Source: a virus (taxonomy: Duplodnaviria > Caudoviricetes). From it: a stretch of 64,000 nucleotides of DNA. Shown here piece after piece: positions 1 through 64,000 of this stretch (its first letter is position 1; the number at the start of each line of letters is the position of its first letter). A program made the position numbers and the translations under genes. The notes beneath the pieces were generated by a model that ran no database searches, was not told the origin of the DNA, and worked only from the letters and a program-made list of their open reading frames with translations. The stretch spans positions 96,001 through 160,000 of IMG/VR virus record IMGVR_UViG_3300034053_000029; one strand, written 5' to 3'.

Positions 1-711
1 ACTAGCAAGTTCTTCGGTATCATCTTTCGAATGATCGCCAAATGTTACTTGTCTAGCTTGAGCTTTAGCTTGACCAGTTGGTTCTTTTGGAGTTAATCCC
101 CAAATACTAGGTGCAACAAATTGCTTTGGCTCACTCGTTGCTAATGCCGCACGTTCTCCATAAGAACCTTTGAACACTTTTCCTTTTGGAAACTGTTGTG
201 GTTTATATTGAGCATCGGTTGGTGCTAGTTTGGATGCCTCATTTAAAAAATTATCTAGATCATCAATTGACTCAAGTATCGTAGTTTCCCCATCAACTGA
301 TTCCATCGTAACTCTGTGGCCGGCATCAGCAAGTGGTTTAATAATTGATCTAAGACCAGGTTTATTTGCAGGGTGCTTTGCTAAAACATTACCCTTTACG
401 TCTCGCACAACAACACTCCTGTTTGGTCTAGCAACATCTTGTGCCTTTGCAGCAGCACGAGGGTTTGCGAATTCTACTCTTTGTTCCTCAACCTTTGATT
501 TTGGTACAGATGGCATTGTGTCGCCTTCTTTGTCATCAGGTAATGGTTTTTTCTTTAAATACTTCTTCTTTGCAGCAGCACCAAAAATTTCAGTAAAGCA
601 ATGCACCTTGGAATCAAAAGCCTCCAACAAGTCGTTGGACAATTCAGTTTCAATAACTTCTTCCTGAACTTCTACGGCATTCGTATCGTATTTAAATTTA
701 AAAATCGACAT
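1..711 (-). CDS. Hypothetical protein, 3'-truncated by the window edge; probable head/internal protein
   Basis: Not in the ORF track. ATG at 711 reads MSIFKFKYDTNAVEVQEEVIETELSNDLLEAFDSK... with no stop before position 1. Contains LLEA/LNEA gp21-type cleavage motifs. Confidence 0.75.
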   Translation of the reverse strand, partial: MSIFKFKYDTNAVEVQEEVIETELSNDLLEAFDSKVHCFTEIFGAAAKKKYLKKKPLPDDKEGDTMPSVPKSKVEEQRVEFANPRAAAKAQDVARPNRSVVVRDVKGNVLAKHPANKPGLRSIIKPLADAGHRVTMESVDGETTILESIDDLDNFLNEASKLAPTDAQYKPQQFPKGKVFKGSYGERAALATSEPKQFVAPSIWGLTPKEPTGQAKAQARQVTFGDHSKDDTEELAS

Positions 712-712
712 A

Positions 713-1006
713 TCATTCACCCTTCTTTTTTCTTGTTTTTGGTTTCTTCTTTTGCTCTTCGACTTGTTCTTCAACCTGTTCTTGTTGAACTTCCACAACT
801 AATGGTTGAGCATCACCAAAAACACTTCCATCTGGCATAACCTCAACGCACAAATCATTTTGAGCAAAGTAGTGGCGACGGACTAATCCAGATGGGTCTT
901 TAGTGAAGAATGATACCTGAATATCGTTTTCAGTTTCTTCTTTAACGTCCCATCCCAATTTTGCGTAGCTGTCCTTCTTCGACAATGCATATTCTTTAAA
1001 ATTCAT
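713..1006 (-). CDS. Hypothetical protein (acidic, basic tail; N-terminus MNFKEY)
   Basis: 97-aa ORF tightly packed in an operon. Confidence 0.7.
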   Translation of the reverse strand: MNFKEYALSKKDSYAKLGWDVKEETENDIQVSFFTKDPSGLVRRHYFAQNDLCVEVMPDGSVFGDAQPLVVEVQQEQVEEQVEEQKKKPKTRKKKGE

Positions 1007-1563
1007 TTTAATCCCTTATGTTCTTTCACTATATCAAGTGCCTCGCCAATCATAGAAACTTTTGGAATGTCAATGTTAAATTTATTCATATACTTAGACA
1101 CTCTTTCAAAGTCATTCCTATATTTATAATAACACTCAATTAGGTTGTTTGGATTAGCCGACAGTAGGGAATCGGTAGCAACAATAAAGTTGTAAAATGC
1201 ATACCCATCAATAGTATTTGGATAGCACTCTACAATTTTTTCTGAGCTATCTTGTGGGATATTTTTTGATACGAACCCCTTGAACGATATATTTCCTTCG
1301 TGTATGGTTGGGGTTGAATGATTTGGAATACTGGAAGAAACCTTTTTGATTTCGGTGATCCAACTCTTGAATGTCTTGCCTTCTTTTATGAGAGTAACAT
1401 AATTTGGTCCAACATTGATCACTTCAGATATTTCACCATTGACTTCAACGGAATCTCCGACATTAACTAAATTTCCACGGATGAACGACTCACGATCATA
1501 TCTGGAATATGCTTCGTGAACGGATTTCGTTAGAGTTTTTGTTAGTTCTGAATATTTTTTCAT
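1003..1563 (-). CDS. Hypothetical protein with SH3/KOW-like beta-barrel
   Basis: RESFIRGNLVNVGDSVEV...GPNYVTLIKEGKTFKSWITEI; ATGA overlap with the next gene. Confidence 0.75.
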   Translation of the reverse strand: MKKYSELTKTLTKSVHEAYSRYDRESFIRGNLVNVGDSVEVNGEISEVINVGPNYVTLIKEGKTFKSWITEIKKVSSSIPNHSTPTIHEGNISFKGFVSKNIPQDSSEKIVECYPNTIDGYAFYNFIVATDSLLSANPNNLIECYYKYRNDFERVSKYMNKFNIDIPKVSMIGEALDIVKEHKGLK

Positions 1564-1589
1564 ATAAGTCCATAAATGTAATTGTTATA

Positions 1590-1820
1590 TTATTTATTGG
1601 ACTTCTTTTCTTTCGATTGAAGTTGAGCTATTATTCCACCCAATTTCTTAATACGAGTTTGGATTTTAATGCTATCTGGATCAGATGAATATTGTTGATA
1701 TAGCGCTTTTTGTGCACGAGATAATACTGGTAACTTCAAAGTCACTTCATCCAAACTTTCGGATTCGTTTTTACAATAGGTCTCGATGACCATATCACGC
1801 AATATTTCGGTTAATGTCAT
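1590..1820 (-). CDS. Hypothetical protein
   Basis: 76-aa ORF, translationally coupled to neighbour. Confidence 0.65.
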   Translation of the reverse strand: MTLTEILRDMVIETYCKNESESLDEVTLKLPVLSRAQKALYQQYSSDPDSIKIQTRIKKLGGIIAQLQSKEKKSNK

Positions 1821-2056
1821 TTCTTTTTCTTTCTTGTTAGACCTAAACCAATGATCGTACCTTGTAGCATATTTTGTTTAAATGATCTGTTGTTGGTTTT
1901 GATGGATGCTTGGCTAAATTTTTTCGGATGATATTTTTTAGGACGAGAAGTCAAACCATTCTTAGGAATTCTTTTCAACCGTGCAGGGGCAGAAGTCGGA
2001 GCTTTTCTGACTTCATCAAGTTCAATCGCAATTTGTTTTGCTTCGTTAATATCCAT
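1817..2056 (-). CDS. Small highly basic hypothetical protein
   Basis: 79 aa, K/R-rich after MDINEA. Confidence 0.65.
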   Translation of the reverse strand: MDINEAKQIAIELDEVRKAPTSAPARLKRIPKNGLTSRPKKYHPKKFSQASIKTNNRSFKQNMLQGTIIGLGLTRKKKK

Positions 2057-2696
2057 TTGTTACTGCTCCCCATGCCACGGCTTTACTTTTTAAATTTTCT
2101 GCCGAGTCGCCCATTGCCTTATTAAATTTATCGATTACAGTGTCATCTGTGCCATATCCAGGACTTATATGAGTAAACTCAATAGGTTTGTCATTCTTTG
2201 GGTCGAGAATGTTTGGGTCTTTGTGTGTCCCGAAAACAATGTGGGTTGGTTGTGGAGTTAATGCCGAATGATGAACTGTTATCGATTTACCATCATCCAA
2301 TTTCACCTTTGATAATCCATCTTTTTTTGAATCAATTATTGTGCCGTCACCATATACTGAATGGGTAACTCTTGCTGGCATCTGCGGAGTTTCTGTAAAA
2401 TGTGGATTGGATATTTTATATTGCTCGATTACCATCTTGATTTGATCAATCGACATATCAGTTTCACTAACCATTTTAGCTAATGGTGTAATAGGCTTTT
2501 TAAAAATAGGGATAACCCCTTTGGCACGAGGTTTTGGTGGAATTGCGTCTCTAACGATGATTGTTTCGTCATCACCCTTTGGTGCGGATTTTGCAACTTT
2601 TTCAACAGAATCTCTCGTTCCTGAATAAAATTTAGAAAATCCTTTTTGATTATTGCCTCTTAGTGCAAAACTTTTAGCCTCTTGAATGTTCATCAT
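2046..2696 (-). CDS. Hypothetical protein with SH3-like segment
   Basis: 216 aa; RVTHSVYGDGTIIDSKKDGLSKVKLDDGKSITVHHSAL. Confidence 0.7.
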   Translation of the reverse strand: MMNIQEAKSFALRGNNQKGFSKFYSGTRDSVEKVAKSAPKGDDETIIVRDAIPPKPRAKGVIPIFKKPITPLAKMVSETDMSIDQIKMVIEQYKISNPHFTETPQMPARVTHSVYGDGTIIDSKKDGLSKVKLDDGKSITVHHSALTPQPTHIVFGTHKDPNILDPKNDKPIEFTHISPGYGTDDTVIDKFNKAMGDSAENLKSKAVAWGAVTNGY

Positions 2697-2953
2697 TTAA
2701 TCAACCTAGTAGTCAATCTAGATATTGTTTTATCAGGGTCTCTATGATGCGAATATACTGGAATTATTTTTCCATCTTTATCTCTTTTAGCACCAACAAC
2801 GGCACGTTTCTTATCAGATTCATGATGGTCTGCCCCTAGCGATTTTGCCACAACTAAATTAGTGTAATGACTCAATAGCCTTTTTTTGCCTTCTGGAGTG
2901 TCCCCAAGCTCACATAAAGCAATCACTCTTTCTAAGATATATTCCTTTAACAT
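2693..2953 (-). CDS. Hypothetical protein (MLKEYILE N-terminus)
   Basis: 86 aa; first gene after late promoter 2975-2982; AGGA RBS. Confidence 0.7.
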   Translation of the reverse strand: MLKEYILERVIALCELGDTPEGKKRLLSHYTNLVVAKSLGADHHESDKKRAVVGAKRDKDGKIIPVYSHHRDPDKTISRLTTRLIK

Positions 2954-2974
2954 AATCGTCCTATTTGTTTTTAT

Positions 2975-2982
2975 TATTTATG
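2975..2982 (-). promoter_or_regulatory. T4-type late promoter CATAAATA
   Basis: Intergenic match to the TATAAATA late consensus, about 22 nt upstream of ATG 2953. Confidence 0.7.
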
Positions 2983-2989
2983 GTTTATA

Positions 2990-4465
2990 TTACATCTTAG
3001 ATAGAATGTCTTCATGACTGACATAAATCGTAGGTGCGTTTGGTTGTGTGATCGACTTGACTTCAAAACGACCAAAAACTGGTTTGGCAACGATTTCGCC
3101 AATCTTACCCTTACCATCTGCACCGGTGAATTTAATTTTATCTCCAACGTGAAAATGCTTGTCAAAATGCTCTGCATCAGGAATAGATTCGATGCGACTA
3201 CGGGGAGCCATCGTGGTGATGGTCATTCCCTTGAACGGAGAAGTGGCATACTCTTCTGGAGCAACGGTTCCAATCTTACCGGTAATCTCGACTCGTGCGC
3301 CTTTCTTAACACCATCATCACCAGACGATGTGAACATCTTGATCAGATGACCAGAATCTGCCTTAACGGTCAGGATGTGCTTGGTTCCCCAATCATTCTG
3401 ATAGCTGAATGCAGAGATAACTTCTCCCTTGACGGTAACTTTCTTACCTACCTCACCAAGACCTTCATCAGTCTTGACGGTTGACAACATACCTTTTTTG
3501 GCCTCAAGGTTTTCTACGTCCTTGAGGTATGAATTGGCACCGGCAGCAATATAACCGGTATATTTAAGCCCTGCAGACTCACCAGATGCGAGCTTGCTAA
3601 TATTGATCCAGAACTCTTCCTTGGTTGCCTTCGGGTGGTTTTTCATCCAGTCGATAGCCTTATCCGCATCTTCGTAATCCTTAGCGGAGACTGGCATGAT
3701 AAAATCTTGTGCATCTTTTTTCGGAGGATACATGTGCAGATTAACACCGGCAGAAGTGCTAGACTTCGTTTCGGTTGCATTTGCATTGGAAACAAACCCA
3801 CGATCACGGATGCTATGAATTGATGCGGCAACAATCTCCCTCACGGAGAATGCCATAACGCCTCGACCACCACCGCCATACTCAGGGTCTTGAATCTCAC
3901 TCATTACTTGCTTAATGTCCCACAATGCCGTAGCAAAATCGGCATACTTCTCAGGATCAGCATGACCTAAGAAGTCCTTGAGACAAGAACGACCAACTTC
4001 CATGTGCTTGCCGGATTCGTTCTTAACGACAAACGACTCATTGCGCCGACGATTGTGACCGCAATGATCGCACTTTATATCATGGTCATCTTGATATGTT
4101 GCAGGAAGTTCATGGCCTGGTGCAGACTTAGCAATGATCGAATTGCCGCCTTCCATCGGTTCACGCTTACCAACGAAAGACCAACCATTGAGCTTCGGTG
4201 CCTCACCAACGATGGTGACTTTTACGAACTCCATGAAAACGGCAGGTTTGATTTTGCCAGAAGCAAGTTTCTTTTCCGGTTCTACTTGCTTGGAAAACGG
4301 CTTGCTCTTGCTGATCGTGATAGGGTCAGCATTAAGCCTCTGAGCAGTCTTGTTAAGTTTGTTCAACATACCTTCAAGGAAGTCGATATTATGGACTGGA
4401 ACCTCAAAAACATTAGGTGTTGCCACTTCATTGTTTTCCACGATGAATTCCTTGTATGTCTTCAT
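2990..4465 (-). CDS. Capsid-targeting-sequence protein with Zn-binding motif, OB-fold-like and SH3-like domains
   Basis: N-terminus MKTYKEFIVE, similar to the T4 IPII/IPIII CTS MKTYQEFIAE; CDHCGHNRRR...VGRSCLKDFLG; C-terminal beta domains. Confidence 0.85.
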   Translation of the reverse strand: MKTYKEFIVENNEVATPNVFEVPVHNIDFLEGMLNKLNKTAQRLNADPITISKSKPFSKQVEPEKKLASGKIKPAVFMEFVKVTIVGEAPKLNGWSFVGKREPMEGGNSIIAKSAPGHELPATYQDDHDIKCDHCGHNRRRNESFVVKNESGKHMEVGRSCLKDFLGHADPEKYADFATALWDIKQVMSEIQDPEYGGGGRGVMAFSVREIVAASIHSIRDRGFVSNANATETKSSTSAGVNLHMYPPKKDAQDFIMPVSAKDYEDADKAIDWMKNHPKATKEEFWINISKLASGESAGLKYTGYIAAGANSYLKDVENLEAKKGMLSTVKTDEGLGEVGKKVTVKGEVISAFSYQNDWGTKHILTVKADSGHLIKMFTSSGDDGVKKGARVEITGKIGTVAPEEYATSPFKGMTITTMAPRSRIESIPDAEHFDKHFHVGDKIKFTGADGKGKIGEIVAKPVFGRFEVKSITQPNAPTIYVSHEDILSKM

Positions 4466-4477
4466 GTCAGAGTCCGT

Positions 4478-4506
4478 ATTATAGTTATAGTCTAATATTT
4501 AGTCAA
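4478..4506 (-). promoter_or_regulatory. Composite sigma70-type (TTGACT-17-TATAAT) and late (CTAAATA) promoter
   Basis: Minus strand TTGACTAAATATTAGACTATAACTATAAT directly upstream of ATG 4465. Confidence 0.75.
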
Positions 4507-4514
4507 GCGACTCT

Positions 4515-4850
4515 TCAACTGTCTGATTTATCTAGGAAACTTTCGTAGTCTGAAGTATCAAGCAATCCATCCTTTTTGAGCATTTTCTCAACAAACTGAT
4601 GAATCTCAACATCCGTCTTAGCATCCTCATGTGCCCACTCTAAGCATCTGATTAATAAGGGAACTGTCATGTGAATCTCGTCTTGATTGTTCTCATGTAA
4701 TGCCAACCATTTCCTATACAAAGGGTGCTTTTCACGTTTTCCTTTTGGCATTCCGTCTAATAATTTTCTCAAATAGTCAGGATCATTCTCAGGATTTCTC
4801 ATGGTCTCAATTAATTGAGCGATATCGGATACTAACTTTCTCATTTCCAT
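4515..4850 (-). CDS. Conserved phage hypothetical protein
   Basis: 111 aa; MTVPLLIRCLEWAHEDAKTD motif. Confidence 0.7.
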   Translation of the reverse strand: MEMRKLVSDIAQLIETMRNPENDPDYLRKLLDGMPKGKREKHPLYRKWLALHENNQDEIHMTVPLLIRCLEWAHEDAKTDVEIHQFVEKMLKKDGLLDTSDYESFLDKSDS

Positions 4851-6310
4851 TCCCCATTTACAATGAATATCAATTGTCTCTTACCATTCTTATATAAGAG
4901 ACAATGTGTTTGATGCCAACTAGATAAACCTTTATTATATTCCAATCTCAGTTTCGATGATGTTCCTACTTGATATGCAGATTTCTCAATTCCTGGTGAA
5001 TGACTATGACCGATAACAGTTTTAAGAGGAATTTGACTAAATTGCTGTCTCGATCCTCGTGTTCCATTAATTCCAATGTCACCATGATTATTTAGGTCAA
5101 CACCATGTAGAATAAAATCATCGTCTGAACTCAAGAACCTAACATTAGCTGAAGTGTTTATTCTTTCGCCATAAAGGGCAAATGGGTCTGGATAATATAG
5201 AACACCATTTTCATGTTTAGTATTCGACAACATCAAATACATCAGGTGATGGTAAATTTTAGCATTGACCATATCTTTCTTTGGGTCTGCCTCATTTAAC
5301 CAACGCATTAAGTGTGAATTGTGGTTTGATGGTACGATAATAGATTGACTAAAACTTGGAGTCGTTCTTTCGATAAACTGCAAAGTCTCATTTAATTCAT
5401 TCTCGATTGAATCAATATTCGCTAGTGACTTTCCATAACGAACAAATATATTATTCTTGTGGTGATGGGAAATCGAGTAGCAATCCAACACATCATGACG
5501 AATAATGTATTTTGGTTTTAGTGTATTAACAATCCCGTTTGTTCCGTATGTGGCATCATATACTTTCTCGTCATAAAACATAACGTGTTCGTCGCCAGTA
5601 ATTAGTGCCTCAATTTCGCAGTTTGTTACAATATTGTCTTCGGTATAGTATGTACTAATATCATACATACCTTCTCCGTCGAAATGAAGATGACGAATAT
5701 GGGTTGCAGTATGATCTACAAATAATGCGCTATACGAATGGTCGAACTTTGCCTTTTGTGCCGTCTTGTTCTCACCATAATTTGGAATGGAAACACTTCC
5801 GGTAGTCGTTATGATTGGTGGATATGTTTCAGATTTTCTTGGAAGAGTTTTTAGTTGAACTTGTGGGTGTCCAAAAATGACAGTTTTCCCCTTACTAAAC
5901 GAATCCATTCCACCAAGAGGGTTATTTAGATTGGTGCCTAGCTTTCCGTCACCCATAATGACAATATCATCACCAAGATGAACCTTAGTGTTTACGATAT
6001 ACTGCTTAATTTCTTCGTCGTAATTGCTCTCGTTGAACTTGTGATTATTGTTTACTGGAAGGATCACCAACTTCGAACCATGAATACGACAATAATTTTC
6101 TAGAACCTTTAGGAATCTCTTGTTGATTGGAAACCCATCGGTTGCGGAAGTGATAACGTAACTTTGGTTGAATACTGGTTTTGGTGTGCAATAGTCTACA
6201 TAGTTTTTAGTGCCACACTTGTTACACTTGTATGCTACCTTTCTTTTGTTGCCTAGATGATGTACCCCAAGATTCTTAAAGTCTAACGAACCACAATATT
6301 CACAATACAT
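4841..6310 (-). CDS. T5 A1-like metallophosphoesterase-fold protein with N-terminal Zn ribbon
   Basis: YVITSA, GDEH, HDVLD, PSNHN, HGD, GHSHSPGI...AYQVG...SSW motifs; N-terminal CEYC/CNKC. Confidence 0.75.
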   Translation of the reverse strand: MYCEYCGSLDFKNLGVHHLGNKRKVAYKCNKCGTKNYVDYCTPKPVFNQSYVITSATDGFPINKRFLKVLENYCRIHGSKLVILPVNNNHKFNESNYDEEIKQYIVNTKVHLGDDIVIMGDGKLGTNLNNPLGGMDSFSKGKTVIFGHPQVQLKTLPRKSETYPPIITTTGSVSIPNYGENKTAQKAKFDHSYSALFVDHTATHIRHLHFDGEGMYDISTYYTEDNIVTNCEIEALITGDEHVMFYDEKVYDATYGTNGIVNTLKPKYIIRHDVLDCYSISHHHKNNIFVRYGKSLANIDSIENELNETLQFIERTTPSFSQSIIVPSNHNSHLMRWLNEADPKKDMVNAKIYHHLMYLMLSNTKHENGVLYYPDPFALYGERINTSANVRFLSSDDDFILHGVDLNNHGDIGINGTRGSRQQFSQIPLKTVIGHSHSPGIEKSAYQVGTSSKLRLEYNKGLSSWHQTHCLLYKNGKRQLIFIVNGEWK

Positions 6311-6320
6311 ATTAATCCTT

Positions 6321-6860
6321 TCACTTATTCCATTTATGTAGAAGGTATTCTTTCGATGCCTTTGTCGGATTCTTCTCTTGATACTTACTAGAAGGGGTAA
6401 CGTCTTTAGATATTACCCTCTTTTTTGGTTCTTTATTTTTGTCATACAAAGCAATCTTATGTGTCTTAGCTAATTGCTCCCACACCTTATGTCCTGCGGT
6501 AGTCATGGTGGTCGAACTAAAAAAACTGTACCCATGTTTCTCATGCAAATGCGTTATCGCCTCGTGCATCATTTTTGGATGATCTGATTCTGGAGACTTA
6601 GCCATTTCGGTAATTCTTGCTGCGGTCTTACCTGCACGATTAAATGAAATAGTGCCGATATGTTCTCCGGTATCCTTGTGGTGAATGGTTATTAAACCGG
6701 TATCGCCATTATGATGAACACGAAGACCAAACCTGTCTGACTTCGTTTCGAGGTCTGGTTTGGTCTTCTGATCAAGTTTCTTAAACACAGGTGCCTCTTC
6801 ATCACTTGAGGCATAGTGTTCCTGCAGTTGAGATACTAATTGAGAATATGGTTTTTTCAT
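6321..6860 (-). CDS. His-rich GNAT-fold-like protein, putative internal protein
   Basis: SSTTMTTAGHKVWEQL segment; own late promoter; MKKPYSQLVSQLQE leader. Confidence 0.6.
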   Translation of the reverse strand: MKKPYSQLVSQLQEHYASSDEEAPVFKKLDQKTKPDLETKSDRFGLRVHHNGDTGLITIHHKDTGEHIGTISFNRAGKTAARITEMAKSPESDHPKMMHEAITHLHEKHGYSFFSSTTMTTAGHKVWEQLAKTHKIALYDKNKEPKKRVISKDVTPSSKYQEKNPTKASKEYLLHKWNK

Positions 6861-6885
6861 AAATACGCATCTGGTGTGAATACTA

Positions 6886-6892
6886 TATTTAG
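6886..6892 (-). promoter_or_regulatory. Late promoter CTAAATA
   Basis: Overlaps the gp41 stop codon, 25 nt upstream of ATG 6860. Confidence 0.6.
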
Positions 6893-8286
6893 CTAAAATC
6901 CAATCCGTCTAAATTGTGAACTCTCTTCCCAAAAGTAGTTTTATCAAATGCAGGAGTATCATCAGCAGACTTACTACCTGATCCATGAATATTTTCTGAT
7001 GGATTATCCACATCATATAATTTGAAACGAGTGATGTCTACTCCTACAGCAAATCGCTTATGGAAATTCACATCACCAAATCTAGACTTTAATTGCTTAA
7101 CCAAAAGCTGACCAATACCATCCATTTCCTCGGTTCTAATTAGTGCAAAAATAAAATCCATGGTTGCTGCAGTACCAAAGCTCTCTGCAATATCCGTCAT
7201 TTCTGAATCACTATTACTTGCCCCCAATCTAGTAAATTGGGTTGCGGTCATGATTGGGACATTGAACTCAACTGCCATACCACGAAGTTCCTCGGCAATC
7301 GACTTCACAATGGTATATGAATTAAATGCTCCACCACTTTTCAATCTCTGACTGCTACAAATATTCAAATAATCAACTAGGATAAGGTCTGGAATAAAAT
7401 TCTTCTTTTGTTTAAGCTCATTTAATAATGCTTTGAAGTGTCCTACATGTGCGCCACCTGTAGGATATTCTTTGATGATTAAATTTCCCTTGCCTCGACT
7501 ATGAATGTCGTTAATTTTCTTTGTGAAAGTGCCCTTGTCCAACCTACCCAAATCAGATATAGGAATGTTCAAGATATTACAATCGATTCGTTCTGCGATT
7601 CTTTCTTCCGCCATTTCCAATGTTATGTAAAGAACATTTTTACCTGACTTAATAGCAGAGGCGGCAGCATGACATAGGAATAATGACTTTCCAGTATTAA
7701 CACCTGCAACAACACATGATAGGGTTTTACTTGGAAGACCACCTTTCGTTATTCTGTTAAACATTTCCAGATCGAATGGAAGTCTCTCTTCAGTCAAATG
7801 ATAGAAATCATGGCGACGTTCAGCATCACTAAAGAAATCGTGACCAATGTTCTTGTCAAAAGAAACCCCCAACGCTTCTTGTAGGAGTGTTGGGATTGCC
7901 TCTTTATTGAACTTCGTGTTGTTGCCGTCGATAATAGAAATCGATTCCATAATCGCATTGTATAAGGATTGCTCCTTACAAAACTTTTCTGTACGCTCAA
8001 CCAACCATTCTTTATTTGTCTCTTTTTCAACTAACGAATCAATTAAACTGTTAGCCGAATCCATATCAGCTTGAGATAAATCTTTACGATCATCTAAATG
8101 CAACTTCAATACTTGTTGGGTTGGTGGTTTGTTATATTTCTCAAAAAACTTTTGAATATCTTCGAAAATTACTTTGTCAACTTTGTCAGAAAAATATTCT
8201 GGTTTAATGAATGGTAGAACCTTCCTACAATATTCCTCATTCGAAATTAAATTGCTAAAAATAACCTCTTCAATCCTATTTGTCAT
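6889..8286 (-). CDS. gp41: Replicative DNA helicase (T4 gp41, DnaB family)
   Basis: Walker A GVNTGKS, YITLEMAE, VDYL, ATQ motifs; 465 aa. Confidence 0.97.
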   Translation of the reverse strand: MTNRIEEVIFSNLISNEEYCRKVLPFIKPEYFSDKVDKVIFEDIQKFFEKYNKPPTQQVLKLHLDDRKDLSQADMDSANSLIDSLVEKETNKEWLVERTEKFCKEQSLYNAIMESISIIDGNNTKFNKEAIPTLLQEALGVSFDKNIGHDFFSDAERRHDFYHLTEERLPFDLEMFNRITKGGLPSKTLSCVVAGVNTGKSLFLCHAAASAIKSGKNVLYITLEMAEERIAERIDCNILNIPISDLGRLDKGTFTKKINDIHSRGKGNLIIKEYPTGGAHVGHFKALLNELKQKKNFIPDLILVDYLNICSSQRLKSGGAFNSYTIVKSIAEELRGMAVEFNVPIMTATQFTRLGASNSDSEMTDIAESFGTAATMDFIFALIRTEEMDGIGQLLVKQLKSRFGDVNFHKRFAVGVDITRFKLYDVDNPSENIHGSGSKSADDTPAFDKTTFGKRVHNLDGLDFS

Positions 8287-8558
8287 GCATATTCCTTTGG
8301 TTGATTTTCATCGGACAAAATCAAATCTAACCCACGAGGATTTTCGGAATCAATAAACTTCCCAAATTCATCCCACTTAGCAGGTATCCATTCTTCACCT
8401 GACCAGTATATACCAATAACAGGTTTATTGCCACCAGATTTCTTAGAAATTATGATGGCAATAGAACCTGCTTGAGTTATCGTGATATGAAAATTTCCTG
8501 CCGCTATTGATCGAAAAAATGGAGAACAAATATCCTCAACTTCCTTCTGACTGTGCAT
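8283..8558 (-). CDS. Hypothetical protein
   Basis: ORF track starts at 8600; ATG 8558 (MHSQKEV) reduces the overlap with gp40 and is preferred. Confidence 0.6.
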   Translation of the reverse strand: MHSQKEVEDICSPFFRSIAAGNFHITITQAGSIAIIISKKSGGNKPVIGIYWSGEEWIPAKWDEFGKFIDSENPRGLDLILSDENQPKEYA

Positions 8559-8853
8559 CTTCATCGATCCCGCCCTTATAAACAACTTCACTCTTTGCAA
8601 TTTGCTCTTCTAGGATATTGATCAAAGTATCACCTAGAAATTTGTTGAACTCTTCTTTATCGGACTTCTGCACTTCGAAATCGTTTACGATGTTATATTC
8701 GAAGTGCATGGTATATGTGCCATCAGGATTCTCTTCCTCTCCGAATTTAACTTCATCATAATTGAAAACGCACCCTTGAAACTTTCCTGAGATAATTTCA
8801 AGGTCGATCTTTCCATCGTGTTCTCCACCTGTAGATTTGATATCAGATAACAT
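8536..8853 (-). CDS. gp40: Head vertex assembly chaperone (T4 gp40)
   Basis: GKFQGCVFNYDEVKF...FEYNIV...LGDTLINIL; syntenic between uvsX and 41; start could be 8853 or 8871. Confidence 0.8.
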   Translation of the reverse strand: MLSDIKSTGGEHDGKIDLEIISGKFQGCVFNYDEVKFGEEENPDGTYTMHFEYNIVNDFEVQKSDKEEFNKFLGDTLINILEEQIAKSEVVYKGGIDEDAQSEGS

Positions 8854-9004
8854 TATTTTTTCTCCAGTCATTATATCTGGCAACAGTGTTGATATGTTTT
8901 ACACGTTGAAACATTTTACACCCATCTGACCCACAATGCATTTTGAATGAAAATATAAATGCAGCGTAAGTATCTTTTAAAACTTCAATAAAATTCTTGA
9001 TCAT
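8843..9004 (-). CDS. Small hypothetical protein (53 aa)
   Basis: Not in the track. MIKNFIEVLKDTYAAFIFSF...; ATGA overlap with the uvsX stop; fills the gap. Confidence 0.5.
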   Translation of the reverse strand: MIKNFIEVLKDTYAAFIFSFKMHCGSDGCKMFQRVKHINTVARYNDWRKNNVI

Positions 9005-10029
9005 CACTCTTCTCCAAAATCTACATCATTAAACAAACTACGATGCGAAAGTTGATATTTATTCTTAATGAATTCTTGGAAATCTGCATCAGCTAGAATT
9101 GGTGCCCAAAATTCTTTATTGTTGGTGTCATCGAATCGATACTTCTTTTCTTCGCCTTTTTTAGAATACCACCCGTTTGATGGTTTAAAGCAAGCACCAG
9201 ATTCAAGAGCTTCGTCCATCAACCCACTATACTTAGCGAATCCTCCGTCGTATGTAACTAGGAACGATAGCTTTGATTTCTCTTTTACGAATCGTGACTT
9301 TTCGACGTTGATCGTAAAATTCCAACCCTTGATCCCATCTGCATCTTTCTCTTGCGACTTACCAATGATCCATACGTTGTTTGCTGCAAGCATAACTGCT
9401 TGACCACCAGAAACTACGTCTTTAGCATATAGCTCCATTGTCTTGTAAGTGTGGGCAATAATAACTCCACAAATATCCTTTGTAGTGAAGTGTGGAGTGA
9501 TGATACGAAACACGGTCTTTAGTTGCTTTTGACGAGTCATATCTTGTGCATCTTTACCTGCTAGTGCATCTTCTGCTTCCTTCTTAGAAGCAAGCAATCC
9601 AATGGAATCGATGAAGACGAAAACACGATCACCACGAGTAATTGCTTCCATCTTCTTAGCAATGTCAAACTTCAACTGCTCGATATCTTCGATTGGAATA
9701 TGCACAACACGTTCTGCAGGAATGCCCATAGCAGTAACATATTCTGGTGTCACACCAAACTCTGTATCGTAAAACAACGCTACTGCCTCCGGATACTTCT
9801 TCAAGTATGCCTTCATCTGAAGCAACCCAAGTAGTGACTTAAATCGCTTAGACTCACCTGCGATAATACTCAAACCACTAGTCATTCCACCATCAAGTTT
9901 GCCGCTTAAAGCAACGTTGATAATTGGGATTTCCGTTGGGATCATATCCTTATCATTGAATATGATACTTTCATCTAGCGTACTAGTTTTGGCGATACCA
10001 ACCGACTTCAACTTTTCTAATAAACTCAT
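9004..10029 (-). CDS. uvsX: RecA-like recombinase UvsX
   Basis: GESKRFKS, FYDTEFG, FIDSIG, SGGQ, VEKSRFVKEK. Confidence 0.97.
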   Translation of the reverse strand: MSLLEKLKSVGIAKTSTLDESIIFNDKDMIPTEIPIINVALSGKLDGGMTSGLSIIAGESKRFKSLLGLLQMKAYLKKYPEAVALFYDTEFGVTPEYVTAMGIPAERVVHIPIEDIEQLKFDIAKKMEAITRGDRVFVFIDSIGLLASKKEAEDALAGKDAQDMTRQKQLKTVFRIITPHFTTKDICGVIIAHTYKTMELYAKDVVSGGQAVMLAANNVWIIGKSQEKDADGIKGWNFTINVEKSRFVKEKSKLSFLVTYDGGFAKYSGLMDEALESGACFKPSNGWYSKKGEEKKYRFDDTNNKEFWAPILADADFQEFIKNKYQLSHRSLFNDVDFGEE

Positions 10030-10038
10030 ATTATCTCC

Positions 10039-10401
10039 TTACCAAAATACAGATTTCTTTTTATTAATCTTCATGACTTCTTCAAGATCAAAAGATTTGG
10101 TATTTGTATCACCATCATAAACATCTACTTGTTTCGCAATCTTCTCATACATACTTGCAATAGAGGTTGCTGTCACTCGAATTGCATCCTTTGGCTTATC
10201 GAAACTGGAATCTAAGAAAATCGTAATGGCTTTTTGATTTTCAATTTCTTCAGGCAAATCTTCTCCATTATCCAATATATAAGTTATCGCAGGTTGATAT
10301 CCTTTTTCAATCTTATATAAATCCAATTTCACCATGTGCGTACCAAACACAGTCCAATTTTGAATACCTTCTGGTTTTGGTACTTGTTTCTTAGTTACCA
10401 T
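10039..10401 (-). CDS. Hypothetical protein
   Basis: 120 aa with GGAG RBS. Confidence 0.7.
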   Translation of the reverse strand: MVTKKQVPKPEGIQNWTVFGTHMVKLDLYKIEKGYQPAITYILDNGEDLPEEIENQKAITIFLDSSFDKPKDAIRVTATSIASMYEKIAKQVDVYDGDTNTKSFDLEEVMKINKKKSVFW

Positions 10402-10409
10402 AATATCTC

Positions 10410-12938
10410 CTAAACAAAAAAATCATCTAATGATGATGCTCTAATAATATCCCACTTGATCGCATCTGTGATACTTTTAATTGGTGACATGAACACCTTC
10501 TCGAACATGATATCATAATCGATGTACTGATGCAAGTTCAATTCCTTTGGAAATTTTGATGCGGCAGGAAATGCAATTCCAACTCCCTTTGTTGGGTTCA
10601 CTTCTCTCAAATAAAAGAATCGAATCTTATCACCATTCTTGATGTTGTCAAGATTCCTAAACTTCTTTATACGCCTATTGTAACTCAATGCTGCCTTAAC
10701 GTGGAATGGAGTACCGGACTTAAACGAATCTCCATCTTGCCACTTCGTTAGGTTTGAAACTGATCTAGGAAATGCAATATCTTCGATTGGTAAGGTCTGA
10801 AACTCCTTTCGAAAGTCCTCTATGAAGTCATACAAGGCATCTTCACCTTTTTCAAAAATAACAACCACCGCATCCTTGAGTTTCTTTCTAACAAACTTTG
10901 GAGTGGACGATTTAACCAAGTCAAGCCCCAATGTCTTTAACTTGTATGGATTGTAATCCACTCCCTCAGAATTGTGAACCATCATAGAGTATCGTTTCTT
11001 TGCAGTCCAGAACCCCTTTGACGCAATCGACTCTCTCTTCATATCCATAAGAAAGTCATACGCATTTGTCATATCAAAGATATGCTTGATTGACTTATTG
11101 ATCACCGGTTGGATTGCTCTTTCAACGAACTCATCAATAAATTTAACAATCTCAGGTATTGATTTCCCCTTACAATAAGTATCGACTAAAGGCTCAACGG
11201 TAAAGTATGCGGAATCGGTATCACAAGCAATCACATAATCCTTACCATCGGTCTTGAAAATCTTATTCAAAATCTTATTCAAGACCGATTCTACATGCTT
11301 GTCTGAAAGCTGACCAGTTAATGTAATCGCTTCACCAATACGAAGGTCGTAGTATCGGAATGAACTTTGCGTAATGGCACCATATCCAGAGTTACCACCT
11401 ACTTTTAGTGCAAGTTGCCTAGTTTCTAGGCTTGCGATTTTTTGTTTTAGCGATTCATCATGAGTAGTTTGATACTCTTGATCTAACTTCAACATTTCCT
11501 TCTTGGCCTTTTTTCTTTCAACCATAAGGAATTCCATCAATTCTGGAAAGATTCCTTTCTTGTCTTTTCGATACATAGTACCATTTGAGGTCATGGTTAG
11601 CTCATGATCTTTGATATACTCAGGCCAAATAAACCCATCAATTGTATTTGGTGCGTTCTTATCAAAATTGAGTAAGTCATTCACCCCAAGATTAAACTTC
11701 ATCTCATGCATAGTTTCTGGAGAGATGTTCCACTGGCGAATAATGGTTGGGTACAGACTACTAAAGTCGACCGAAACAATCCATTTATACATATTGGGTA
11801 CTGGTTCTTTCACCCACGCACCTTCAAAACTTTCGTCTGAAGTTACATTCTTTCTTGGTGGAACCGCAATCTTCTTTTTCATCAAATGGTGGAACACGAA
11901 TACGTCCCACATTTTAACAGGCCCGAATACGTCCTTGAAATTACATTTGACCAAGAATGCTAGATCGACAATCAACTCAATCAAATTCTTTTTGTCGTTG
12001 ATTTCTTTTACTAGTTGAGAGTCAAGAGCATTATATCGAACCATCTTGTCAAAATGATTTGTGTATGCGTCATGAAATGACCTTGCTTCCTCAATTTCTA
12101 ATTTGGTTTTGTCCAATTCTTCTTGAGCGATAAACCCAAGAGCATAAGATTCCTTTGCTGAGTATGTTCCAAACTTTTTATACGCATCAAGTAAGTCAAT
12201 TAAATTTATTCCGACGATATCATACGTCTGAACATTCTTCCCCTGAATTTCAGTATTTCTCTCTTGGACAACCCCAAATGGCGAAAGCATCTTAACATAC
12301 TTCTCATCAAGTATATTTTTGATGCGATTAATTAAATATGGAAAGTCGAAGGCCGCAGTATTCCATCCGGAGATAATGTCTGGATAAGTTGATTGCCAAT
12401 CATGAATGAATGCGATGAGAAGGTCTTTCTCACTTGAGAATTGGCGATATGTAAAATTATCTTCTGGTGCGGAGTTATATTTCTTCAACCCATATACACT
12501 AATTTTACTAGTGACCTTATCCATGATAGAAATAAGGACAATTGGTATAGCAGCAATTTGTGGATCGGGAAACGCATCCATTTCTTCACCAACGACCTCA
12601 ATATCAATAAACCATGTTCGCATTTGATTAATATCATATTGAACATCTGTTGGGTGCTTTTCTGCAATAAATTGATACTGGTAGTCCTGCATACCATGCA
12701 CTTCAAATCCCGCCACATCAGAATGCGTTTTGCAAAATTCTTTGGCATCCTTAATACCATCAAAGGAAAAAGGTTCTAGTTGATCACCATATAATGATGA
12801 CCAACCAGAATTTGCTTTTGGTGATGATACGAAAAGTGTAGGCTTGAATGGAATTTTGGTGTGGATATGCTTACCGTTTCTTATGCCGCTATAAAGAATA
12901 TTATCACCACGACATACTACATTTGTATAAAATTCCAT
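10410..12938 (-). CDS. gp43: Family B DNA polymerase (T4 gp43)
   Basis: Exo DIEV/GWN..FD; DFSSLYP, K..NS.YG, CDTDS, KKRY. Confidence 0.98.
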   Translation of the reverse strand: MEFYTNVVCRGDNILYSGIRNGKHIHTKIPFKPTLFVSSPKANSGWSSLYGDQLEPFSFDGIKDAKEFCKTHSDVAGFEVHGMQDYQYQFIAEKHPTDVQYDINQMRTWFIDIEVVGEEMDAFPDPQIAAIPIVLISIMDKVTSKISVYGLKKYNSAPEDNFTYRQFSSEKDLLIAFIHDWQSTYPDIISGWNTAAFDFPYLINRIKNILDEKYVKMLSPFGVVQERNTEIQGKNVQTYDIVGINLIDLLDAYKKFGTYSAKESYALGFIAQEELDKTKLEIEEARSFHDAYTNHFDKMVRYNALDSQLVKEINDKKNLIELIVDLAFLVKCNFKDVFGPVKMWDVFVFHHLMKKKIAVPPRKNVTSDESFEGAWVKEPVPNMYKWIVSVDFSSLYPTIIRQWNISPETMHEMKFNLGVNDLLNFDKNAPNTIDGFIWPEYIKDHELTMTSNGTMYRKDKKGIFPELMEFLMVERKKAKKEMLKLDQEYQTTHDESLKQKIASLETRQLALKVGGNSGYGAITQSSFRYYDLRIGEAITLTGQLSDKHVESVLNKILNKIFKTDGKDYVIACDTDSAYFTVEPLVDTYCKGKSIPEIVKFIDEFVERAIQPVINKSIKHIFDMTNAYDFLMDMKRESIASKGFWTAKKRYSMMVHNSEGVDYNPYKLKTLGLDLVKSSTPKFVRKKLKDAVVVIFEKGEDALYDFIEDFRKEFQTLPIEDIAFPRSVSNLTKWQDGDSFKSGTPFHVKAALSYNRRIKKFRNLDNIKNGDKIRFFYLREVNPTKGVGIAFPAASKFPKELNLHQYIDYDIMFEKVFMSPIKSITDAIKWDIIRASSLDDFFV

Positions 12939-12946
12939 ATAACTCC

Positions 12947-14287
12947 TTATTTGATCAACGATTCAAATTGATCCTTAATCTGTTGCAGCGAATCTGCAAC
13001 GTGTTTGTCCTCACGAATTTCTGCACAACGTGGCAGAAACATCGACCATGTAGTTTTGTTGCCGGTAGGTTTCATCAAACTGTTACCAGTCACTGCCATG
13101 ATCTTACCACATATGGTATCCCAATCATTGAAGATTTGCAACCTCTCGTCATCAGTAAAGCCAGAAACATTCACTTCAAGCAATCCATCGGATGAACGAC
13201 ACAGAATAGAACCGAATGTAGCCTCATTCTTGCCCTTGCCTTCGTTTAAAGAAACGATCTCAAGGTCGATGGTCGCCTCCAATTTAAATTTAATCTGATC
13301 CTTGCTAGTGGTGTCCTTCCATACGCCGGTCTTGGTCTTGATGATGGTTCCTTCCTTACCTTCCTCAAGCATTTCTTGATAGTGCTGAAGTGCATCTTCG
13401 TATGATTTCACAATACGAAATGGGATCACTCGAATAGAATCTTGAATTCCTAGATTGGTGACTTGTCCTTGTAACAAGTCAAAACGGACGCTGTATTCGG
13501 TTTTGTACTCTAAGCCGGACATAGCATTCTCAAGCGGAATCTGATCCCAAACTACATACACGGCACGTTGATTCTTGTTCTTGAAGTCGCCACCTTTAGC
13601 GATTGAATTCATTATACCATTGCCAATTTCACGAGGCAATACCTTACCATTTTCCTCGACCATGAGTTCTCCATGAGTACGAGTGTTTTTTGTCAGCATC
13701 TGCTTTGCAGCAGCAACGATATTATTTAATTTATCGTTTGGAATCGCAGTCCCACTACGAGAAGTGATAACAATTTCACCATCCTGATACACATCAAGAT
13801 TGGCAAACATGGCATCTGCTTTCTCTTGACTATATATGCCCTTACTCCAATCCCACTTGTCGAGCTTAACCGCTTTTGGTAGGGCACAACGCATATAGCT
13901 AAATTCGGGGATAATCCCCTTCCAAATTTTATTTGCGGTGCTGCTATGAACCCCGCACTTCAGATCACGATCAATGATACGAGAAACTACTTCGGCATCT
14001 TGTGATGCAACGGATGACAGGATATGCTCAAGGTGGTCTATAGCCGCATTACCGGTCACTTTACGACTAGCAATGTCACCAAGCATAGTGATTGCATCAT
14101 CTAGCGAATACAGGATTTCATCAGTCGAATACTCAGGTATTTTCTTGATCCAATAGTTGATCGTTGGGTCAAGTGCGGCCTTACACACACGCTGCAATAG
14201 AACATTCCCCTTCTCCCTCTGGAGAATCGCTTCCTTGGCTAGTCTCGACGGGTCGTTGCTCAATTCGTTCAGCAGATGTATCATCAT
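12947..14287 (-). CDS. gp30: ATP-dependent DNA ligase (T4 gp30-like)
   Basis: QEKADAM active-site K motif, GELMV, EGTIIK, KFK, OB-domain FLPR. Confidence 0.95.
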   Translation of the reverse strand: MMIHLLNELSNDPSRLAKEAILQREKGNVLLQRVCKAALDPTINYWIKKIPEYSTDEILYSLDDAITMLGDIASRKVTGNAAIDHLEHILSSVASQDAEVVSRIIDRDLKCGVHSSTANKIWKGIIPEFSYMRCALPKAVKLDKWDWSKGIYSQEKADAMFANLDVYQDGEIVITSRSGTAIPNDKLNNIVAAAKQMLTKNTRTHGELMVEENGKVLPREIGNGIMNSIAKGGDFKNKNQRAVYVVWDQIPLENAMSGLEYKTEYSVRFDLLQGQVTNLGIQDSIRVIPFRIVKSYEDALQHYQEMLEEGKEGTIIKTKTGVWKDTTSKDQIKFKLEATIDLEIVSLNEGKGKNEATFGSILCRSSDGLLEVNVSGFTDDERLQIFNDWDTICGKIMAVTGNSLMKPTGNKTTWSMFLPRCAEIREDKHVADSLQQIKDQFESLIK

Positions 14288-14405
14288 TATCTTTTTCCTT
14301 CTTCGTTTGTTTTGTGTCTTCTCTACTTTTGCGACTGTGTGCTAGGTATCGGTCTAAATCTTCTTCCGTACTAGCGATGAATTTGCCTTTGACTAGTGAT
14401 GCCAA
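14181..14405 (-). CDS. Small hypothetical protein overlapping the ligase 5' end
   Basis: AAGGAGG RBS with TTG start, downstream of an early promoter; 107-nt overlap with ligase. Confidence 0.5.
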   Translation of the reverse strand: MASLVKGKFIASTEEDLDRYLAHSRKSREDTKQTKKEKDNDDTSAERIEQRPVETSQGSDSPEGEGECSIAACV

Positions 14406-14436
14406 AATACCTCCTTATGTCGCAGTTGATGGACGT

Positions 14437-14464
14437 ATTATAAACGAACGATTCTGGAAGTCAA
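14437..14464 (-). promoter_or_regulatory. Early (sigma70-type) promoter TTGACT-16-TATAAT
   Basis: Minus strand ttgTTGACTtccagaatcgttcgttTATAAT. Confidence 0.7.
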
Positions 14465-14477
14465 CAAATTTCGTAAG

Positions 14478-14582
14478 TCATTGATTCTCATCAAGAACTT
14501 TAACCATCTTTCGGGTAAGATCAATCAGGTTAGGGGCAAGGACAATGATTGTAAGGCAGATGATAATGGTGGAATCAAACAT
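14478..14582 (-). CDS. 34-aa membrane peptide
   Basis: Not in the track. MFDSTIIICLTIIVLAPNLIDLTRKMVKVLDENQ; AGGAGA RBS. Confidence 0.6.
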   Translation of the reverse strand: MFDSTIIICLTIIVLAPNLIDLTRKMVKVLDENQ

Positions 14583-14606
14583 TTCGTTCTCCTAAGTGAG
14601 ATACGA

Positions 14607-14634
14607 ATTCTACACTACTTAGATTTTAAGTCAA
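14607..14634 (-). promoter_or_regulatory. Early (sigma70-type) promoter TTGACT-16-TAGAAT
   Basis: Same ttgTTGACT-16 architecture as 14437-14464. Confidence 0.65.
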
Positions 14635-14657
14635 CAACAATATGTAAGTGTTTGATT

Positions 14658-14849
14658 TTATAGATTTTCTGATTGAAGAACTAGGTACTCTATCCAATCC
14701 CTTGCAGAATTTTCCGAATAGAAGAATTGTATCTGTGACCACATCATAGCCTCATTATATGCAAATACCATAATGTAATGTTTTGGATTTAAGGATACTT
14801 TGAATATCCATTCTTTACGTCGTACTGCATTCAAGTGAACTATTTTCAT
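14658..14849 (-). CDS. Conserved small phage protein
   Basis: 63 aa; VRRKEWIFKVS...FFYSENSARDWIEYL. Confidence 0.6.
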   Translation of the reverse strand: MKIVHLNAVRRKEWIFKVSLNPKHYIMVFAYNEAMMWSQIQFFYSENSARDWIEYLVLQSENL

Positions 14850-14850
14850 C

Positions 14851-14875
14851 AGTGAATATGCCTAAAAGATAAATA
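14851..14875 (+). promoter_or_regulatory. Late promoter GATAAATA with upstream AGTGAA element
   Basis: AGTGAA-N12-ATAAATA upstream of the endonuclease ATG at 14904. Confidence 0.65.
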
Positions 14876-14903
14876 CTTAATATAGTCAAAATTGGAGATA
14901 ATC

Positions 14904-15878
14904 ATGGACAGAACACCATACACATATTTAGTAGGTTGGTCAAATTTAAATAAATGGTATTACGGCAGAAGGACTGCGAAAGGGTGTAGTCCATCCGATT
15001 TATGGGTAAAATATTTCACAAGTTCAAAAGAAGTTATTAAATTTAGAGAATTAAATGGCGAACCTGATGTAATAGAGATAAGAAAAGTATTTTCAAATGC
15101 AGATTCATGTAAAAAGTGGGAATCTAAAGTTTTACGAAGAATAGACGCTCAACATAATGAATCATTCTTGAATAAAAAGAACGGCGATGAAAATTGGGAC
15201 ACTACTGGAAGAACCGATTTGGGAAAATATGAAAGAACGGAAGAGATCAGACTTTCTATGAGTAAATTTAGACTTGGTAAGGCGAACGCATTTAATAGTA
15301 TAACAGGAGAATTTATAGGATTAATAAGCACATCAGACCCAAGATGGGAAACCGGAGAAATATATGGAAATACCAAGAATATGAGACACTCAGAAACATC
15401 AAAACAAAAAATGTCTAATCATAGACTTGGTGTGAAAATGCCAAATGGATTTGGGGATAAAATATCAAATGCTTTGTCGGGGAAACCAAAAACGGAAGAA
15501 CACAAAAATAAAATGAAAGAATCTAGATTGAGACTGATTGAATCTGGATGGTCATATTCTCACACAGAAGACACGAAAGAAAAATTAAGAAAGCCAAATA
15601 ATAAAAACAAAGGACTTGCTGCCGCCAAAGACGCAAAAACTGGAGAATTATTAGGCAAAATTAAAATTGATGATCCAAGATGGGAAACCGGAGAGATTGT
15701 AGGGGTATTGAAAGGAATACCATCTACAAATAGTTCTTCATTCAAAAAGAACTCAGCATCAGCAAAAACTAACACCGGAATCCCACTTGGAAATGTTTCT
15801 TTAGATGATCCAAGATGGGAAACCGGAGAGATTGTAGGAATACGAAAAGTTATTCAGTCAACATCTGTTTCTGAGTAA
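14904..15878 (+). CDS. GIY-YIG (Seg-like) homing endonuclease with NUMOD3 and three DPRWETGE repeats
   Basis: PYTYLVGW...YYG.R..KYFTSS...E...LNK; HSETSKQKMS/HTEDTKEKL; GGAG RBS before ATG 14904. Confidence 0.85.
   Translation: MDRTPYTYLVGWSNLNKWYYGRRTAKGCSPSDLWVKYFTSSKEVIKFRELNGEPDVIEIRKVFSNADSCKKWESKVLRRIDAQHNESFLNKKNGDENWDTTGRTDLGKYERTEEIRLSMSKFRLGKANAFNSITGEFIGLISTSDPRWETGEIYGNTKNMRHSETSKQKMSNHRLGVKMPNGFGDKISNALSGKPKTEEHKNKMKESRLRLIESGWSYSHTEDTKEKLRKPNNKNKGLAAAKDAKTGELLGKIKIDDPRWETGEIVGVLKGIPSTNSSSFKKNSASAKTNTGIPLGNVSLDDPRWETGEIVGIRKVIQSTSVSE
15336..15838 (+). repeat. Three in-frame DPRWETGE-encoding repeats
   Basis: Identical 35-mers at 15669-15703 and 15804-15838; related copy at 15336-15358. 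Confidence 0.85.
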
Positions 15879-16311
15879 CGGAACCATCGCTAATATCTAT
15901 CTTAGTAATTTGTGATACCTTAGCAAGATTACTAAGATATATATTCAAAAGACCATTAAACATAGTGGCATTTTTAACAACAACCGTATCTGCCAAAGTA
16001 AAATTGCGCTCGAAGTTTCTCTCGGCAATACCTTTATACAAATAGTTGTTGCTAGTGTCAGGGTTTACTTCACCCTTGACAGTTAGCACACCATCTTTTG
16101 TCGTGATTTCGACATCAGATTTCCCAAAACCTGCAACTGCCATCTCGATCACGAATTTATCGTCATCGATTTTCTTGATATTATATGGAGGCCAGTTTGG
16201 AATCTTCTTCACCGTCTCCTTCGATATTTTCTCAAGATCATCAAAAAGTCGCTCGAAACCAACCCATGATGTTAGTTGTGGAAAACCTGTAAACATTTTT
16301 TCATGTTGCAT
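15850..16311 (-). CDS. hsp20: Small heat-shock protein (Hsp20/IbpA-like)
   Basis: WPPYNIKK, IEMAVAGF, YLYKGIAERNFERNFTLAD, NGLL. Confidence 0.95.
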   Translation of the reverse strand: MQHEKMFTGFPQLTSWVGFERLFDDLEKISKETVKKIPNWPPYNIKKIDDDKFVIEMAVAGFGKSDVEITTKDGVLTVKGEVNPDTSNNYLYKGIAERNFERNFTLADTVVVKNATMFNGLLNIYLSNLAKVSQITKIDISDGSVTQKQMLTE

Positions 16312-16392
16312 TTTTATCTCCTTATATTAAGCAAGATTAAATTTACGCCGACCCCAATTGGGCATCAACGATTTGGGAAACACTCCCAAATT
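16312..16392 (-). ncRNA. ROSE-like RNA thermometer in the hsp20 5' UTR
   Basis: AUCUU[G]CUU-AAUAU-AAGGAGAU hairpin buries the SD with a bulged G; two further hairpins upstream. Confidence 0.7.
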
Positions 16393-16394
16393 CT

Positions 16395-16574
16395 CTACTC
16401 AACTACTACTTGTGCTGCTTCTGGTGTTACTTGTGGTACTACTTGAGACGATCCCTGTTGCTGCAACTTACCAATAAGCGTAGATACTTGTGCATATGGT
16501 AGTTGTGCCAAGGCATTCAAAATTACATTCGCTTCATTCACGGTGACGCTTAAATTAATTTGTTGCTCACTCAT
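16395..16574 (-). CDS. Small conserved phage protein (59 aa)
   Basis: Not in the track. MSEQQINLSVTVNEANVILNALAQLPYAQVSTLIGKLQQQG; TAATG overlap with regA. Confidence 0.75.
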   Translation of the reverse strand: MSEQQINLSVTVNEANVILNALAQLPYAQVSTLIGKLQQQGSSQVVPQVTPEAAQVVVE

Positions 16575-16981
16575 TATAAATTTTCCTTTCGCTTCTTCGA
16601 ACCTACGGTATATTTAGGGACACATATCCATTCATGCTTATCTTTAAATGAAATAATTTTTATAGACGATATCGGCGCACGATTTTCTAGTATAGATTCG
16701 TTTAAGATTCTAAGCAATCCCCAATCATGAAGCAAAGACGCAATTAAATTTCTTCGGCTTATATCCTCTTCACTAATATTTGCAGTCTTACCATCCAAGA
16801 GAAAAAGTTCCTTGAACGAACAAATATAGTATTTTCCTCTCTTATGGAGAACATGACATGACTGATATAGTTTCTTCTCATTTTGATTTGCTATACCAAT
16901 CCTAGTCAACGATTCCTTAATTAGAAGAAAGTCATCAGGATGCTTTAATTCTATCGCTACACCAATATTTTCATTGTTCAT
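16574..16981 (-). CDS. regA: Translational repressor RegA
   Basis: DDFLLIKESLTRIGIA...LYQSCHVLHKRGKYYI..FKELF.LDG. Confidence 0.97.
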   Translation of the reverse strand: MNNENIGVAIELKHPDDFLLIKESLTRIGIANQNEKKLYQSCHVLHKRGKYYICSFKELFLLDGKTANISEEDISRRNLIASLLHDWGLLRILNESILENRAPISSIKIISFKDKHEWICVPKYTVGSKKRKENL

Positions 16982-17346
16982 TTCCCACCCGTATTCATCT
17001 TATCTCGAATTATTTGTATTTGTTCGTCAGACAGCATTTCAATGTATTTTGCTGCCATCCTCTTATTTATACAATAGTAATCCGAGATAATCTGAATATC
17101 TGGTGATTCGTCAACTTTTTTTAACCACTCCCCATACCTATTCCCTTTTGAAATGACATTCATATAAAAATCGTGTTGCTGCTTCCTATCTAAGAAAGGT
17201 CGCTTATTCATTTCATTCGAATAATGAACGCAATCGTAAATATACGACAGTCCTTTATTGATCACAAATGGAATGTAATCTTTACTATCTTCCCAAACAG
17301 AGTTCTTGTTAGAAAAACTCTTGATATACTCGAAAGGTTTAGCCAT
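16978..17346 (-). CDS. gp62: Clamp loader small subunit (gp62)
   Basis: PFEYIKS...PFVINKGLSY..DCV...NEMN; start at 17346 preferred. Confidence 0.9.
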   Translation of the reverse strand: MAKPFEYIKSFSNKNSVWEDSKDYIPFVINKGLSYIYDCVHYSNEMNKRPFLDRKQQHDFYMNVISKGNRYGEWLKKVDESPDIQIISDYYCINKRMAAKYIEMLSDEQIQIIRDKMNTGGK

Positions 17347-17569
17347 ACAATTCTGGTGTAATGAACACTTTAGAATTTGAAGCAACAACGATGAATCCAG
17401 AATCGATCATATGTTTGAATATCTGCCTAGCAATTTTTGGCTCCATTACTTTAGCAGGAAGTGGGTTATTGCACTCGTCCATTGCCTTTAGAAACATCAA
17501 AAAGAAATGATCAAGGTCGAACATGTCTCCCTTTTTTGTATTTTTGACAATAATTGAGAATGGGTTCAT
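17339..17569 (-). CDS. Hypothetical protein
   Basis: About 76-aa ORF between gp44 and gp62. Confidence 0.6.
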   Translation of the reverse strand: MNPFSIIVKNTKKGDMFDLDHFFLMFLKAMDECNNPLPAKVMEPKIARQIFKHMIDSGFIVVASNSKVFITPELYG

Positions 17570-18513
17570 TTCCATGTTACACCACCAACTAGAATTTCTG
17601 TCAAGAATGCTGTCATATTAATTTCCTGATCGGCAACTTGGCTTGCATAATACTGATACTGACCTATAAGGATAACAATTTCTGGAATACTCTTAGGTTC
17701 GACCTTATCAAAAATCATATCATAGAACGTTTTGAAGAACTGTACCGAATCTATATCAGAATTGGTAGAAGTCCATCGTCTAACGTCGTTAAATTTCTTC
17801 GACTTTAGCGAATCAACAAGTACGTCGAAATTGTTTTTATCCAAACTAACTAATATACCAGAATCGATCTTTCCAGTGGATGCGAACTTTTGAAGTTCAT
17901 TAAGGCAACGACGAAAATCTGGAAAATATTTCTGGATTAGTTCAATGACAACCTTCTTATCATACTCGATATTCTCATGATCCAAAATCTGCAGCACTCG
18001 TTTAGAGAACTGCATTGCAATCGCAGGTTTGTCCTTGTTTGCAATTTTGAATCCGACCACACCGCAACGAGAATGAATAGGTTCAATGATCCTTTGTGGG
18101 AAGTTACACGTTAAAATAAACGTACAGTTCTCAGAGAACGCTTCCATAGCATTTCTAAAACCAGATTGGAATGCACTCGTTAGCGCATCTGCCTCATCTA
18201 GAATAATTACCTTGCGAGATTCGGAGAATGAAGTGGTTGACGCAAATTGCGTAACCTTTGTCCTTAGAACATCGACACTATTTTCGCTAGATGCGTTTAT
18301 GATGATGTAATCGGCACCAACTTCTTCACACATTGCCCTAGCTAATGTAGTTTTTCCCGTACCTGCACTTCCATGAAAAAGTAGATTGGGGATTCTACCT
18401 TGTTCAATATATCCCCTAACCATAGCTTTAGTTGCCGCAGGTAAAATCGTATCTTCTATAGTTCTAGGTCTATACTTTTCTACAAAAAGAAATTGATTTT
18501 CGTTGTGTTTCAT
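17566..18513 (-). CDS. gp44: Clamp loader large subunit (gp44)
   Basis: VEKYRP, GSAGTGKTT, LDEAD, SRC. Confidence 0.97.
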   Translation of the reverse strand: MKHNENQFLFVEKYRPRTIEDTILPAATKAMVRGYIEQGRIPNLLFHGSAGTGKTTLARAMCEEVGADYIIINASSENSVDVLRTKVTQFASTTSFSESRKVIILDEADALTSAFQSGFRNAMEAFSENCTFILTCNFPQRIIEPIHSRCGVVGFKIANKDKPAIAMQFSKRVLQILDHENIEYDKKVVIELIQKYFPDFRRCLNELQKFASTGKIDSGILVSLDKNNFDVLVDSLKSKKFNDVRRWTSTNSDIDSVQFFKTFYDMIFDKVEPKSIPEIVILIGQYQYYASQVADQEINMTAFLTEILVGGVTWK

Positions 18514-18515
18514 AA

Positions 18516-19181
18516 TTATTCAAACTTGCTATTAGCCTCGACAGAAATATAACAGGTTAGAGGAATATCCTTATGAACAAATTGACCAATCTTCTTGCTT
18601 GAGATATTGAGAGTGTATGACCCACCGAAAAGTTTAGACAGCTTATCTAATTTAAAATAAACTTCAAACTCGTTGGTGGTACTCGCATCTAGTTCAAGCT
18701 CATAGGTATTGCTTGTTGGATTCTTAACGTCAAAAATCTTTGCCTTGATTGAGTTGCCGTCGCCAATAAAAACGATGTCGCCAACACTTAGAGCAGAAGA
18801 AACCTTCTGCATACGGTTTAGTTGATCTTGAGTGACATCAAAAGTAATCTCTGGAGTTGGGAATACCAAGTCCTTAGATGGAGTTGTGATGCAAGAAACA
18901 TCAGCATAAACATACTTGATCTTGTTATTACCTTCTTCAATGGTAACGAACTTATCATCGAAATCAAACTCAGGCTTATTGAATAGTGAAATAACACCTA
19001 GAAATTCATTCATATTGAATATACCTGCTTCCTTTGGCATAGTCTCTTCTAGGTCAACAATAGCAAGGATATCTCGTGTCTCTGATACCGTCTTTTGTTT
19101 GGTTCCTGGTCGAATTAGGAAGTTGCTGTTGATTGCGGCAAAATTCTTCATTAGGTCTGTTGTCAGTTTACTTAGTTGCAT
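18516..19181 (-). CDS. gp45: Sliding clamp (gp45)
   Basis: MQLSKLTTDLMKNFAAINSN..., IFNMNEFL; synteny. Confidence 0.95.
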   Translation of the reverse strand: MQLSKLTTDLMKNFAAINSNFLIRPGTKQKTVSETRDILAIVDLEETMPKEAGIFNMNEFLGVISLFNKPEFDFDDKFVTIEEGNNKIKYVYADVSCITTPSKDLVFPTPEITFDVTQDQLNRMQKVSSALSVGDIVFIGDGNSIKAKIFDVKNPTSNTYELELDASTTNEFEVYFKLDKLSKLFGGSYTLNISSKKIGQFVHKDIPLTCYISVEANSKFE

Positions 19182-19410
19182 TTAGTTCCCTCTCACGTTT
19201 TGAAATTTCATCTTGAAGATACCATACCGCTTTCTTCAAATCCTCGATAGCAGCATTCTTCCAGTCACATCGCCACGAATATTTTACAGCATTTCCTATA
19301 TTAAACCCCATATGTCGGGTTATGTCAATACACTCGATTGGACTCCCGCAGGAAGAACAAACTGCTTTGCTAGACGTGTAGTGTTTTGGGTGAGAAACAT
19401 TATCAATCAT
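19168..19410 (-). CDS. DUF3310-like protein
   Basis: DNVSHPKHY...IECID...GNAVKY.WR...EDLKKAVWYL. Confidence 0.85.
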   Translation of the reverse strand: MIDNVSHPKHYTSSKAVCSSCGSPIECIDITRHMGFNIGNAVKYSWRCDWKNAAIEDLKKAVWYLQDEISKRERELNATK

Positions 19411-19600
19411 TTACCCTAATATCCTCCATAGTTTTCATGATACACGCAGTAGACACAACAAAATATCTGGAGAATACACCTTTGATGTGTTGCCCTGCCC
19501 CAAGATCAACAACCACAAATGGTTTATTATTGATCTGCACTTCTTGAAGAACCTCAACATCAAGAGGTTCTTCAAGTGGTCTTGCCAACTTTACTTTCAT
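19403..19600 (-). CDS. Hypothetical protein
   Basis: 65 aa, coupled to rIIB. Confidence 0.6.
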   Translation of the reverse strand: MKVKLARPLEEPLDVEVLQEVQINNKPFVVVDLGAGQHIKGVFSRYFVVSTACIMKTMEDIRVND

Positions 19601-20586
19601 TTCATGCTATCCAATTCAGATACATCAATTCCAAAGTAACTTGCAACAATGACCTTCTTCACAAAGTGACCAGTTTCGTTTCTCCAACATCCAACGGAGT
19701 CATCGAACCAGTACTTGTCATTATCGTATGATTCATCGGTCTCGTCAAGGTCTTGATCGAAATCTTCCTCATAATACTCGGTTGCATCATAATTAACGAC
19801 AGACTTGGTGGTGAAATCCTCACTCTCAAGTTGCTTGCGCCACTCGACGTTATTAACCTCACCAACGACTTCATACTTGCAGGTACGACCCTTGGCATTA
19901 TTATAATCGTTAGGGATAGACACAACGTCAGCAGGATTAATTTTAACGAGCATACAACGGCTATCGTTGGTCTGACCGTAGTGTGGCAGGTATCCCTTGC
20001 TGCAAAAGTGAAGTCCTGATGAGCAGGTGTTGGTGCGCTTGTCATCTACTTCAAAACGCTCCATTTCACAAACGGCACCAACAGAATTATCGAACTTAAC
20101 AGAATAGATATCTAGGTAATCATTACGGACGATCTTATACGCAATGAAATGTCCATCTGGTGTGATTGGAAGTTCGCTTTGTTCTAGGAACAGGAACAAT
20201 TCATCGATAGCGGTCTTGGAAGGATTCTGATACAGGTTCTCGATAAAATTAACCAGTGGGGCAGTATCAAACCCCTCGGTTGACATTTTGATTGCCTTTG
20301 CCACGATAGCATCGGCAAGGTCGTATGACTTGAAACTATTCTGAAACGTGATCTTACCAATTCCGTTGTTGATAGTAATTCCGACCTTACCAGACGAACT
20401 AGCAAACGAAATCTTGCTCATGATAACCTTGGTGTCCATTGCTTCTGCCTTGTCATACTCACCGGCAGCAACGAATTTCTTAAATTGCTCAAAACGTGGA
20501 TCGGAGCAGAACACGCTAAACTGATTTCCAGTAGCGATGTTGATAAGGGTGATTTGATCGTCATTCATGAAAAAAGTGTAGCTCAT
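19597..20586 (-). CDS. rIIB: rIIB lysis-inhibition protein
   Basis: LPITPDGHFIAYK, CSSGLHFCS..Y, VKINPADVVSIPNDYNNAKGRTCKYEV. Confidence 0.95.
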   Translation of the reverse strand: MSYTFFMNDDQITLINIATGNQFSVFCSDPRFEQFKKFVAAGEYDKAEAMDTKVIMSKISFASSSGKVGITINNGIGKITFQNSFKSYDLADAIVAKAIKMSTEGFDTAPLVNFIENLYQNPSKTAIDELFLFLEQSELPITPDGHFIAYKIVRNDYLDIYSVKFDNSVGAVCEMERFEVDDKRTNTCSSGLHFCSKGYLPHYGQTNDSRCMLVKINPADVVSIPNDYNNAKGRTCKYEVVGEVNNVEWRKQLESEDFTTKSVVNYDATEYYEEDFDQDLDETDESYDNDKYWFDDSVGCWRNETGHFVKKVIVASYFGIDVSELDSMK

Positions 20587-20589
20587 TTT

Positions 20590-22665
20590 TTAAACTCCAG
20601 TAGTAAGAAGGTAGGACTTCAAAAGATCATCAGGAACATCGTTTACTTCAAGATACTTAACCAACGGATACGCATTATATACCTTTTCTTCGATTGAAGC
20701 AAGAGTCATGAACTCGCTAGGTTCAACAATTTTCTGCTTCAGCAACTCGGCAAGCTCAGTCAGTTTTTCGTACTCAGCAGAACTCTTATAAGAATTCTTA
20801 TACTCATCAATAAGTTTCTGCCACATCTTAGACATTTCATTCCAAACAGAATCTGAATCGGTAGTAACGCCTTTCTTCATTAAACAGTTGAAATCGTTCC
20901 AATTCGATGCCGCCTTGATCGATTCTTGAGATATAACATGAGCATCAATGAAGGCAACCGTATTCTTTTCGTTGAAATCTTGTTTTGCGAACTCAACAAT
21001 CTCGATACACTCATCTGGAATTTCCGTACCAGTTTTCAAACCAATCAAAACAACATTCCTCGATTGCTTATAGAAACGAACAAGAGGCAGTTGAGCTTCA
21101 AGGATGGAATCGAAAGAGAACGAACTATCAAAGTGGAAGGCAACCAAATCCTTATCAGAATTTTCCAAAAGGTCTTGTGCTTCATCCTCGGTATAACGGA
21201 TAAATGAATTTGAACGAATCTTCCAAAGACCAGACTTTTTAACAACATCATCCTTGTTGCGCTCTCGCTTTATTGGTTCGGCAAGATCGGATGCCTTAGT
21301 GACAAACTGTTGCAATTCAGACGGGATAACGAAAGACTGAGGGACAATCATCGTGGTGTAACCAACGCACCATGAACGAACCCTTGACTTAGTATTCTTG
21401 ACATCATCAACAACAATCTTGATCGTATCAAGATCACTGATACGCAGGTTAAGGTTCTTGGTATTGTCCTTATGATTTGTTTCTTCAGTAATTTTGTGAG
21501 TCTTGAAGCAGGTGAAATTCGGCTTGAGTTGAGAAATCTTTGCCGTACCATCAAACACACTAATGCCGTCTGTATTGACGTTTGACAACGTGTAGATATG
21601 CAGATTGCGTTCTGTAATCGTACCAAACGTAGCACACTTCACAAACGGAATGATCTTTGATGGAGAATTAACAAAGATTTCCCTACCGACCTTTGCGACG
21701 TTTTTATAAAAGTCTAGCTTATCGATGGACGATGCAACTTGAGCATCAACCCAATTCATAAACTCATCACGCATAACTTGCAAACGGTCTTTGATGTTCT
21801 GAATCGTGTACTTCGTATATTGAAGTTGCTCACGAGATAGTGACGTTTCCAAAGTTCCAACAGGGAAATCAAGTTCCATGTCGAAGTTGAGCATATTCAT
21901 AAGCTCAGGGGTAAGTGCCTCTTCCATCGTGCGCTTATCAACTTCGTAACCACGTTGTGTAGTTACAAAAATTGCCTTGGAGTAGTAACCACCACCATTC
22001 TTGATTCTCCAACCATTACCAGATACAACAAACTTTGGGGTGTCGAAGTGTACGGTATGACGTTGAATATTAGGACGCACTTTGTAGTGCTTAAACACTT
22101 CAGCAACTTCGGACTTCCATGAGTACGAATTACTAGCACTCACCGGAATGATTACCTCAATGCCAGATTCTTCATCGGTATCTTGTGAGCGAATCTTAGT
22201 AAGTGAAGGAACTCCACGCCCATCGATGAACACAAGGTACTCTGAGCATACACCTTCAAAACGAGAAATTACCGTCCATGTGCTAGTAACAGCAGCAGGT
22301 GACTTGCTACCGATACCATAGGCACCGATAAACTCATTAGAATCAGTCTTGGTGGATTCACCGTAGGTAGTGAGAAGATTGTATACCGCATCTTCACTCA
22401 AGCCTGGGCCATAATCACGAAAACGGATGTTGTTATCCATGTTCGTTGGCATATACAAGTCCCAAGGACGATCTTGATTACCATTCAATACATGGGCATC
22501 ATTACAATTGGCACCAATCTCATACAGGACGGCACGTTGCTTGTTAGAATACAGAGAAGTAGACAACATAGCAAACAGCTTGCTGCTGTTGCTAGAGATA
22601 CCAAATTCCTTTGCACCAGAAATGTTGGTAAGAGTTCCACTTGCTGCTGCGCCATTGAGTTGCAT
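20590..22665 (-). CDS. rIIA: rIIA protein (GHKL ATPase N-terminus)
   Basis: LYSNKQRAVLYEIGANC.DAH, RDYGPGL, YGESTK, GAYGIGSKSP. Confidence 0.92.
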   Translation of the reverse strand: MQLNGAAASGTLTNISGAKEFGISSNSSKLFAMLSTSLYSNKQRAVLYEIGANCNDAHVLNGNQDRPWDLYMPTNMDNNIRFRDYGPGLSEDAVYNLLTTYGESTKTDSNEFIGAYGIGSKSPAAVTSTWTVISRFEGVCSEYLVFIDGRGVPSLTKIRSQDTDEESGIEVIIPVSASNSYSWKSEVAEVFKHYKVRPNIQRHTVHFDTPKFVVSGNGWRIKNGGGYYSKAIFVTTQRGYEVDKRTMEEALTPELMNMLNFDMELDFPVGTLETSLSREQLQYTKYTIQNIKDRLQVMRDEFMNWVDAQVASSIDKLDFYKNVAKVGREIFVNSPSKIIPFVKCATFGTITERNLHIYTLSNVNTDGISVFDGTAKISQLKPNFTCFKTHKITEETNHKDNTKNLNLRISDLDTIKIVVDDVKNTKSRVRSWCVGYTTMIVPQSFVIPSELQQFVTKASDLAEPIKRERNKDDVVKKSGLWKIRSNSFIRYTEDEAQDLLENSDKDLVAFHFDSSFSFDSILEAQLPLVRFYKQSRNVVLIGLKTGTEIPDECIEIVEFAKQDFNEKNTVAFIDAHVISQESIKAASNWNDFNCLMKKGVTTDSDSVWNEMSKMWQKLIDEYKNSYKSSAEYEKLTELAELLKQKIVEPSEFMTLASIEEKVYNAYPLVKYLEVNDVPDDLLKSYLLTTGV

Positions 22666-22668
22666 GAT

Positions 22669-22890
22669 TTAGCCTTTACGATAGAGATTAAAATTTACAC
22701 CAGACCAAACTTGTTGAACTTGCTCAAGTTCGTCCGACACAACGAATTCTACTCGCTTCTTTTTTGTCTGTCCATCGATATTTTCAAGTGTCTGATTCTT
22801 TTCATCTTTTCCGTAGCTTCCTCGAACTAGGACGGCATTCGGATTGTTGAATTGGAGAGACTTGCGCTCTTGTAGTGTAGTTAGCCACAT
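22669..22890 (-). CDS. Hypothetical protein, first gene of the rII operon
   Basis: 73 aa with AGGAG RBS. Confidence 0.65.
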   Translation of the reverse strand: MWLTTLQERKSLQFNNPNAVLVRGSYGKDEKNQTLENIDGQTKKKRVEFVVSDELEQVQQVWSGVNFNLYRKG

Positions 22891-22922
22891 AATTGAACTC
22901 CTGTAGGGTTAATGGAGTCCGA

Positions 22923-22931
22923 ATTATAACA
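22923..22931 (-). promoter_or_regulatory. Extended -10 promoter TGtTATAAT
   Basis: Upstream of the rII operon; no good -35. Confidence 0.55.
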
Positions 22932-22954
22932 CAATCAAACGACCATTGGCTAAG

Positions 22955-24658
22955 TCATTGAATCGTTGTGAAATTGTTCTTCTTAACTAACTTTAACGTC
23001 TGATCGAACTTATCTGCAATGTTCTCTCTATGTGAGACAACAAACACATTATTGTTCTTCATAGCCTTCAAAAGCTCAATCGTCAAGTCCATTCCATTAC
23101 CGTCCATCGAACTATCGACAATTTCATCTAAGATGATTAGATTAGTATTAATGGAATTTTTCATCGTAGCAATTGTTCTCCAACAGAAGATCAATGCCAT
23201 ATCGATTCTCTGACGCTCCCCTTGACTAAAGGAATCGTATGTGAATGTATCACGATGCCTAGACTTAATGACTTCGTTGAAATTTTCATCAAGGTTGAAG
23301 TTGACGAACAATTCCAATTTGGACAAATGTTGGTTCACCATTTTGTTTATTGTTGGGACATATTGCTTAACGATCTTTGATTTTATTCCGCTGTCATGAA
23401 GGAACCCTTGGGCAACCGATTGTAATTCTTGTTGCTCTAAAAGTTCTTTCTTTTGTTTATCTAGCTGAACAATTTTCTTAGCCAAATCTTTTAGCTTTGA
23501 TTTGTCTGGTGGATTTTGAATCTCATCTTCAAGTGCCTCTAGTTGAGAATTCACCTTCTTCAAAAGAAGATTGTTCCCATAAAATTGTTCGTTCAATGTT
23601 CTCATCGATTCGTTACATGAGGTTAACGATGATCTAGTATTATCATATCCTGAGATACTTACTTTCAACGCATCTTCCTTGTAAACCAAATCGTCCAATT
23701 GTTGTTGTAATTTTAATATGCTAGATGAAAGATTCTGTCTAGCAATATCCTTAAACTCTTTTGGTAGCTTTTGATTACATGATGAACATTCATTAACATT
23801 ATCGATATCGTCCAAATCGGACTGAACTGATGATATTTTTGATATGATTGCCTTCTTTTTGGATGTCAATCCAGATAAAGATTCTTCTAACTCAGACAAC
23901 TCATGCAATCTGGTTGTAAGTTTTTCATGATCTGCATCTAGTTTAGATAACTCGTCTTTAATCCTCAATGTATCGGCATTGATTCTAGACTTTTCATCCA
24001 ACAATATTGTTTTGTTTTCTTCTGTTGAAGAAGATTTCTCTTTAATTTGATTCGATATTAATTTGGCAACCTCCTTCTTCGCAGCTAACTCAACATCAAC
24101 TATTTTCAACGTATCTTTCGTTGTTTTGATTTGACTAGATAGCATTTTATTCATAGCGGAAAACACACGAATATCCAACAAATCTTCGATGAACTCTCGC
24201 CTATGTGCAGAATCTAGTTTCATGAATGGAATATATGCAGCACTACCCATAACAACAACTTGGGTGAATGCTCTATAATTCATTTTCAATATTTGCTGCT
24301 CCAATACCTTTTGATAATCCTTAACATTTGGGTCTTGGTTTATCAGATCGCCATTTTGATAAATCTCAAACGTGTTTGGCTTTATCCCTCTAATCACCTT
24401 ATACTCAGTCTTACCAATCGAAAACTCAACAGTAGAAGAACACTTTTTTTGGTTTATGGAGTTGACTAATTGTGGTTTTGTAATTTTCCTATACGCCTTA
24501 CCAAAAAGACAAAAGCATAATCCATCAAGCATAACACTTTTACCAGTACCATTTGGTGCGGTTATAAGGGTAGTATTAGCTTTATTCAAATGAATGGTGA
24601 CTGCAGAATTTCCAATAGACATAAAATTCTGCAGAGTAATCGATTTAAATATAATCAT
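22955..24658 (-). CDS. gp46: Recombination exonuclease ATPase subunit (gp46, SbcC/Rad50)
   Basis: APNGTGKS, CSSC zinc hook, FSQGERQRID, ILDE. Confidence 0.97.
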   Translation of the reverse strand: MIIFKSITLQNFMSIGNSAVTIHLNKANTTLITAPNGTGKSVMLDGLCFCLFGKAYRKITKPQLVNSINQKKCSSTVEFSIGKTEYKVIRGIKPNTFEIYQNGDLINQDPNVKDYQKVLEQQILKMNYRAFTQVVVMGSAAYIPFMKLDSAHRREFIEDLLDIRVFSAMNKMLSSQIKTTKDTLKIVDVELAAKKEVAKLISNQIKEKSSSTEENKTILLDEKSRINADTLRIKDELSKLDADHEKLTTRLHELSELEESLSGLTSKKKAIISKISSVQSDLDDIDNVNECSSCNQKLPKEFKDIARQNLSSSILKLQQQLDDLVYKEDALKVSISGYDNTRSSLTSCNESMRTLNEQFYGNNLLLKKVNSQLEALEDEIQNPPDKSKLKDLAKKIVQLDKQKKELLEQQELQSVAQGFLHDSGIKSKIVKQYVPTINKMVNQHLSKLELFVNFNLDENFNEVIKSRHRDTFTYDSFSQGERQRIDMALIFCWRTIATMKNSINTNLIILDEIVDSSMDGNGMDLTIELLKAMKNNNVFVVSHRENIADKFDQTLKLVKKNNFTTIQ

Positions 24659-25713
24659 TCAAGGGTACTCATAGCCTCTAGGTATAGGGATTTCATCATA
24701 GATTTTAATTTAGGTTTGTCTGCGTCAATGTTCGCCTGATCAATATATGACTCAACCAATGAGAGGGAATCCTCAGTAGCTATGTCATCGTCATCCACAT
24801 AAATGTCACAAAACTCTTCTACTATCTTAAAATCTGCTGCACCACAATTATATAACAGGTCAACCAACAAATCAAACTGGTATGGGTCGGTTTTCTTAAC
24901 AACTACCAACTTGACATATTTTCCTTCTAAGCCAGAAGTATCAAATGTCTTCCAGTATGAAGTGCCTTGGTTTTCGTCATTCCACTCAATTTTATGAAAC
25001 AATGAATACTCATTTCGAATAAATCGTTTAGAATGAGAAACAGTGTCTAGAATGAGAAACCCTTTTTTATCGTCGTAGTCTGCCCATGTAAACTCGAAAG
25101 GACTTCCGGTGTAGTAAATGTTGTCGGAATGTGACCTATGATGATAGTGCCCACTATACACCATTCTAAACGATTTGAATATGTCTTTACTCATTCCTTC
25201 GGTTGCTGTATGACCAACGTACATGTCAAATCCGACAAGTTCAAGATGCCCAAAACAAATTGAATCTTTGCTCGACTTAATGAACTCGGAAACATCAGCT
25301 TCATTATCTTGACATATCCAAGGAATGAATGAGAAAGAATTTTCTCCCAAAATGCTTGTTTTGGGAGTGTCATATATTACGATATTGTCATAATGACTTA
25401 GGAATAAGTCAATGGTGTTTGCTTTCAACGTATGCTTAAACGGACAATCGTGGTTTCCTACCAAAACGTGCATTTTGATTCCACTAGCAAGAAGTGGGTC
25501 AAAGAACTTCTCTTTCCATACGTCCAGAGTTTTATGGTTGGTGTATTGTCTCCTATCGAACAAATCACCAAGACAAACAAAGTCGGTTATGTTATGGTTC
25601 AACAGATATGGGATAAATTGGTCGTTGAGGAATTTCAACTGATAATTCATTAAATGAATCGAATCGTTCCTGCCCCCAACGTGAAAATCACCGATTACTC
25701 CCACTTTAGACAT
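24655..25713 (-). CDS. gp47: Recombination nuclease subunit (gp47, SbcD/Mre11)
   Basis: GDFH, LGDLFD, GNHD, GHLE, SGHYH. Confidence 0.97.
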   Translation of the reverse strand: MSKVGVIGDFHVGGRNDSIHLMNYQLKFLNDQFIPYLLNHNITDFVCLGDLFDRRQYTNHKTLDVWKEKFFDPLLASGIKMHVLVGNHDCPFKHTLKANTIDLFLSHYDNIVIYDTPKTSILGENSFSFIPWICQDNEADVSEFIKSSKDSICFGHLELVGFDMYVGHTATEGMSKDIFKSFRMVYSGHYHHRSHSDNIYYTGSPFEFTWADYDDKKGFLILDTVSHSKRFIRNEYSLFHKIEWNDENQGTSYWKTFDTSGLEGKYVKLVVVKKTDPYQFDLLVDLLYNCGAADFKIVEEFCDIYVDDDDIATEDSLSLVESYIDQANIDADKPKLKSMMKSLYLEAMSTLE

Positions 25714-25724
25714 ATATTAATTCC

Positions 25725-25732
25725 TATAAATA
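25725..25732 (+). promoter_or_regulatory. Late promoter TATAAATA
   Basis: Exact T4 late consensus. Confidence 0.8.
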
Positions 25733-25737
25733 ATAAT

Positions 25738-25772
25738 GCTAGTCACGATGTAATCAGCATCTACTAGCTCTA
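25738..25772 (+). ncRNA. Conserved hairpin leader, copy 1
   Basis: GCTAGT-CAC-GATG-loop-CATC-T-ACTAGC-TCTA; same architecture as 44016-44049. Confidence 0.6.
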
Positions 25773-25805
25773 ATCATTCTACCATCAACTCTAAGGAGAG
25801 TCAAT

Positions 25806-26468
25806 ATGACCAGCACTAATATTTATTACGTTTACGCATACATTAGAGCAAAAGATAGTCCAATCGCAAAAGCAGGAACCCCATACTACATTGGAAAAGG
25901 TTGTGGCAAACGAGCATACGTTAAACACAAAAACGGAACCACAACTCCATCAGATAAATCTAAGATTGTTATTTTAGAATCAAATTTGACTGAAATTGGG
26001 GCATTGGCATTAGAACGTCGGATGATTGCTTGGTGGGGAAAGAAAAATGATAAAACAGGAATTCTACACAATAAATCAGATGGTGGAGAAGGTACATCTG
26101 GATTCTCTTACAAGAGATCGGACGAAACAAAAAATAAATTATCAGAAATAAAAAGAACAGATAAGTATATAAAAATAGCAATAAATAATCTTCCTAAAAA
26201 TATCTGTGGTGAGAATAATGGAATGTATGGTAAAAATCATACAGAAAAATCTAGAAATCAGATGAAGTTAACAAGATCGGTAAGAAACAAAGCTAATGAT
26301 TTGAAATCGTATTCCAGAGTCAAATCATTAGAAGAAATTAATAAAATTAAAGCGTCAAGAAAACCATTCAACCGAGTTACACGAATCTTTGATAGAAAAG
26401 AAATGGATATAGGAAATTTTGCTAAATGGGTTAAATTAATTACTCAAAGAACTTCTCCAGACCTATAG
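25806..26468 (+). CDS. GIY-YIG homing endonuclease (NUMOD3-type)
   Basis: YYVYAY...PYYIGKG...R, LERRMI, LHNKSDGGEG. Confidence 0.9.
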   Translation: MTSTNIYYVYAYIRAKDSPIAKAGTPYYIGKGCGKRAYVKHKNGTTTPSDKSKIVILESNLTEIGALALERRMIAWWGKKNDKTGILHNKSDGGEGTSGFSYKRSDETKNKLSEIKRTDKYIKIAINNLPKNICGENNGMYGKNHTEKSRNQMKLTRSVRNKANDLKSYSRVKSLEEINKIKASRKPFNRVTRIFDRKEMDIGNFAKWVKLITQRTSPDL

Positions 26469-26961
26469 GTTGTTTTGGTTTGTTTGTGGTATCATCATGT
26501 AGGAACTTGTTATCCTGAAGGTAATCCATTATGTGATGTGAGTAAGGAATTCCATCTTCGTCATGATCTTGAATGGCGAATAAATCTTCTAGAGGCATTT
26601 CTCTAATCAACGATCCCTTAATCTTTTGTTGCTTCTCTTCAACTTGAATTCGTCTAATGAATGCATTCCACATGATTTGGGTAATGTATGCAAATGGGTT
26701 GCTTGACTTATCAGGATCAAAATTGTCAACGACTTTGAGTCCATTCTCAATTGCGTCACCAATCATTTCATCTTTAAAAGTGTAGTTGATAAAATTAGGA
26801 CGATAACTAAGTCTCCTTGCAATTTCCATCAAGACAAACCCCAAGTAATCATCTATCTGTTCTGGCTCTTCGCCATTCTCTTTTCTAATTCTATTTCTCT
26901 CTCTTCGCAAAATCAAATGATTCAGAAGGTCTTTATTGTTAACATAATTTTTAGTTGTCAT
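26440..26961 (-). CDS. gp55: Late sigma factor (gp55)
   Basis: NYVNNKDL, RPNFINYTFKDEMIGDAIEN, NPFAYITQI. Confidence 0.97.
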   Translation of the reverse strand: MTTKNYVNNKDLLNHLILRRERNRIRKENGEEPEQIDDYLGFVLMEIARRLSYRPNFINYTFKDEMIGDAIENGLKVVDNFDPDKSSNPFAYITQIMWNAFIRRIQVEEKQQKIKGSLIREMPLEDLFAIQDHDEDGIPYSHHIMDYLQDNKFLHDDTTNKPKQPIGLEKFFE

Positions 26962-26973
26962 ATATCGAAATCC

Positions 26974-27465
26974 TCAGTGTAATGTTACGTTCTTTTTTAA
27001 TTTTATGTCATCATCAACTTTGTCCTCATCGGATGAAATAAATGTTTTCCTTAATATAGCATCATCTAACCCATACTTCTTAGAAGCAAGTGCTATAACC
27101 GACTCAATATCTTCTCTCATGGAATGGAATGCATCTTCAATGTCACCACCATTTCTTACCTTAATTGCATGTGTTCTTTGAATCTCGTCAATCAGGTATC
27201 TAAGGTTAGACATCCCATAAAATTTAGTGTAGTCATCTGATAATTTCCCAACATACATAACAACTTCGGTTGGAATATCGAATTCGTTGTCATCAGTGAA
27301 AGGTATCCACTTTGATAAGGATATTCCATCTGAATCATCATCAGACTTATACATTCTAACATTAAGAGGATTATGTATCCTTAGTAGATTATCGTCAATC
27401 TTAGCTAATTCGGCAAAAATATTCTCTCCAGATTTTAGCTTTATGCAGACAAATTTATTTTTCAA
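26974..27465 (-). CDS. Conserved hypothetical protein (Sm-like beta N-terminus) downstream of uvsW
   Basis: CIKLKSGENIFAE...LSKWIPFTDD. Confidence 0.75.
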   Translation of the reverse strand: MKNKFVCIKLKSGENIFAELAKIDDNLLRIHNPLNVRMYKSDDDSDGISLSKWIPFTDDNEFDIPTEVVMYVGKLSDDYTKFYGMSNLRYLIDEIQRTHAIKVRNGGDIEDAFHSMREDIESVIALASKKYGLDDAILRKTFISSDEDKVDDDIKLKKNVTLH

Positions 27466-28939
27466 GTTGAACCTCTACTAATTTATACTCAAAAGACTCG
27501 TTTGTATAAATTTGAAGTCTCTCGATAAAGTGATTGAAAGTATGATTTTTAGATTTTGTTGTGACTAACATATCCCCAATATCGTAAAGATCAACCTTGT
27601 GCTTTCCTTCTGCCTTTCGTAGTCCTCTACCCAAAGATTGGAGAACTCTGATTACGGACTTTGTTGGAGAAGAGAATATTATGTTATGCAATTTCTTTAG
27701 ATTCGTTCCGGTTCCCATTGTTCCAAAACTAGCCAAAATTATACAATCAGTCTCTTTCTCCATAATCTCTCTAACCGTTTCTCGATCTTCAGCATCCACC
27801 CCACCGTGGATGTAGAACACCTTCCTATCTCCTGCCTTTTCCTTAATCATTTCGTATAATATGTCACCATGTTTCTCAACGTAATTATATAGGATTAAAG
27901 TGTTGCCTGTCAACGATAAAGCAAGATTTCTGATAAATTTATTTCTTTTATTATGCGAGATCAAAAATGCAATTTCTTTTGCATATTGAGACTTCTTCAT
28001 GATCTCATTTGTATCTTTGGAGTAATTGAGTTTTATTGCCTTGATATGAATATCGGATAGATGTCCTTTTTCTATCAAATCTTTTGTGCTAGATACACGA
28101 ACGATCTTTCCAAACAAAGATTGAATCATTAGTTCATGTACCTTACTATCATCTAGTGATCCAGTTAGTCCGAATCTCATATCAGCATTCACACAGTTCT
28201 CAAGGATCGATCTAAGAACCGTTGCCTTACTTCCATGAACCTCATCAACGATGACACACGAGAACCTCTGAAACCACTCAGGATCGACGTTCATCAGTGA
28301 TTGCCAAGTCGATATCACTAAAGGTTTTGTGGAGGTCTTAGCGGCTCCAGAATGGATTTTGTGGGTGATCTTGTCTAGATTGAACGTAGTGTTTGATGCA
28401 TAGTCGATAAAGTCGCTCGACATTTGCTCGACCAATGATGTTGATGGGCAAATCAGTAAGACTGGTTTATTCCTAGAAAGTGCGTACATAACTAGAGTGT
28501 ATATGATCAACGACTTTCCACTTCCAGTTGAGCTTAGAATAACTCTTCTTTGATTCTTGATTCCCTCAATTGCGGCAGCATATTGGTAATCTTTTACCGT
28601 TAGCTTATTTCCATTGGAGTGTATATCTAACGAGTCAATAAACTTGATAATTTCGGCATCAGCTATATCTGTATTTGTTATTTTAGCTTCATACTCTAAC
28701 TCGTAATTATTATCAGCGCAAAACGTTTCGAGCTTATTCAGAATACCAATATGGAAAAGAGGTTTAATTGGATTAAATAAATGAATATATCCGGTCCAAC
28801 GTCCTTTCTTGAAAGATGGAGTGAACTGGTAATTTGGTACTCTAAATTTAAAATATTCATGAAGTTCATATCTAATGGACATATCACAATCCAATCGACA
28901 AAATACTTCATCATGATATTTGACAACAATCTTTTCCAC
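27455..28939 (-). CDS. uvsW: UvsW DNA/RNA-DNA helicase
   Basis: STGSGKS, VDEVH, GLTGSL, QSLGRGLR. Confidence 0.97.
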   Translation of the reverse strand: MEKIVVKYHDEVFCRLDCDMSIRYELHEYFKFRVPNYQFTPSFKKGRWTGYIHLFNPIKPLFHIGILNKLETFCADNNYELEYEAKITNTDIADAEIIKFIDSLDIHSNGNKLTVKDYQYAAAIEGIKNQRRVILSSTGSGKSLIIYTLVMYALSRNKPVLLICPSTSLVEQMSSDFIDYASNTTFNLDKITHKIHSGAAKTSTKPLVISTWQSLMNVDPEWFQRFSCVIVDEVHGSKATVLRSILENCVNADMRFGLTGSLDDSKVHELMIQSLFGKIVRVSSTKDLIEKGHLSDIHIKAIKLNYSKDTNEIMKKSQYAKEIAFLISHNKRNKFIRNLALSLTGNTLILYNYVEKHGDILYEMIKEKAGDRKVFYIHGGVDAEDRETVREIMEKETDCIILASFGTMGTGTNLKKLHNIIFSSPTKSVIRVLQSLGRGLRKAEGKHKVDLYDIGDMLVTTKSKNHTFNHFIERLQIYTNESFEYKLVEVQLEK

Positions 28940-29382
28940 TAACCACCCATTATCAATTTGTTATATTCAATTAAACTCTTTATAGAGTAATCACGTTGAT
29001 GAATCTGCTTCATAATATATTCAAGACCGATAACCAGAGACTTGTAGAAATCAACTTTTATTTTCTCGTCGCATAGGATAGGGTCGATTTCGGTTGTGTT
29101 CATAAACTCAGAATGAGATTGCTTGAGTCCTTGGTACTGATCCCATCCGTACTCTTGGAGTTGCGATAGTGTCATTTCTCCACGATAATATGACTTCCTA
29201 AGATTCTTCATCTTGTTATATTTAGCCTCTGTTTGGGAGAGCTTAGACTTAGCTTTCATCAACAATTCCAAATACTTAGAGTGAAGATGTGACGTTTTAA
29301 CCAACTCCTTGCCGAGAGCAGTATCGTCAATTGGACTGTCTTTTTTCCATTCTTCGAGGATGTCTTCAGGTGTAAATTTCAC
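28939..29382 (-). CDS. uvsY: Recombination mediator UvsY
   Basis: EEWKKDSPID...LHSKYL...YYRG; GTG start at 29382 after GGAG is preferred over the track start. Confidence 0.9.
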   Translation of the reverse strand: MKFTPEDILEEWKKDSPIDDTALGKELVKTSHLHSKYLELLMKAKSKLSQTEAKYNKMKNLRKSYYRGEMTLSQLQEYGWDQYQGLKQSHSEFMNTTEIDPILCDEKIKVDFYKSLVIGLEYIMKQIHQRDYSIKSLIEYNKLIMGG

Positions 29383-29408
29383 AAAATTCTCCATAAAATC
29401 AAAAACTA

Positions 29409-29437
29409 ATGATATCACGGAATGAATATTTAGTCAA
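29409..29437 (-). promoter_or_regulatory. Composite early (TTGACT-17-TGaTATCAT) and late (CTAAATA) promoter for uvsY
   Basis: Shares TTGACTAAATATT with 4494-4506. Confidence 0.7.
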
Positions 29438-29483
29438 CTGTTGTAAATTTACTACACAATTGAAAATAAATGGTTCTAGGGTA

Positions 29484-29513
29484 TTGACAAGGAGTAAAAT
29501 CCAATGGTACTAT
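29484..29513 (+). promoter_or_regulatory. Plus-strand sigma70-type promoter TTGACA-18-TACTAT (extended -10) with no downstream ORF
   Basis: Points into an AT-rich repeat tract. Confidence 0.55.
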
Positions 29514-29618
29514 ATATTTTCTCTTATATTATCTCTAGTAGTTTTCTAGTAATATCTCTAGAAAAAATATAAATGTATTATCTCTTATATTACTTCTAGA
29601 GTATTTCTTATATAGCAA
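29514..29618. repeat. AT-rich tract with repeated TCTAG and two TCTCTTATATTA copies; candidate origin
   Basis: Longest clearly non-coding stretch in this part of the window. Confidence 0.55.
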
Positions 29619-30110
29619 TTACGGTGCCAGAATTTCATACCAATCAAAATTGAATGTGGCACTACAGGTCAGATAATTTACTTTGTCTTGGTTTGATCTA
29701 AATTGCATACCTGCTAATGATATTGGGAATGCATCAACAAATCTTACATATTTAACATCGTTGATAAACAATAATGCATCACCAACTTGATCTGCAATAT
29801 TTTGGGACTTAACTAATATATTCATCCAATTAAATATTTCAGTATGGTTTTTCATTCCTGCATCAACTAAGAAGTTAATTGAAAATGGTTTGAATATTAT
29901 CTTCTCTCCGACTTCTTGTAGGTCGAGTAATGGGTTTCTATATTGTGGAGTTTGAATATCTATCCCAGGAAAATCTACACCCTGTAAAAAGAACATCGTC
30001 ATAGGTATCTTTGCAAATTGCATCTTGAATGCGTGTTCTGGTAATCCATCAAATGATATTGGACTACCATCTATTGATAATAGATTACCTATTTCAGTGG
30101 TACATGTCAT
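29619..30110 (-). CDS. gp3: Tail tube terminator / tail completion protein (gp3)
   Basis: FFLQGVDFPGI, GEKIIFKPFSINFLVD..MKNH.EIFNWM, FVDAFPISL. Confidence 0.9.
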   Translation of the reverse strand: MTCTTEIGNLLSIDGSPISFDGLPEHAFKMQFAKIPMTMFFLQGVDFPGIDIQTPQYRNPLLDLQEVGEKIIFKPFSINFLVDAGMKNHTEIFNWMNILVKSQNIADQVGDALLFINDVKYVRFVDAFPISLAGMQFRSNQDKVNYLTCSATFNFDWYEILAP

Positions 30111-30466
30111 TTATCTTCACCTTCTTTTTTATCCTGTTTTGATTTTAAATAATTATTGAACATAAATGATCCACCTAAATAAGCTAACCATGCAGGGAAT
30201 AACATTGGTAAAATAGAATATGAAGTTTGAGTTTGAATAAGGAACACAATAGCCCAAGTTGATACGAATATTCCAATGAACTGACCAAATCTATTTAGTG
30301 ACAATTTTTTAGTACTTGAATCAAGCAACAAATCCGTAAGGTTTATTGGAGATTTCGTGTCATTATTATGAGCAATAATATACCAAAGAAATGCAATACC
30401 ACCTACAAGAAATAGGATGTTACTTAGTAGTGATGTGTTGCCCATAAGAGTAATAAACTCTGACAT
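30107..30466 (-). CDS. Multi-pass membrane protein, holin candidate
   Basis: Three hydrophobic segments; K-rich C-terminus. Confidence 0.6.
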   Translation of the reverse strand: MSEFITLMGNTSLLSNILFLVGGIAFLWYIIAHNNDTKSPINLTDLLLDSSTKKLSLNRFGQFIGIFVSTWAIVFLIQTQTSYSILPMLFPAWLAYLGGSFMFNNYLKSKQDKKEGEDK

Positions 30467-30504
30467 ATTAATCCTTAATACAAAAATTTAAAGGAACAAC
30501 TTGA

Positions 30505-31353
30505 TCATCGTGAGTACATTTTTGTTCTAGCCTTTGCGTATAGATTTTGTACTTCATGATCATACCCTGCGTCAACTAAAACATGATGGACTTCTCCTGT
30601 ATGTGGGTGAGTGATGTGTCCCATATTTGCAGATCGAATATCACCAGGATGGTGTCCAGTATCGTCTTGGTGAGCCATAAACTTATGGACTAGTGGATGA
30701 TCCTCTGCCTTGTCCATATCTTCATGACTAACACCATAATGGTTATAGTATTTACCATTTGATCTATCATGATGACGGAGTAATGTTGCGGTGAAATGTT
30801 TAAATGGTAATCCTTTTGGGTGGGATTCTGATTTTGTGGTATCTTTGAATTTCTTAGTAGAAAACTTTTCAGCTTTTACTGATGTGATATGCTCATGTTC
30901 ACCATGATGATCTATTGTTGGTGCAACCACTCCATTTGGATTTGTTGAGAATGATCCATCTTCATGTTTATGAAATAAACCATAGTGTCTTGCGGCATCA
31001 ACTTCTGCTCTATTCTGTTCAGAACCCAATGATTTTTTAATTCCAGTGTGTTTATCTAAAGCGAATCTTTTTGCAAATTTTGTTCCCACTGGAACGTGAG
31101 CAGACTTGCCATCTAAATTTATCTCATGAGTTCCTGCGTGTGGGTAATATACTCGTGACGATCCACTATGTTTTGTTCCATCAAGACCTGTTTCTTCACC
31201 ACGATTCTGTATGGCTTTTACTTTCTTACTAAATGATGCAACACCATCACTAGAGTATTTTCTATTCTTATCTAACTCTTGTTTAAGTTCTGGATGTAAT
31301 TCTTCAGATAGAATTGTAGATGTGAGGAAATCTGAAAAAGTGTGGAATGTCAT
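30505..31353 (-). CDS. Protein-kinase-like fold protein, His-rich, putative internal protein
   Basis: GSSRVY (Gly loop), TKFA (beta3 Lys), QNRAE (alphaC Glu), DIRSAN (catalytic D-x4-N), VLVDAG (Mg-binding). Confidence 0.8.
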   Translation of the reverse strand: MTFHTFSDFLTSTILSEELHPELKQELDKNRKYSSDGVASFSKKVKAIQNRGEETGLDGTKHSGSSRVYYPHAGTHEINLDGKSAHVPVGTKFAKRFALDKHTGIKKSLGSEQNRAEVDAARHYGLFHKHEDGSFSTNPNGVVAPTIDHHGEHEHITSVKAEKFSTKKFKDTTKSESHPKGLPFKHFTATLLRHHDRSNGKYYNHYGVSHEDMDKAEDHPLVHKFMAHQDDTGHHPGDIRSANMGHITHPHTGEVHHVLVDAGYDHEVQNLYAKARTKMYSR

Positions 31354-31383
31354 AATAAGGTATCCGAAATAATTTATATAGTA

Positions 31384-31391
31384 TATTTATG
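31384..31391 (-). promoter_or_regulatory. Late promoter CATAAATA
   Basis: 30 nt upstream of the kinase ATG. Confidence 0.7.
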
Positions 31392-32862
31392 TAATGACGT
31401 ATGACAGAGTTCCACAGTCCCAAACTTTATGATATCCATTCGATTTCATAATTTCAGTCTCTGATCGAATATCTCCTTCTTTTGTAATCTTGGCTTTCAT
31501 GAAATTGGCACGGTGCATTCGTTTTGGATTTCTCTCTGAGATATATCTATATCCTGGTGGGTTTGTCTTAATCAATTCAAATCCATTTTTGGAATATACA
31601 TCTCCGTGACTAATAGTTCTATCCGCATAGGACACTATTGATCCAGAATGTTCTTTCCTAAACCTTGATAGTAATCTAGAAAACCCACCAATAACCTTGG
31701 TGTTTATTTTGCATGCGAATCGAGATAATTCCCAATCAATGTTTTTGTTGTATCTAGATTTACAAAACGTCATAACTGCAACCAATTCGTCGTTGTATGT
31801 CAATCCATAATCGAATGATGATTTGTCGTTCCCTTGCAAGTGGTTATTATTTAAGAACGAACTTTTATCTGACTTAGAAATCGGAACTACTTTACACTTT
31901 CTCGCTTGAAGTGTTCTTGAGAATTTTCCCAACTTGGATGACACCACAGATTTTGTTATTTCTTTTTTCAGAACCCAGTTATCGCTGAAGATGTGAAATA
32001 ATTTATACCCACACTTACTTGCCTGTTGTGTCTTGTCAAGATGATATGATCTACCTTTACCTGCAATTTCTGAATGAGAATATACGCCGTTATATTCAAA
32101 ACAAATCTTCAGTTCATCACACACAATGTCAATCTCTTGACCTTTAAGGATTGATCGATTTGAGTGTGTGGTTGATACTCCAAGACTTTGAATGAACTCT
32201 TCAAGTTCGATCTCTTGTGCAGACCTTTTCTTTATTGATCTTTCATATTCATTTGGAGATTTTGATTCGATACCATGATCTTTCATCTGTAATGAAACTG
32301 TTGCTTTAGATGATCCAATCTCGTCTGCAATCTCTTGCATAGTCTTACCATCATTATACAATTGGGATAATAATTCTTTATTATTTAATTTCAATTGAAC
32401 CGAATATTCGGATTCATTAAAACGAACTTCTGGAAGTCCCATCTTAATACAAGCACGTTTTACTGCAATGTGAGATATACCTAAGAGACTGGCGATGTTA
32501 TCATATGATAAACGATCTTGAATTCTCTTTTCCTTGAGCCAGTCACCTTGTAATTTTTCCTTAACGTCATCCGACAAATGTCCATGTTTTCTAGAACACG
32601 ACGGCGAACAAAATGATTTAAATTCATCATGATAACTTACATTCGCACCACAACATTTACATTTAGGGAATGTGTGTTCTGTTATCCCATTAAGGATAGC
32701 CAAACACCTGATACGAAGCGATGGTTGAATTGTAAATGAGTCGAACCATTTAGTTGCATCCAATATTTTATTTTTATCTTCACTTAGAGATAACTTAATC
32801 ATTTTGGATTTGTCATTTACAGCTTCCGATAATAGTATCACATCGTCTGAATACATATACAT
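31387..32862 (-). CDS. Hef-like homing endonuclease (Zn ribbon, HTH, PD-(D/E)XK, C-terminal GNAT/Mom-like domain)
   Basis: CKCC..FCS..C; EIDIV.DELKICFEYNG.YSH; NHLQG, WELSRF, SYADR, DCG. Confidence 0.75.
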   Translation of the reverse strand: MYMYSDDVILLSEAVNDKSKMIKLSLSEDKNKILDATKWFDSFTIQPSLRIRCLAILNGITEHTFPKCKCCGANVSYHDEFKSFCSPSCSRKHGHLSDDVKEKLQGDWLKEKRIQDRLSYDNIASLLGISHIAVKRACIKMGLPEVRFNESEYSVQLKLNNKELLSQLYNDGKTMQEIADEIGSSKATVSLQMKDHGIESKSPNEYERSIKKRSAQEIELEEFIQSLGVSTTHSNRSILKGQEIDIVCDELKICFEYNGVYSHSEIAGKGRSYHLDKTQQASKCGYKLFHIFSDNWVLKKEITKSVVSSKLGKFSRTLQARKCKVVPISKSDKSSFLNNNHLQGNDKSSFDYGLTYNDELVAVMTFCKSRYNKNIDWELSRFACKINTKVIGGFSRLLSRFRKEHSGSIVSYADRTISHGDVYSKNGFELIKTNPPGYRYISERNPKRMHRANFMKAKITKEGDIRSETEIMKSNGYHKVWDCGTLSYVIT

Positions 32863-32884
32863 CCTATCTTGGGTTGGTATGATG

Positions 32885-32912
32885 TATTTATGATATCATG
32901 AAATTCACTATT
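32885..32912 (-). promoter_or_regulatory. Late promoter CATAAATA with upstream AATAGTGAA
   Basis: AATAGTGAA-N10-TCATAAATA. Confidence 0.7.
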
Positions 32913-32924
32913 ATTCGAGGTAAT

Positions 32925-32950
32925 AAAAAAGGGAGCCGAAGCTCCCTTTT
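32925..32950 (-). terminator. Rho-independent terminator after gp23
   Basis: GGGAGC-TTCG-GCTCCC followed by T6 on the minus strand. Confidence 0.92.
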
Positions 32951-32967
32951 CTTGATTCCTAACTTGA

Positions 32968-34278
32968 TTAGCTTAGGTTTGCGATCTTCATAATGCGGAA
33001 GTAGGTGTTGGTGTTATCAGCAAGTGTATCACTGATTGCACCAGTAGTACCAACCTTAGCCATTGGATGACCTGCAATTGCGTAACGAGTCTTGAACCCA
33101 ATCTTTGGTTGGAACGTGGTTGGATCAACAGCACGAAGCAACTGAAGTGGAACGTATGGGCAATAGAAAGCACCTGCATCAAATGGGCTAGTACCACGAT
33201 AACCAACTACACAGAACTGATTTGCATTGTCGCCATTTGACATGTATGGATCAACATACACTTTATACTTGCCATTCAAAGTACCTGCGAATGTGGTGCT
33301 TGTGTCATCAACATTAAGATTTGCTTGGATAGCAGTCTTATAGTCAAGAACACCTGCCATTGCTAGAGCAGAAGCTACGTCTGCAGAAACAATGATGAAG
33401 TTACCACGACCACGACGAGTTTGCTGACCGATTAGGTTAGCTTCACGCTCGATCTGGAACATCAAACCTTTGAAACGCTCAACTGACCAACGACCATTTG
33501 CATCAACGTCAAGGTCGAAAGTACCAGCAGTAGTACAGTTTTGTGCGCCAAGAACAGCAGCATTGTAAACGGTACGAACAACTTCACGATTGATTTCAGC
33601 AGTGATTTCTGAAGAGAGAATGTTGCTCAACTCAGCTTCTGCATCAAGACCATGAACTGCTTTAAGGTCTTGCTGAAGTTCGATGGTGTAACCTGCCTTC
33701 AATGCACGGGAACCGGCAGTAACAGTCATCTTCTCGATTGAGAAGCTCATCTCGGCTGGGTCTTTAATTTCAGCAGCACCTGCAGTAGTTGAACCAGATA
33801 CGAATGCAGACTTCACTGATGTCATGTGAGTGCCAGTATTATCACCTGCACGAACTGTAAATGGATTTGTTCCTGACTGAGTACCTGTACCAGAGTAATC
33901 GGTATCAGCTTCGTTGAACAATGCCTCTTCACGAGTCAATGGGCTATTTGTACCATCATCACCACCGTAACGGGTCTTCATTGCGAAGATAAGACCAGAT
34001 GGGCCTGACATTGGCTGAACACCAAGAATGTCATATGCCATAAGTTGTGGCATTGAACGACGAACTAGACCAATAAGAATTGGATCATAGTTAGCTACGT
34101 TACCTGCAAAGTTACCTGCCTCTTGAAGCATGGTACGCTCTTCACGAAGTGAACGCTCTTGATTCTCAAGCATTACGGAAAGGGTACGACGCTTGTGGAA
34201 GGTGTCGATCTTTGGAAGATCAGGATGATCAAGGACTGGTGTCCATTTTTCCAACAGTTGATTTTCATTTAATTGCAT
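32968..34278 (-). CDS. gp23: Major capsid protein (gp23)
   Basis: GVQPMSGPSGLIFAM, SRALKA.YT.EL.QDLKAVHGLDAE.EL, FYCPYVPL, PKIGFKTRY. Confidence 0.99.
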   Translation of the reverse strand: MQLNENQLLEKWTPVLDHPDLPKIDTFHKRRTLSVMLENQERSLREERTMLQEAGNFAGNVANYDPILIGLVRRSMPQLMAYDILGVQPMSGPSGLIFAMKTRYGGDDGTNSPLTREEALFNEADTDYSGTGTQSGTNPFTVRAGDNTGTHMTSVKSAFVSGSTTAGAAEIKDPAEMSFSIEKMTVTAGSRALKAGYTIELQQDLKAVHGLDAEAELSNILSSEITAEINREVVRTVYNAAVLGAQNCTTAGTFDLDVDANGRWSVERFKGLMFQIEREANLIGQQTRRGRGNFIIVSADVASALAMAGVLDYKTAIQANLNVDDTSTTFAGTLNGKYKVYVDPYMSNGDNANQFCVVGYRGTSPFDAGAFYCPYVPLQLLRAVDPTTFQPKIGFKTRYAIAGHPMAKVGTTGAISDTLADNTNTYFRIMKIANLS

Positions 34279-34311
34279 TTGTGTTACTCCTTTTTATTGA
34301 TATTGAATTGT

Positions 34312-35553
34312 TTACTTTGAAAACTTCAGAGGACCACCAAGGGCTTGAACATATTTCGAGATATTATCTTCAACTTCTTCTGTGATAACTTCTGTATAGG
34401 TAGTTGGCTTCAAATCTTGTGTTGCTGCCTCTTTACCATCCTTGAAATATGATTCCTTGATTGTCTTTACTTTTTGCTCAAATTCCTCATCGGAACTATA
34501 CTCTAGACCTTCGCATAAAGATACAAACTTATCCTTTTGCATCAACGTCATACCCTTAGCAACTGATTCGACAACTGCTTGTTTCTTTAGGTTGTCATTC
34601 TCTTCGCATAAACGATCATGATCGCCGTTAATAACTAGAATAGCTTCCTCTAGTTCAGCAATACGGTTAGCTTGTTCTTCAACGACATCTAGCTTGTCTT
34701 CTGGCACTTCAACGTAGTTCTCTTTGAAAAGAGTCTTCAATCCATCAATAAAATTAGTAACCATCTCTACTTTGATACCACTTTCTAATGCAATTTGATT
34801 ATCACCAACCCACTGCTCAACTGCGTAGTTGAGGAATCCATCAATATTTTCGATAAGATCATTTTGCACTTCTTCAACTGCTTCACTGAGGGATGCCTCA
34901 ATGCGTGTTGTTTCTTCTTCTAATTTAAGTTGATACTGCTCTTCAAGTTCAACCATCTTTTGCTCAACGATTTGATTGACAGCAGATTCAAAAATTGTTG
35001 CGGCCTTTGACTGGAACTCTTCTGAAAGTTCTTCGCCTTGGAAGAGAGCATTCATTGACTCACCAACGGTAATTTTGAAAGGCTTAGTTGGGAGAGACTG
35101 ATCATCAACGGCATTTACTTTATTGTCATCATTCTGTGATGCAGACTGACCCTTAACGCCTTCGCCGTCTTTGCGTGACTGACCAACTGTTAGCTTAGAA
35201 TTCTTTGGGTCTTTGCCGCCTGATCCTGATGGTGGTGCAGCCAATTTAGTTCCCATTGACTTATCTCCTTGACCTTGACCTTTTTTCAACATTTCGTTTG
35301 ATGCCTCTTCATTGACTTTCTTTGGATTCTGCTTTGAGAAGTCAGTAGTTTCGTCATCATCTTCTTTGTCCTCATCCTTGTCACCATCTTGATCATCTGT
35401 ATCTACATCTTGATCTTTGGTGTCATCGGATTTATCATCTTCCTTGTCTTCATCTTTATCGTCTTCGTCAGTAGTAATGACATTACCATTCTTTGTGGTA
35501 ATGGTTTCCTTACCTTCCATCAACTGTCTAATTCTTTCTTCTAACGTACTCAT
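34312..35553 (-). CDS. gp22: Prohead core scaffold (gp22) with long acidic N-terminal extension
   Basis: LSEEFQSKAATIFESAV, FLNYAVEQW, F..GLK.LF.ENY. Confidence 0.93.
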   Translation of the reverse strand: MSTLEERIRQLMEGKETITTKNGNVITTDEDDKDEDKEDDKSDDTKDQDVDTDDQDGDKDEDKEDDDETTDFSKQNPKKVNEEASNEMLKKGQGQGDKSMGTKLAAPPSGSGGKDPKNSKLTVGQSRKDGEGVKGQSASQNDDNKVNAVDDQSLPTKPFKITVGESMNALFQGEELSEEFQSKAATIFESAVNQIVEQKMVELEEQYQLKLEEETTRIEASLSEAVEEVQNDLIENIDGFLNYAVEQWVGDNQIALESGIKVEMVTNFIDGLKTLFKENYVEVPEDKLDVVEEQANRIAELEEAILVINGDHDRLCEENDNLKKQAVVESVAKGMTLMQKDKFVSLCEGLEYSSDEEFEQKVKTIKESYFKDGKEAATQDLKPTTYTEVITEEVEDNISKYVQALGGPLKFSK

Positions 35554-36125
35554 ATTGACTTTCTCCTATTTTGTGCCAATCTTCTTGCTTCACTCCAAGG
35601 TTTTCCTTTATGTGCCCAAGGAACTCCGCTTTCTGACCTTCTTCTAACACCAATTTTACAATTTTCTTTTTGGGATGCTGCTTGTTCTGAATTCATATAT
35701 TTTGTTATCTTTTCTACAAATTCTTTAGGTTTCGGTTTATCTTTATATTGCAGAGACTTTTTAATCTTTTGTTCTTCTGACCATACTCGACCAACTTGCC
35801 CTTTCTTTCCCCAAAAAGTATCTTTTGCAGTATCTGGATCAACAAAATTACCATTCATATTTAATTCATCATCAATATGTTCACGAATCATAAGTTGTTC
35901 ATACCAAAACACTACATCCTCATCACCATATTCCATCAATATTTTGTACTCATAATTATTTATATTAGATTTAATATCTTCTTTCAATTTTCCAGAAGTA
36001 AAATACTTAATAAACAAATCTTCTTCTGCAGACAATTTCAATCCAACATTAGCTTTTCTACTTCCAATATAATACTCATCAGTTACTTTGTTTTTGACCA
36101 TATACACATATGGTAAAATTTCCAT
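35550..36125 (-). CDS. GIY-YIG (Seg-like) homing endonuclease
   Basis: PYVYMVKNK..EYYIGSR...KYFTS. Confidence 0.85.
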   Translation of the reverse strand: MEILPYVYMVKNKVTDEYYIGSRKANVGLKLSAEEDLFIKYFTSGKLKEDIKSNINNYEYKILMEYGDEDVVFWYEQLMIREHIDDELNMNGNFVDPDTAKDTFWGKKGQVGRVWSEEQKIKKSLQYKDKPKPKEFVEKITKYMNSEQAASQKENCKIGVRRRSESGVPWAHKGKPWSEARRLAQNRRKSI

Positions 36126-36153
36126 TTGTGCAACTCCTTAATTGTATTGATAT

Positions 36154-36181
36154 TATTTATGAAAATTAAATTTTCACTATT
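36154..36181 (-). promoter_or_regulatory. Late promoter CATAAATA with upstream AATAGTGAA
   Basis: Same bipartite motif and spacing as 32885-32912. Confidence 0.7.
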
Positions 36182-36207
36182 TTTACTGCTCACGGTGTCC
36201 ATAAATT

Positions 36208-36849
36208 TTAACCTTTGAACGCTTCCATTAAGCGTTTAAATTCTTTTAATGCTTTACCTTCATCAATTTTCTTCTTAGCAACATCGACTGCTAACTGTTG
36301 AATAGTTCCGTCTGCAAGCATCTCATATTCGATATTTTCCATCATTGCCATCGGCATACAACCGTGCCCGGAAGGGTCTGACACAATATCTATTGCATTT
36401 AAGACGAAATCTGAACCAACAAATCGCTTACCATTTCTTTCTATCAATGACCCTAATCCACGAGTAGAAACCCCAAGTTGCACACCTTCTTCGATCAGTG
36501 CCTTTGCAATAGCTCCCATAGGAGTTGACTCGATAATTCTTGCTCTACCAAATACTCCATTCTTAGACTCATCAATTTTTAGTCTTTCGATAATATGAGA
36601 AACTCTTTCAAGGTTTACTGTTGGATTTGCTGGGTGTCCAAGTTCTGATAAAGCCCTCTTTTGTGAGATGTAATCTTCATCATATCTCTTCAGTGCAGGT
36701 GCCCATACAGTAGATTCGTATGTTCGTCCATTTTTAACTTCTTCATTTACACATGCAAATTTACCTTCAAGATATATTTTCTTTCCTGTGGCAGTATTCT
36801 CTGTCAATACCTCAACGTCTTGAATAGCTTGTTCAACTAGTAATTTCAT
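36208..36849 (-). CDS. gp21: Prohead protease (gp21)
   Basis: NGRTY, ELGHP, VSH, LGVSTRGLGSL, DIVSDPS; start MKLLVE at 36849. Confidence 0.96.
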   Translation of the reverse strand: MKLLVEQAIQDVEVLTENTATGKKIYLEGKFACVNEEVKNGRTYESTVWAPALKRYDEDYISQKRALSELGHPANPTVNLERVSHIIERLKIDESKNGVFGRARIIESTPMGAIAKALIEEGVQLGVSTRGLGSLIERNGKRFVGSDFVLNAIDIVSDPSGHGCMPMAMMENIEYEMLADGTIQQLAVDVAKKKIDEGKALKEFKRLMEAFKG

Positions 36850-36850
36850 G

Positions 36851-37411
36851 TTAGCACCCCGATTTATATGCTTTGATTGTATTTGCGCCACCTGCTGCAA
36901 CGGTAATGGCACCAGAAAACACTAACCTACCGTAAACATATGGTTTGGTTACTGCAACCTCACCCATAGCACCTGCAGTTAGTGATGCAATAGCAGAGCC
37001 AATGTCAATCCAATGAATTCCATCCAATGAACCTTGTAGCTTAACTCCAGTTGATGCTAGTGCTGCTGTTCCATTTGAAACCACATGAACTAATCCATTA
37101 ATGGTATCGACATAACTAAATGTGAATACGTCTGAGTTTCCAGTAAAGCCTGTACCATAATTTTCAACTTCAAGGAATTCAGGAAATTTTACATATGGGT
37201 CTGTAGAAGAAAACACTACGGTAGAACCAGTAGTTCCTGCAGCAGTCGTTACGTTGTATTGAATGCCGCTTACTGGATCGGTAAACTTAATCGCATCTGT
37301 TGCAGCTAAAAGATTATGCGCTGCAGATGTTGTGATCGTCCATGTACTTGCACCACTACTAAAAGTCGGAGCAGAGATTGTAAGTTTTCGTTTAATTTGG
37401 GTTAGTTTCAT
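36851..37411 (-). CDS. Beta-rich structural protein at the gp68 position
   Basis: 186 aa, T/A/G/S-rich; between gp67 and gp21. Confidence 0.7.
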   Translation of the reverse strand: MKLTQIKRKLTISAPTFSSGASTWTITTSAAHNLLAATDAIKFTDPVSGIQYNVTTAAGTTGSTVVFSSTDPYVKFPEFLEVENYGTGFTGNSDVFTFSYVDTINGLVHVVSNGTAALASTGVKLQGSLDGIHWIDIGSAIASLTAGAMGEVAVTKPYVYGRLVFSGAITVAAGGANTIKAYKSGC

Positions 37412-37578
37412 GCTAAATCCTTACTTTCCTGTTGATTAAACATAGTGTGCCCGACATCTTGCTTGAAAGAATCTAATCTCTCAGCAACCTTTTGTGAGAA
37501 GATGCGGTTCAACGATTCTGTTGCTGAGTCTTTATCGCCACTAACCAATTGACTTACCATATTTTCGATATCTGACAT
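37408..37578 (-). CDS. gp67: Prohead core protein gp67-like (56 aa)
   Basis: Not in the track. MSDIENMVSQLVSGDKDSATESLNRIFSQKVAERLD; GGAG RBS; follows gp20. Confidence 0.75.
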   Translation of the reverse strand: MSDIENMVSQLVSGDKDSATESLNRIFSQKVAERLDSFKQDVGHTMFNQQESKDLA

Positions 37579-37590
37579 TTTTATCTCCGT

Positions 37591-39252
37591 TTACATTCCA
37601 TATGGGTCTTGTTGTTGACCCTGTTGTGGTTGCCCAAATTGACCTTGAGGCTGACCTCCCATAGCATTTGGATCACCACCCATACCACCCATCATACTTG
37701 GGTCCATACCAGGTGGCATCCCAGGAATTGTTGGTTGTGCTGTTGGATCACCCTTTTCTCCATCAATCTGACTTTCCATTTCTTCAATTTGCTCATCTGT
37801 CATAAACAGAATATTCTTTTGAACCCATTCTTTACTGAAATATTTACCCAAGTACTGATCAGCTTGTTGTAATGACATTAGCCTATTTTGAAGAAGTTCA
37901 AGACTCTTTAATTCGGCAAAGGCATTATCTGATTGGAATTCAAATGTGATATCTTGACGTAGTTCTTCCCACTCAATATCGTTACAAATTCCCTTTAGAA
38001 GTAACTGAGTTTTAAGGGTATCAACAAATAATTTGCTAAACTTACGTCTTTGTTTTTGAATGAATTTTTGGAATTTCAGTTCGTCTCTAGATATCTCGGT
38101 CGATCTACCAAGGGAAAATCCTTCCTCACCTTGAAGTCTTGAAACAGGTATATTCAGAGCTTGATACACCTTCTCTTTGAAGTATGTTGTATCGGTAATT
38201 TGATCTAGATTTTGTGCACCAGGCAACGTGGATATCTCAGTACCTTTTCCACCGTCTCTTCTTGGCAACCAGAAATCTTCTAGCATACTCATGTATTTTT
38301 TGTCATCACGAATCGATCCAGTAGCTGAATCATATACCATCTTATTACGGTACTGGTTCATGATGTCTTTTACATATTGTTCTGCCTTAGCTTTAGGTAA
38401 TGCACCAACATCAATATAGAATATTCTACGTTCTGGTGCACGAGCAATACGGGTTACTACCATTGCATCTTCCATCATGCGTAGCTGATTGATAGGACGA
38501 ATGGCTTTTTGTAGGTTGCTAATGACGGTGTATCCATTGACATCAGTTATGCCAGATGGAACGAAGATGATAGCATCAGAACTTATCTTAACACCAGTTG
38601 TGTTAGATAATTGGCCTGACATTTTTTGCTGTTGATTATTACTTACGAATCCTTGTTCACTATAAACGAAGTACTCGGTAATCTTACCTATAGAATCAAC
38701 GCCAGATGGGGTCTTCACTTTTTCGACTTCTCTGACTTTTCGTATCTTTAATGCGTCAATTGGTCTAAGTTCAACTATACCATCTGATAAGTTTGATTTG
38801 TCAACGATGACTTGGTATACCAATCTTCCATCAATATACCATTGACGAAATATATCTGATGACATATTTCCAAAGTTAAGCATATCTAAAACATGCTTAA
38901 ATTCTTCATTTATTGCTTCTTTCAATTCATCTGAACAAGCAGTATCCTCATTGAATATTAAATCAACTTGATTACTTGAAACGTCGGACTCATGAGGGAT
39001 AGCTTCATTAACAATGTCCTGAATTGCGATATCGATTTCAGGATATTGTGCGATCTGTCTATATGTTTGTATTGCATTAAACTCTGATGATGCGGAACCA
39101 CTTGAATCCAAATACACACCATAATAAAGCGAACCAAGTGAAGGGGCAGTATCTTGTGCCCCTTCATCATTGATTGGTGGTGTTAGTGCGGCTGAGAGAT
39201 CATTTGCTTTTTTTAGCTTGGTGATCTCTAGCCCAAATAGACTAATACTCAT
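37591..39252 (-). CDS. gp20: Portal protein (gp20)
   Basis: FRQWYIDGR, NQLRMMEDA.V..RIARAPERRIFYIDVG, EDFWLPRRDGGKGTEI. Confidence 0.99.
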   Translation of the reverse strand: MSISLFGLEITKLKKANDLSAALTPPINDEGAQDTAPSLGSLYYGVYLDSSGSASSEFNAIQTYRQIAQYPEIDIAIQDIVNEAIPHESDVSSNQVDLIFNEDTACSDELKEAINEEFKHVLDMLNFGNMSSDIFRQWYIDGRLVYQVIVDKSNLSDGIVELRPIDALKIRKVREVEKVKTPSGVDSIGKITEYFVYSEQGFVSNNQQQKMSGQLSNTTGVKISSDAIIFVPSGITDVNGYTVISNLQKAIRPINQLRMMEDAMVVTRIARAPERRIFYIDVGALPKAKAEQYVKDIMNQYRNKMVYDSATGSIRDDKKYMSMLEDFWLPRRDGGKGTEISTLPGAQNLDQITDTTYFKEKVYQALNIPVSRLQGEEGFSLGRSTEISRDELKFQKFIQKQRRKFSKLFVDTLKTQLLLKGICNDIEWEELRQDITFEFQSDNAFAELKSLELLQNRLMSLQQADQYLGKYFSKEWVQKNILFMTDEQIEEMESQIDGEKGDPTAQPTIPGMPPGMDPSMMGGMGGDPNAMGGQPQGQFGQPQQGQQQDPYGM

Positions 39253-39279
39253 AACGAATAAATCCTCAAATTGATCAAA

Positions 39280-39867
39280 TTATATTGTTGCGCCAATACT
39301 TCCGAATGGAGTATTGATACCAACCGAACCACCAACCGAACCAGATGATGTTTCTGTAGTCCAATGGGTGTATACGAATTGAACTGGGAATGACTCAAGT
39401 TGAGTATTTGCGCCGAAGTCCAATTGGATTTCACCAATATTGGTAGGCCAAGCATCATAGATCGTGTAAGTCTTGATGGTAGCATTGTTACGATCAAGTT
39501 GCTTAACGGTAAGTTGTGATGTGTATAGCATTGGGTTTGTAACACCAGTGTTTTCTTTAACATCATTAATCTTACCCATCCAGTTCTCAAATGCATCACG
39601 AATGGAGAAGTCTGTATCGTTATACACGTTGATGCTCCATGGGTTGAATGTTCTCTCACCTGCTAGTGGAACTTCACGACCACGGTAATTTGCCATTGCA
39701 ATACCTAGTTGTGATCCAGGTAATGTAGTACTAAAGCATAAAAATTGTGCTTTGCGAGCAACATCACCAGTTCCTGTTACGATTGCAGGGAAGGAAAGTT
39801 CTACACGGAACTGATTCGGCCTCGCACCCCCACCTGTGAAATTGGCCTTAAAGTCGAGTATTGACAT
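39280..39867 (-). CDS. gp19: Tail tube protein (gp19)
   Basis: GGGARPNQF, YRGREVPLAGERTF..W, AWPTNIGEIQL. Confidence 0.98.
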   Translation of the reverse strand: MSILDFKANFTGGGARPNQFRVELSFPAIVTGTGDVARKAQFLCFSTTLPGSQLGIAMANYRGREVPLAGERTFNPWSINVYNDTDFSIRDAFENWMGKINDVKENTGVTNPMLYTSQLTVKQLDRNNATIKTYTIYDAWPTNIGEIQLDFGANTQLESFPVQFVYTHWTTETSSGSVGGSVGINTPFGSIGATI

Positions 39868-39870
39868 TTA

Positions 39871-40752
39871 TTAAACTCCTTCTTCTAAATTATTGTTATA
39901 TTTATGATTAATCATTGAGTCGATCTCAATTGAACACAGTAATTCACCAAAAGTGATGCTGTTATCCGTCCACTTACTTCTATTACTTATAGCCTTGATT
40001 AATTCTAGATTTTGAATTGATCCAATTAGTAATGGATTTATTTTATTTGAATATCCATATAAGCAAGAAATTTTATGATCAACATGTAGTCCGTTAATTG
40101 ATCTACCTTCAGTAATGAAAGATGAATCTCTACGAATGTATTTTCTTGTATATGAATAAACCAAACGGCGATATTGGTGAAAAGATTTCTTATCATAATC
40201 AAAATCAACTGGCACAATTTTATTTTTATTGAATATTGTCTTTATTCGCTTTTCCTGTACTTCTTCTGAAGACATTGAATTCTTATGCTTTTCTTTTACA
40301 GAATCAACCATCATTGGATTTGATACTCCACGATTTTTGATCATTGACTCTCTCGATTTTTTGTACGCATTTTTTGCATTATCTTTTTGAGCTTGTTTTG
40401 GTGTCGATTGTAGATTGCAAGAATGTCCGAATTTTTCAAAATTTGTTGATTTTGTTTTATTTCTAACATCATCATTATTCGAAGAGCATTGAATACTACA
40501 AAAATCAGCATATTTAGAAAGTGCTGCATGATATTTTGTTGATGATCCACACATTGTACATGTTGGTTTAGATTTTATTCCTAATAATAACGCACGAACT
40601 CTAACCGAAAGTTTTTCTTGCGTATCAAGAAAAGAAGTTGAACTAATAACCAAATCTCTCAGATCATTTGATATTTTTCTTTCAATCCACGGACTGATCT
40701 TATTATTCATATTGATCAGTCCGTTAGATTTTAGTGTATCCAACAAATTCAT
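39871..40752 (-). CDS. HNH homing endonuclease with Zn ribbon
   Basis: CTMC..FCS..C; HVDHKIS...NLELI..ISNRSK. Confidence 0.8.
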   Translation of the reverse strand: MNLLDTLKSNGLINMNNKISPWIERKISNDLRDLVISSTSFLDTQEKLSVRVRALLLGIKSKPTCTMCGSSTKYHAALSKYADFCSIQCSSNNDDVRNKTKSTNFEKFGHSCNLQSTPKQAQKDNAKNAYKKSRESMIKNRGVSNPMMVDSVKEKHKNSMSSEEVQEKRIKTIFNKNKIVPVDFDYDKKSFHQYRRLVYSYTRKYIRRDSSFITEGRSINGLHVDHKISCLYGYSNKINPLLIGSIQNLELIKAISNRSKWTDNSITFGELLCSIEIDSMINHKYNNNLEEGV

Positions 40753-43079
40753 TATCTACCCACTACTGTAGAAAAATCTACTCCAGTCGACGTTGCTACA
40801 AATGTTAACGTAACGAAATTTATTGATCTGGTTGGTTTTATGTAGATGCTTGCTCTAAACTCGTTGCGGTCAATAACATCACCGGTATTATTCGAACTAT
40901 CGCAAACGGTCAAGAATTCAGTAATACCACGACGGCCCTGAATATCTCTCAAGTAAGAATCAACCTTTGTCTTAAAGTCAGAACGGGTAAAGTTGTCGTT
41001 AATTTCGAACAACTTGTACTTTGCCATTTGACCAATTGACTTCTCAAGGATATTAAACAAACGACGAACATTGATGCGATCAAATGCACTTGGCTTACTT
41101 GTCATGGTGCGATCACCATATAGAACTGTGCCACCACCAGAAGGAAGAACCACAACTGGATTAATTCCCTTTGGATAAATTGCATCACGCTCAGATTGAG
41201 TTGGATTCCAAGAAAGTTTTAGAACGTTCTTAACACCACCACGATCAAAACCACCAGGACTAAACCATGCCTCTGAAGTTGTTTCTAGTCTTGCAACAAT
41301 ACCTGCGATATCGCCATTCATAGGAACCCAACGATATTTGTTATTGTATTTGTCGAAGATGTACTTCCAACCAGAATCCATAACTGCATATTGAGCATAT
41401 TGATCGGCAATTGCAAGCTCATTCTGCTTGTATGCAATCATGTCATTAGCATTCTTAAACAAAACGTATTTGTTGATAGACAAGTCGGAATTTTTGTAAT
41501 CGTATGGTGATAAGAATGCCATTGCATCACCACGCTTACTTGCAACATTCTCAACAACGTGCTTAACAACATCAACGCTAAATGCTCCTGTTGGGAAGCA
41601 AGCGACATCATACATATCAACATTTGCTAGTAGATCGTATGCTTCTTTAATTTCTCCATCAGTTACGGTAGAACCGTTTGCACCACCAGTTAATGAAACT
41701 GGAGCGAATGGGCTGAAATTATATAACTGCTTGAATACTTTACCATCTTCAACTATCGTTGTGATAACCGATTTGATATCTTGATCCCATGCTAACTTGT
41801 TGCCATCTGAAGCAATATTGAAATTTGATGTTCCGGTTGCAGGGGTAGATAACCAATAGATTAGATTTGAAGAATTGTTTATTGTTGTCTTGTAATAGTT
41901 ATCCGAATTTGAGGTATTTTTAGCATCTTTGATCTTTGAAAGCCCTTCATATTTCTCTACGATGCGATTTGGAACACCACCAATTAGACCACCGTTATCG
42001 ATAACTAAAACATGAATTTCATCATCGATTGATGGGTTGAACAAGGTTGCCCAAACACCTGCAGTACCGTAACCAGAACCACCGTTATCAACTGAAACTG
42101 CGGTAACAATACCATTCTTGATTCCACCGATTGCAGGAACCGACAATACCAATCCAGAACCAGTTCCACCTGAAGAAGAAATTGTAGGAATACTTTCGTA
42201 TCCAGAACCACCATCAGTGATTGTTACGGAACCAATTTTCCCACCATCAACTGCGACGGTTGCTGTAGCAGTAACACCACCTGCTCCTGTTGGTGCTGAG
42301 ATTGTGATTGATGGTGCCACGGTATATGAGCCGGCATCGTCAATATTGATTTTGGTTATAACACCATTTTTGATTGTTACAGTAGCAGATGCGCCAACTC
42401 CAGAACCATTAAACTCTAGGTAGCATCCACTAGTTGGATAGTTTTCACCACCACTAACAATTGACACACCAGAAACGGCACCACCAGAAGTAGTAACATT
42501 GAACTTTGCACCAGAACCATTGACGATTTTTTCTTGCGCCCATGGTGATGTTTTTGGTGGTTGTGAAAACAGTGAAAGAAGATTTAGGCCATACAAATTA
42601 ACGTTCTGATTTGCATAAGTCTCGAATGATGACCAGTTACCTGAGTCTACAGCAATAACTGATAATGTATTTCCGATATCTCCTGGTAGCTTTGATGCCC
42701 ATGTGCCATATGAACCAGATGCAATTGTGGCATCACCCATCAACTGCTCTTCAAAATCTTCTCTAGTTTTGAATAATGGTGCGCCACCTACTGGTACGGT
42801 TTGAACTGAAGTCTTTGCATCGGTTGCTACGGCACGAACAACGTATGCAGAACCAGAGTACTTTAGGAACTCAGCAGCAGCAAACCACTCAGGGAAATTG
42901 GAATCATTTGGATACCCAAACGTATTAGCCAAATCTGCTTCGGTTGAAATTAAAGTTGGCACACCAATTGGGCCATTTGTGAATCGACCGGCAATACCAC
43001 CTACGGTACTTGAAACGTTTGGTACGATTAAAGTCTTATCTTGTTCCTTGATCTCTATTCCTGGACTAGTGAGAGCCAT
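40752..43079 (-). CDS. gp18: Tail sheath protein (gp18) with repeat insertion
   Basis: SPGIEIKEQD, FLKYS, YGDRT, FDRINVRRLF, IKPTRSINFVTLTF. Confidence 0.98.
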   Translation of the reverse strand: MALTSPGIEIKEQDKTLIVPNVSSTVGGIAGRFTNGPIGVPTLISTEADLANTFGYPNDSNFPEWFAAAEFLKYSGSAYVVRAVATDAKTSVQTVPVGGAPLFKTREDFEEQLMGDATIASGSYGTWASKLPGDIGNTLSVIAVDSGNWSSFETYANQNVNLYGLNLLSLFSQPPKTSPWAQEKIVNGSGAKFNVTTSGGAVSGVSIVSGGENYPTSGCYLEFNGSGVGASATVTIKNGVITKINIDDAGSYTVAPSITISAPTGAGGVTATATVAVDGGKIGSVTITDGGSGYESIPTISSSGGTGSGLVLSVPAIGGIKNGIVTAVSVDNGGSGYGTAGVWATLFNPSIDDEIHVLVIDNGGLIGGVPNRIVEKYEGLSKIKDAKNTSNSDNYYKTTINNSSNLIYWLSTPATGTSNFNIASDGNKLAWDQDIKSVITTIVEDGKVFKQLYNFSPFAPVSLTGGANGSTVTDGEIKEAYDLLANVDMYDVACFPTGAFSVDVVKHVVENVASKRGDAMAFLSPYDYKNSDLSINKYVLFKNANDMIAYKQNELAIADQYAQYAVMDSGWKYIFDKYNNKYRWVPMNGDIAGIVARLETTSEAWFSPGGFDRGGVKNVLKLSWNPTQSERDAIYPKGINPVVVLPSGGGTVLYGDRTMTSKPSAFDRINVRRLFNILEKSIGQMAKYKLFEINDNFTRSDFKTKVDSYLRDIQGRRGITEFLTVCDSSNNTGDVIDRNEFRASIYIKPTRSINFVTLTFVATSTGVDFSTVVGR

Positions 43080-43132
43080 TCTTTACTCCTTCATATTATT
43101 TGTAAATTCGGTACAGTGGTTATCTGTTTGAT

Positions 43133-43157
43133 TATTTATCTAATTCTATTATTCACA
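43133..43157 (-). promoter_or_regulatory. Late promoter GATAAATA with upstream TGTGAA
   Basis: TGTGAA-N12-ATAAATA upstream of gp18. Confidence 0.65.
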
Positions 43158-43985
43158 AGATTTTATTCTGCCAAGAATCCACCCGTTTGGTTGACTTCCT
43201 TCGTCAAAGAACTTTGCAATAATTCCATTATTGTATATTTTCTTATTTTTGGTGTGGTTATTTGGCCTATCTAATTTTCCTTTTATCCAATCTAGATTTG
43301 GATTTTTTGTAAAATATTCACGAACTCCATCATTAAACCATTCTTTACCTTTTGATCCGTTTGGTTTCCCTCTCTTCGCAAGTGATATGTTTATTTTATG
43401 TTCTTCTGAAAATTTTCTTCCGGACAATGCCAAACTATTTTTTCGGTTATGCTCTTCTGATTTTGGTATTCCTCTTGTCGATAGTGATTGCTTCTGTTTA
43501 GATTCTTCGGTTCGTATGTTTCCTTTTGATTTTCTTCCACCAACTTTGTATTTCTCTTCAGTGAGTTTCAATCCTTTATTCCAAGCTGATTTTTTGTTTT
43601 TATGTTTTGTTTGTTTCATCTTACTGATAGATTCTTTTGACTTTGGTACTCCCTTCAAGGGCGACACTTCTGGACACATCCATAATATTTCTTTGTTTTT
43701 GTGTACCTTTTTATTTAATTTGAGTGGGTTGTTCCAATTTTCAAGAATCATGTCCTGTTCAAATAAATATGCGTCCTTGTAGTCAAAAAATTCTGCAAGT
43801 ATGTCAATGTGAAAGTCGTAGAACATTGGTTTCACATATTTAGATGAAGTGAAATACTTAATTCCTAAATCTTCTGAAGAAGGAACAATGTTTGCCCATC
43901 TTGATCCAAAATAGAATTGTCCTGTTTCTTTATGTGTGAGCTTATAAACATAAGGCAATACTTTTGTTGATTCATAAATAATCAT
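43149..43985 (-). CDS. GIY-YIG (Seg-like) homing endonuclease with NUMOD3 repeats
   Basis: PYVYKL...FYFGSR...KYFTSS; AGGAG RBS before ATG 43985. Confidence 0.88.
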   Translation of the reverse strand: MIIYESTKVLPYVYKLTHKETGQFYFGSRWANIVPSSEDLGIKYFTSSKYVKPMFYDFHIDILAEFFDYKDAYLFEQDMILENWNNPLKLNKKVHKNKEILWMCPEVSPLKGVPKSKESISKMKQTKHKNKKSAWNKGLKLTEEKYKVGGRKSKGNIRTEESKQKQSLSTRGIPKSEEHNRKNSLALSGRKFSEEHKINISLAKRGKPNGSKGKEWFNDGVREYFTKNPNLDWIKGKLDRPNNHTKNKKIYNNGIIAKFFDEGSQPNGWILGRIKSCE

Positions 43986-44015
43986 GCTGGTTCTCCTTGT
44001 CAATGTGTTTAGAAC

Positions 44016-44049
44016 TAGAGTGGGTAGAGATTGCAGTCTCGTGACCCAC
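44016..44049 (-). ncRNA. Conserved hairpin leader, copy 2
   Basis: GTGGGT-CAC-GAGA-loop-TCTC-T-ACCCAC-TCTA. Confidence 0.6.
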
Positions 44050-44052
44050 AAT

Positions 44053-44060
44053 TATTTATC
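44053..44060 (-). promoter_or_regulatory. Late promoter GATAAATA
   Basis: Immediately upstream of the hairpin leader; overlaps the gp17 stop. Confidence 0.7.
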
Positions 44061-45696
44061 ATAATAGAAGTTCCATCGCTTCTCTAGAATTTACCATATT
44101 TGGATTTTCTTCATATTCGTCCGATGCGTTGTGTATGATTAATGCTGGTGCTAGTTCGTCTTCTAGTTCTTTTTCTAAATTTGAATAAAGTTTATTTCTC
44201 ATAGAAACGTCATACAAATCCACGAACCAATTTTGAGTTACGCACCAGGCATGCAACCAAAGGCAACATACCATGTCATCATTAAACCCTTCATCTGCTT
44301 CCCACGATCCAGAATCATTTTGAACAAAAGTGCTTAGTTGCTGTATGCAAGTTAGATCATCAACTATTAATTGTTTTTTCTCTGCAATGTCTTTTAAATT
44401 GGCACAACCAATTCTTTTAGTCTTCTTAGTGGTACGAATTCCTGGGTAAGGGTCTGCCCCTTTCTTTCCAAGTTGATCACCAGATTTTGTCCAATATAAT
44501 CCTTCATACTCATATGTATAGTACATTTCTTCAGCAACTTGAGCGCCAACGTCATTAATCTCAATCAAGACATATGCCTCATTATATTGCTTTGCTATTT
44601 GATAACAAAGACCGGCATATTTAAGTGGAGCAATATCATTATTGTTATATGATGCAACTATTCGATGTGGATAATCTGAAATGTCAAATATTAAGAAAGC
44701 AGATGCGTCAAGGTGCCTTCCTCTAGATACATCAACCGTCATGGTATAGCTATGACCAGTTTTTGGGTGTTGATATATCTTCAACCCTTTGTACTGATCT
44801 GTAAATTCTTTAATCGGTTGAATTGGTGAAAGTGATGCCATGGTTGCTGCTGTTAATAACTGACGAGATGATCCTTGAAATTCACAATCCAACTCTTGGG
44901 CAGTTTTCAACTCACCCAATACTGACTTTTGTTCTTCATACCACTCTTGATTTCTTTCTGGATGTTCCCACCACATACTCTTTACTGGTGTGAATCCATT
45001 TATATTATTCTCTGCCTCATTCCATATTTTATGAAAATGGTTAAATCCATTTGGGGTTGATGTGATAATCAACTTCGATTCTTTTGATGCAGATAGGGTA
45101 GGGAATACTGATGTGAAGAATTCTTCTGCTTGAGTATTCTGAACGAATGCAAACTCGTCAAGTAACATCAATTGAACAGATCGACCACGAATCGCATTCT
45201 TTGAAGTTGCGGCACCAAAACACTTTGAACCATTTTCAAATTCTACGGAACCACGATTCCATCGTTTGACGCCTTGTTGCAACCACTTAGGTAAGCATTC
45301 AATGGCAAATCGAATTCGATCCATAATTTCAAATGCTTGGGCTTGCTTGTTTGCTAGAATTGCTGACGTTTTTTCGTCATTAAACAAAAGGAACCATATG
45401 ATATATGCTGCTGCTGTAGTCGTTTTACCTAACTGTCGACTTGCCATACCACAAACCTTACGGTTCTCATGATATGCTCTAACCATTTTCTTCTGGTAAT
45501 CATACAACTTCATCAAGACTGAACCACGATCAGGGTGGATTACTCTGACGTAGTTTTCGATAAAATAAATCGGGTCTTTCATACATCTAGAGATTTCAAT
45601 CATCATCTCTGGTGTGTATGATATTTGGGCGTTACATGGTCTAAGATTTGGGTTGTTCTTAAACTGTATCTCGACTAATTGTTCTAAGTCACTCAT
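44059..45696 (-). CDS. gp17: Terminase large subunit (gp17)
   Basis: SRQLGKTT, LDEFAF, STPNG.NHF, VDVSRG, DDMV. Confidence 0.98.
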   Translation of the reverse strand: MSDLEQLVEIQFKNNPNLRPCNAQISYTPEMMIEISRCMKDPIYFIENYVRVIHPDRGSVLMKLYDYQKKMVRAYHENRKVCGMASRQLGKTTTAAAYIIWFLLFNDEKTSAILANKQAQAFEIMDRIRFAIECLPKWLQQGVKRWNRGSVEFENGSKCFGAATSKNAIRGRSVQLMLLDEFAFVQNTQAEEFFTSVFPTLSASKESKLIITSTPNGFNHFHKIWNEAENNINGFTPVKSMWWEHPERNQEWYEEQKSVLGELKTAQELDCEFQGSSRQLLTAATMASLSPIQPIKEFTDQYKGLKIYQHPKTGHSYTMTVDVSRGRHLDASAFLIFDISDYPHRIVASYNNNDIAPLKYAGLCYQIAKQYNEAYVLIEINDVGAQVAEEMYYTYEYEGLYWTKSGDQLGKKGADPYPGIRTTKKTKRIGCANLKDIAEKKQLIVDDLTCIQQLSTFVQNDSGSWEADEGFNDDMVCCLWLHAWCVTQNWFVDLYDVSMRNKLYSNLEKELEDELAPALIIHNASDEYEENPNMVNSREAMELLL

Positions 45697-46135
45697 GATT
45701 GATAATAGACGGGTCTTTCAACATTTTGGTTATGTCTCTCAATGAACCTGTCATAATAATATTGTTAGTAGTCTGCTGACCAATTGGAACGTTTCCACCA
45801 ACTCCCTTTTTAGCTTGTTTGACCTCAACACGATCCTTTGATTGTTGAACAAGTTGTCTATTTAGCTCAGATGCAGTTTTAAGCATACCTGCTAACGTTT
45901 CAATTGCTCGTGGGGATTCGGATTGAGATGCGATTCTCATAGCTGTATTGACGGCAGCTTTACTTATTTCAATTAATTCGATTTGATTTTTTCTAGTATA
46001 ATCCGCATCAACGTCTTCAGTTTCTCCCTCTTGATCTAGTGGAGAATCTATTGTTTCTGGAAGATTTATTGATGATAGTTGAGGAAGTTGCATATCAACA
46101 GGATCAACATTAAGTGCATCATCTAATTTACCCAT
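45689..46135 (-). CDS. gp16: Terminase small subunit (gp16)
   Basis: DADYTRKN, SESPRAIETLAGMLK, TTNNIIMTGS. Confidence 0.9.
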   Translation of the reverse strand: MGKLDDALNVDPVDMQLPQLSSINLPETIDSPLDQEGETEDVDADYTRKNQIELIEISKAAVNTAMRIASQSESPRAIETLAGMLKTASELNRQLVQQSKDRVEVKQAKKGVGGNVPIGQQTTNNIIMTGSLRDITKMLKDPSIINHE

Positions 46136-46147
46136 TTTAAATTTTAC

Positions 46148-46780
46148 CTATTCGTCGTGACCTAAAAGTTCTGCTCTCCAATAATGAGTTCGTTTACCAT
46201 TTGGGTGTTCGACTATTCTTGGATTCGCATGAATTCTCAATTTTGCGTTTCTTTTAATTAAAGTTTCTCGTTCATTGTCATATCTTGCTGCATCATTTAA
46301 TGGTATAGCATTTTGACCTTTTTTTGTTTCTATTTCTAGTATATGTTTATCTTTTTCGTTTCTATGTGTGTATGTAAAATTGTGTGCAACCTTTTCATCA
46401 TGAGTGGTGCTTATATACGCAGGGCAATGAACATCAATATGTGGTCTTGATTCGCCACCTTCATGTTTCTGAATTCTATCGAAAGTCTTTTGTGGTGATT
46501 CCCTTAATCCGTGATACAATTTTGCATCTTTTTTTATTCTGTTTGCTCCGTTACCCTCATCAAAAAGGGCATCAGTTTTATCTACCACTCTTTGATGCTG
46601 TTTAGATAATGGTTTTGGTTTCTTCATCTTTCCTTTAGAGTCAACGCCACCACCATCATGTTGTGCATGTAGAGCAGCATTAATTGGGGCACTATGAAAT
46701 GAATAGTCGTAAATGTCATGTGTATGGCTTTTATCTAAACCACCATATTCATGTTTTCTTTTTAAGTCCTCGAACTTCAT
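46148..46780 (-). CDS. ADP-ribosyltransferase (Alt/Mod/exotoxin-like fold), His-rich
   Basis: YS..S..IN..L; LYHG; AYISTT; NERETLI (ExE). Confidence 0.8.
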   Translation of the reverse strand: MKFEDLKRKHEYGGLDKSHTHDIYDYSFHSAPINAALHAQHDGGGVDSKGKMKKPKPLSKQHQRVVDKTDALFDEGNGANRIKKDAKLYHGLRESPQKTFDRIQKHEGGESRPHIDVHCPAYISTTHDEKVAHNFTYTHRNEKDKHILEIETKKGQNAIPLNDAARYDNERETLIKRNAKLRIHANPRIVEHPNGKRTHYWRAELLGHDE

Positions 46781-47547
46781 ACGTTTCTATCCCATGTTTC
46801 AATTATCGTATGTGGGTCTTCTTTATCTGCATCGAATGGATCAACTACGACAGTTTGCGTTAAGTCAATATCCATAGGATTCTTAGTAGCAATATCGACA
46901 ATAGTACGTTTGATAATCTTATCGGTACTGAAGATTGGTCCGAAGAAGTCCATCTTAGCTGTAAATGAGAATGTTTGAACAACGGTTCTTTGAGTTTGCA
47001 CACTCAAGTCTGCATAATTATCATCTACGGCAACTGCATCCAATTGAATTGGAATAGATTTCATCATACTAACTTCAGGTAAGTAGTTGATATTTAAATT
47101 TAATGATGGTGTGAAGTATGGAAGAATCTGCTCCATCATCTGAAGAGAATCATCATTATCCTTGGCATATGTGTATAACTTTATAATTAAGTCATATGGT
47201 ACAGGGTTGAATACCTTCGTCATCGACTCACCAATCTTACCTGGAATGAATGCGCCTTGAGTACCAATCTTCCTAGTTGGATCGTATCTATAATCGGTAA
47301 TCTCAAATGAAATACGAGGCATCGTGACTTTAACTCTAGGTGCAGTCAAATCTGGTTGCTCTCTAAGTCTTTCTAACCACTTACTCTTTGGTCCATATGC
47401 AACAGGAACTTTGATATGTTGAATGACTTTACAATCATCGTCATATTCGATAATGTTCATTCCTGAGAACAAGGCACCAAAAGCAGTTACGAGTTTTCGT
47501 ACTGATTGATGGTAGAATGGTTGTGATCCGAATAATGTTTGAGTCAT
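46777..47547 (-). CDS. gp15: Tail terminator / sheath stabiliser (gp15)
   Basis: FYHQSVRK...FG.LF, KVPVAYGPK, PRISFE, NPVPY, EQILPYFTP. Confidence 0.96.
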   Translation of the reverse strand: MTQTLFGSQPFYHQSVRKLVTAFGALFSGMNIIEYDDDCKVIQHIKVPVAYGPKSKWLERLREQPDLTAPRVKVTMPRISFEITDYRYDPTRKIGTQGAFIPGKIGESMTKVFNPVPYDLIIKLYTYAKDNDDSLQMMEQILPYFTPSLNLNINYLPEVSMMKSIPIQLDAVAVDDNYADLSVQTQRTVVQTFSFTAKMDFFGPIFSTDKIIKRTIVDIATKNPMDIDLTQTVVVDPFDADKEDPHTIIETWDRNV

Positions 47548-47550
47548 AAT

Positions 47551-48321
47551 TTACATACCACTAAAAGGGTTTGATGCTGAGAATGAAACGTCTTCAGCAG
47601 CAACATCAAACTCATGAGAATTGTCGTATGAAATCTTACCAGAAGTAAATTCTGGAATCTCTTGTGTCTCTTGCATAAATCCGCCACCATTTTCTTGTAA
47701 CAGCAAACCACCATCCTCAAGAAGAATTTGATATGAAGTCATGTCGAGAGAATTCAAGTCCTCGATAGAATCTATATCAGATATTCCTGTATTCAATTCC
47801 TCTGAGTTGTATTGGAATGCTTCACATGATAGCTTGTAGATGTAATTCTTTCCGACTTGGTAGAACTCAGATTCGTGGTCACAAAATTTTATCTCTAGTA
47901 GCATCTTGGTTAGGGGATCATAAATCAAATCTCCCTCTTGTGGTCTTCCACTAACTAACACATCGAATGATGCTTCGCCGTTACCCTGATCGTTATCGAA
48001 TTGAGATTTGACTTCGGTTTCCCACCTATCAACAGATACGATCAAGTTATATGATGAATTGATTTCCAGACCAAACTTTGAATAGAGTTCCTTCTCGCCT
48101 TGGAATCCAAGCACATTCTCCATATACATTTCAATCTCAATAGCCAAAGGAAATTTGGATATATCCGTTTCACCTAACACCAAATCCCTAGTCACAACTT
48201 GTCTAGGAAGGTAGTAGAACATATGTCCTAAAACCTGAATCGATTCAGTTTTAAGTGAATTGAATAAACCTTGCTCTCCGGCAAAGGATTTATTGAAGTA
48301 TGGATTGTGTAATGATGCCAT
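47551..48321 (-). CDS. gp14: Neck protein (gp14)
   Basis: ESIQVLG..FYYLPR, EMY, SKFGLEI, PQEGDLIY.P, FYQVGK. Confidence 0.96.
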   Translation of the reverse strand: MASLHNPYFNKSFAGEQGLFNSLKTESIQVLGHMFYYLPRQVVTRDLVLGETDISKFPLAIEIEMYMENVLGFQGEKELYSKFGLEINSSYNLIVSVDRWETEVKSQFDNDQGNGEASFDVLVSGRPQEGDLIYDPLTKMLLEIKFCDHESEFYQVGKNYIYKLSCEAFQYNSEELNTGISDIDSIEDLNSLDMTSYQILLEDGGLLLQENGGGFMQETQEIPEFTSGKISYDNSHEFDVAAEDVSFSASNPFSGM

Positions 48322-48322
48322 A

Positions 48323-49252
48323 TTATCCTACTAGAAAACCCAGCGGTGCTCCATTACCTGCTGCTTCGTCCTCTAGTGCTTTCAATTCAGTCATTGCTTG
48401 TTCTAATATGTATTTTCCATCGTACTGTACTCCACCCGGCAGGGACATTCCAGAATATTTCGACAGCACCTGACCCCATGTTCTTTTCATTTTTGCCGTG
48501 GTGTATTTCTTTAACCAAGGATCGTTATACACCTCAGAATACACCTCTGGATCAAGACCAATGTAGCATTCAAACACATACCATGTTCCCACGTTCAAAT
48601 CCCAACTTGAATCATAGTATAAGTTATTCATCCGACGATTAAAACGATACGTCTTCTCTTTTCTCAATATGAAATCTAGATGACCAAGATAATTGAACGT
48701 CGAATACAAATAATTTGCCTGACCAGATGTGATGTTTCTAATCTCGTTAGCCATAATTTGATACTGGACATTAAACAAAATATCTGGATGATTCAATAAT
48801 CCGTTTGTATTCAATACTCTAGTGACAGAAAACACTTCATCTGGAAGCTCGATATAACCTTTATCCACGGTTCCTTTTGAAACGGTACTTATGACAGATG
48901 ATTGAGTTCCATTTGTCAAGGTCTGACCTGATGCACATATCGTACCAGTCGATGATTGAGTTGCTGATATGATATTTCCATCAACGGAAACTATGGTAGC
49001 AGAATATCCTTGTGAAGTCGTAACAGTTTGGTTTTCGACAAATCCTGTAGCATCGGCAACCGTAATTTTGGTTGGTGCAATTTGAAATTTGATGTAATTT
49101 CTCTCAATGCCCTCGTAATGATAGTCATTGAAATACTGAACGGCATCCTCTACTGCATCCTCAATTTGGTCTGGTGTCAATTCAATATTGACGATGCCGC
49201 CACCAAGTTGACGAAGTGCGTAACTTGCTAACTCCTGCCTACTTGAAATCAT
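48323..49252 (-). CDS. gp13: Neck protein (gp13)
   Basis: YALRQLG..IVNIE...QIED, YNDPWLKKY, WGQVLSKY, LPGGV. Confidence 0.96.
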   Translation of the reverse strand: MISSRQELASYALRQLGGGIVNIELTPDQIEDAVEDAVQYFNDYHYEGIERNYIKFQIAPTKITVADATGFVENQTVTTSQGYSATIVSVDGNIISATQSSTGTICASGQTLTNGTQSSVISTVSKGTVDKGYIELPDEVFSVTRVLNTNGLLNHPDILFNVQYQIMANEIRNITSGQANYLYSTFNYLGHLDFILRKEKTYRFNRRMNNLYYDSSWDLNVGTWYVFECYIGLDPEVYSEVYNDPWLKKYTTAKMKRTWGQVLSKYSGMSLPGGVQYDGKYILEQAMTELKALEDEAAGNGAPLGFLVG

Positions 49253-49950
49253 AGTCGATCCTTAATATGTTTGGTAAAATTTCCTATATCAAAAACTCTT
49301 TTACAACATATACAAGATACCTCTCTTTTGACCTCAGATATATGTTTAATGAAATTTCCATAATCAAATGTTCTATTACAACAAACACATGAACATTTGA
49401 TTATATGTCTGTTCATTGCTTTTTCTTTAATTTTGCCTTTTGTTTCATCAGAAACCAAATGTCCCCTGTTAATTTTACTAATTTTTCTCCCTAACGATTT
49501 GATTCTTTCATCAGTTTCTTTTGTTTTTCCTTTTGTCCAAGGCGTAATTCCTTTTAAACTAATACTCAATTTTTTCCTAGTTTCATCAGAAACAACTACA
49601 GTTTTTCCTTTATGAATTTTAGATAACTTTTGACGACCTTCTTCTGTTATATAGAATATTTTTTTATTGTTATGAGTACAAGACCTATTTAATAGTAGTG
49701 GATTTCCTAAATTGTTGAATATTAGTTCTTGTTCATATTTAATTGCATCAATTGGATCATCAAATTCTTTCAAAACTGTCCACTCATAATCATCTACATT
49801 ATTTTTTATTATCTTACTAGATGAAAAATATTTTATACCTAAATCGAATTCAGCCTTACATTTATTTGCTCTACGATATCCATAATAAAATTGATCAGTA
49901 AGTCTATTTACTGCAATATATACATATGGTTTCACATCGTCTTGCGTCAT
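49249..49950 (-). CDS. GIY-YIG homing endonuclease with NUMOD3 and tandem CxCC...GNF.KH fingers
   Basis: PYVYI...FYYGYR...KYFSSS, LLLNR. Confidence 0.85.
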   Translation of the reverse strand: MTQDDVKPYVYIAVNRLTDQFYYGYRRANKCKAEFDLGIKYFSSSKIIKNNVDDYEWTVLKEFDDPIDAIKYEQELIFNNLGNPLLLNRSCTHNNKKIFYITEEGRQKLSKIHKGKTVVVSDETRKKLSISLKGITPWTKGKTKETDERIKSLGRKISKINRGHLVSDETKGKIKEKAMNRHIIKCSCVCCNRTFDYGNFIKHISEVKREVSCICCKRVFDIGNFTKHIKDRL

Positions 49951-50492
49951 TTTGATAGTTCCTCAACCAATTCAGCAATCGTATCGAATGGAGTCTTGGA
50001 CTTCATGATCTTTGATTCAGATACTAGGCCACAATATTTTCCATCTTTCTTTAAGACGTTGAAGTTATTCATACTGACTACTTCATATCCTTCATCAATT
50101 GCATTTTGAGTAGGAGTCTTTCTAGTGTCCTCGGAAGTCATCTTGTTTTTAACTGTAACTTTGACTCCCTCTTTAACTGGAGATATTCCCTTCTTCTTCA
50201 CATCAAATTCGATGAGTGGATTGAGTTCAATCTGCTCTTTAAGAGGGCAAAATATTTTATCTCCAACCACAACTTCAAGACGAGATTCATATACGCCAGA
50301 AGGAAGGATTCCTTTTAATTTAGGAACAGCGGCAATGACTTCACCGTTTTCGATCTTGCACTTACATGCGACATCGAAATCTGGCCCCTCAATTACCAAT
50401 CTTGCATATTGGGTTTGTTCTGTTGTGCCAAACACTTCAAGGCTAAATGCCATGTCGGTTTGTTCAGTAAGTTCAAGTTTTCCTAAAATCAT
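49947..50492 (-). CDS. Conserved hypothetical virion-region protein
   Basis: 181 aa, beta-rich N-terminus; upstream of gp13. Confidence 0.7.
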   Translation of the reverse strand: MILGKLELTEQTDMAFSLEVFGTTEQTQYARLVIEGPDFDVACKCKIENGEVIAAVPKLKGILPSGVYESRLEVVVGDKIFCPLKEQIELNPLIEFDVKKKGISPVKEGVKVTVKNKMTSEDTRKTPTQNAIDEGYEVVSMNNFNVLKKDGKYCGLVSESKIMKSKTPFDTIAELVEELSK

Positions 50493-50501
50493 AATAATTC
50501 C

Positions 50502-50813
50502 TTATTCTGTACGAGACATACCAGATAATTCGTCTCTATCATCTGCTCGTTTAGGTAATGCTCCTGTATGTTTGGTTATGCTATGAATTTTTCCGTATAC
50601 ATTCTTACCACCACCACCATATTGACTATGAAGATGTGTTGTCATCGCAGAAAGATGTTCATCATCACCAACTTTACCACCTTCTAATGGGTCTGGTCCA
50701 CTAACAACTCTTGTGTTTTTCTTGTCTCCATGAGTAACAATGTAATTTGAGTGATCACGGAATTTTTCCGTTATAACTTGTCTGATTGCTTCGTGTAGTG
50801 AGTCAAAGTTCAT
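50502..50813 (-). CDS. Small His/Gly-rich late protein, putative internal protein
   Basis: MNFDSLHEAIRQVITE leader; own AATAAATA promoter at 50838-50845. Confidence 0.7.
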   Translation of the reverse strand: MNFDSLHEAIRQVITEKFRDHSNYIVTHGDKKNTRVVSGPDPLEGGKVGDDEHLSAMTTHLHSQYGGGGKNVYGKIHSITKHTGALPKRADDRDELSGMSRTE

Positions 50814-50843
50814 GATAATTCCTTTATGTGTATCGTATATTTA

Positions 50844-52208
50844 TTACTTACTGTCTATAGAAAATACTTTTCCACGAATCGTTGTTCCGCCATCCCTTGT
50901 GTAAAATGTCAAAATATCAACCCCATCTGAAGTCAATGTAGGAATGGTGCCACCATCCCATTTTGTATTGGCAAACCATGTTTGAGCAAATAAACCACCA
51001 TTCGTCAATTCGACAGTCCATGACGCAATTGTTCCACTTGATGGTAATCCAGTAATTGCCCATGATGTTACTGCAGTAGCACAAGTTGCATAATAAACAG
51101 CATCTGGTGAATATGCGATTGTCGTAGTTCCACTTGGAGTATATGAAGCAGCAACGGATGATGTACTATGTTTATGAACATCCATCTTGTTTAGGATGGT
51201 GTGCATGTTTGTGTCTGTGTTATCAAAGAACCCAACAAACGGCGCAACATCGACAATGATTTGGTCATCAGTCACTCCAGCAGCAAGTATTCTTGTCAAT
51301 ATTTTTCCATTTACGGCATGTGAATGTGCTACCGCACCAACAGCAACCGGATTGTTTGGTGCACTCGGTTTTGTTTTTGTCATCGCCCCTGGTGTTGATG
51401 GATGTAAGAATAGCACATCACCGTCATTCCAAGTTTCACCAACTGCAGACCCCGTTGTATTTAAATTGTGCAATATACCACTAGTAGTAACAACACCAAA
51501 AGCATTGTTTGTCATATCTGATGTGGCGATACCCAATACATCATAATTTGAATCTGTACTTGCTACCGCTAATGATATTGTTGGTGTTTGTCCTGACGCA
51601 CCACTTAATTTTACTACTTGACCATCAACAATAGTAGACCCCGAGGTATTTTTAACCTTTATCCACTGCTCAAATCCAATCTGCATAGAAGAACCAGAGA
51701 TGTCAGAATAATATGACAATGCCTTTTTATCGGTGTCATACCAAATTCTACCTTCTTGATATGCTGGTGCGATAACAGATGTGAAATTCAAATGATTTGT
51801 TATTGACCCATTCGACTCATCCACTTTCAAATCTAATGCAGTTTGGGTTGCCGACGAAACTGGTTTATTTGCATCTGAAGTATTATCGACGTTGCTAAGA
51901 CCGACATCTGATTTAGTGACCCCATGAGGATTACCTGTAGTTCCAATATGTGTCTGAATGTTCGCATTTGCTGGTTCATATGAGTGAGAGTGTACTGTTG
52001 GTGCATATGTTCCATCGTGATTATGTCCTGTTGCTGATTTTCCGCTTAATGCAGAATTCAAATCAGTTTGGTCTGCTAAAGTACCGGTAATGTCTCCCCA
52101 TACAAGATTTCCATCACCTGCTGGTCCTTGAACGCCTTGCGGTCCTTGAGTCCCAACAGTAACGACTGTAGTGACACCATTTTGCGAAATAACCGTAGTT
52201 TCACTCAT
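50844..52208 (-). CDS. Tail fibre-like protein
   Basis: Collagen-like GPQGVQGPAG, HNHDGTY/HSH and DVGLSNVDNTSD fibre repeats. Confidence 0.8.
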   Translation of the reverse strand: MSETTVISQNGVTTVVTVGTQGPQGVQGPAGDGNLVWGDITGTLADQTDLNSALSGKSATGHNHDGTYAPTVHSHSYEPANANIQTHIGTTGNPHGVTKSDVGLSNVDNTSDANKPVSSATQTALDLKVDESNGSITNHLNFTSVIAPAYQEGRIWYDTDKKALSYYSDISGSSMQIGFEQWIKVKNTSGSTIVDGQVVKLSGASGQTPTISLAVASTDSNYDVLGIATSDMTNNAFGVVTTSGILHNLNTTGSAVGETWNDGDVLFLHPSTPGAMTKTKPSAPNNPVAVGAVAHSHAVNGKILTRILAAGVTDDQIIVDVAPFVGFFDNTDTNMHTILNKMDVHKHSTSSVAASYTPSGTTTIAYSPDAVYYATCATAVTSWAITGLPSSGTIASWTVELTNGGLFAQTWFANTKWDGGTIPTLTSDGVDILTFYTRDGGTTIRGKVFSIDSK

Positions 52209-52549
52209 CTCGTTACTTCCTTAGAAACTTTGACTTTACCCTCAACCAATCGAGTGACGGTTGATCCGATAACTACTTCAAGGTCATATACCCCTTTTAC
52301 CCATGTCATTGCAGCAGTATCAGTAGCAGAAATTTCCAAATGAATTTTCCCATCAGTACCCACAGGGATCGAAAGGCGATCATTTTCCGTAGTCAATTCG
52401 ATTAGCACTTCTCCATCAATACTATCTCTAACTTGCATCCTTGCGGTTGCTCCAGTTAGGTTAATGGCAACATCAAGTTCATCCTTCCACGTTAGTACAT
52501 GAGTGAATGTAGCACCTTGTTCAATTGATAAATTTAATTTTCCTGCCAT
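52205..52549 (-). CDS. Fibre adaptor / baseplate upper-protein-like Ig domain
   Basis: IEQGATF....W......INLTG.TARMQVR...GVYDLE...RLVEG. Confidence 0.75.
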   Translation of the reverse strand: MAGKLNLSIEQGATFTHVLTWKDELDVAINLTGATARMQVRDSIDGEVLIELTTENDRLSIPVGTDGKIHLEISATDTAAMTWVKGVYDLEVVIGSTVTRLVEGKVKVSKEVTR

Positions 52550-52966
52550 TTATTTTCTCCAAAATGCTTTAACCTTGATTTCTTTCGTCAATACACTATT
52601 TATGGTTGCTATGACATCTACAATAGATGTGTTCATTCTTCTAAACGATGCAAACACTTTTTCTAACGATGCTGCCATTAAGTAACTAACTGTTCTTCTC
52701 TGCTCCCATGTCTTACCTTTATGCTTTACTCTAACGATAATCTCATACGGACCTTCCCACGGTGTTTCAATGAATGGAGGTCTAACAATTCCTCCACCAC
52801 CTGCACCTTGTGGATTCTGAGGTACGATCTCAATTTCAATCGAACAACCAAATCCATTCGTTGCCATATTGAACGTAGAGAATCCTGGATAGATTCCCAT
52901 CGTAGCAATCTGCAAATGCTCCTGACAGACCGATTCAGATTCATTATGAAATACACCTAATAGCAT
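52550..52966 (-). CDS. Hypothetical structural-region protein
   Basis: 138 aa, packed in operon. Confidence 0.65.
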   Translation of the reverse strand: MLLGVFHNESESVCQEHLQIATMGIYPGFSTFNMATNGFGCSIEIEIVPQNPQGAGGGGIVRPPFIETPWEGPYEIIVRVKHKGKTWEQRRTVSYLMAASLEKVFASFRRMNTSIVDVIATINSVLTKEIKVKAFWRK

Positions 52967-52975
52967 GATTGGTTA

Positions 52976-54457
52976 TCAGATTTCCTCACCCCAACCAAGA
53001 ACCACTTCACTTGATCCGGCAGTGGAATCGTTGGTCACAATAAGGTAATCACCACGAACCAAATTCAATTCTAAATGACTATACGACAACTCTATAGATA
53101 CTCTAGCACCTGCTTCCACAGTAATCGCACGAATAAACTCAAGATTTGCCACGGTTACTGCCGTTGCTCTTACTGCACTCACATTCATGTCAGTTGAATC
53201 GGATTGAACGAATGAATGTTTACCACCATATCCTGCAACTAAAGTTTCACCTGTAATATCAGCAGCACTTCGAGTACGCCATAATTTAAACGTGCATTTC
53301 TTAGTGTTATGAACTGATAATGTTCTCAAATGAATAGTGCGAGTATTAACTAACGTACCAATTAAAAGAGGATTATGAACAACTAAAACTGGTTTATCTG
53401 CACCAGTAGTCGCTACTGCTTGTGAATAGGCTGATCCCCATTGTTCTGGCGTCTCTTTACCATTCTCAGATGTTATATCTACGCAACCAATTATAAGAGA
53501 GCAATTGGCAACTGCTGCATTTGCTGTGGTTGCTTTGAATGCTATAGGTAGAGCAGGATTACTCATACTTAATGCAGTAAGAGTCCCCAACAAAGACATA
53601 GTATGAACATGAATGTTGTTGATGAAGAACTTATAATTTCCCATTCCACGCCATTGATATTGAATATCGTAAGTGTTACCCGCTTCAACATTGAATCCTG
53701 GAACTCCTGCAGTACTAATTAGTTGCTCTGCTACTTCAACGGTTAGCGATCTGCGTACTGCGTATAACAAACCATCTGCTTTTAGGCGAAAGAATATACC
53801 CGCATCAATGTTTTGAACACCCCACTCTCTAACACATCCTGTTGCAGTCTTGCTTGGACAAATCAGTGCAGTTGAAAACAAATGACCACGATTGGGTTGA
53901 TATGGTGGGCACACTCTAGATTCAAGTAATAAATTTGTTTTTCCTGTTGATGTAGTAAGAACTGCTGCTCCACCTGTAGATACGATGTTAGTAGAGGTGT
54001 AAACTTGTACGCCACCTTCGTATGTAAACCACATTTTTGTTGGTATGTCAAAAGTGAACATCCCATGAAATAGCGAGAACGGAAGAGACATTTTCTGAAC
54101 ACCCCAAGCATCTTCCGTAAGATCACCAGAACCTAGAGTGCCACTAATAGGAACAGGTGTTGCTCTCAATTGAGCATCGGTCAATGGTCCTGAGACTGGT
54201 TGTGTCGCTTGATAAAACGATCCAGAAACAGGAACTGCTGCTGCTCTCAATTGTGCATCTGTCAATGGTTGCGATAACCCAGTATTGGCAGTAACTGTGC
54301 CGGAAACAGGCAATGGATTGGTAGCACTAATGTCACCATCATTCACTCCATCATCACCATGAATCAGTTTTACTCTCTGGTATTTTGCACCGGCAATCTC
54401 ATCTGCTGCAATGACTGCTCCACCAATACCAGGATTTAGGGTTACATTATCTGCCAT
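52976..54457 (-). CDS. Virion structural protein (beta-sandwich/lectin-like) with PLTDAQLRA repeats
   Basis: 493 aa; two PLTDAQLRA..VP.SG repeats. Confidence 0.75.
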   Translation of the reverse strand: MADNVTLNPGIGGAVIAADEIAGAKYQRVKLIHGDDGVNDGDISATNPLPVSGTVTANTGLSQPLTDAQLRAAAVPVSGSFYQATQPVSGPLTDAQLRATPVPISGTLGSGDLTEDAWGVQKMSLPFSLFHGMFTFDIPTKMWFTYEGGVQVYTSTNIVSTGGAAVLTTSTGKTNLLLESRVCPPYQPNRGHLFSTALICPSKTATGCVREWGVQNIDAGIFFRLKADGLLYAVRRSLTVEVAEQLISTAGVPGFNVEAGNTYDIQYQWRGMGNYKFFINNIHVHTMSLLGTLTALSMSNPALPIAFKATTANAAVANCSLIIGCVDITSENGKETPEQWGSAYSQAVATTGADKPVLVVHNPLLIGTLVNTRTIHLRTLSVHNTKKCTFKLWRTRSAADITGETLVAGYGGKHSFVQSDSTDMNVSAVRATAVTVANLEFIRAITVEAGARVSIELSYSHLELNLVRGDYLIVTNDSTAGSSEVVLGWGEEI

Positions 54458-54467
54458 TTTTCACTTT

Positions 54468-55019
54468 CTATTTTGCCCTAGCTACGACGTATGTATTTTT
54501 CAAATGATTTTTAACTGTATGTTTATCTTTCTTTTTTGGAACTTCATCACCATACTCATTGTCTGGTTTCTCAATTTGCTTTCTACCTTTGTGATATGTT
54601 AATTGAGTATCTGACATTTCACCAACTCTATCCATAACAGTTTTTCCACCTTCAGAATACTCATCTGAACCAATTGCTTTGATGCCTTGCTTATGAATGA
54701 GGTGATGAATGAGGTGATGCATCTTCATTGATCCATCAGACTTTTCATGTTTAGACATGGCATCTATACTTAGATGACCTTCATGTTCCTCGCCCCATAT
54801 TGAAAGATCATTCACTTTTGTCTTCTTATTCTTTGCCCAATATACGGTTTGGTCATGAATATTGGTTCCTCTATGGATAGTATGAGTATCGGTCTCACCA
54901 ATCTTCTTATGATCAAGATTCCAGTTTTCATCTTTTTTAGAGACATTCCAATCCATATTTTTTGGGATGTTTTTGTTTATGAATGCCATTTCTGAAATAT
55001 ATTCTTTAAAGGTTATCAT
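54468..55019 (-). CDS. CTS-bearing His-rich GNAT-fold-like protein
   Basis: MITFKEYISE leader; SDEYSEGGKTVMDRV. Confidence 0.7.
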   Translation of the reverse strand: MITFKEYISEMAFINKNIPKNMDWNVSKKDENWNLDHKKIGETDTHTIHRGTNIHDQTVYWAKNKKTKVNDLSIWGEEHEGHLSIDAMSKHEKSDGSMKMHHLIHHLIHKQGIKAIGSDEYSEGGKTVMDRVGEMSDTQLTYHKGRKQIEKPDNEYGDEVPKKKDKHTVKNHLKNTYVVARAK

Positions 55020-55021
55020 GA

Positions 55022-57442
55022 TTACACCCTTTGTACCGTTGTTTGTTCTGTATTAGTGGTTATTGATTGTGTTATGTCACCTGCGAATCTACCTGTCTTG
55101 GTTACAATGAGTGGTTTCGCTGGATCAAGTCCCATCATATTGTAGAGTTCAAGTAACATCGTCGCCTGAGTACCAGTCAATCCAGGGTTGCTACTAAGTG
55201 TCATAATATGAGCAAGTTCTGGAGTCAATTCGGTTCTAACTGCATCTGCCAATGCACCATAATCAACACCACCAGATGAAGCGGTATTGAGTTTATTTCC
55301 AAATGTTCCTACATCGTTGTAATCGGCGGCAACTGAATTCCAAATGTCATCAGGAATCGTATCACCACGACTACTTACCATAGCAAATTGTGCAGCAGGA
55401 TCAACAAACACTTCATTTTCTGGTGCAGAAGTTCCTGTTGGGAATGTCTTATTATCTCTGATGAAGTTATCAAACAGAATCATCGTTCTTTGAGTGTTTG
55501 GTCCTATGTTGATACCATAATCGCTATTATTCTGAATGCGTGATGCTGATACCACATTCAATCGTGTCGAGTTTGAACTTGTGCCAGTAAATTTGATACC
55601 GCATCCACGGTTGTAGTAGATGTTGCAATTATCGAAGCGAACTTCTCTTGGTGATCCTTCTCCTGCTATTGGTGCATCCGTAAATCGGACACCATCCGAT
55701 CCAAATTTCTCAATCTCACAACCGAATACTTTATGATAATCGCCACCCTTGAAATGCACACCAACACCGGTTCCTATTGCCGAACCACCACCGGTATCTG
55801 GTCCTACGATATACATATTCTCAAGTCGAGTAAATTTCGCATTGACCACGATACCATCTTCTGATCCGTTTGCCGAAGTTTTTAGGTAGATACCATTCAA
55901 TGAGCAATTGTTTGCTGTGATATTGATAACAGGATCAGCAGTAATGGTACTTGGTTGAATCATAATACCACGACCTGGTGCACGAATATGCACATCTTCT
56001 TTATTCATTACAATTCGTTCATCGAGTGGAGTTCCAACAGCACCTGGTGATAACAAGAAGATAACGTCACCACGACCAGACACCGCTTTACCGATAGCAG
56101 CAGTAATCGTTTTCAATGGAGAAGCAGGTGAATTTCCTGGTGCCAAATCCGTACCATTTATGTGATCTACATACCAACGTGATCCGAATCCTTGGTGTGA
56201 TTGACGTAGCGATTCCACATCAAGTTTTGCTTGTTCTGCAACTGCTGCTGCGAAACCTGACGCATCAACTTCCGTACCTAATGAATAATTGACAAGCGTT
56301 CCGAATCCTGTAACCGTGATCTTCCCTTTGGTGCAAGTCGAATCAACGGTAACAGTTCCACCATTCAAGTGAATCCATACTTGACCAGATTGAGTAGCAT
56401 GATTTTGATTGATGAATTTGATACGTCCATGAAATCCATCAAACGTCATATTCAGGCGAGCGCCGTTACGATCAATAATTGCCGTACCTTCGTCCGAATA
56501 GCAATCTTTGAAATATGACGCATGACCATTAGATACTGCTGATGTTTGACGAATCGTATATGTTAGTGTGGATGGAGTAAGCAAACCGCATCGTTCATAG
56601 AAACAATGTGCATTATCTAACCCATCAATAATACAATCGTGATAAATCGACTCACCACCTTGATATCCAGTGATTCTACAATGTGTCCAATGGGAATTTG
56701 TGGTGACACAACCAGAAGTCAAAGTGACTAAGGTTCTTGTAACATTCAATGTGGCACCGTCACCCTCAAATCTCAGCGCAGTAAGATTACCACCGGATGA
56801 GTCGGTCGCTGTTGATGGAACCGTGAGATTTCCACGAATGTAAAAATTATCGAAACCTCTTGTTGTAGCAATGGTTTTCGCATCTGCGATATTGTTTACT
56901 GGAACTTTGAATGTTCCGATTGGGTATGCCGTACCTGATGTTGCAACCGTGGAAACATTGCCTTGGTCAATGGTAATTTCACCATTGAATGCTGCTTGTT
57001 CGATTTCAGCAATTTGTGCCAATGAAGAATCGACAAGGGATGATACTTGCAATTCGATGGTGACGCTGTAATTACCAACAGCAGGTAGGAACGGAGAAGA
57101 ACCGGAAGGGTCTGTATAAAGGTTTCCATTGACGGTTAGTCGATGATCGCCAGAATATGGACGAATACGCCAACCATTAGTTAAGAAGTACGTCGAACCA
57201 AGAGTTTTTGTGTCACTAATTGCGTCACCGCCCACTGCTCGCATGGCAGGTAAGTACTTTACGTTATCACTAACTAGTACCCATTCTTTCCAAGCAGAAT
57301 ATATGTCTTGAACTTCAACTAAAGTGACACCAACAGAGATTTCTATGACCTTATCATTGCCATAGAAAGTAAAATCTCTAATAGTATCGAATTCGGATAT
57401 GTAACCTGCAGCAACATATCCAGTTGAGACATAATTACTCAT
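55022..57442 (-). CDS. Tailspike-like protein with right-handed beta-helix
   Basis: GDVIFL..PG, repeated GI/GV.F..N beta-helix coils. Confidence 0.75.
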   Translation of the reverse strand: MSNYVSTGYVAAGYISEFDTIRDFTFYGNDKVIEISVGVTLVEVQDIYSAWKEWVLVSDNVKYLPAMRAVGGDAISDTKTLGSTYFLTNGWRIRPYSGDHRLTVNGNLYTDPSGSSPFLPAVGNYSVTIELQVSSLVDSSLAQIAEIEQAAFNGEITIDQGNVSTVATSGTAYPIGTFKVPVNNIADAKTIATTRGFDNFYIRGNLTVPSTATDSSGGNLTALRFEGDGATLNVTRTLVTLTSGCVTTNSHWTHCRITGYQGGESIYHDCIIDGLDNAHCFYERCGLLTPSTLTYTIRQTSAVSNGHASYFKDCYSDEGTAIIDRNGARLNMTFDGFHGRIKFINQNHATQSGQVWIHLNGGTVTVDSTCTKGKITVTGFGTLVNYSLGTEVDASGFAAAVAEQAKLDVESLRQSHQGFGSRWYVDHINGTDLAPGNSPASPLKTITAAIGKAVSGRGDVIFLLSPGAVGTPLDERIVMNKEDVHIRAPGRGIMIQPSTITADPVINITANNCSLNGIYLKTSANGSEDGIVVNAKFTRLENMYIVGPDTGGGSAIGTGVGVHFKGGDYHKVFGCEIEKFGSDGVRFTDAPIAGEGSPREVRFDNCNIYYNRGCGIKFTGTSSNSTRLNVVSASRIQNNSDYGINIGPNTQRTMILFDNFIRDNKTFPTGTSAPENEVFVDPAAQFAMVSSRGDTIPDDIWNSVAADYNDVGTFGNKLNTASSGGVDYGALADAVRTELTPELAHIMTLSSNPGLTGTQATMLLELYNMMGLDPAKPLIVTKTGRFAGDITQSITTNTEQTTVQRV

Positions 57443-57452
57443 GCCTCATTCC

Positions 57453-58175
57453 TTAGACAGCATAAAATGATGGAGAAGGAGATTTGTTCTTCGTCGCTAA
57501 GTTTGAACTTTGATAATGTAAATCAATTGTTATGATGGCAGGTTCATTTATTGTACCACCTGTAATCGTTGGAATCGTCGCAACTTCGAAGTGGAACAAA
57601 AAGATTCCATCGACCTCAATCAAATTGGTATTGAGTTGATTTGGTCCAGGTGTTGATGATGTCAATTGAATTTCATCCACACGGTGATGATATTGTGGGC
57701 AATTACCAATAGTCAAGCCAGGTATTGTAATCGTAGGTGCAATCTCAGCAGAGAAGTTTGCTTGCTGATGACCTTTTGCGTAAGTGGTGAATACGTTTAT
57801 GACAAAGTTTCCACTTATGCTTGTACCATTATGTGTCCAGTGAGCATGAAGGTGCATATCTGTACCAGGGACATAATCGTGTGGTACATGGAATACGCAA
57901 TCTGAATCATCACCAACAGAATAAAACCATACACGAACTTTTCCACCACTTCTCAATTCGGAACAAGTTGGTGGACTTGCTGCTGTTGCTCTTGATAGTT
58001 CTCCGGTCAAATCATGCCAACCGAATACCGGTGTGCCTAATGAATCGACTTTGATGCCAGTGCCGCTAACACCAGTGACTAAAGGATTTACCCCATCCCT
58101 TAGATCAGTAAAATTGGTGTCTAAATCGTTATGGGTAAGTTCAGACCCTTTACCTGCTCTTGTTGTGATTGCCAT
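57453..58175 (-). CDS. Baseplate/fibre-associated structural protein
   Basis: MAITTRAGKGSELTHNDLDTNF N-terminus; late promoter 58207-58214. Confidence 0.7.
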   Translation of the reverse strand: MAITTRAGKGSELTHNDLDTNFTDLRDGVNPLVTGVSGTGIKVDSLGTPVFGWHDLTGELSRATAASPPTCSELRSGGKVRVWFYSVGDDSDCVFHVPHDYVPGTDMHLHAHWTHNGTSISGNFVINVFTTYAKGHQQANFSAEIAPTITIPGLTIGNCPQYHHRVDEIQLTSSTPGPNQLNTNLIEVDGIFLFHFEVATIPTITGGTINEPAIITIDLHYQSSNLATKNKSPSPSFYAV

Positions 58176-58223
58176 TTTCTACCGTCCATAATTTACATTA
58201 TCACTATATTTATTCATGGTGTG

Positions 58224-58508
58224 TTAAGATGATTTCACACTCTTATGCTTCAAGATGTCCTCTTTAGGGATAAGTTTGTTCAAATCAGAAATGTATTTCT
58301 TTACAATTTTACCAGTGACAATCTTTGAGAAATCGTTTTTGTCAATATCCCATTCAATCGAAAAATCTGTTGAGTCTAATCCGTATTCACTAACATCTTG
58401 AAGATAAAATGAATAAATGTTTAGATGTTCATTTGTTGGTGTTCCCGCCTTGCATCTAAACAATGCATAACGAATTTTGCTTCTTGTCATCCCGTCTATC
58501 GCTACCAT
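58224..58508 (-). CDS. Hypothetical late protein
   Basis: GGAGG RBS; AATAAATA at 58539-58546. Confidence 0.65.
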   Translation of the reverse strand: MVAIDGMTRSKIRYALFRCKAGTPTNEHLNIYSFYLQDVSEYGLDSTDFSIEWDIDKNDFSKIVTGKIVKKYISDLNKLIPKEDILKHKSVKSS

Positions 58509-58541
58509 AATAAAAATCCTCCAGAATAGGTTGTTGTATAT

Positions 58542-59363
58542 TTATTCTGTTTTTTTGATAACTCTTCCTTTTCTCCAACCTTCGGGAATTTCATCGTTTT
58601 TTGGTACAGATTTTGAATCAACTCCATTTGTTATCCAATGCTTTCCTGAGTTTGTACCAAATCTTTTTATTTTCTCTTCTGGTGTCATTTTTGCTGCATT
58701 CTCTATAAAAGTTTGTCTACTTCTTTCTCTTGCTTCTGGTGTTGTCATTGCGTCTATTCGATACTTAGTATATTCTGGATCAGCAGAAAATTCCTTTTGC
58801 TTCTCTGATCTTTGTTTTCTCCACGACTCTCTGCTAGTTATTTCTTTGTTTATCTCTGTTTGTTTTCTTCTATTTTCTTCTATTGAAAAGTATTCATTTC
58901 GTCTATTAGACTGTGCACTTCTATTCTCTTCATCGTCCCAATATTCTTGTCTGTGTTTTGTTAGTCTACTTCTAATTGCGTCATCGTCCCACATTTCTTT
59001 TGATTGTTGCGACATATGAGAAGACAAGTTTTTTCTACACATCTCGAATAAGCGACTATTACCAAATACTATCCTATTATTTTTTGTATTGGTCAGTTTC
59101 ATCATAGACAATAAGGATAGAAGCATTTTCTTTTCTGATGAAATATCATTATTTTTGAAAATTTTATATAACAAAAGGTGTGCGATATAATGTTCTTTAT
59201 GTGTCAAATTTACTACAAATTTATTTTTACCATAAATCGACTGTGGGAAGACATGGTGTGCTTCTGTTTCCCCTTGTACTTTAGTATTAAATTTCCTAGA
59301 TTCAATCAAATTAACATACCATTTTTTATACTTATTGTTAGAGAACGATTCATAACTAAACAT
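58542..59363 (-). CDS. HNH (Mob-like) homing endonuclease
   Basis: KYKKWYVNLIE...EAHHVFPQS...NLTHKEHYIAHLLL; TATAAATA at 59395-59402. Confidence 0.88.
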   Translation of the reverse strand: MFSYESFSNNKYKKWYVNLIESRKFNTKVQGETEAHHVFPQSIYGKNKFVVNLTHKEHYIAHLLLYKIFKNNDISSEKKMLLSLLSMMKLTNTKNNRIVFGNSRLFEMCRKNLSSHMSQQSKEMWDDDAIRSRLTKHRQEYWDDEENRSAQSNRRNEYFSIEENRRKQTEINKEITSRESWRKQRSEKQKEFSADPEYTKYRIDAMTTPEARERSRQTFIENAAKMTPEEKIKRFGTNSGKHWITNGVDSKSVPKNDEIPEGWRKGRVIKKTE

Positions 59364-59442
59364 ATTAAAATTCCTTTCATCATGTTGTATCTTATATTTA
59401 TAAGAGTCACACTGTTAGAAAGGAATGTTTAATTAAATAAAA

Positions 59443-61095
59443 TTAAAGATTCGAGTAGTTTCTTTCCAACGCAGCAACCAATGACACGGCATTCGCTTTT
59501 GATTTTGCGATAGTTGTTGTCGCTTTAACGTATTGTCCTGAACTCAAACCAATACCAACTGCGGTTACATCAGCGTTAGTGTTTGCGGTGCGATCACCAC
59601 CTGCAGTTTCATTATCGTAGTCGAATGTCCAAGTCACATTTGATGCAGAAGATACATCGCCGGTAATGTCAGTGCCATCTTTGTTCTTAACCAATTTAGC
59701 ACCAGACTCACCGAAGTCATTATTTGCACCGGTCAATGTGGTGTAGAACAACCAATACTTTGCTGACGCATCATTCTTCAAATTATCACCGAAGTTAATA
59801 GTGATAGTAGCAACGTATGGGAAGGTTCTCTTGTTACCGAGTGCATCGTAAAATTCAATATCGTTGGTGTCATTTGAATTGAATGAGTCAATATAAACGC
59901 CATTCGATGTTACCAATGTATCGCCCACGAAACGCAATAGTAGGTCAGCAGTTTTACCTGTTACGGAAGCACTAGCATCAGCATCAATATCCGAATTCTG
60001 ACGAAGTTGATATTGAACCTTCTCATATACTTCAGCACGAACCGCAGCACCGGATGCAGTTGCACCAACCGTAGTGTCAGCATCAATAATAACAGTGAAT
60101 GGGTAATAAACTGTACCAACTAATCTTTCACCTTCATACGCCGCCCAATTGGTTGCATTTGCTGATGGAAGTGTACCAGTTGAGGTATAAGCAAGTATAC
60201 ACTTATACCAACGATTATTTCCTGTATCTTTTACGACATCTGCGAGTGCATATACAGTTGCAGCAGCAAAATCGCCACGGACATTATATAACTCATCGCC
60301 GGTATGACGGAGATATGTGATATTGATATTCGTGTATGGTGCTAACGTAGAAACATCACCATCAATGTGAGTAACTTTAAGGTCGGCACCGTTCGATAGT
60401 GGAAAACGATACGCTTGATACGTCATTGAAGACGCACCGATTTCCGTGTTTGCTGACTGAACATACGTCTTAGCATATTCACGAAGGAATACTTTGAAGT
60501 ATGATCGTCTATCGTAACCGTCACCAAAAGCACCGTCGCCATTTGGATCAGAGTAAATCTGAACTGCTTGGTTGACGTTATTCGTTAGTTTGATGTTAGT
60601 TGCTGCACCACCTGCAACTTGTTGGAAATATGCTTGGTCAGTATTAGCAGCAAACGATCCCAAAGTGATGATACCTGCCCACATTTCTGTAACGGCACCG
60701 GCATTAGGCGCATCGGGTTTAACCACCGACCAACCACCAGTTCTAAGCAACTCAACTGTTGTCAATGACGCTGCAGTACCAGATGTCTCGGTCTTGTCCC
60801 AGTTCCAACCATTGATCATTTCAAACTGCTCGTCCGTGATTGGACCCATTGGGAATGCGAATTTGATGAGAGTGGTGTCTGTACGCCAAATTTCTTTTAA
60901 CTTTGAGTAGACACACTTGATGGTTACACCATCATTAGTCAAAGTTCCAGCTACTTTCAATGCCAATCTTTTATTAGCATAATCGATCAAAAGTTCGTCA
61001 GTTGCTGCTGCGAATATGGAAGCAATACTTACACCAGTAGCGGCATAAGAAAGCGAATCTGGATCGATAATTGGGTTTGAACCATATACTGCCAT
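59443..61095 (-). CDS. Tail/virion structural protein
   Basis: 550 aa; IIDPD N-terminus; AAGGAG RBS; CATAAATA at 61122-61129. Confidence 0.8.
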   Translation of the reverse strand: MAVYGSNPIIDPDSLSYAATGVSIASIFAAATDELLIDYANKRLALKVAGTLTNDGVTIKCVYSKLKEIWRTDTTLIKFAFPMGPITDEQFEMINGWNWDKTETSGTAASLTTVELLRTGGWSVVKPDAPNAGAVTEMWAGIITLGSFAANTDQAYFQQVAGGAATNIKLTNNVNQAVQIYSDPNGDGAFGDGYDRRSYFKVFLREYAKTYVQSANTEIGASSMTYQAYRFPLSNGADLKVTHIDGDVSTLAPYTNINITYLRHTGDELYNVRGDFAAATVYALADVVKDTGNNRWYKCILAYTSTGTLPSANATNWAAYEGERLVGTVYYPFTVIIDADTTVGATASGAAVRAEVYEKVQYQLRQNSDIDADASASVTGKTADLLLRFVGDTLVTSNGVYIDSFNSNDTNDIEFYDALGNKRTFPYVATITINFGDNLKNDASAKYWLFYTTLTGANNDFGESGAKLVKNKDGTDITGDVSSASNVTWTFDYDNETAGGDRTANTNADVTAVGIGLSSGQYVKATTTIAKSKANAVSLVAALERNYSNL

Positions 61096-61130
61096 TTGTT
61101 ATCTCCTTAAAGTTCTTATTATATTTATGT

Positions 61131-64000
61131 TTATGCTGGGTTAGAGTACTGACGATCAAATGTTTGTTGAACTGGAATGGTCAACGTAGTACCATCCAAC
61201 ACCTGATCTTCTAAACGAATTGGTAAATAGTTTAGATGATGAATGACGATGATAATATCAGTATTTTCGTAGTAATCATAATTCAATGTGAATGTCGTAC
61301 CTGAACTTTCCGTACCACCCAATTCAAATCCATCAGAAATACGAAACACTCTAACTTCAGAATCTGTTTGCAATCCTGTTAGAACAAGTGATCCGGATGA
61401 ATATGCGTAGTTATATGCAGTATCTGTATCGGTCTCAGTGAATAATCTAAACGAATTCAAACGACTCGTAGGTTGTGGTGCAAACACGAAACTAGTGTTT
61501 ACTGCCGTAATGGTTGAATGAATACCACCGATAGGACATGAGCCTGATGCAGTCGATAATGTCGCATTCGTCCCAGCAAGGGCATTATTAAAAGAAGTGG
61601 CGATTGCAATTTGTGTGCTACCTATTACTTCAGATACATAATTAGTCGATCCTGATGCAATACCACCAAATGTCGTTCCGATAGCAACCACGCCCGCACC
61701 AACATAGAAGTTAGCATTAGATGTCAATGTGATAAGATTATTCGTTCCGTTTATGTTTTGTGTTCCAGTAGCAGAATGTGATTTGCTTACCAGCCAAGTC
61801 GAACCAGAGCCCGATCCTGCTATGTTGCTAACGATGTAAGTTCCTGTAAGGACGTTTGTTCCAGTTAGCATCATACCTGCTGCTACCACGCCAGTTGCTT
61901 GAGTCCCCACGGTAAATGTCGTACCAGTAATGTTAGAACCAGTCGTGGTTGCAGAAGCATTCGTTGTATTTGTCATCGTGGTATTCATCGTACCAGAATA
62001 AATGGTATTTGATGTCAACCATTCACCCGTGATATTCGAAACCACTAGCGATCCTGCAACAGTAGTAACCGCTTCATCATCGACCACCACTGCTGTTGCT
62101 GTTGGACTAGTAAGCGCATTTTGTACCACCCACCCAGGCATAAACTGCCCAACTTGAGCAGTATATTTTAGTGTTGGTCTCGCAGTAATTCTGAACTTTG
62201 GTCTAACTCCAGTTGATGGTGATATTCCAGTTTCGTCGGCAAGATTATTCATTCCGATTACGCCGTTCAACTGTTTCCACGTTCCACCGTAACCTGATCC
62301 TTTATCGAGTTGATATTCGATCAATACACCTAACGAAGTTACCAAATTCAACCCAAGGTCAGTCGAATAGATATGTGGTAATCTTCTTGTGAATCCAGTC
62401 AACCCCTTGACAAAATGAGGCCATTCGATAACTACTTGGTCTCCTGCTGTAGTCAACGCTAAGTTTCCGTCATTAGTGAAGAATGGAGTTCCTGAAGTAA
62501 TCGTGTATGGTTTCGATGCCTTTGAAGAAGCGATCAATCTAATATCCAAACATCCTCTTGGTTGTGATCCATAAGTATACTCACGAAACATACCATCAAA
62601 CACAGACTGACTTGTAATTTGTGATCCAGAATATGTTGGTTCTGAACTCAAATTCCATGTTGTCCCATTCTGTAACGGATACGGATCACCACCAAAAACA
62701 CCACGAATTTGTGTATCCAATGATTGAACATACCAAGGAACTCTTGCGACTCGATTCGATCTCACATTTTGAACTTTGATACCACTTGATGCGTTTGAAG
62801 TACTTGAACTATCCATATATGCTGTAGAAACATATGGTCTTACATTAATCACATCAATATTATGTAAGTACACTGAATATCCTGGACCAGCATAATAAAC
62901 ATATCCCAATGATCCATTGATTGTGTGCGTCGAATCTTTTACACTTACATTTGTTGCACCAGAAATCGGAAATAACAAAAATCCATGATGAATTTGTTTT
63001 GTATTGATTGGTTGGTAATTCGATACATTTATATTCGCTGCAGAAGTTATAGCAGAAATAACTGGTTCGACACCAGGAGATTGGTTACTGAATAGTAAAT
63101 TCTGAACCGTTGGTGTAAATGATGGTGTAGTTCCAATATGTAAATCTGCCCAAAATTGCCATGGTGAAGTGGACAACGTAGTTTCGATACCTGCTCCGCC
63201 GTCAATGTTCCATCCATATAATCCACCAGATGAATTCAAAAATTGTTGTGGAAATTGATACACAGGGAACGTGGTGGTGGCGTTTGCAATTGGTGGTGGT
63301 ACTGCACTTGTTCTTGTTACAGTAACGTGTGCCACATTTATTGATGACCCAATCGCAGGAAGTGTTATGACAGCATTGGTTGTCGATGCGGTTGTCGTAA
63401 ATGATACTGAGAATCTCTGCCATTGATTTGTTAGGTTCTTCGTTTCTGAAGTCGTACCCAAATCCATCTTCATGGTGATGTATGTTCGATTATCAGGTAA
63501 GTTTGCCCTTGCCCAAAGAGCAAAAGTGTGAACTGTACCAACTCCAGTCTGAATCGTTTGCGTTAGAGTTCCGTTTGCTGACGTAGCAATTAATTGAGTA
63601 GTAGTTGTGGCTGGGTTTGCTGAGTTGATACCGACAAAATTATTAAGTGGGGAAAACTGACCGGTTGCGTTGGTTGCAGTTATACCAGATGCAGTCCAAG
63701 GTGCAGTTGCTAAAGTTTCATTCTGTAATGCAAGATTCAAATAACACAAAGGTGCTTGTGGAATACAAGTGATCTCAGGCAACTCAAATCCTGCGACGAA
63801 TCTTAGTGTCTGCGTGGTGAATGTATTTGTGTTAGCAATTGAAACCGTCATGGAAGTATTACTATCAACCGTAACCACTTTACAATTCATACCGACGTTT
63901 GAACCATACACAAACATACCAGGAGCTGGACTAAACCCAACGTATGTTCTTGAATTACCACGATTTTTTACATCGGCAGTCAAATTGGCAGATAAGCGAA
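61131..64000 (-). CDS. Large tail fibre/virion structural protein, 5'-truncated by the window edge
   Basis: Frame stays open to position 63998; T/S/G/N-rich beta repeats; C-terminal LTGLQTDSEVRVF...DRQYSNP. Confidence 0.8.
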   Translation of the reverse strand, partial: RLSANLTADVKNRGNSRTYVGFSPAPGMFVYGSNVGMNCKVVTVDSNTSMTVSIANTNTFTTQTLRFVAGFELPEITCIPQAPLCYLNLALQNETLATAPWTASGITATNATGQFSPLNNFVGINSANPATTTTQLIATSANGTLTQTIQTGVGTVHTFALWARANLPDNRTYITMKMDLGTTSETKNLTNQWQRFSVSFTTTASTTNAVITLPAIGSSINVAHVTVTRTSAVPPPIANATTTFPVYQFPQQFLNSSGGLYGWNIDGGAGIETTLSTSPWQFWADLHIGTTPSFTPTVQNLLFSNQSPGVEPVISAITSAANINVSNYQPINTKQIHHGFLLFPISGATNVSVKDSTHTINGSLGYVYYAGPGYSVYLHNIDVINVRPYVSTAYMDSSSTSNASSGIKVQNVRSNRVARVPWYVQSLDTQIRGVFGGDPYPLQNGTTWNLSSEPTYSGSQITSQSVFDGMFREYTYGSQPRGCLDIRLIASSKASKPYTITSGTPFFTNDGNLALTTAGDQVVIEWPHFVKGLTGFTRRLPHIYSTDLGLNLVTSLGVLIEYQLDKGSGYGGTWKQLNGVIGMNNLADETGISPSTGVRPKFRITARPTLKYTAQVGQFMPGWVVQNALTSPTATAVVVDDEAVTTVAGSLVVSNITGEWLTSNTIYSGTMNTTMTNTTNASATTTGSNITGTTFTVGTQATGVVAAGMMLTGTNVLTGTYIVSNIAGSGSGSTWLVSKSHSATGTQNINGTNNLITLTSNANFYVGAGVVAIGTTFGGIASGSTNYVSEVIGSTQIAIATSFNNALAGTNATLSTASGSCPIGGIHSTITAVNTSFVFAPQPTSRLNSFRLFTETDTDTAYNYAYSSGSLVLTGLQTDSEVRVFRISDGFELGGTESSGTTFTLNYDYYENTDIIIVIHHLNYLPIRLEDQVLDGTTLTIPVQQTFDRQYSNPA

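Follow-up and report, generated by a model that had tools for sequence, protein, structure and literature searches.

T4-style loading of non-structural proteins into the head has probably been kept and expanded by an uncultured T4-like phage, whose complete 210-kb genome of the T4 superfamily is known from a metagenome alone. We analyzed a stretch of 64,000 nucleotides of this genome (here called the window; positions 96,001 to 160,000 of IMG/VR record IMGVR_UViG_3300034053_000029). A preliminary description of the window had proposed that eight dispersed genes, several of them His rich and carrying modifying-enzyme folds, begin with leaders resembling the capsid-targeting tag of the T4 internal proteins (IPs). 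On re-reading, the eight N termini were all exact, as were the four hand counts of His (31/282, 19/210, 14/179, and 15/183), and the overall observation was confirmed in part. The interpretation was also partly supported, as detailed below. The proteins, each designated by its higher coordinate, are encoded as follows.

713..1006, minus strand: 97-aa ORF inside an operon, with the N terminus MNFKEY
2693..2953, minus strand: 86-aa orphan starting with MLKEYILE, a weaker candidate
2990..4465, minus strand: 491-aa protein of viral family phrog_2319 (no annotated function), with a Cys cluster in its body
6321..6860, minus strand: 179-aa paralogue of the 54468..55019 protein, in the same GNAT-fold family
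30505..31353, minus strand: 282-aa protein with an IPI-type leader and a predicted Rio/Bud32-like kinase fold
46148..46780, minus strand: 210-aa R-S-E type ADP-ribosyltransferase (ART), with R93, S124-T-T, and E170-R-E172
50502..50813, minus strand: 103-aa orphan, candidate internal protein with a 16-residue leader ending in VITE (T4 IPI ends in ITE)
54468..55019, minus strand: 183-aa GNAT-fold protein with the strict tag MITFKEYISE

The T4 tag is MKTYQEFIAE (PMC8442874; also read directly from the T4 record), in which residues 4 and 7 are used for targeting and residues 8 and 10 for processing (PMC9026906). The window contains two strict 10-residue tags of this type, MKTYKEFIVE in protein 4465 (DNA 4436-4465), which has 8/10 residues in common with T4, and MITFKEYISE in protein 55019 (DNA 54990-55019); they scored 38 and 24, respectively, against KTYQEFIAE. 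The targeting positions are occupied by Y4/F7 in the former and by F4/Y7 in the latter. With an independent matrix, built from 72 metagenomic leaders and scored at start codons across the 210-kb genome, the same two leaders obtained 20.3 and 22.3 bits. Genome-wide, 8 genes reached at least 11.9 bits when 0.07 was expected, the next best gene scoring 3.8, and at least 6 further strict-tag genes lie outside the window. Applied to a 17-kb stretch of T4, the matrix retrieved exactly ipI, ipII, and ipIII. Proteins 31353 and 6860 carry longer leaders, of 17 residues (MTFHTFSDFLTSTILSE, IPI type, DNA 31303-31353) and 14 residues (MKKPYSQLVSQLQE, DNA 6819-6860), which show the same targeting pattern, shifted. 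An [L/I]-x-E site ends the leader in six window genes (IVE, ISE, LSE, LQE, ITE, and ILE) and is missing from protein 1006 and the ART. The claimed likeness to the T4 tag well exceeds chance for proteins 4465, 55019, 31353, and 6860, is plausible for 50813 and 2953, and does not extend to 1006 and 46780.

The leaders are better conserved than the sequences that follow them. In a 103-sequence family, conservation per column was 2.56 bits in the leader, 1.69 in the domain, and 0.95 in the linker; the most conserved columns include M1, F4, position 8, and E10, the last being kept in at least 90% of the sequences. The family logo has F/Y at position 4 in 69/75 leaders and at position 7 in 61/75. 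As to homologues of individual proteins, F6 and E17 of the kinase leader are invariant in six homologues of 33 to 60% identity, and the subfamily of protein 6860 has the leader consensus MK[ST][YF]x[EQ][LI]xxxLxEH. A 49%-identical homologue of protein 4465 starts with MISFKDFLSE followed by a linker of ∼100 aa, but the leader is missing from the homologues in Vi01, Vibrio phage D525, and Tunturi_5. In Pelagibacter phage HTVC008M, leader comparison found no convincing tag, so the system is unevenly distributed among distant T4-like phages, and its role may have shifted.

The window also encodes a set of T4-type head and late-transcription proteins.

26440..26961, minus strand: gp55-type late sigma factor (phrog_234, 1.7e-46)
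32968..34278, minus strand: gp23-type major capsid protein (phrog_138, 2e-149)
34312..35553, minus strand: gp22-type scaffolding core protein (phrog_237, 5e-68)
36208..36912, minus strand: gp21-type prohead serine protease (Peptidase_S77; PF03420, 8e-20; phrog_207, 1.4e-55)

The genome therefore holds both a gp21-type protease, presumably the enzyme that removes the leaders, and a scaffolding core, in which we counted 22 [LIV]xE sites. The capsid protein, whose maturation site is probably MLQE53|AG, is 60% identical to that of HTVC008M, the nearest cultured relative by this protein. Most candidates had been proposed to have late promoters of their own or to lie in late operons. An nTAAATA box precedes the start codon by 27 to 36 nt in genes 2953 (ATAAATA, 2975-2981), 4465 (CTAAATA, 4496-4502), 6860 (CTAAATA, 6886-6892), 31353 (ATAAATA, 31384-31390), and 50813 (ATAAATA, 50838-50844). 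Genes 55019, 46780, and 1006 are in operons; the first, which follows an 806-aa ORF (55022-57442), lacks a separate promoter. Across the genome, TAAATA peaks at -31..-40, with 25 occurrences in that 10-nt bin versus ∼4 in other bins. These boxes are expected to be read by the gp55-type sigma factor, and we predict from them that the candidate genes are transcribed late.

Composition also sets the tagged proteins apart. The tagged proteins had 8.2% His versus 2.1% in the remaining proteins (p 7e-8), 12.3 versus 7.9% Lys, and 0.0 versus 1.2% Cys (p 1e-4). The first composition test used a 13-gene set, two members of which were first noticed for their His content; the strict eight alone, a test free of such circularity, were likewise enriched in His (p 6.5e-6). 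Only 3/236 other ORFs had at least 7.5% His, each of them a dubious short ORF. Internal [LI]xE sites occurred in tagged proteins at half the usual frequency, but when the composition of each protein was taken into account, this depletion did not reach significance (p 0.09).

Could the common N terminus be something other than a capsid tag here, such as an amphipathic helix for oligomerization, a host-factor binding element, or a translation-initiation context? Packaging is proposed here by analogy with T4, HTVC008M does not have such leaders, and 3/8 strict-tag genes have no TAAATA box within 80 nt. However, the conserved positions are those that T4 uses for targeting (4 and 7) and cleavage (8 and 10), a gp21 homologue is present, and the leaders of this genome use different codons, which points to selection on the peptide and not on the DNA. 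Moreover, the leader is found on unrelated folds, set off by disordered linkers of variable length, and the Cys depletion suits proteins stored outside cells. We consider such alternative functions very improbable. Together, the T4-identical tag positions, the higher conservation of leaders than of bodies, the gp21 protease, the scaffold, the late promoters, and the late sigma factor give good support to the predicted capsid targeting of at least four proteins of the window (4465, 55019, 31353, and 6860).

According to its structural model, protein 31353 is a minimal Rio/Bud32-like protein kinase fold with an intact catalytic set, a putative enzyme. The model (pLDDT 85, pTM 0.81) is bilobal, and the top Foldseek rows in PDB, Swiss-Prot, and BFVD, as well as every VIA row, were kinases. 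Rio1/Rio2 and Bud32/PRPK ranked first by structure (VIA Z 8.0 and 7.8, ∼160 aligned residues; rmsd 4.4 over 160 residues for Rio1), and the best BFVD match had an E value of 7.7e-10; the structural scores of this model and of the GNAT model below are of intermediate strength (Z 8-9, Foldseek PDB E values from 1e-4 to 5e-3). The kinase motifs are the P-loop G64SSR, K92, E117, H235-P-G-D238-x4-N243, and D261-A-G263. The catalytic residues (beta3 Lys K92, alphaC Glu E117, H235/D238, N243, and D261/G263) do not vary across 7 sequences, nor does the P-loop, with homologues down to 33% identity, and they sit on the expected secondary-structure elements of the model. Sequence searches yielded no Pfam match at E 0.1 (Pkinase, RIO1, and APH included), no PHROG model, and no kinase among PDB sequence matches. 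The protein shares with Rio/Bud32 kinases a compact size and the absence of an activation loop, and its P-loop S-G-S-S-R-V-Y resembles by eye the Rio STGKEANVY. In contrast, identity to these kinases is 9 to 14% with no sequence-level match, and the phage protein is phage specific and contains 11.0% His. Another phage-encoded protein-kinase fold is that of T7 gp0.7 (T7K), a kinase described as hyperpromiscuous and as disarming defences (PMC13645617), which acts from the first moments of infection; kinases of the T7 type were among the weak structural matches (E ∼1e-3). T7K is an early gene product made after DNA entry and not packaged; it contains a DPV motif, and its C terminus forms a DNA-binding/shut-off domain. 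In protein 31353 the motif is D-A-G and an additional domain is absent, and the protein combines a late promoter with a capsid-type tag. With D-A-G instead of DPV and no PHROG match of any kind, membership in the T7K family was rejected.

Two further candidates belong to a GNAT-fold family that is known from metagenomes only, comprises 146 metagenomic clusters, and has no Pfam entry. Protein 55019 (8.2% His) consists of the tag, a disordered linker of ∼25 residues, and a GNAT-fold domain at residues ∼36-183; protein 6860 (7.8% His) is encoded among replication genes. The GNAT protein, like the kinase, matched no Pfam or PHROG model, and 0/103 family members had any Pfam match, acetyltransferase models included. 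The fold was recognized from the model of 55019 (pLDDT 84.8), residues 38-183 giving VIA Z 9.2 and rmsd 3.0 over 115 residues. The VIA table listed nothing but GNAT or GNAT-like domains, and the Foldseek PDB table had a single exception, a weak row. Among AFDB clusters, the top row (E 2.4e-5) bears the name GNAT-family acetyltransferase. The model also matched viral GNAT clusters of the ESM Atlas (TM 0.63-0.70), including one with Acetyltransf_1 in 62% of its members (TM 0.63/0.70). By inspection, the canonical Q/RxxGxG/A pyrophosphate loop between beta4 and alpha3 is missing, residues 91-99 of 55019 reading HEKSDGSMK; in its place, the family has a conserved segment, S..KAH.FYHHLI..HG. A helix-strand-helix core (H106, S122, G124, and G125) is conserved as well. 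The earlier reading of these proteins as GNAT-like stands for the fold, by structure prediction, but they lack the canonical CoA-binding motif, so acyl transfer is only a possibility. The best PDB match of the model is a non-catalytic acetyl-CoA sensor, and the regulatory GNAT-like domain of M. tuberculosis ICL2 is among the systems it resembles.

The tagged proteins might be loaded but act inside the head and not in the host, in DNA condensing, charge neutralizing, or head assembly, roles of the kind proposed for T4 IPIII, with the enzyme folds being relics or scaffolds. They are indeed Lys and His rich, the GNAT family has no canonical CoA motif, and in T4, internal proteins touch DNA phosphates through their lysines, and head assembly is influenced by IPIII (PMC3012670, PMC9026906). 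Yet the five catalytic residues and the P-loop of the kinase are invariant to 33% identity, which argues for retained catalysis, and the GNAT family keeps a specific core, not charge alone. Action in the head instead of the host is unlikely in our view.

In protein 4465, the tag is followed by a short linker and the phrog_2319 body, and Atlas structural matches begin at residues 17-18. The comparison of homologues leads us to propose that this protein, widespread in viruses, gained the tag in this lineage only. Its description as a nucleic-acid binder was not confirmed. Modifying-enzyme folds were otherwise recovered, by structure prediction for the kinase and GNAT proteins and by Pfam for the ART. 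The orphans 50813 (7.8% His) and 2953 (5.8% His, 12.8% Lys), for which homologue searches found none, are also plausibly capsid targeted, judging from their leaders. Protein 1006 was rejected as a tagged protein, since it has no [LI]xE near its N terminus and 1% His.

In the mechanism that we propose, genes 4465, 55019, 31353, and 6860, probably 50813 and 2953, and at least 6 genes elsewhere in the genome would be transcribed late. Each product would carry an N-terminal capsid-targeting leader in which position 4 is aromatic, position 7 is F/Y/L, position 8 is L/I, and position 10 is Glu, the longer IPI-like versions ending in [LI]xE. This leader would, on the model of T4 IPI-III, bind the prohead scaffolding core and be cut after its Glu by the gp21-type protease; the mature protein would stay with the DNA and be ejected into the next host. 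The cargo would comprise the Rio/Bud32-like kinase, the two GNAT-fold proteins, the phrog_2319 protein, and small orphans, so that ready-made enzymes are probably injected along with the phage DNA. From the analogy with T4, we infer packaging, cleavage, ejection, enzyme activity, and any role in host takeover or anti-defence, and injected proteins may act ahead of phage transcription.

The T4 internal proteins and the phage set are alike in their 10-residue N-terminal tags and in their longer IPI-type leaders (MKTFKEFTSTTTPVSTITE in T4). They also share the [LI]xE leader end, late expression (predicted here) from promoters of their own, Lys richness, unrelated bodies behind a common tag, and the presence of the gp21 protease and gp22 core in the genome. 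T4 has three small non-enzymatic internal proteins with 1 to 2% His, whereas this phage, a distant relative of T4 with a capsid protein nearest to that of HTVC008M, has at least 12 tagged proteins, mostly with 5 to 11% His and several with enzyme folds. Unlike in T4, some of the tagged genes are scattered between genes for replication and for structural proteins. Giant phages such as SPN3US and phiKZ have other cleavage motifs and long propeptides and, to our knowledge, their ejection proteins do not use the 10-residue T4 tag. In these phages, many head-internal proteins are loaded via propeptides, which a gp21-related protease trims before the proteins leave the head by ejection (PMC5694885, PMC7411985). 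Tag-based loading of varied proteins by T4-like phages has been put forward before (PMC3012670, PMC9026906), so the novelty is narrower than the preliminary description held: the cargo and its composition are new, but the loading principle is that of T4. If packaged, the proteins would represent a known T4 strategy with a cargo not previously described, including a kinase and two GNAT-fold proteins.

The ART had been counted among the tagged cargo. Its intact motifs identify it by sequence as a real late-operon enzyme: it matches PF03496 (1.2e-8; 34.9 bits versus a curated cutoff of 23.4) and has the R / S-T-S / E-x-E triad, STT and ERE aligning with STS and EAE of Vis in a weak alignment. Its gene is flanked by gp15 and the small terminase, the start overlapping the gp15 stop codon. 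The late-operon position and the His-rich composition are the sole hints of packaging. We lean towards an unpackaged, cytoplasmic late enzyme, like T4 ModA/ModB, outside the injected set. The N terminus MKFEDLKRKHE has neither the aromatic pattern nor [LI]xE, three internal [LI]xE sites are present versus 1.5 expected, and no similarity to T4 Alt was detected. On the other side, 9.0% His is a composition class almost confined to tagged proteins, and translational coupling to gp15 places the gene within the head/neck operon, a position kept by a 95% homologue. T4 Alt, furthermore, is packaged with a noncanonical propeptide of 6 to 7 residues. As a head-borne enzyme that modifies host proteins once ejected, it sets the precedent. 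The late-operon R-S-E ART of the window has no [LI]xE leader and is a bare 210-aa catalytic domain, whereas Alt is a 682-aa protein with the propeptide MELITE and 1% His.

The window corresponds to bases 96001-160000 of a complete viral genome of 210,171 bp with direct terminal repeats, and nearly all of its genes are carried by the minus strand. According to PHROG and Pfam scans, the phage is a T4-superfamily myovirus, with genes for the portal, sheath, tube, both terminase subunits and gp13/14/15, for replication and other functions (DNA polymerase, gp41-type helicase, UvsX, ligase, clamp loader, rIIA/B and gp46/47), and for the following proteins:
26440-26961, gp55-type late sigma factor
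32968-34278, gp23 capsid protein
34312-35553, gp22 scaffold
36208-36912, gp21 prohead protease, family S77 (PF03420, 8e-20)
The nearest capsid proteins were those of Pelagibacter phage HTVC008M (60%) and of other aquatic "far-T4" phages, so the phage is only distant kin of T4. Megablast with 8 kb of the window gave no match to deposited phages.

The preliminary description had quoted eight N-termini as resembling the capsid-targeting leader of T4 internal proteins (IPs), together with four His counts, all of which proved exact on re-reading. The T4 tag is MKTYQEFIAE (PMC8442874). When all gene starts of the genome were scored against KTYQEFIAE, six genes reached at least 20 directly after the Met, compared to ~0.08 expected from the scores at internal positions. 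We also derived a leader matrix from metagenomic relatives (72 leaders), excluding the window proteins and the two closest homologues, and ran it over 889 candidate start codons. Eight genes scored 11.9 to 25.2 bits and the next best only 3.8, compared to 0.07 genes expected at a 10-bit threshold. As a positive control, the matrix retrieved from a 17-kb piece of T4 exactly ipIII, ipII, and ipI (13.1, 13.1, and 11.4 bits; next, 5.4). Two of these eight strict-tag genes are within the window, namely 4465 (491 aa, 2990-4465, minus strand) and 55019 (183 aa, 54468-55019, minus strand), and six are elsewhere:
genome 53696-56791 and 165810-167955, two small clusters with five of the six genes
genome 84806-85435, the sixth gene, standing alone
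One of the six has a TTG start and was hidden behind a longer ORF. The two clusters are small arrays of His-rich tagged genes, in which a 572-aa protein (MIRFKAF..., 7.7% His) matched Pfam GP88 at 2.7e-8. Genes 84806-85435 and 166380-166940 are paralogues with 35% identity. In IMG/VR, a strict leader pattern at the DNA level matched 10 places, and the gp23 gene was present in only 1 of the 5 records checked, which are fragments 8-21% complete. HTVC008M, scanned whole, had no convincing tag, so the tag system is patchy among distant T4-like phages.

In T4, the first ten residues of the tag suffice for loading foreign proteins, and suppressor studies assigned targeting to residues 4 and 7 and processing to residues 8 and 10 (PMC9026906). 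In a family of 103 sequences around 55019, the most conserved columns included M1, F4, position 8, and E10, and the leader held 2.56 bits per column, more than the folded domain (1.69) or the linker (0.95). In structure models, the leader forms a short helix that a low-confidence linker separates from the domain. The leaders of this genome differ in their synonymous codons, which points to selection on the peptide. The IPI leader in the T4 record has 19 residues, MKTFKEFTSTTTPVSTITE, and the 76 residues of mature IPI (PMC3012670) match a cut after the Glu of this leader. The leader of the kinase-fold protein 31353 has the same build as that of IPI; six homologues (33-60% identity) all retain F6 and E17, and at the site they have [ILV]xE and then E/D-[LI]-H/A-P. 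The 14-residue leader of 6860, a paralogue of 55019, recurs in its own subfamily as MK[ST][YF]x[EQ][LI]xxxLxEH. Leader conservation among homologues was observed in the kinase family and in the family of 6860 and 55019, and it extends to a 49% relative of 4465. Two orphans, 50813 (103 aa, leader ending in VITE) and 2953 (86 aa, MLKEYILE), obey the cleavage rule, [LI]xE, and both are preceded by a promoter box of their own and enriched in His. Neither has a relative in IMG/VR, so both stay candidates; a single metagenome "hit" for 50813 was rejected as spurious (high-GC bacterial contig, non-coding frame). In contrast to these six, the 97-aa ORF 1006 (1% His) and the 210-aa ADP-ribosyltransferase (ART; 46148-46780, minus strand) possess neither [LI]xE nor the aromatic pattern, and their proposed tags were not supported. 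Together, sequence conservation, structure models, and analogy with T4 indicate that the leader is likely a functioning tag, from which we infer that the tagged proteins would be packaged, cleaved, ejected, and active.

The preliminary description also held that most of these genes have their own late promoter or sit in late operons, which the positions of the promoter boxes and operons support. The TAAATA hexamer peaked sharply 31 to 40 nt 5' of start codons (25 in this 10-nt bin versus ~4 elsewhere) and was found ahead of the tail tube gene, structural genes, homing endonucleases, and candidates 2953, 4465, 6860, 31353, and 50813. Structural operons contain the 55019 and ART genes, the latter with a start that overlaps the stop codon of gp15. 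Like the T4 ip genes, which lie amid early genes, the boxed candidates 4465 and 6860 lie amid replication genes. From the boxes and the gp55-type factor, we infer late expression of the candidates. T4 gene 23 possesses its own late promoter; here, the 33-nt gap 5' of the major capsid gene (34279-34311) contains no TAAATA box, and the capsid gene may be transcribed by read-through from the scaffold gene.

The AlphaFold model of 31353 (282 aa, 30505-31353, minus strand) had a pLDDT of 85 and a pTM of 0.81, and its leading Foldseek matches in the PDB and Swiss-Prot were all protein-kinase-like enzymes (PsiK at 1e-4, Rio1, PRPK/Bud32, and PINK1). VIA gave Z scores of 8.0 to Rio1 (rmsd 4.4, 160 aligned) and 7.8 to PRPK. 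In BFVD, the best match had an E value of 7.7e-10, the lower named matches were phage and giant-virus kinases, and uncharacterized proteins of RaK2 and CBB matched as well. No match was obtained for the kinase with Pfam and PHROG models, or by tblastn of the kinase and both GNAT-fold paralogues against 50,697 phage records. The kinase profile had a sole, marginal match (0.092) among PDB sequences, to the G-S loop region of 4jlx and 4kb6, both deposited as "Uncharacterized protein" and presumably cGAS. We rejected a nucleotidyltransferase reading, since D-x-D is not conserved and the fold searches all gave kinases. The kinase fold proposed initially thus stands on the agreement of model and searches and on the family invariants G64-S-S-R, K92, E117, H235-P-G-D238-x4-N243, and D261-A-G263. 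The structure scores are middling, yet the catalytic residues are invariant, and on these grounds we read 31353 as a putative active minimal kinase. A distant homologue, encoded between gp47 and UvsW on another T4-like contig, has TATAAATA upstream and contains 6.2% His, compared to 0-3.8% in its neighbours.

Proteins 6860 (179 aa, 6321-6860, minus strand) and 55019 are paralogues (E about 1e-5) without a match in Pfam or PHROGs, and none of 103 family members matched Pfam. A profile search of 1.84 billion representatives retrieved 146 clusters at E values up to 1e-3; the family has a median His content of 7.65%, and among 147 sequences inspected, at least 77 begin with the tag. The model (pLDDT 84.8) supported the GNAT-like assignment as far as the fold is concerned, with a VIA Z score of 9.2 (rmsd 3.0 over 115 residues), a match to an AFDB "GNAT family" cluster at 2.4e-5, and TM scores of 0.63/0.70 to a viral Atlas cluster in which 62% of members have Acetyltransf_1. 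However, the canonical CoA loop is missing from the family and the top-ranking PDB structure is an acetyl-CoA sensor that is non-catalytic, so acyl transfer is only a possible activity. The ART scored 34.9 bits against a Pfam cut-off of 23.4 (PF03496) and has intact motifs (R93, S124-T-T, and E170-R-E172), so its enzymatic assignment, unlike its tag, was retained. It showed no similarity to T4 Alt, which starts MELITE, and a 95% relative was its only homologue found. Among the eight candidates, only the ART and 4465 (phrog_2319) matched Pfam or PHROGs.

The body of 4465 belongs to phrog_2319, a widespread viral family; in Vi01, a KVP40-like vibriophage, and Tunturi_5, its members have no leader at their start. 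Thus, the tag was joined to a pre-existing protein in this lineage. The 49% relative, from IMG/VR, starts with MISFKDFLSE and has a linker of ~100 residues. The 491-aa protein had no match among PDB sequences and only unnamed viral clusters in the structure Atlas. Within 2990-8286, the phrog_2319 gene is near the gp41-type helicase gene, and since the untagged homologue of Salmonella phage Vi01 is in the same neighbourhood, this suggests an old replication-module gene that was later converted to capsid cargo.

The composition of the tagged proteins set them apart from the other ORFs.
Median composition of tagged proteins and of other ORFs of at least 75 residues
His: tagged 8.2%, rest 2.1%, p 7e-8
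Lys: tagged 12.3%, rest 7.9%, p 5e-5
Cys: tagged 0.0%, rest 1.2%, p 1e-4
When only the eight matrix-defined genes were tested, the p for His was 6.5e-6. Only 3 of 236 other ORFs, all dubious and short, had at least 7.5% His, and the ART (9.0%) is within the tagged composition class. In contrast, the His content of the IPs and Alt of T4 is 1-2%, which makes the His bias a new feature. Internal [LI]xE sites were rarer in tagged than in other proteins (0.42 versus 0.93 per 100 residues, p 0.003), with a p of only 0.09 against each protein's own composition; the ART has three. The Ser/Thr/Tyr depletion reported for phages bearing the T7 kinase gp0.7 was not seen in the tagged proteins.

For a phage to bring proteins into the next cell, the T4 tag is the textbook mechanism, and to our knowledge, only three small proteins and Alt travel this way in nature. 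Reviews describe T-even internal proteins as a diverse set with the tag as sole common feature and suggest that it enables T4-like phages to load proteins of various kinds (PMC3012670, PMC9026906). The head-loading principle is already known; what is new is how nearly perfectly the tag has survived in a distant phage, how many genes carry it, its association with a putative kinase and a large GNAT-fold family, and a composition rich in His and poor in Cys. Preserved almost letter for letter, the tag fronts a predicted kinase, a large family with the acetyltransferase fold, and a protein recruited from a viral family that lacks the tag. This gives a simple sequence-based rule with which injected effectors can be predicted among metagenomic T4-like phages. 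Tentatively, and with slightly more doubt than belief, we propose that premade kinase and acyltransferase-fold proteins enter the host with the DNA and modify host proteins, including those of defence, before phage gene expression, that extreme His/Lys richness and Cys avoidance are a distinct adaptation to storage in, and exit from, the DNA-filled capsid, and that the 146-cluster tagged GNAT-fold family represents widespread, unrecognized injected effectors in freshwater and other environments. The tagged kinase suggests that phosphorylation can arrive by delivery instead of expression, a point relevant to recent work in which the T7 kinase was shown to disarm defences (PMC13645617), and the composition raises the physical question of why capsid cargo should be His rich and Cys poor.

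The structural module is unusually heavily invaded, with six homing-endonuclease-like genes wedged among core head and tail genes:
31387-32862, minus strand, PHROG HNH/GIY-YIG types, own TAAATA box
35550-36125, minus strand, PHROG HNH/GIY-YIG types, own TAAATA box
39871-40752, minus strand, PHROG HNH/GIY-YIG types
43149-44051, minus strand, PHROG HNH/GIY-YIG types
49249-49950, minus strand, assigned by N-terminal likeness only
58542-59363, minus strand, PHROG HNH/GIY-YIG types, own TAAATA box
At the edge of the structural region, a 2492-aa ORF spans window positions 61131-64000 and continues to genome position 164609; its residues 1-950 have no PHROG match. Directly upstream of 50813, a 454-aa protein (50844-52208) with weak matches to tail fibres has collagen-like G-x-x repeats close to its N-terminus. 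Just downstream of the kinase gene is a second tail-tube-like gene (29619-30110; phrog_45, 6.6e-20), which is divergent and lies a long way from the main tube gene (39280-39867).

Follow-up and report, generated by a model that had tools for sequence, protein, structure and literature searches.

Two homing-endonuclease loci in the window

The window, which is the whole stretch of 64,000 nucleotides that was analysed, comprises bases 96001–160000 of a complete virus record of 210,171 bp, with terminal repeats and a G+C content of 38.4%. The phage is T4-like. Its PHROGs matches include a gp55-type late sigma factor, SbcC/SbcD-like nucleases (of the T4 gp46/gp47 type), a helicase, a terminase large subunit and a tail sheath protein, and the terminase large subunit is 42–45% identical to the terminases of cyanophages and of Caulobacter and Methylophilales phages. 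Among the sequencing runs listed for the window, the DNA runs had only small shares of it and RNA runs did not occur. Two loci of the window, at 25713–26468 (copy 1) and at 43149–44062 (copy 2), each have a homing-endonuclease gene that is headed by the same arrangement of promoter boxes and helices, referred to here as the cassette. Both hairpins that had been singled out in the earlier note are present in the sequence as described there.

In copy 1, the homing-endonuclease ORF (25806–26468, plus strand) codes for 220 amino acids, has NUMOD3 and matches a PHROG annotated as 'homing endonuclease'. The late sigma factor gene and an SbcD-like gene, both on the minus strand, flank it, so that it is inverted relative to its neighbours. 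The sense late-promoter box TATAAATA (25725–25732, plus strand) is located 5 nt (ATAAT) ahead of the hairpin at 25738–25768, which can be read on both strands (P1 on the sense strand, P1' on the antisense strand) and is assigned from sequence, folding and covariation. It reads GCTAGT-CAC-GATG-(TAATCAG)-CATC-T-ACTAGC, being built of 6 bp, a 3x1 internal loop (CAC/T), 4 bp and a 7-nt loop, and it is followed directly on its 3' side by TCTA (25769–25772, plus strand). The helix P2 (P2' on the antisense strand; 25770–25813), which is assigned from the antisense fold and from family-wide covariation, is formed by CTAATCAT (25770–25777) paired with ATGACCAG (25806–25813), and it encloses the Shine–Dalgarno sequence AAGGAGA (25793–25799, plus strand). 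The ATG (25806–25808) is found 37 nt past the P1 stem, inside the 3' arm of P2. The inverted late-promoter box AATAAATA (25820–25827, minus strand) lies in codons 5–8 of this long-form gene, 5 nt from GCTG, the complement of CAGC at 25811–25814. The predicted antisense RNA spans 25722–25814 (minus strand), with its start placed at the G opposite C25814; its 3' end would be either past P1' and a U-rich tail or, by read-through, in the SbcD-like gene. The latter gene (T4 gp47 type) starts at 25713 (minus strand), 25 nt from P1, and its Shine–Dalgarno sequence abuts the box TATAAATA.

In copy 2, the homing-endonuclease ORF (43149–43985, minus strand; 278 amino acids, GIY-YIG-like, PHROG 314) has the same direction as the terminase large-subunit and tail-sheath genes that flank it. 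The sense late-promoter box GATAAATA (44060–44053, minus strand) overlaps the stop codon of the terminase large-subunit gene, and the spacer between this box and P1 is ATT. The hairpin P1/P1' (44049–44020), again readable on both strands and assigned from sequence, folding and covariation, reads GTGGGT-CAC-GAGA-(CTGCAA)-TCTC-T-ACCCAC on the minus strand, with TCTA (44019–44016, minus strand) directly 3' of it. P2/P2' (44018–43987) is formed by CTAGTTCT (44018–44011) paired with AGAACCAG (43994–43987), and in the plus-strand RNA P2' is an 8-bp helix that includes a G-U pair. The Shine–Dalgarno sequence AAGGAGA (43998–43992, minus strand) is partly within the 3' arm of P2, and the ATG is at 43985 (minus strand). 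The inverted late-promoter box CATAAATA (43973–43980, plus strand) is in codons 2–5, 5 nt ahead of GCTG (43986–43989). The predicted antisense RNA (43986–44062, plus strand) consists of a G, P2' with the anti-Shine–Dalgarno sequence in its loop, an A, P1' and a AAUUAUUUAU tail.

When the two copies are compared, 5 of the 10 P1 pairs are changed on both sides and all are still Watson–Crick pairs. The folding energies of P1 alone are −12.2 kcal/mol (copy 1) and −12.9 kcal/mol (copy 2), with z scores of −4.1 and −3.7, respectively. The two proteins have no detectable likeness in a sequence comparison (E about 1), and the common leader is therefore no by-product of a recent gene duplication.

According to the T4 rule, the 8-bp late-promoter box suffices for promoter activity, and this rule is the basis for placing the RNA ends. 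The box NATAAATA occurs 79 times in the genome, 47 times at most 90 nt upstream of a gene on the same strand; TATAAATA is rarer than expected by chance (19 seen, about 34 expected, in the genome). These counts fit a role of NATAAATA as the late promoter. Within genes, antisense NATAAATA boxes are rare: 12 are present in the genome, and about 7 of these are the boxes of the cassettes.

Anatomy and distribution of the cassette

The cassette, which is found before free-standing homing-endonuclease genes, has a length of about 100 bp and consists, in gene-strand order, of NATAAATA, P1, YCTA, P2 around the Shine–Dalgarno sequence, CAGC and an inverted NATAAATA. P1 has invariant closing pairs and the CAC/Y internal loop, and NATAAATA is found 3–6 nt ahead of it in 110 of the 122 unique cassettes among the matches listed. 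The TCTA motif, which the earlier note regarded as a trailing, invariant element, is indeed present in both copies; it is not a free tail but, as YCTA, pairs with the invariant CAG(C) near the start codon, closing the helix P2 around the Shine–Dalgarno sequence. Among the matches listed, YCTA is accompanied by CAGC in 95 of 95 cassettes and YTTA by CAAC in 2 of 2, and the inner pairs of P2 covary across 72 arm types. CAG(C) is located just ahead of the ATG or, in the 'long' forms, just past an upstream ATG (ATG TCC AGC A), and it is only in these long forms that the AUG is inside the 3' arm of P2.

The earlier note overlooked the inverted late-promoter box, which is found in codons 2–5 in the short-form copies. 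The motif TAT[T/A]TAT is present 5–6 nt past CAGC in 91 of 116 cassettes among the matches listed, and in 71 of those 91 it is exactly TATTTAT, the reverse complement of ATAAATA. The geometry mirrors that of the sense promoter: box, about 5 nt, G. A T precedes ATTTAT in 85 of 94 cassettes among the matches listed, despite 17 different encoded residues, which shows that the inverted box is conserved at the nucleotide level. This conservation is also seen in the HNH genes, where 'IY' is no catalytic motif, and the long forms retain CCAGCA...ATTTAT as nucleotides although the ATG is shifted upstream. In two genome copies the sense box is displaced, lying 16–19 nt away, and an A6-7 run is kept beside P1, corresponding to the U run past P1' in the antisense transcript.

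Seven copies are present in the 210,171-bp genome, as found consistently by a structure scan and two covariance models, at positions 12923, 50820, 59838, 69849, 85994 and 121738 (copy 1) on the plus strand and 140049 (copy 2) on the minus strand. A weak match of model R1 at 105864–105893 of the genome (E 1.3) is taken as chance. All seven copies are located 45–70 nt ahead of an ORF. Six of these ORFs match PHROG homing-endonuclease families of two unrelated kinds (phrog_314 and phrog_655/HNH), and for the seventh, motif content and phmmer both point to a GIY-YIG-like protein; Pfam gave only weak matches on the nuclease ORFs, to NUMOD3 alone, and PHROGs were used instead. Five other nuclease-like ORFs of the genome have no cassette. 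In the seven copies, all 70 P1 cells are Watson–Crick pairs, with double changes in 7 of the 10 pairs.

The cassette also occurs in other genomes. When IMG/VR was scanned with exact stems, 27 loci were obtained, 22 of them true matches with the cassette anatomy, and a stem-agnostic pattern scan gave more than 119 stretches with this anatomy. The latter pattern fixed only the sense box, the loop residues (CAC), the closing pairs and YCTA, such that the IMG/VR sample represents forms with these elements and does not cover the frequency of other forms. The stem interiors, P2, CAGC and TATTTAT were outside the search pattern, and tests on those parts are therefore unbiased. Of the 1220 stem cells in the 122 unique cassettes among the matches listed, 1193 are Watson–Crick pairs, although the stems vary widely (for example GTAGGT, GTGGTT, GCCAGT, GTCCAT, GGTACT, GCGATT and GAGGGT). 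The ORFs behind the IMG/VR cassettes are GIY-YIG-like (at least 73), HNH-like (at least 14) or of other types, including zinc-finger types, and other large IMG/VR contigs have two to three cassette copies apiece. Two cultured phages carry the cassette, both with CGC instead of CAC: Variovorax phage V45v66 (PV558790, near 85994–86058) and Pseudoalteromonas phage vB_Psh_XG4 (PP712099, near 56131–56205). Besides the two copies of the earlier note, there are thus further copies in the same genome, more than 100 in IMG/VR contigs and two in cultured phages. These data bear out the earlier note in that the structure is selected, covaries and accompanies homing-endonuclease genes, but not in its tie to GIY-YIG/NUMOD3 genes, as ORFs of HNH and other nucleases are preceded by it too.

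No credible cassette match was obtained with models R1 and R2 in the cyanophages S-SRM01, B23 and S-N03, which have related nucleases, and neither locus had a blastn match among 50,697 phage records. In Rfam 15, which the earlier note had proposed to search, no family matched in the 64-kb window at the gathering score, and E-value searches around the cassette copies gave only chance-level matches, at E values up to 10. No description of this cassette was found in the literature searched. The cassette is a real and widespread RNA structure family, which is absent from Rfam and apparently undescribed.

The strand of the fold

A transition within a helix leaves a G-U pair on one strand and an A-C mismatch on the other, and this property was used for assigning the strand. 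For pairs 1–4 of P2 (96 unique segments), the sense strand has 48 A-C and 1 G-U, and for the outer stem of P1 it has 8 A-C and 1 G-U. In the alignment A5, which comprises 47 cassettes in antisense orientation (748 cells; copy 2, 43986–44062, is one of its rows), 98.5% of the cells are paired, with 77 G-U pairs, when read as antisense, compared with 88.8% paired and 4 G-U pairs when read as sense. One of the G-U pairs is invariant (47 of 47), and double changes are seen in 10 of the 16 pairs. RNAalifold, unprompted, folds A5 into P2' and P1', whereas with a MAFFT alignment of the sense strand it recovers only P1 and no P2. The pairing and the G-U asymmetry indicate that the selected fold is that of the antisense transcript. 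The sense-strand fold of the earlier note was thus one stem seen on the wrong strand. P1 read as sense also forms a hairpin that is nearly perfect.

The folding energies agree with this assignment. The mean minimum free energy is −19.7 kcal/mol for antisense and −12.1 kcal/mol for sense, and the antisense value is lower in 47 of 49 cassettes. For copy 1, the predicted antisense RNA has −23.4 kcal/mol and the sense leader −16.1 kcal/mol; for copy 2, the corresponding values are −21.6 (z −2.2) and −17.8 kcal/mol. The covariance model R2 finds copy 1 at 121725–121814 of the genome on the minus strand (E 1.6e-14), and its top match in the genome is copy 2 (E 2.8e-18). The predicted antisense RNA is composed of a G, the 8-bp P2', one A, P1' and a U-rich tail. 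In A5, the loop of P2' holds an anti-Shine–Dalgarno UCC/CUCC in 47 of 47 cassettes, and 5–9 U are found within 12 nt past P1'. A simple terminator scan did not call P1'.

Possible antisense control, alternatives and related systems

It is possible, and the chances of it are judged to be about even, that facing late promoters give rise to a two-hairpin antisense RNA of about 70–90 nt, which has the anti-Shine–Dalgarno sequence in a loop and limits translation of the nuclease. With the two late boxes face to face, late infection would bring transcripts of both strands over the intervening 70–90 bp. The antisense transcript would begin at the G of GCUG and would form P2', followed by the A, P1' and the U-rich tail. 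Either as a small RNA or as the head of a longer one, it would pair with the nuclease mRNA at its leader, of which P1 would be the first part, and cover the Shine–Dalgarno sequence, thereby keeping translation of the nuclease low; promoter collision may add to this. The firing of both boxes, the start and end points of the RNA and the repressive effect are what we infer here; an effect of opposite sign, in which the antisense RNA protects the nuclease mRNA, is also possible.

To our knowledge, restraint of homing endonucleases is known only from a few T-even cases, by hairpins that mask the ribosome-binding site and by autorepression, and an antisense RNA encoded in the cassette itself would be a further, new and general layer of control, one that spans unrelated nuclease families. 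A wider reading, with slightly less than an even chance, is that the cassette is an exchangeable 'governor' common to unrelated homing endonucleases in a large clade of uncultured T4-like phages, in which the own late promoter of the gene and a facing one, which produces a cognate two-hairpin antisense RNA against the own ribosome-binding site, go together. If so, it would be a self-restraint module for selfish nucleases, like IS10 RNA-OUT or type I antitoxins, and, through their private stem sequences, a single genome could accommodate a dozen nucleases. The cassettes would also provide a natural set of orthogonal sense/antisense pairs under an 8-bp promoter, a sequence signature by which mobile nuclease genes, and the sites where they inserted, could be recognised in metagenomic phage genomes, and a model of regulatory-head swapping among selfish genes.

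A different role of the inverted box, which is on the unlikely side, would be that of an outward late promoter for a flanking gene that the insertion has separated from its own promoters, with P2' and P1' as stabilising or insulating hairpins at the 5' end of its transcript; if true, this would lower the cost of insertion and make loss of the endonuclease costly. The gene context is in agreement with such a role, as all genome copies except copy 2, which is co-directional, run against the minus-strand gene blocks in which they lie (six of seven). Among the matches listed, the upstream gene is divergent in 61 of 90 cassettes and co-directional in 29, and in 35 of the 39 divergent cassettes with a callable downstream neighbour that neighbour is also on the opposite strand, so that these cassettes are inverted within a gene block. 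The divergent gene often begins only 13–50 nt beyond P1, the abutting Shine–Dalgarno sequence of the SbcD-like gene at copy 1 being a case in point, and in T4 the promoters of downstream genes are embedded in seg and mob genes (PMC2988022). However, in the one third of cassettes that are co-directional the antisense transcript serves no gene, yet among the matches listed both the inverted box (19/29, compared with 41/61 in divergent cassettes) and the G-U asymmetry (13 versus 0, compared with 39 versus 1) are kept. As these properties are alike in both settings, they are features of the cassette, independent of a neighbour to express. A plain outward promoter also has no need of a conserved two-hairpin fold with a terminator-like stem and a U-rich tail. 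The U-tail itself is no better in co-directional than in divergent cassettes (6.0 against 5.9 U), whereas a better one would be expected if P1' had to terminate transcription in the former. Divergent genes call for transcription through P1'. At copy 1, the 25 nt between P1 and the SbcD-like gene leave no room for a promoter of that gene, such that transcripts must cross P1', which is thus no tight terminator there, and the copy 1 antisense RNA may extend into a long leader instead of ending as a small RNA.

It is decidedly unlikely that the cassette acts only as a sense-strand leader, a view that extends that of the earlier note, with P1 as a 5'-terminal stem-loop stabilising the late nuclease mRNA or binding a factor, P2 partly hiding the Shine–Dalgarno sequence or AUG, and the promoter box in read-through RNA pairing with TATTTAT, directly past the AUG, so as to mask initiation, as in T4 gene e and I-TevI. 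P1 is nearly all Watson–Crick on the sense strand, and it is located at, or at most 2 nt from, the expected sense +1, with a spacer of 3–5 nt between NATAAATA and P1 in 106 of the 122 unique cassettes among the matches listed. The box pairs with TATTTAT in 31 of 49 minimum-free-energy folds of read-through RNA, so that a mask of the T4 type may form, and T4 has precedents (PMC3014915, PMC2988022). The A-C excess of P2 on the sense strand, the lower pairing of that strand and the recovery of P1 alone from its alignment argue against this reading, and extension of the box–TATTTAT helix is not seen, as the base in front of the box does not covary with that following TATTTAT. Moreover, the upstream gene is mostly divergent, which leaves no read-through sense RNA to be masked, and the late promoter is upstream of both arms of P1 and of P2, unlike in T4. 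As a separate candidate, an RNase III site was ruled out, as the P1 and P2 helices are 10 and 8 bp long and RNase III needs about 20 bp. Highly improbable is a DNA-level element, in which bottom-strand hairpins in single-stranded DNA or in a cruciform serve recombination or exchange of nuclease cassettes, or in which the region is a protein operator. One cassette is common to unrelated ORFs, which implies exchange at or near it, and a given inner stem can carry its loop sequence either way round, as in GATG-CGTCAA-CATC and GATG-TTGACG-CATC, a pattern typical of template switching at DNA hairpins; PeSL cassettes mediate shuffling in T4-type phages (PMC4122927). On the other hand, the invariant G-T (47 of 47) and the many other G-T pairs are natural in RNA and costly in DNA, and the precisely spaced inverted promoter box suggests a transcript. 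The earlier note had also considered an autoregulatory operator of the endonuclease and a mobility signal. The former is unlikely, since the stems vary freely, as a sequence-specific duplex operator would not, and since one autoregulatory site cannot be shared by unrelated nuclease families; for the latter no evidence was found.

Antisense control in cis and endonuclease leaders are already known kinds of regulation, and the cassette is a new form of them. In IS10/Tn10, the RNA-OUT/RNA-IN pair has face-to-face promoters at the 5' end of the gene for the mobile-element enzyme, and RNA-OUT is a short, structured antisense RNA, an imperfect stem-loop that is complementary to the ribosome-binding region of the mRNA and serves self-restraint. 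The cassette resembles this system, at the level of sequence, in its opposite-strand promoter box at the 5' end of the target gene and in the conserved, stable fold of the predicted antisense transcript. It differs in that its promoters are late phage promoters (gp55 type) rather than sigma-70 promoters, its gene encodes a homing endonuclease rather than a transposase, and its predicted RNA would have two hairpins with the anti-Shine–Dalgarno sequence in a loop.

In T4 homing-endonuclease genes and gene e, the late promoter is inside the 5' arm of the hairpin, and late transcripts are without the mask (PMC3014915, PMC2988022). The T-even hairpins (I-TevI, I-TevII, I-TevIII, segB and gene e; also mobE of Aeh1) are like the cassette in having their own late promoter, an RNA structure at the start site and a low or late supply of nuclease as the aim. 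In the cassette, in contrast, the arms of P1 and of P2 are all downstream of the promoter, though the box itself is complementary to TATTTAT past the AUG. As the earlier note had stated, P1 is clear of the Shine–Dalgarno sequence; the distance from the end of P1 to that sequence is 24 nt in copy 1 and 21 nt in copy 2. P2 keeps the Shine–Dalgarno sequence mostly in a loop and is mismatched on the sense strand. The fold of the cassette is on the opposite strand, there is a second, inverted late box, and the nuclease families are unrelated.

An antisense RNA over the 5' end of a homing-endonuclease gene, F-CphI, has been observed in cyanophage S-PM2 (CfrI; Millard et al. 2010). As described (PMC2984593, PMC5931967, PMC12197685), CfrI is about 225 nt long, runs on as far as psbA and is confined to that locus. 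It shares with the cassette an antisense RNA, predicted for the latter, that overlaps the start of a free-standing homing-endonuclease gene in a T4-like phage, and no portable cassette is known to have been described for CfrI. The covariance model R2 gave no match in S-PM2 (NC_006820), and CfrI is thus not of the same family as the cassette. The PeSL elements, which consist of an early sigma-70 promoter and a terminator stem-loop, are scattered between variable genes of T4-type phages (PMC2839356, PMC4122927). They are also short, repeated promoter-plus-stem-loop units and candidate points of modular exchange; as judged by their description only, they are not tied to endonucleases, whereas the cassette has late boxes, two covarying helices, a fixed position at nuclease starts and an antisense fold.

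Variant and decayed copies elsewhere in the genome

Outside the window, a variant cassette at G000:C1:62330-62440 of the whole phage genome precedes a 298-aa zinc-finger nuclease-like ORF, which is similar to cassette-linked ORFs on other IMG/VR contigs (L136, L150 and L052). Its order is TATAAATA, a differing hairpin, a hairpin at the Shine-Dalgarno sequence and then ATG ACA ATA TTT ATT, within which an inverted box is found. The hairpin reads GCTAATAT-CGTCAC-ATATCAGC; on the sense strand it has a single A-C. A decayed remnant, also outside the window, is found at G000:C1:65810-65900 (E 0.05 with R1, one of two covariance models). It reads GCTAGT...CCACTCTAGA, then ...AATATTTATG. No long ORF is present behind it, so that the remnant probably marks an endonuclease locus that is now dead.

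ORFs without the full cassette

Two plus-strand ORFs, at genome 171152-171760 (HNH/AP2-like, beginning MLKDETNNIYGRLTV) and at genome 54284-54586, have an inverted NATAAATA box near the 5' end, at ...AAT ATT TAT..., and the first hairpin, P1, is absent upstream of both. Besides the seven cassette-bearing genes, the genome has five homing-endonuclease-like ORFs, classed by phmmer and PHROGs as GIY-YIG-like and HNH-like, that are without the hairpin cassette; these are located at window 49249-49950, 35550-36125 and 58542-59363 (minus strand), at window 14892-15878 (plus strand) and at genome 20020-20910 (plus strand). Several of them have the ATAAATA box alone in a short leader. Three of these ORFs point the same way as the genes next to them; by contrast, of the seven genes that have the cassette, six are inverted.

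Loop orientation of P1 and a putative promoter in copy 1

Both orientations of the P1 loop (CGTCAA/TTGACG, CGGCAA/TTGCCG and CGCCAA/TTGGCG) are found on the same inner stem when considering the IMG/VR loci L043-L161 and the genome copies, with CNNCAA on the sense strand in about 70% of P1 loops. Inversion of the loop seems to be tolerated, which is what one would expect of sense and antisense hairpins that make contact through their loops; alternatively, it may arise by template switching at a DNA hairpin.

Within the P2 region of copy 1, the second helix, lies a putative sigma-70-like promoter on the minus strand (window 25776-25804; TTGACT, 17 nt, TAGAAT, with TG). Transcription from it would begin at the foot of P1', the antisense counterpart of P1, and read into the SbcD-like gene. 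The TAGAATG part (sense CATTCTA) is common to the long-form copies, those with the ATG moved upstream, and the spacing is suitable in copy 1 only.

Genome-wide features

The minus strand of G000 holds 275 of the 324 called ORFs. Long ORFs are missing from about 66-72 kb, a stretch of the genome that may contain RNA genes. Genome-wide, TATAAATA is under-represented (19 observed, about 34 expected).
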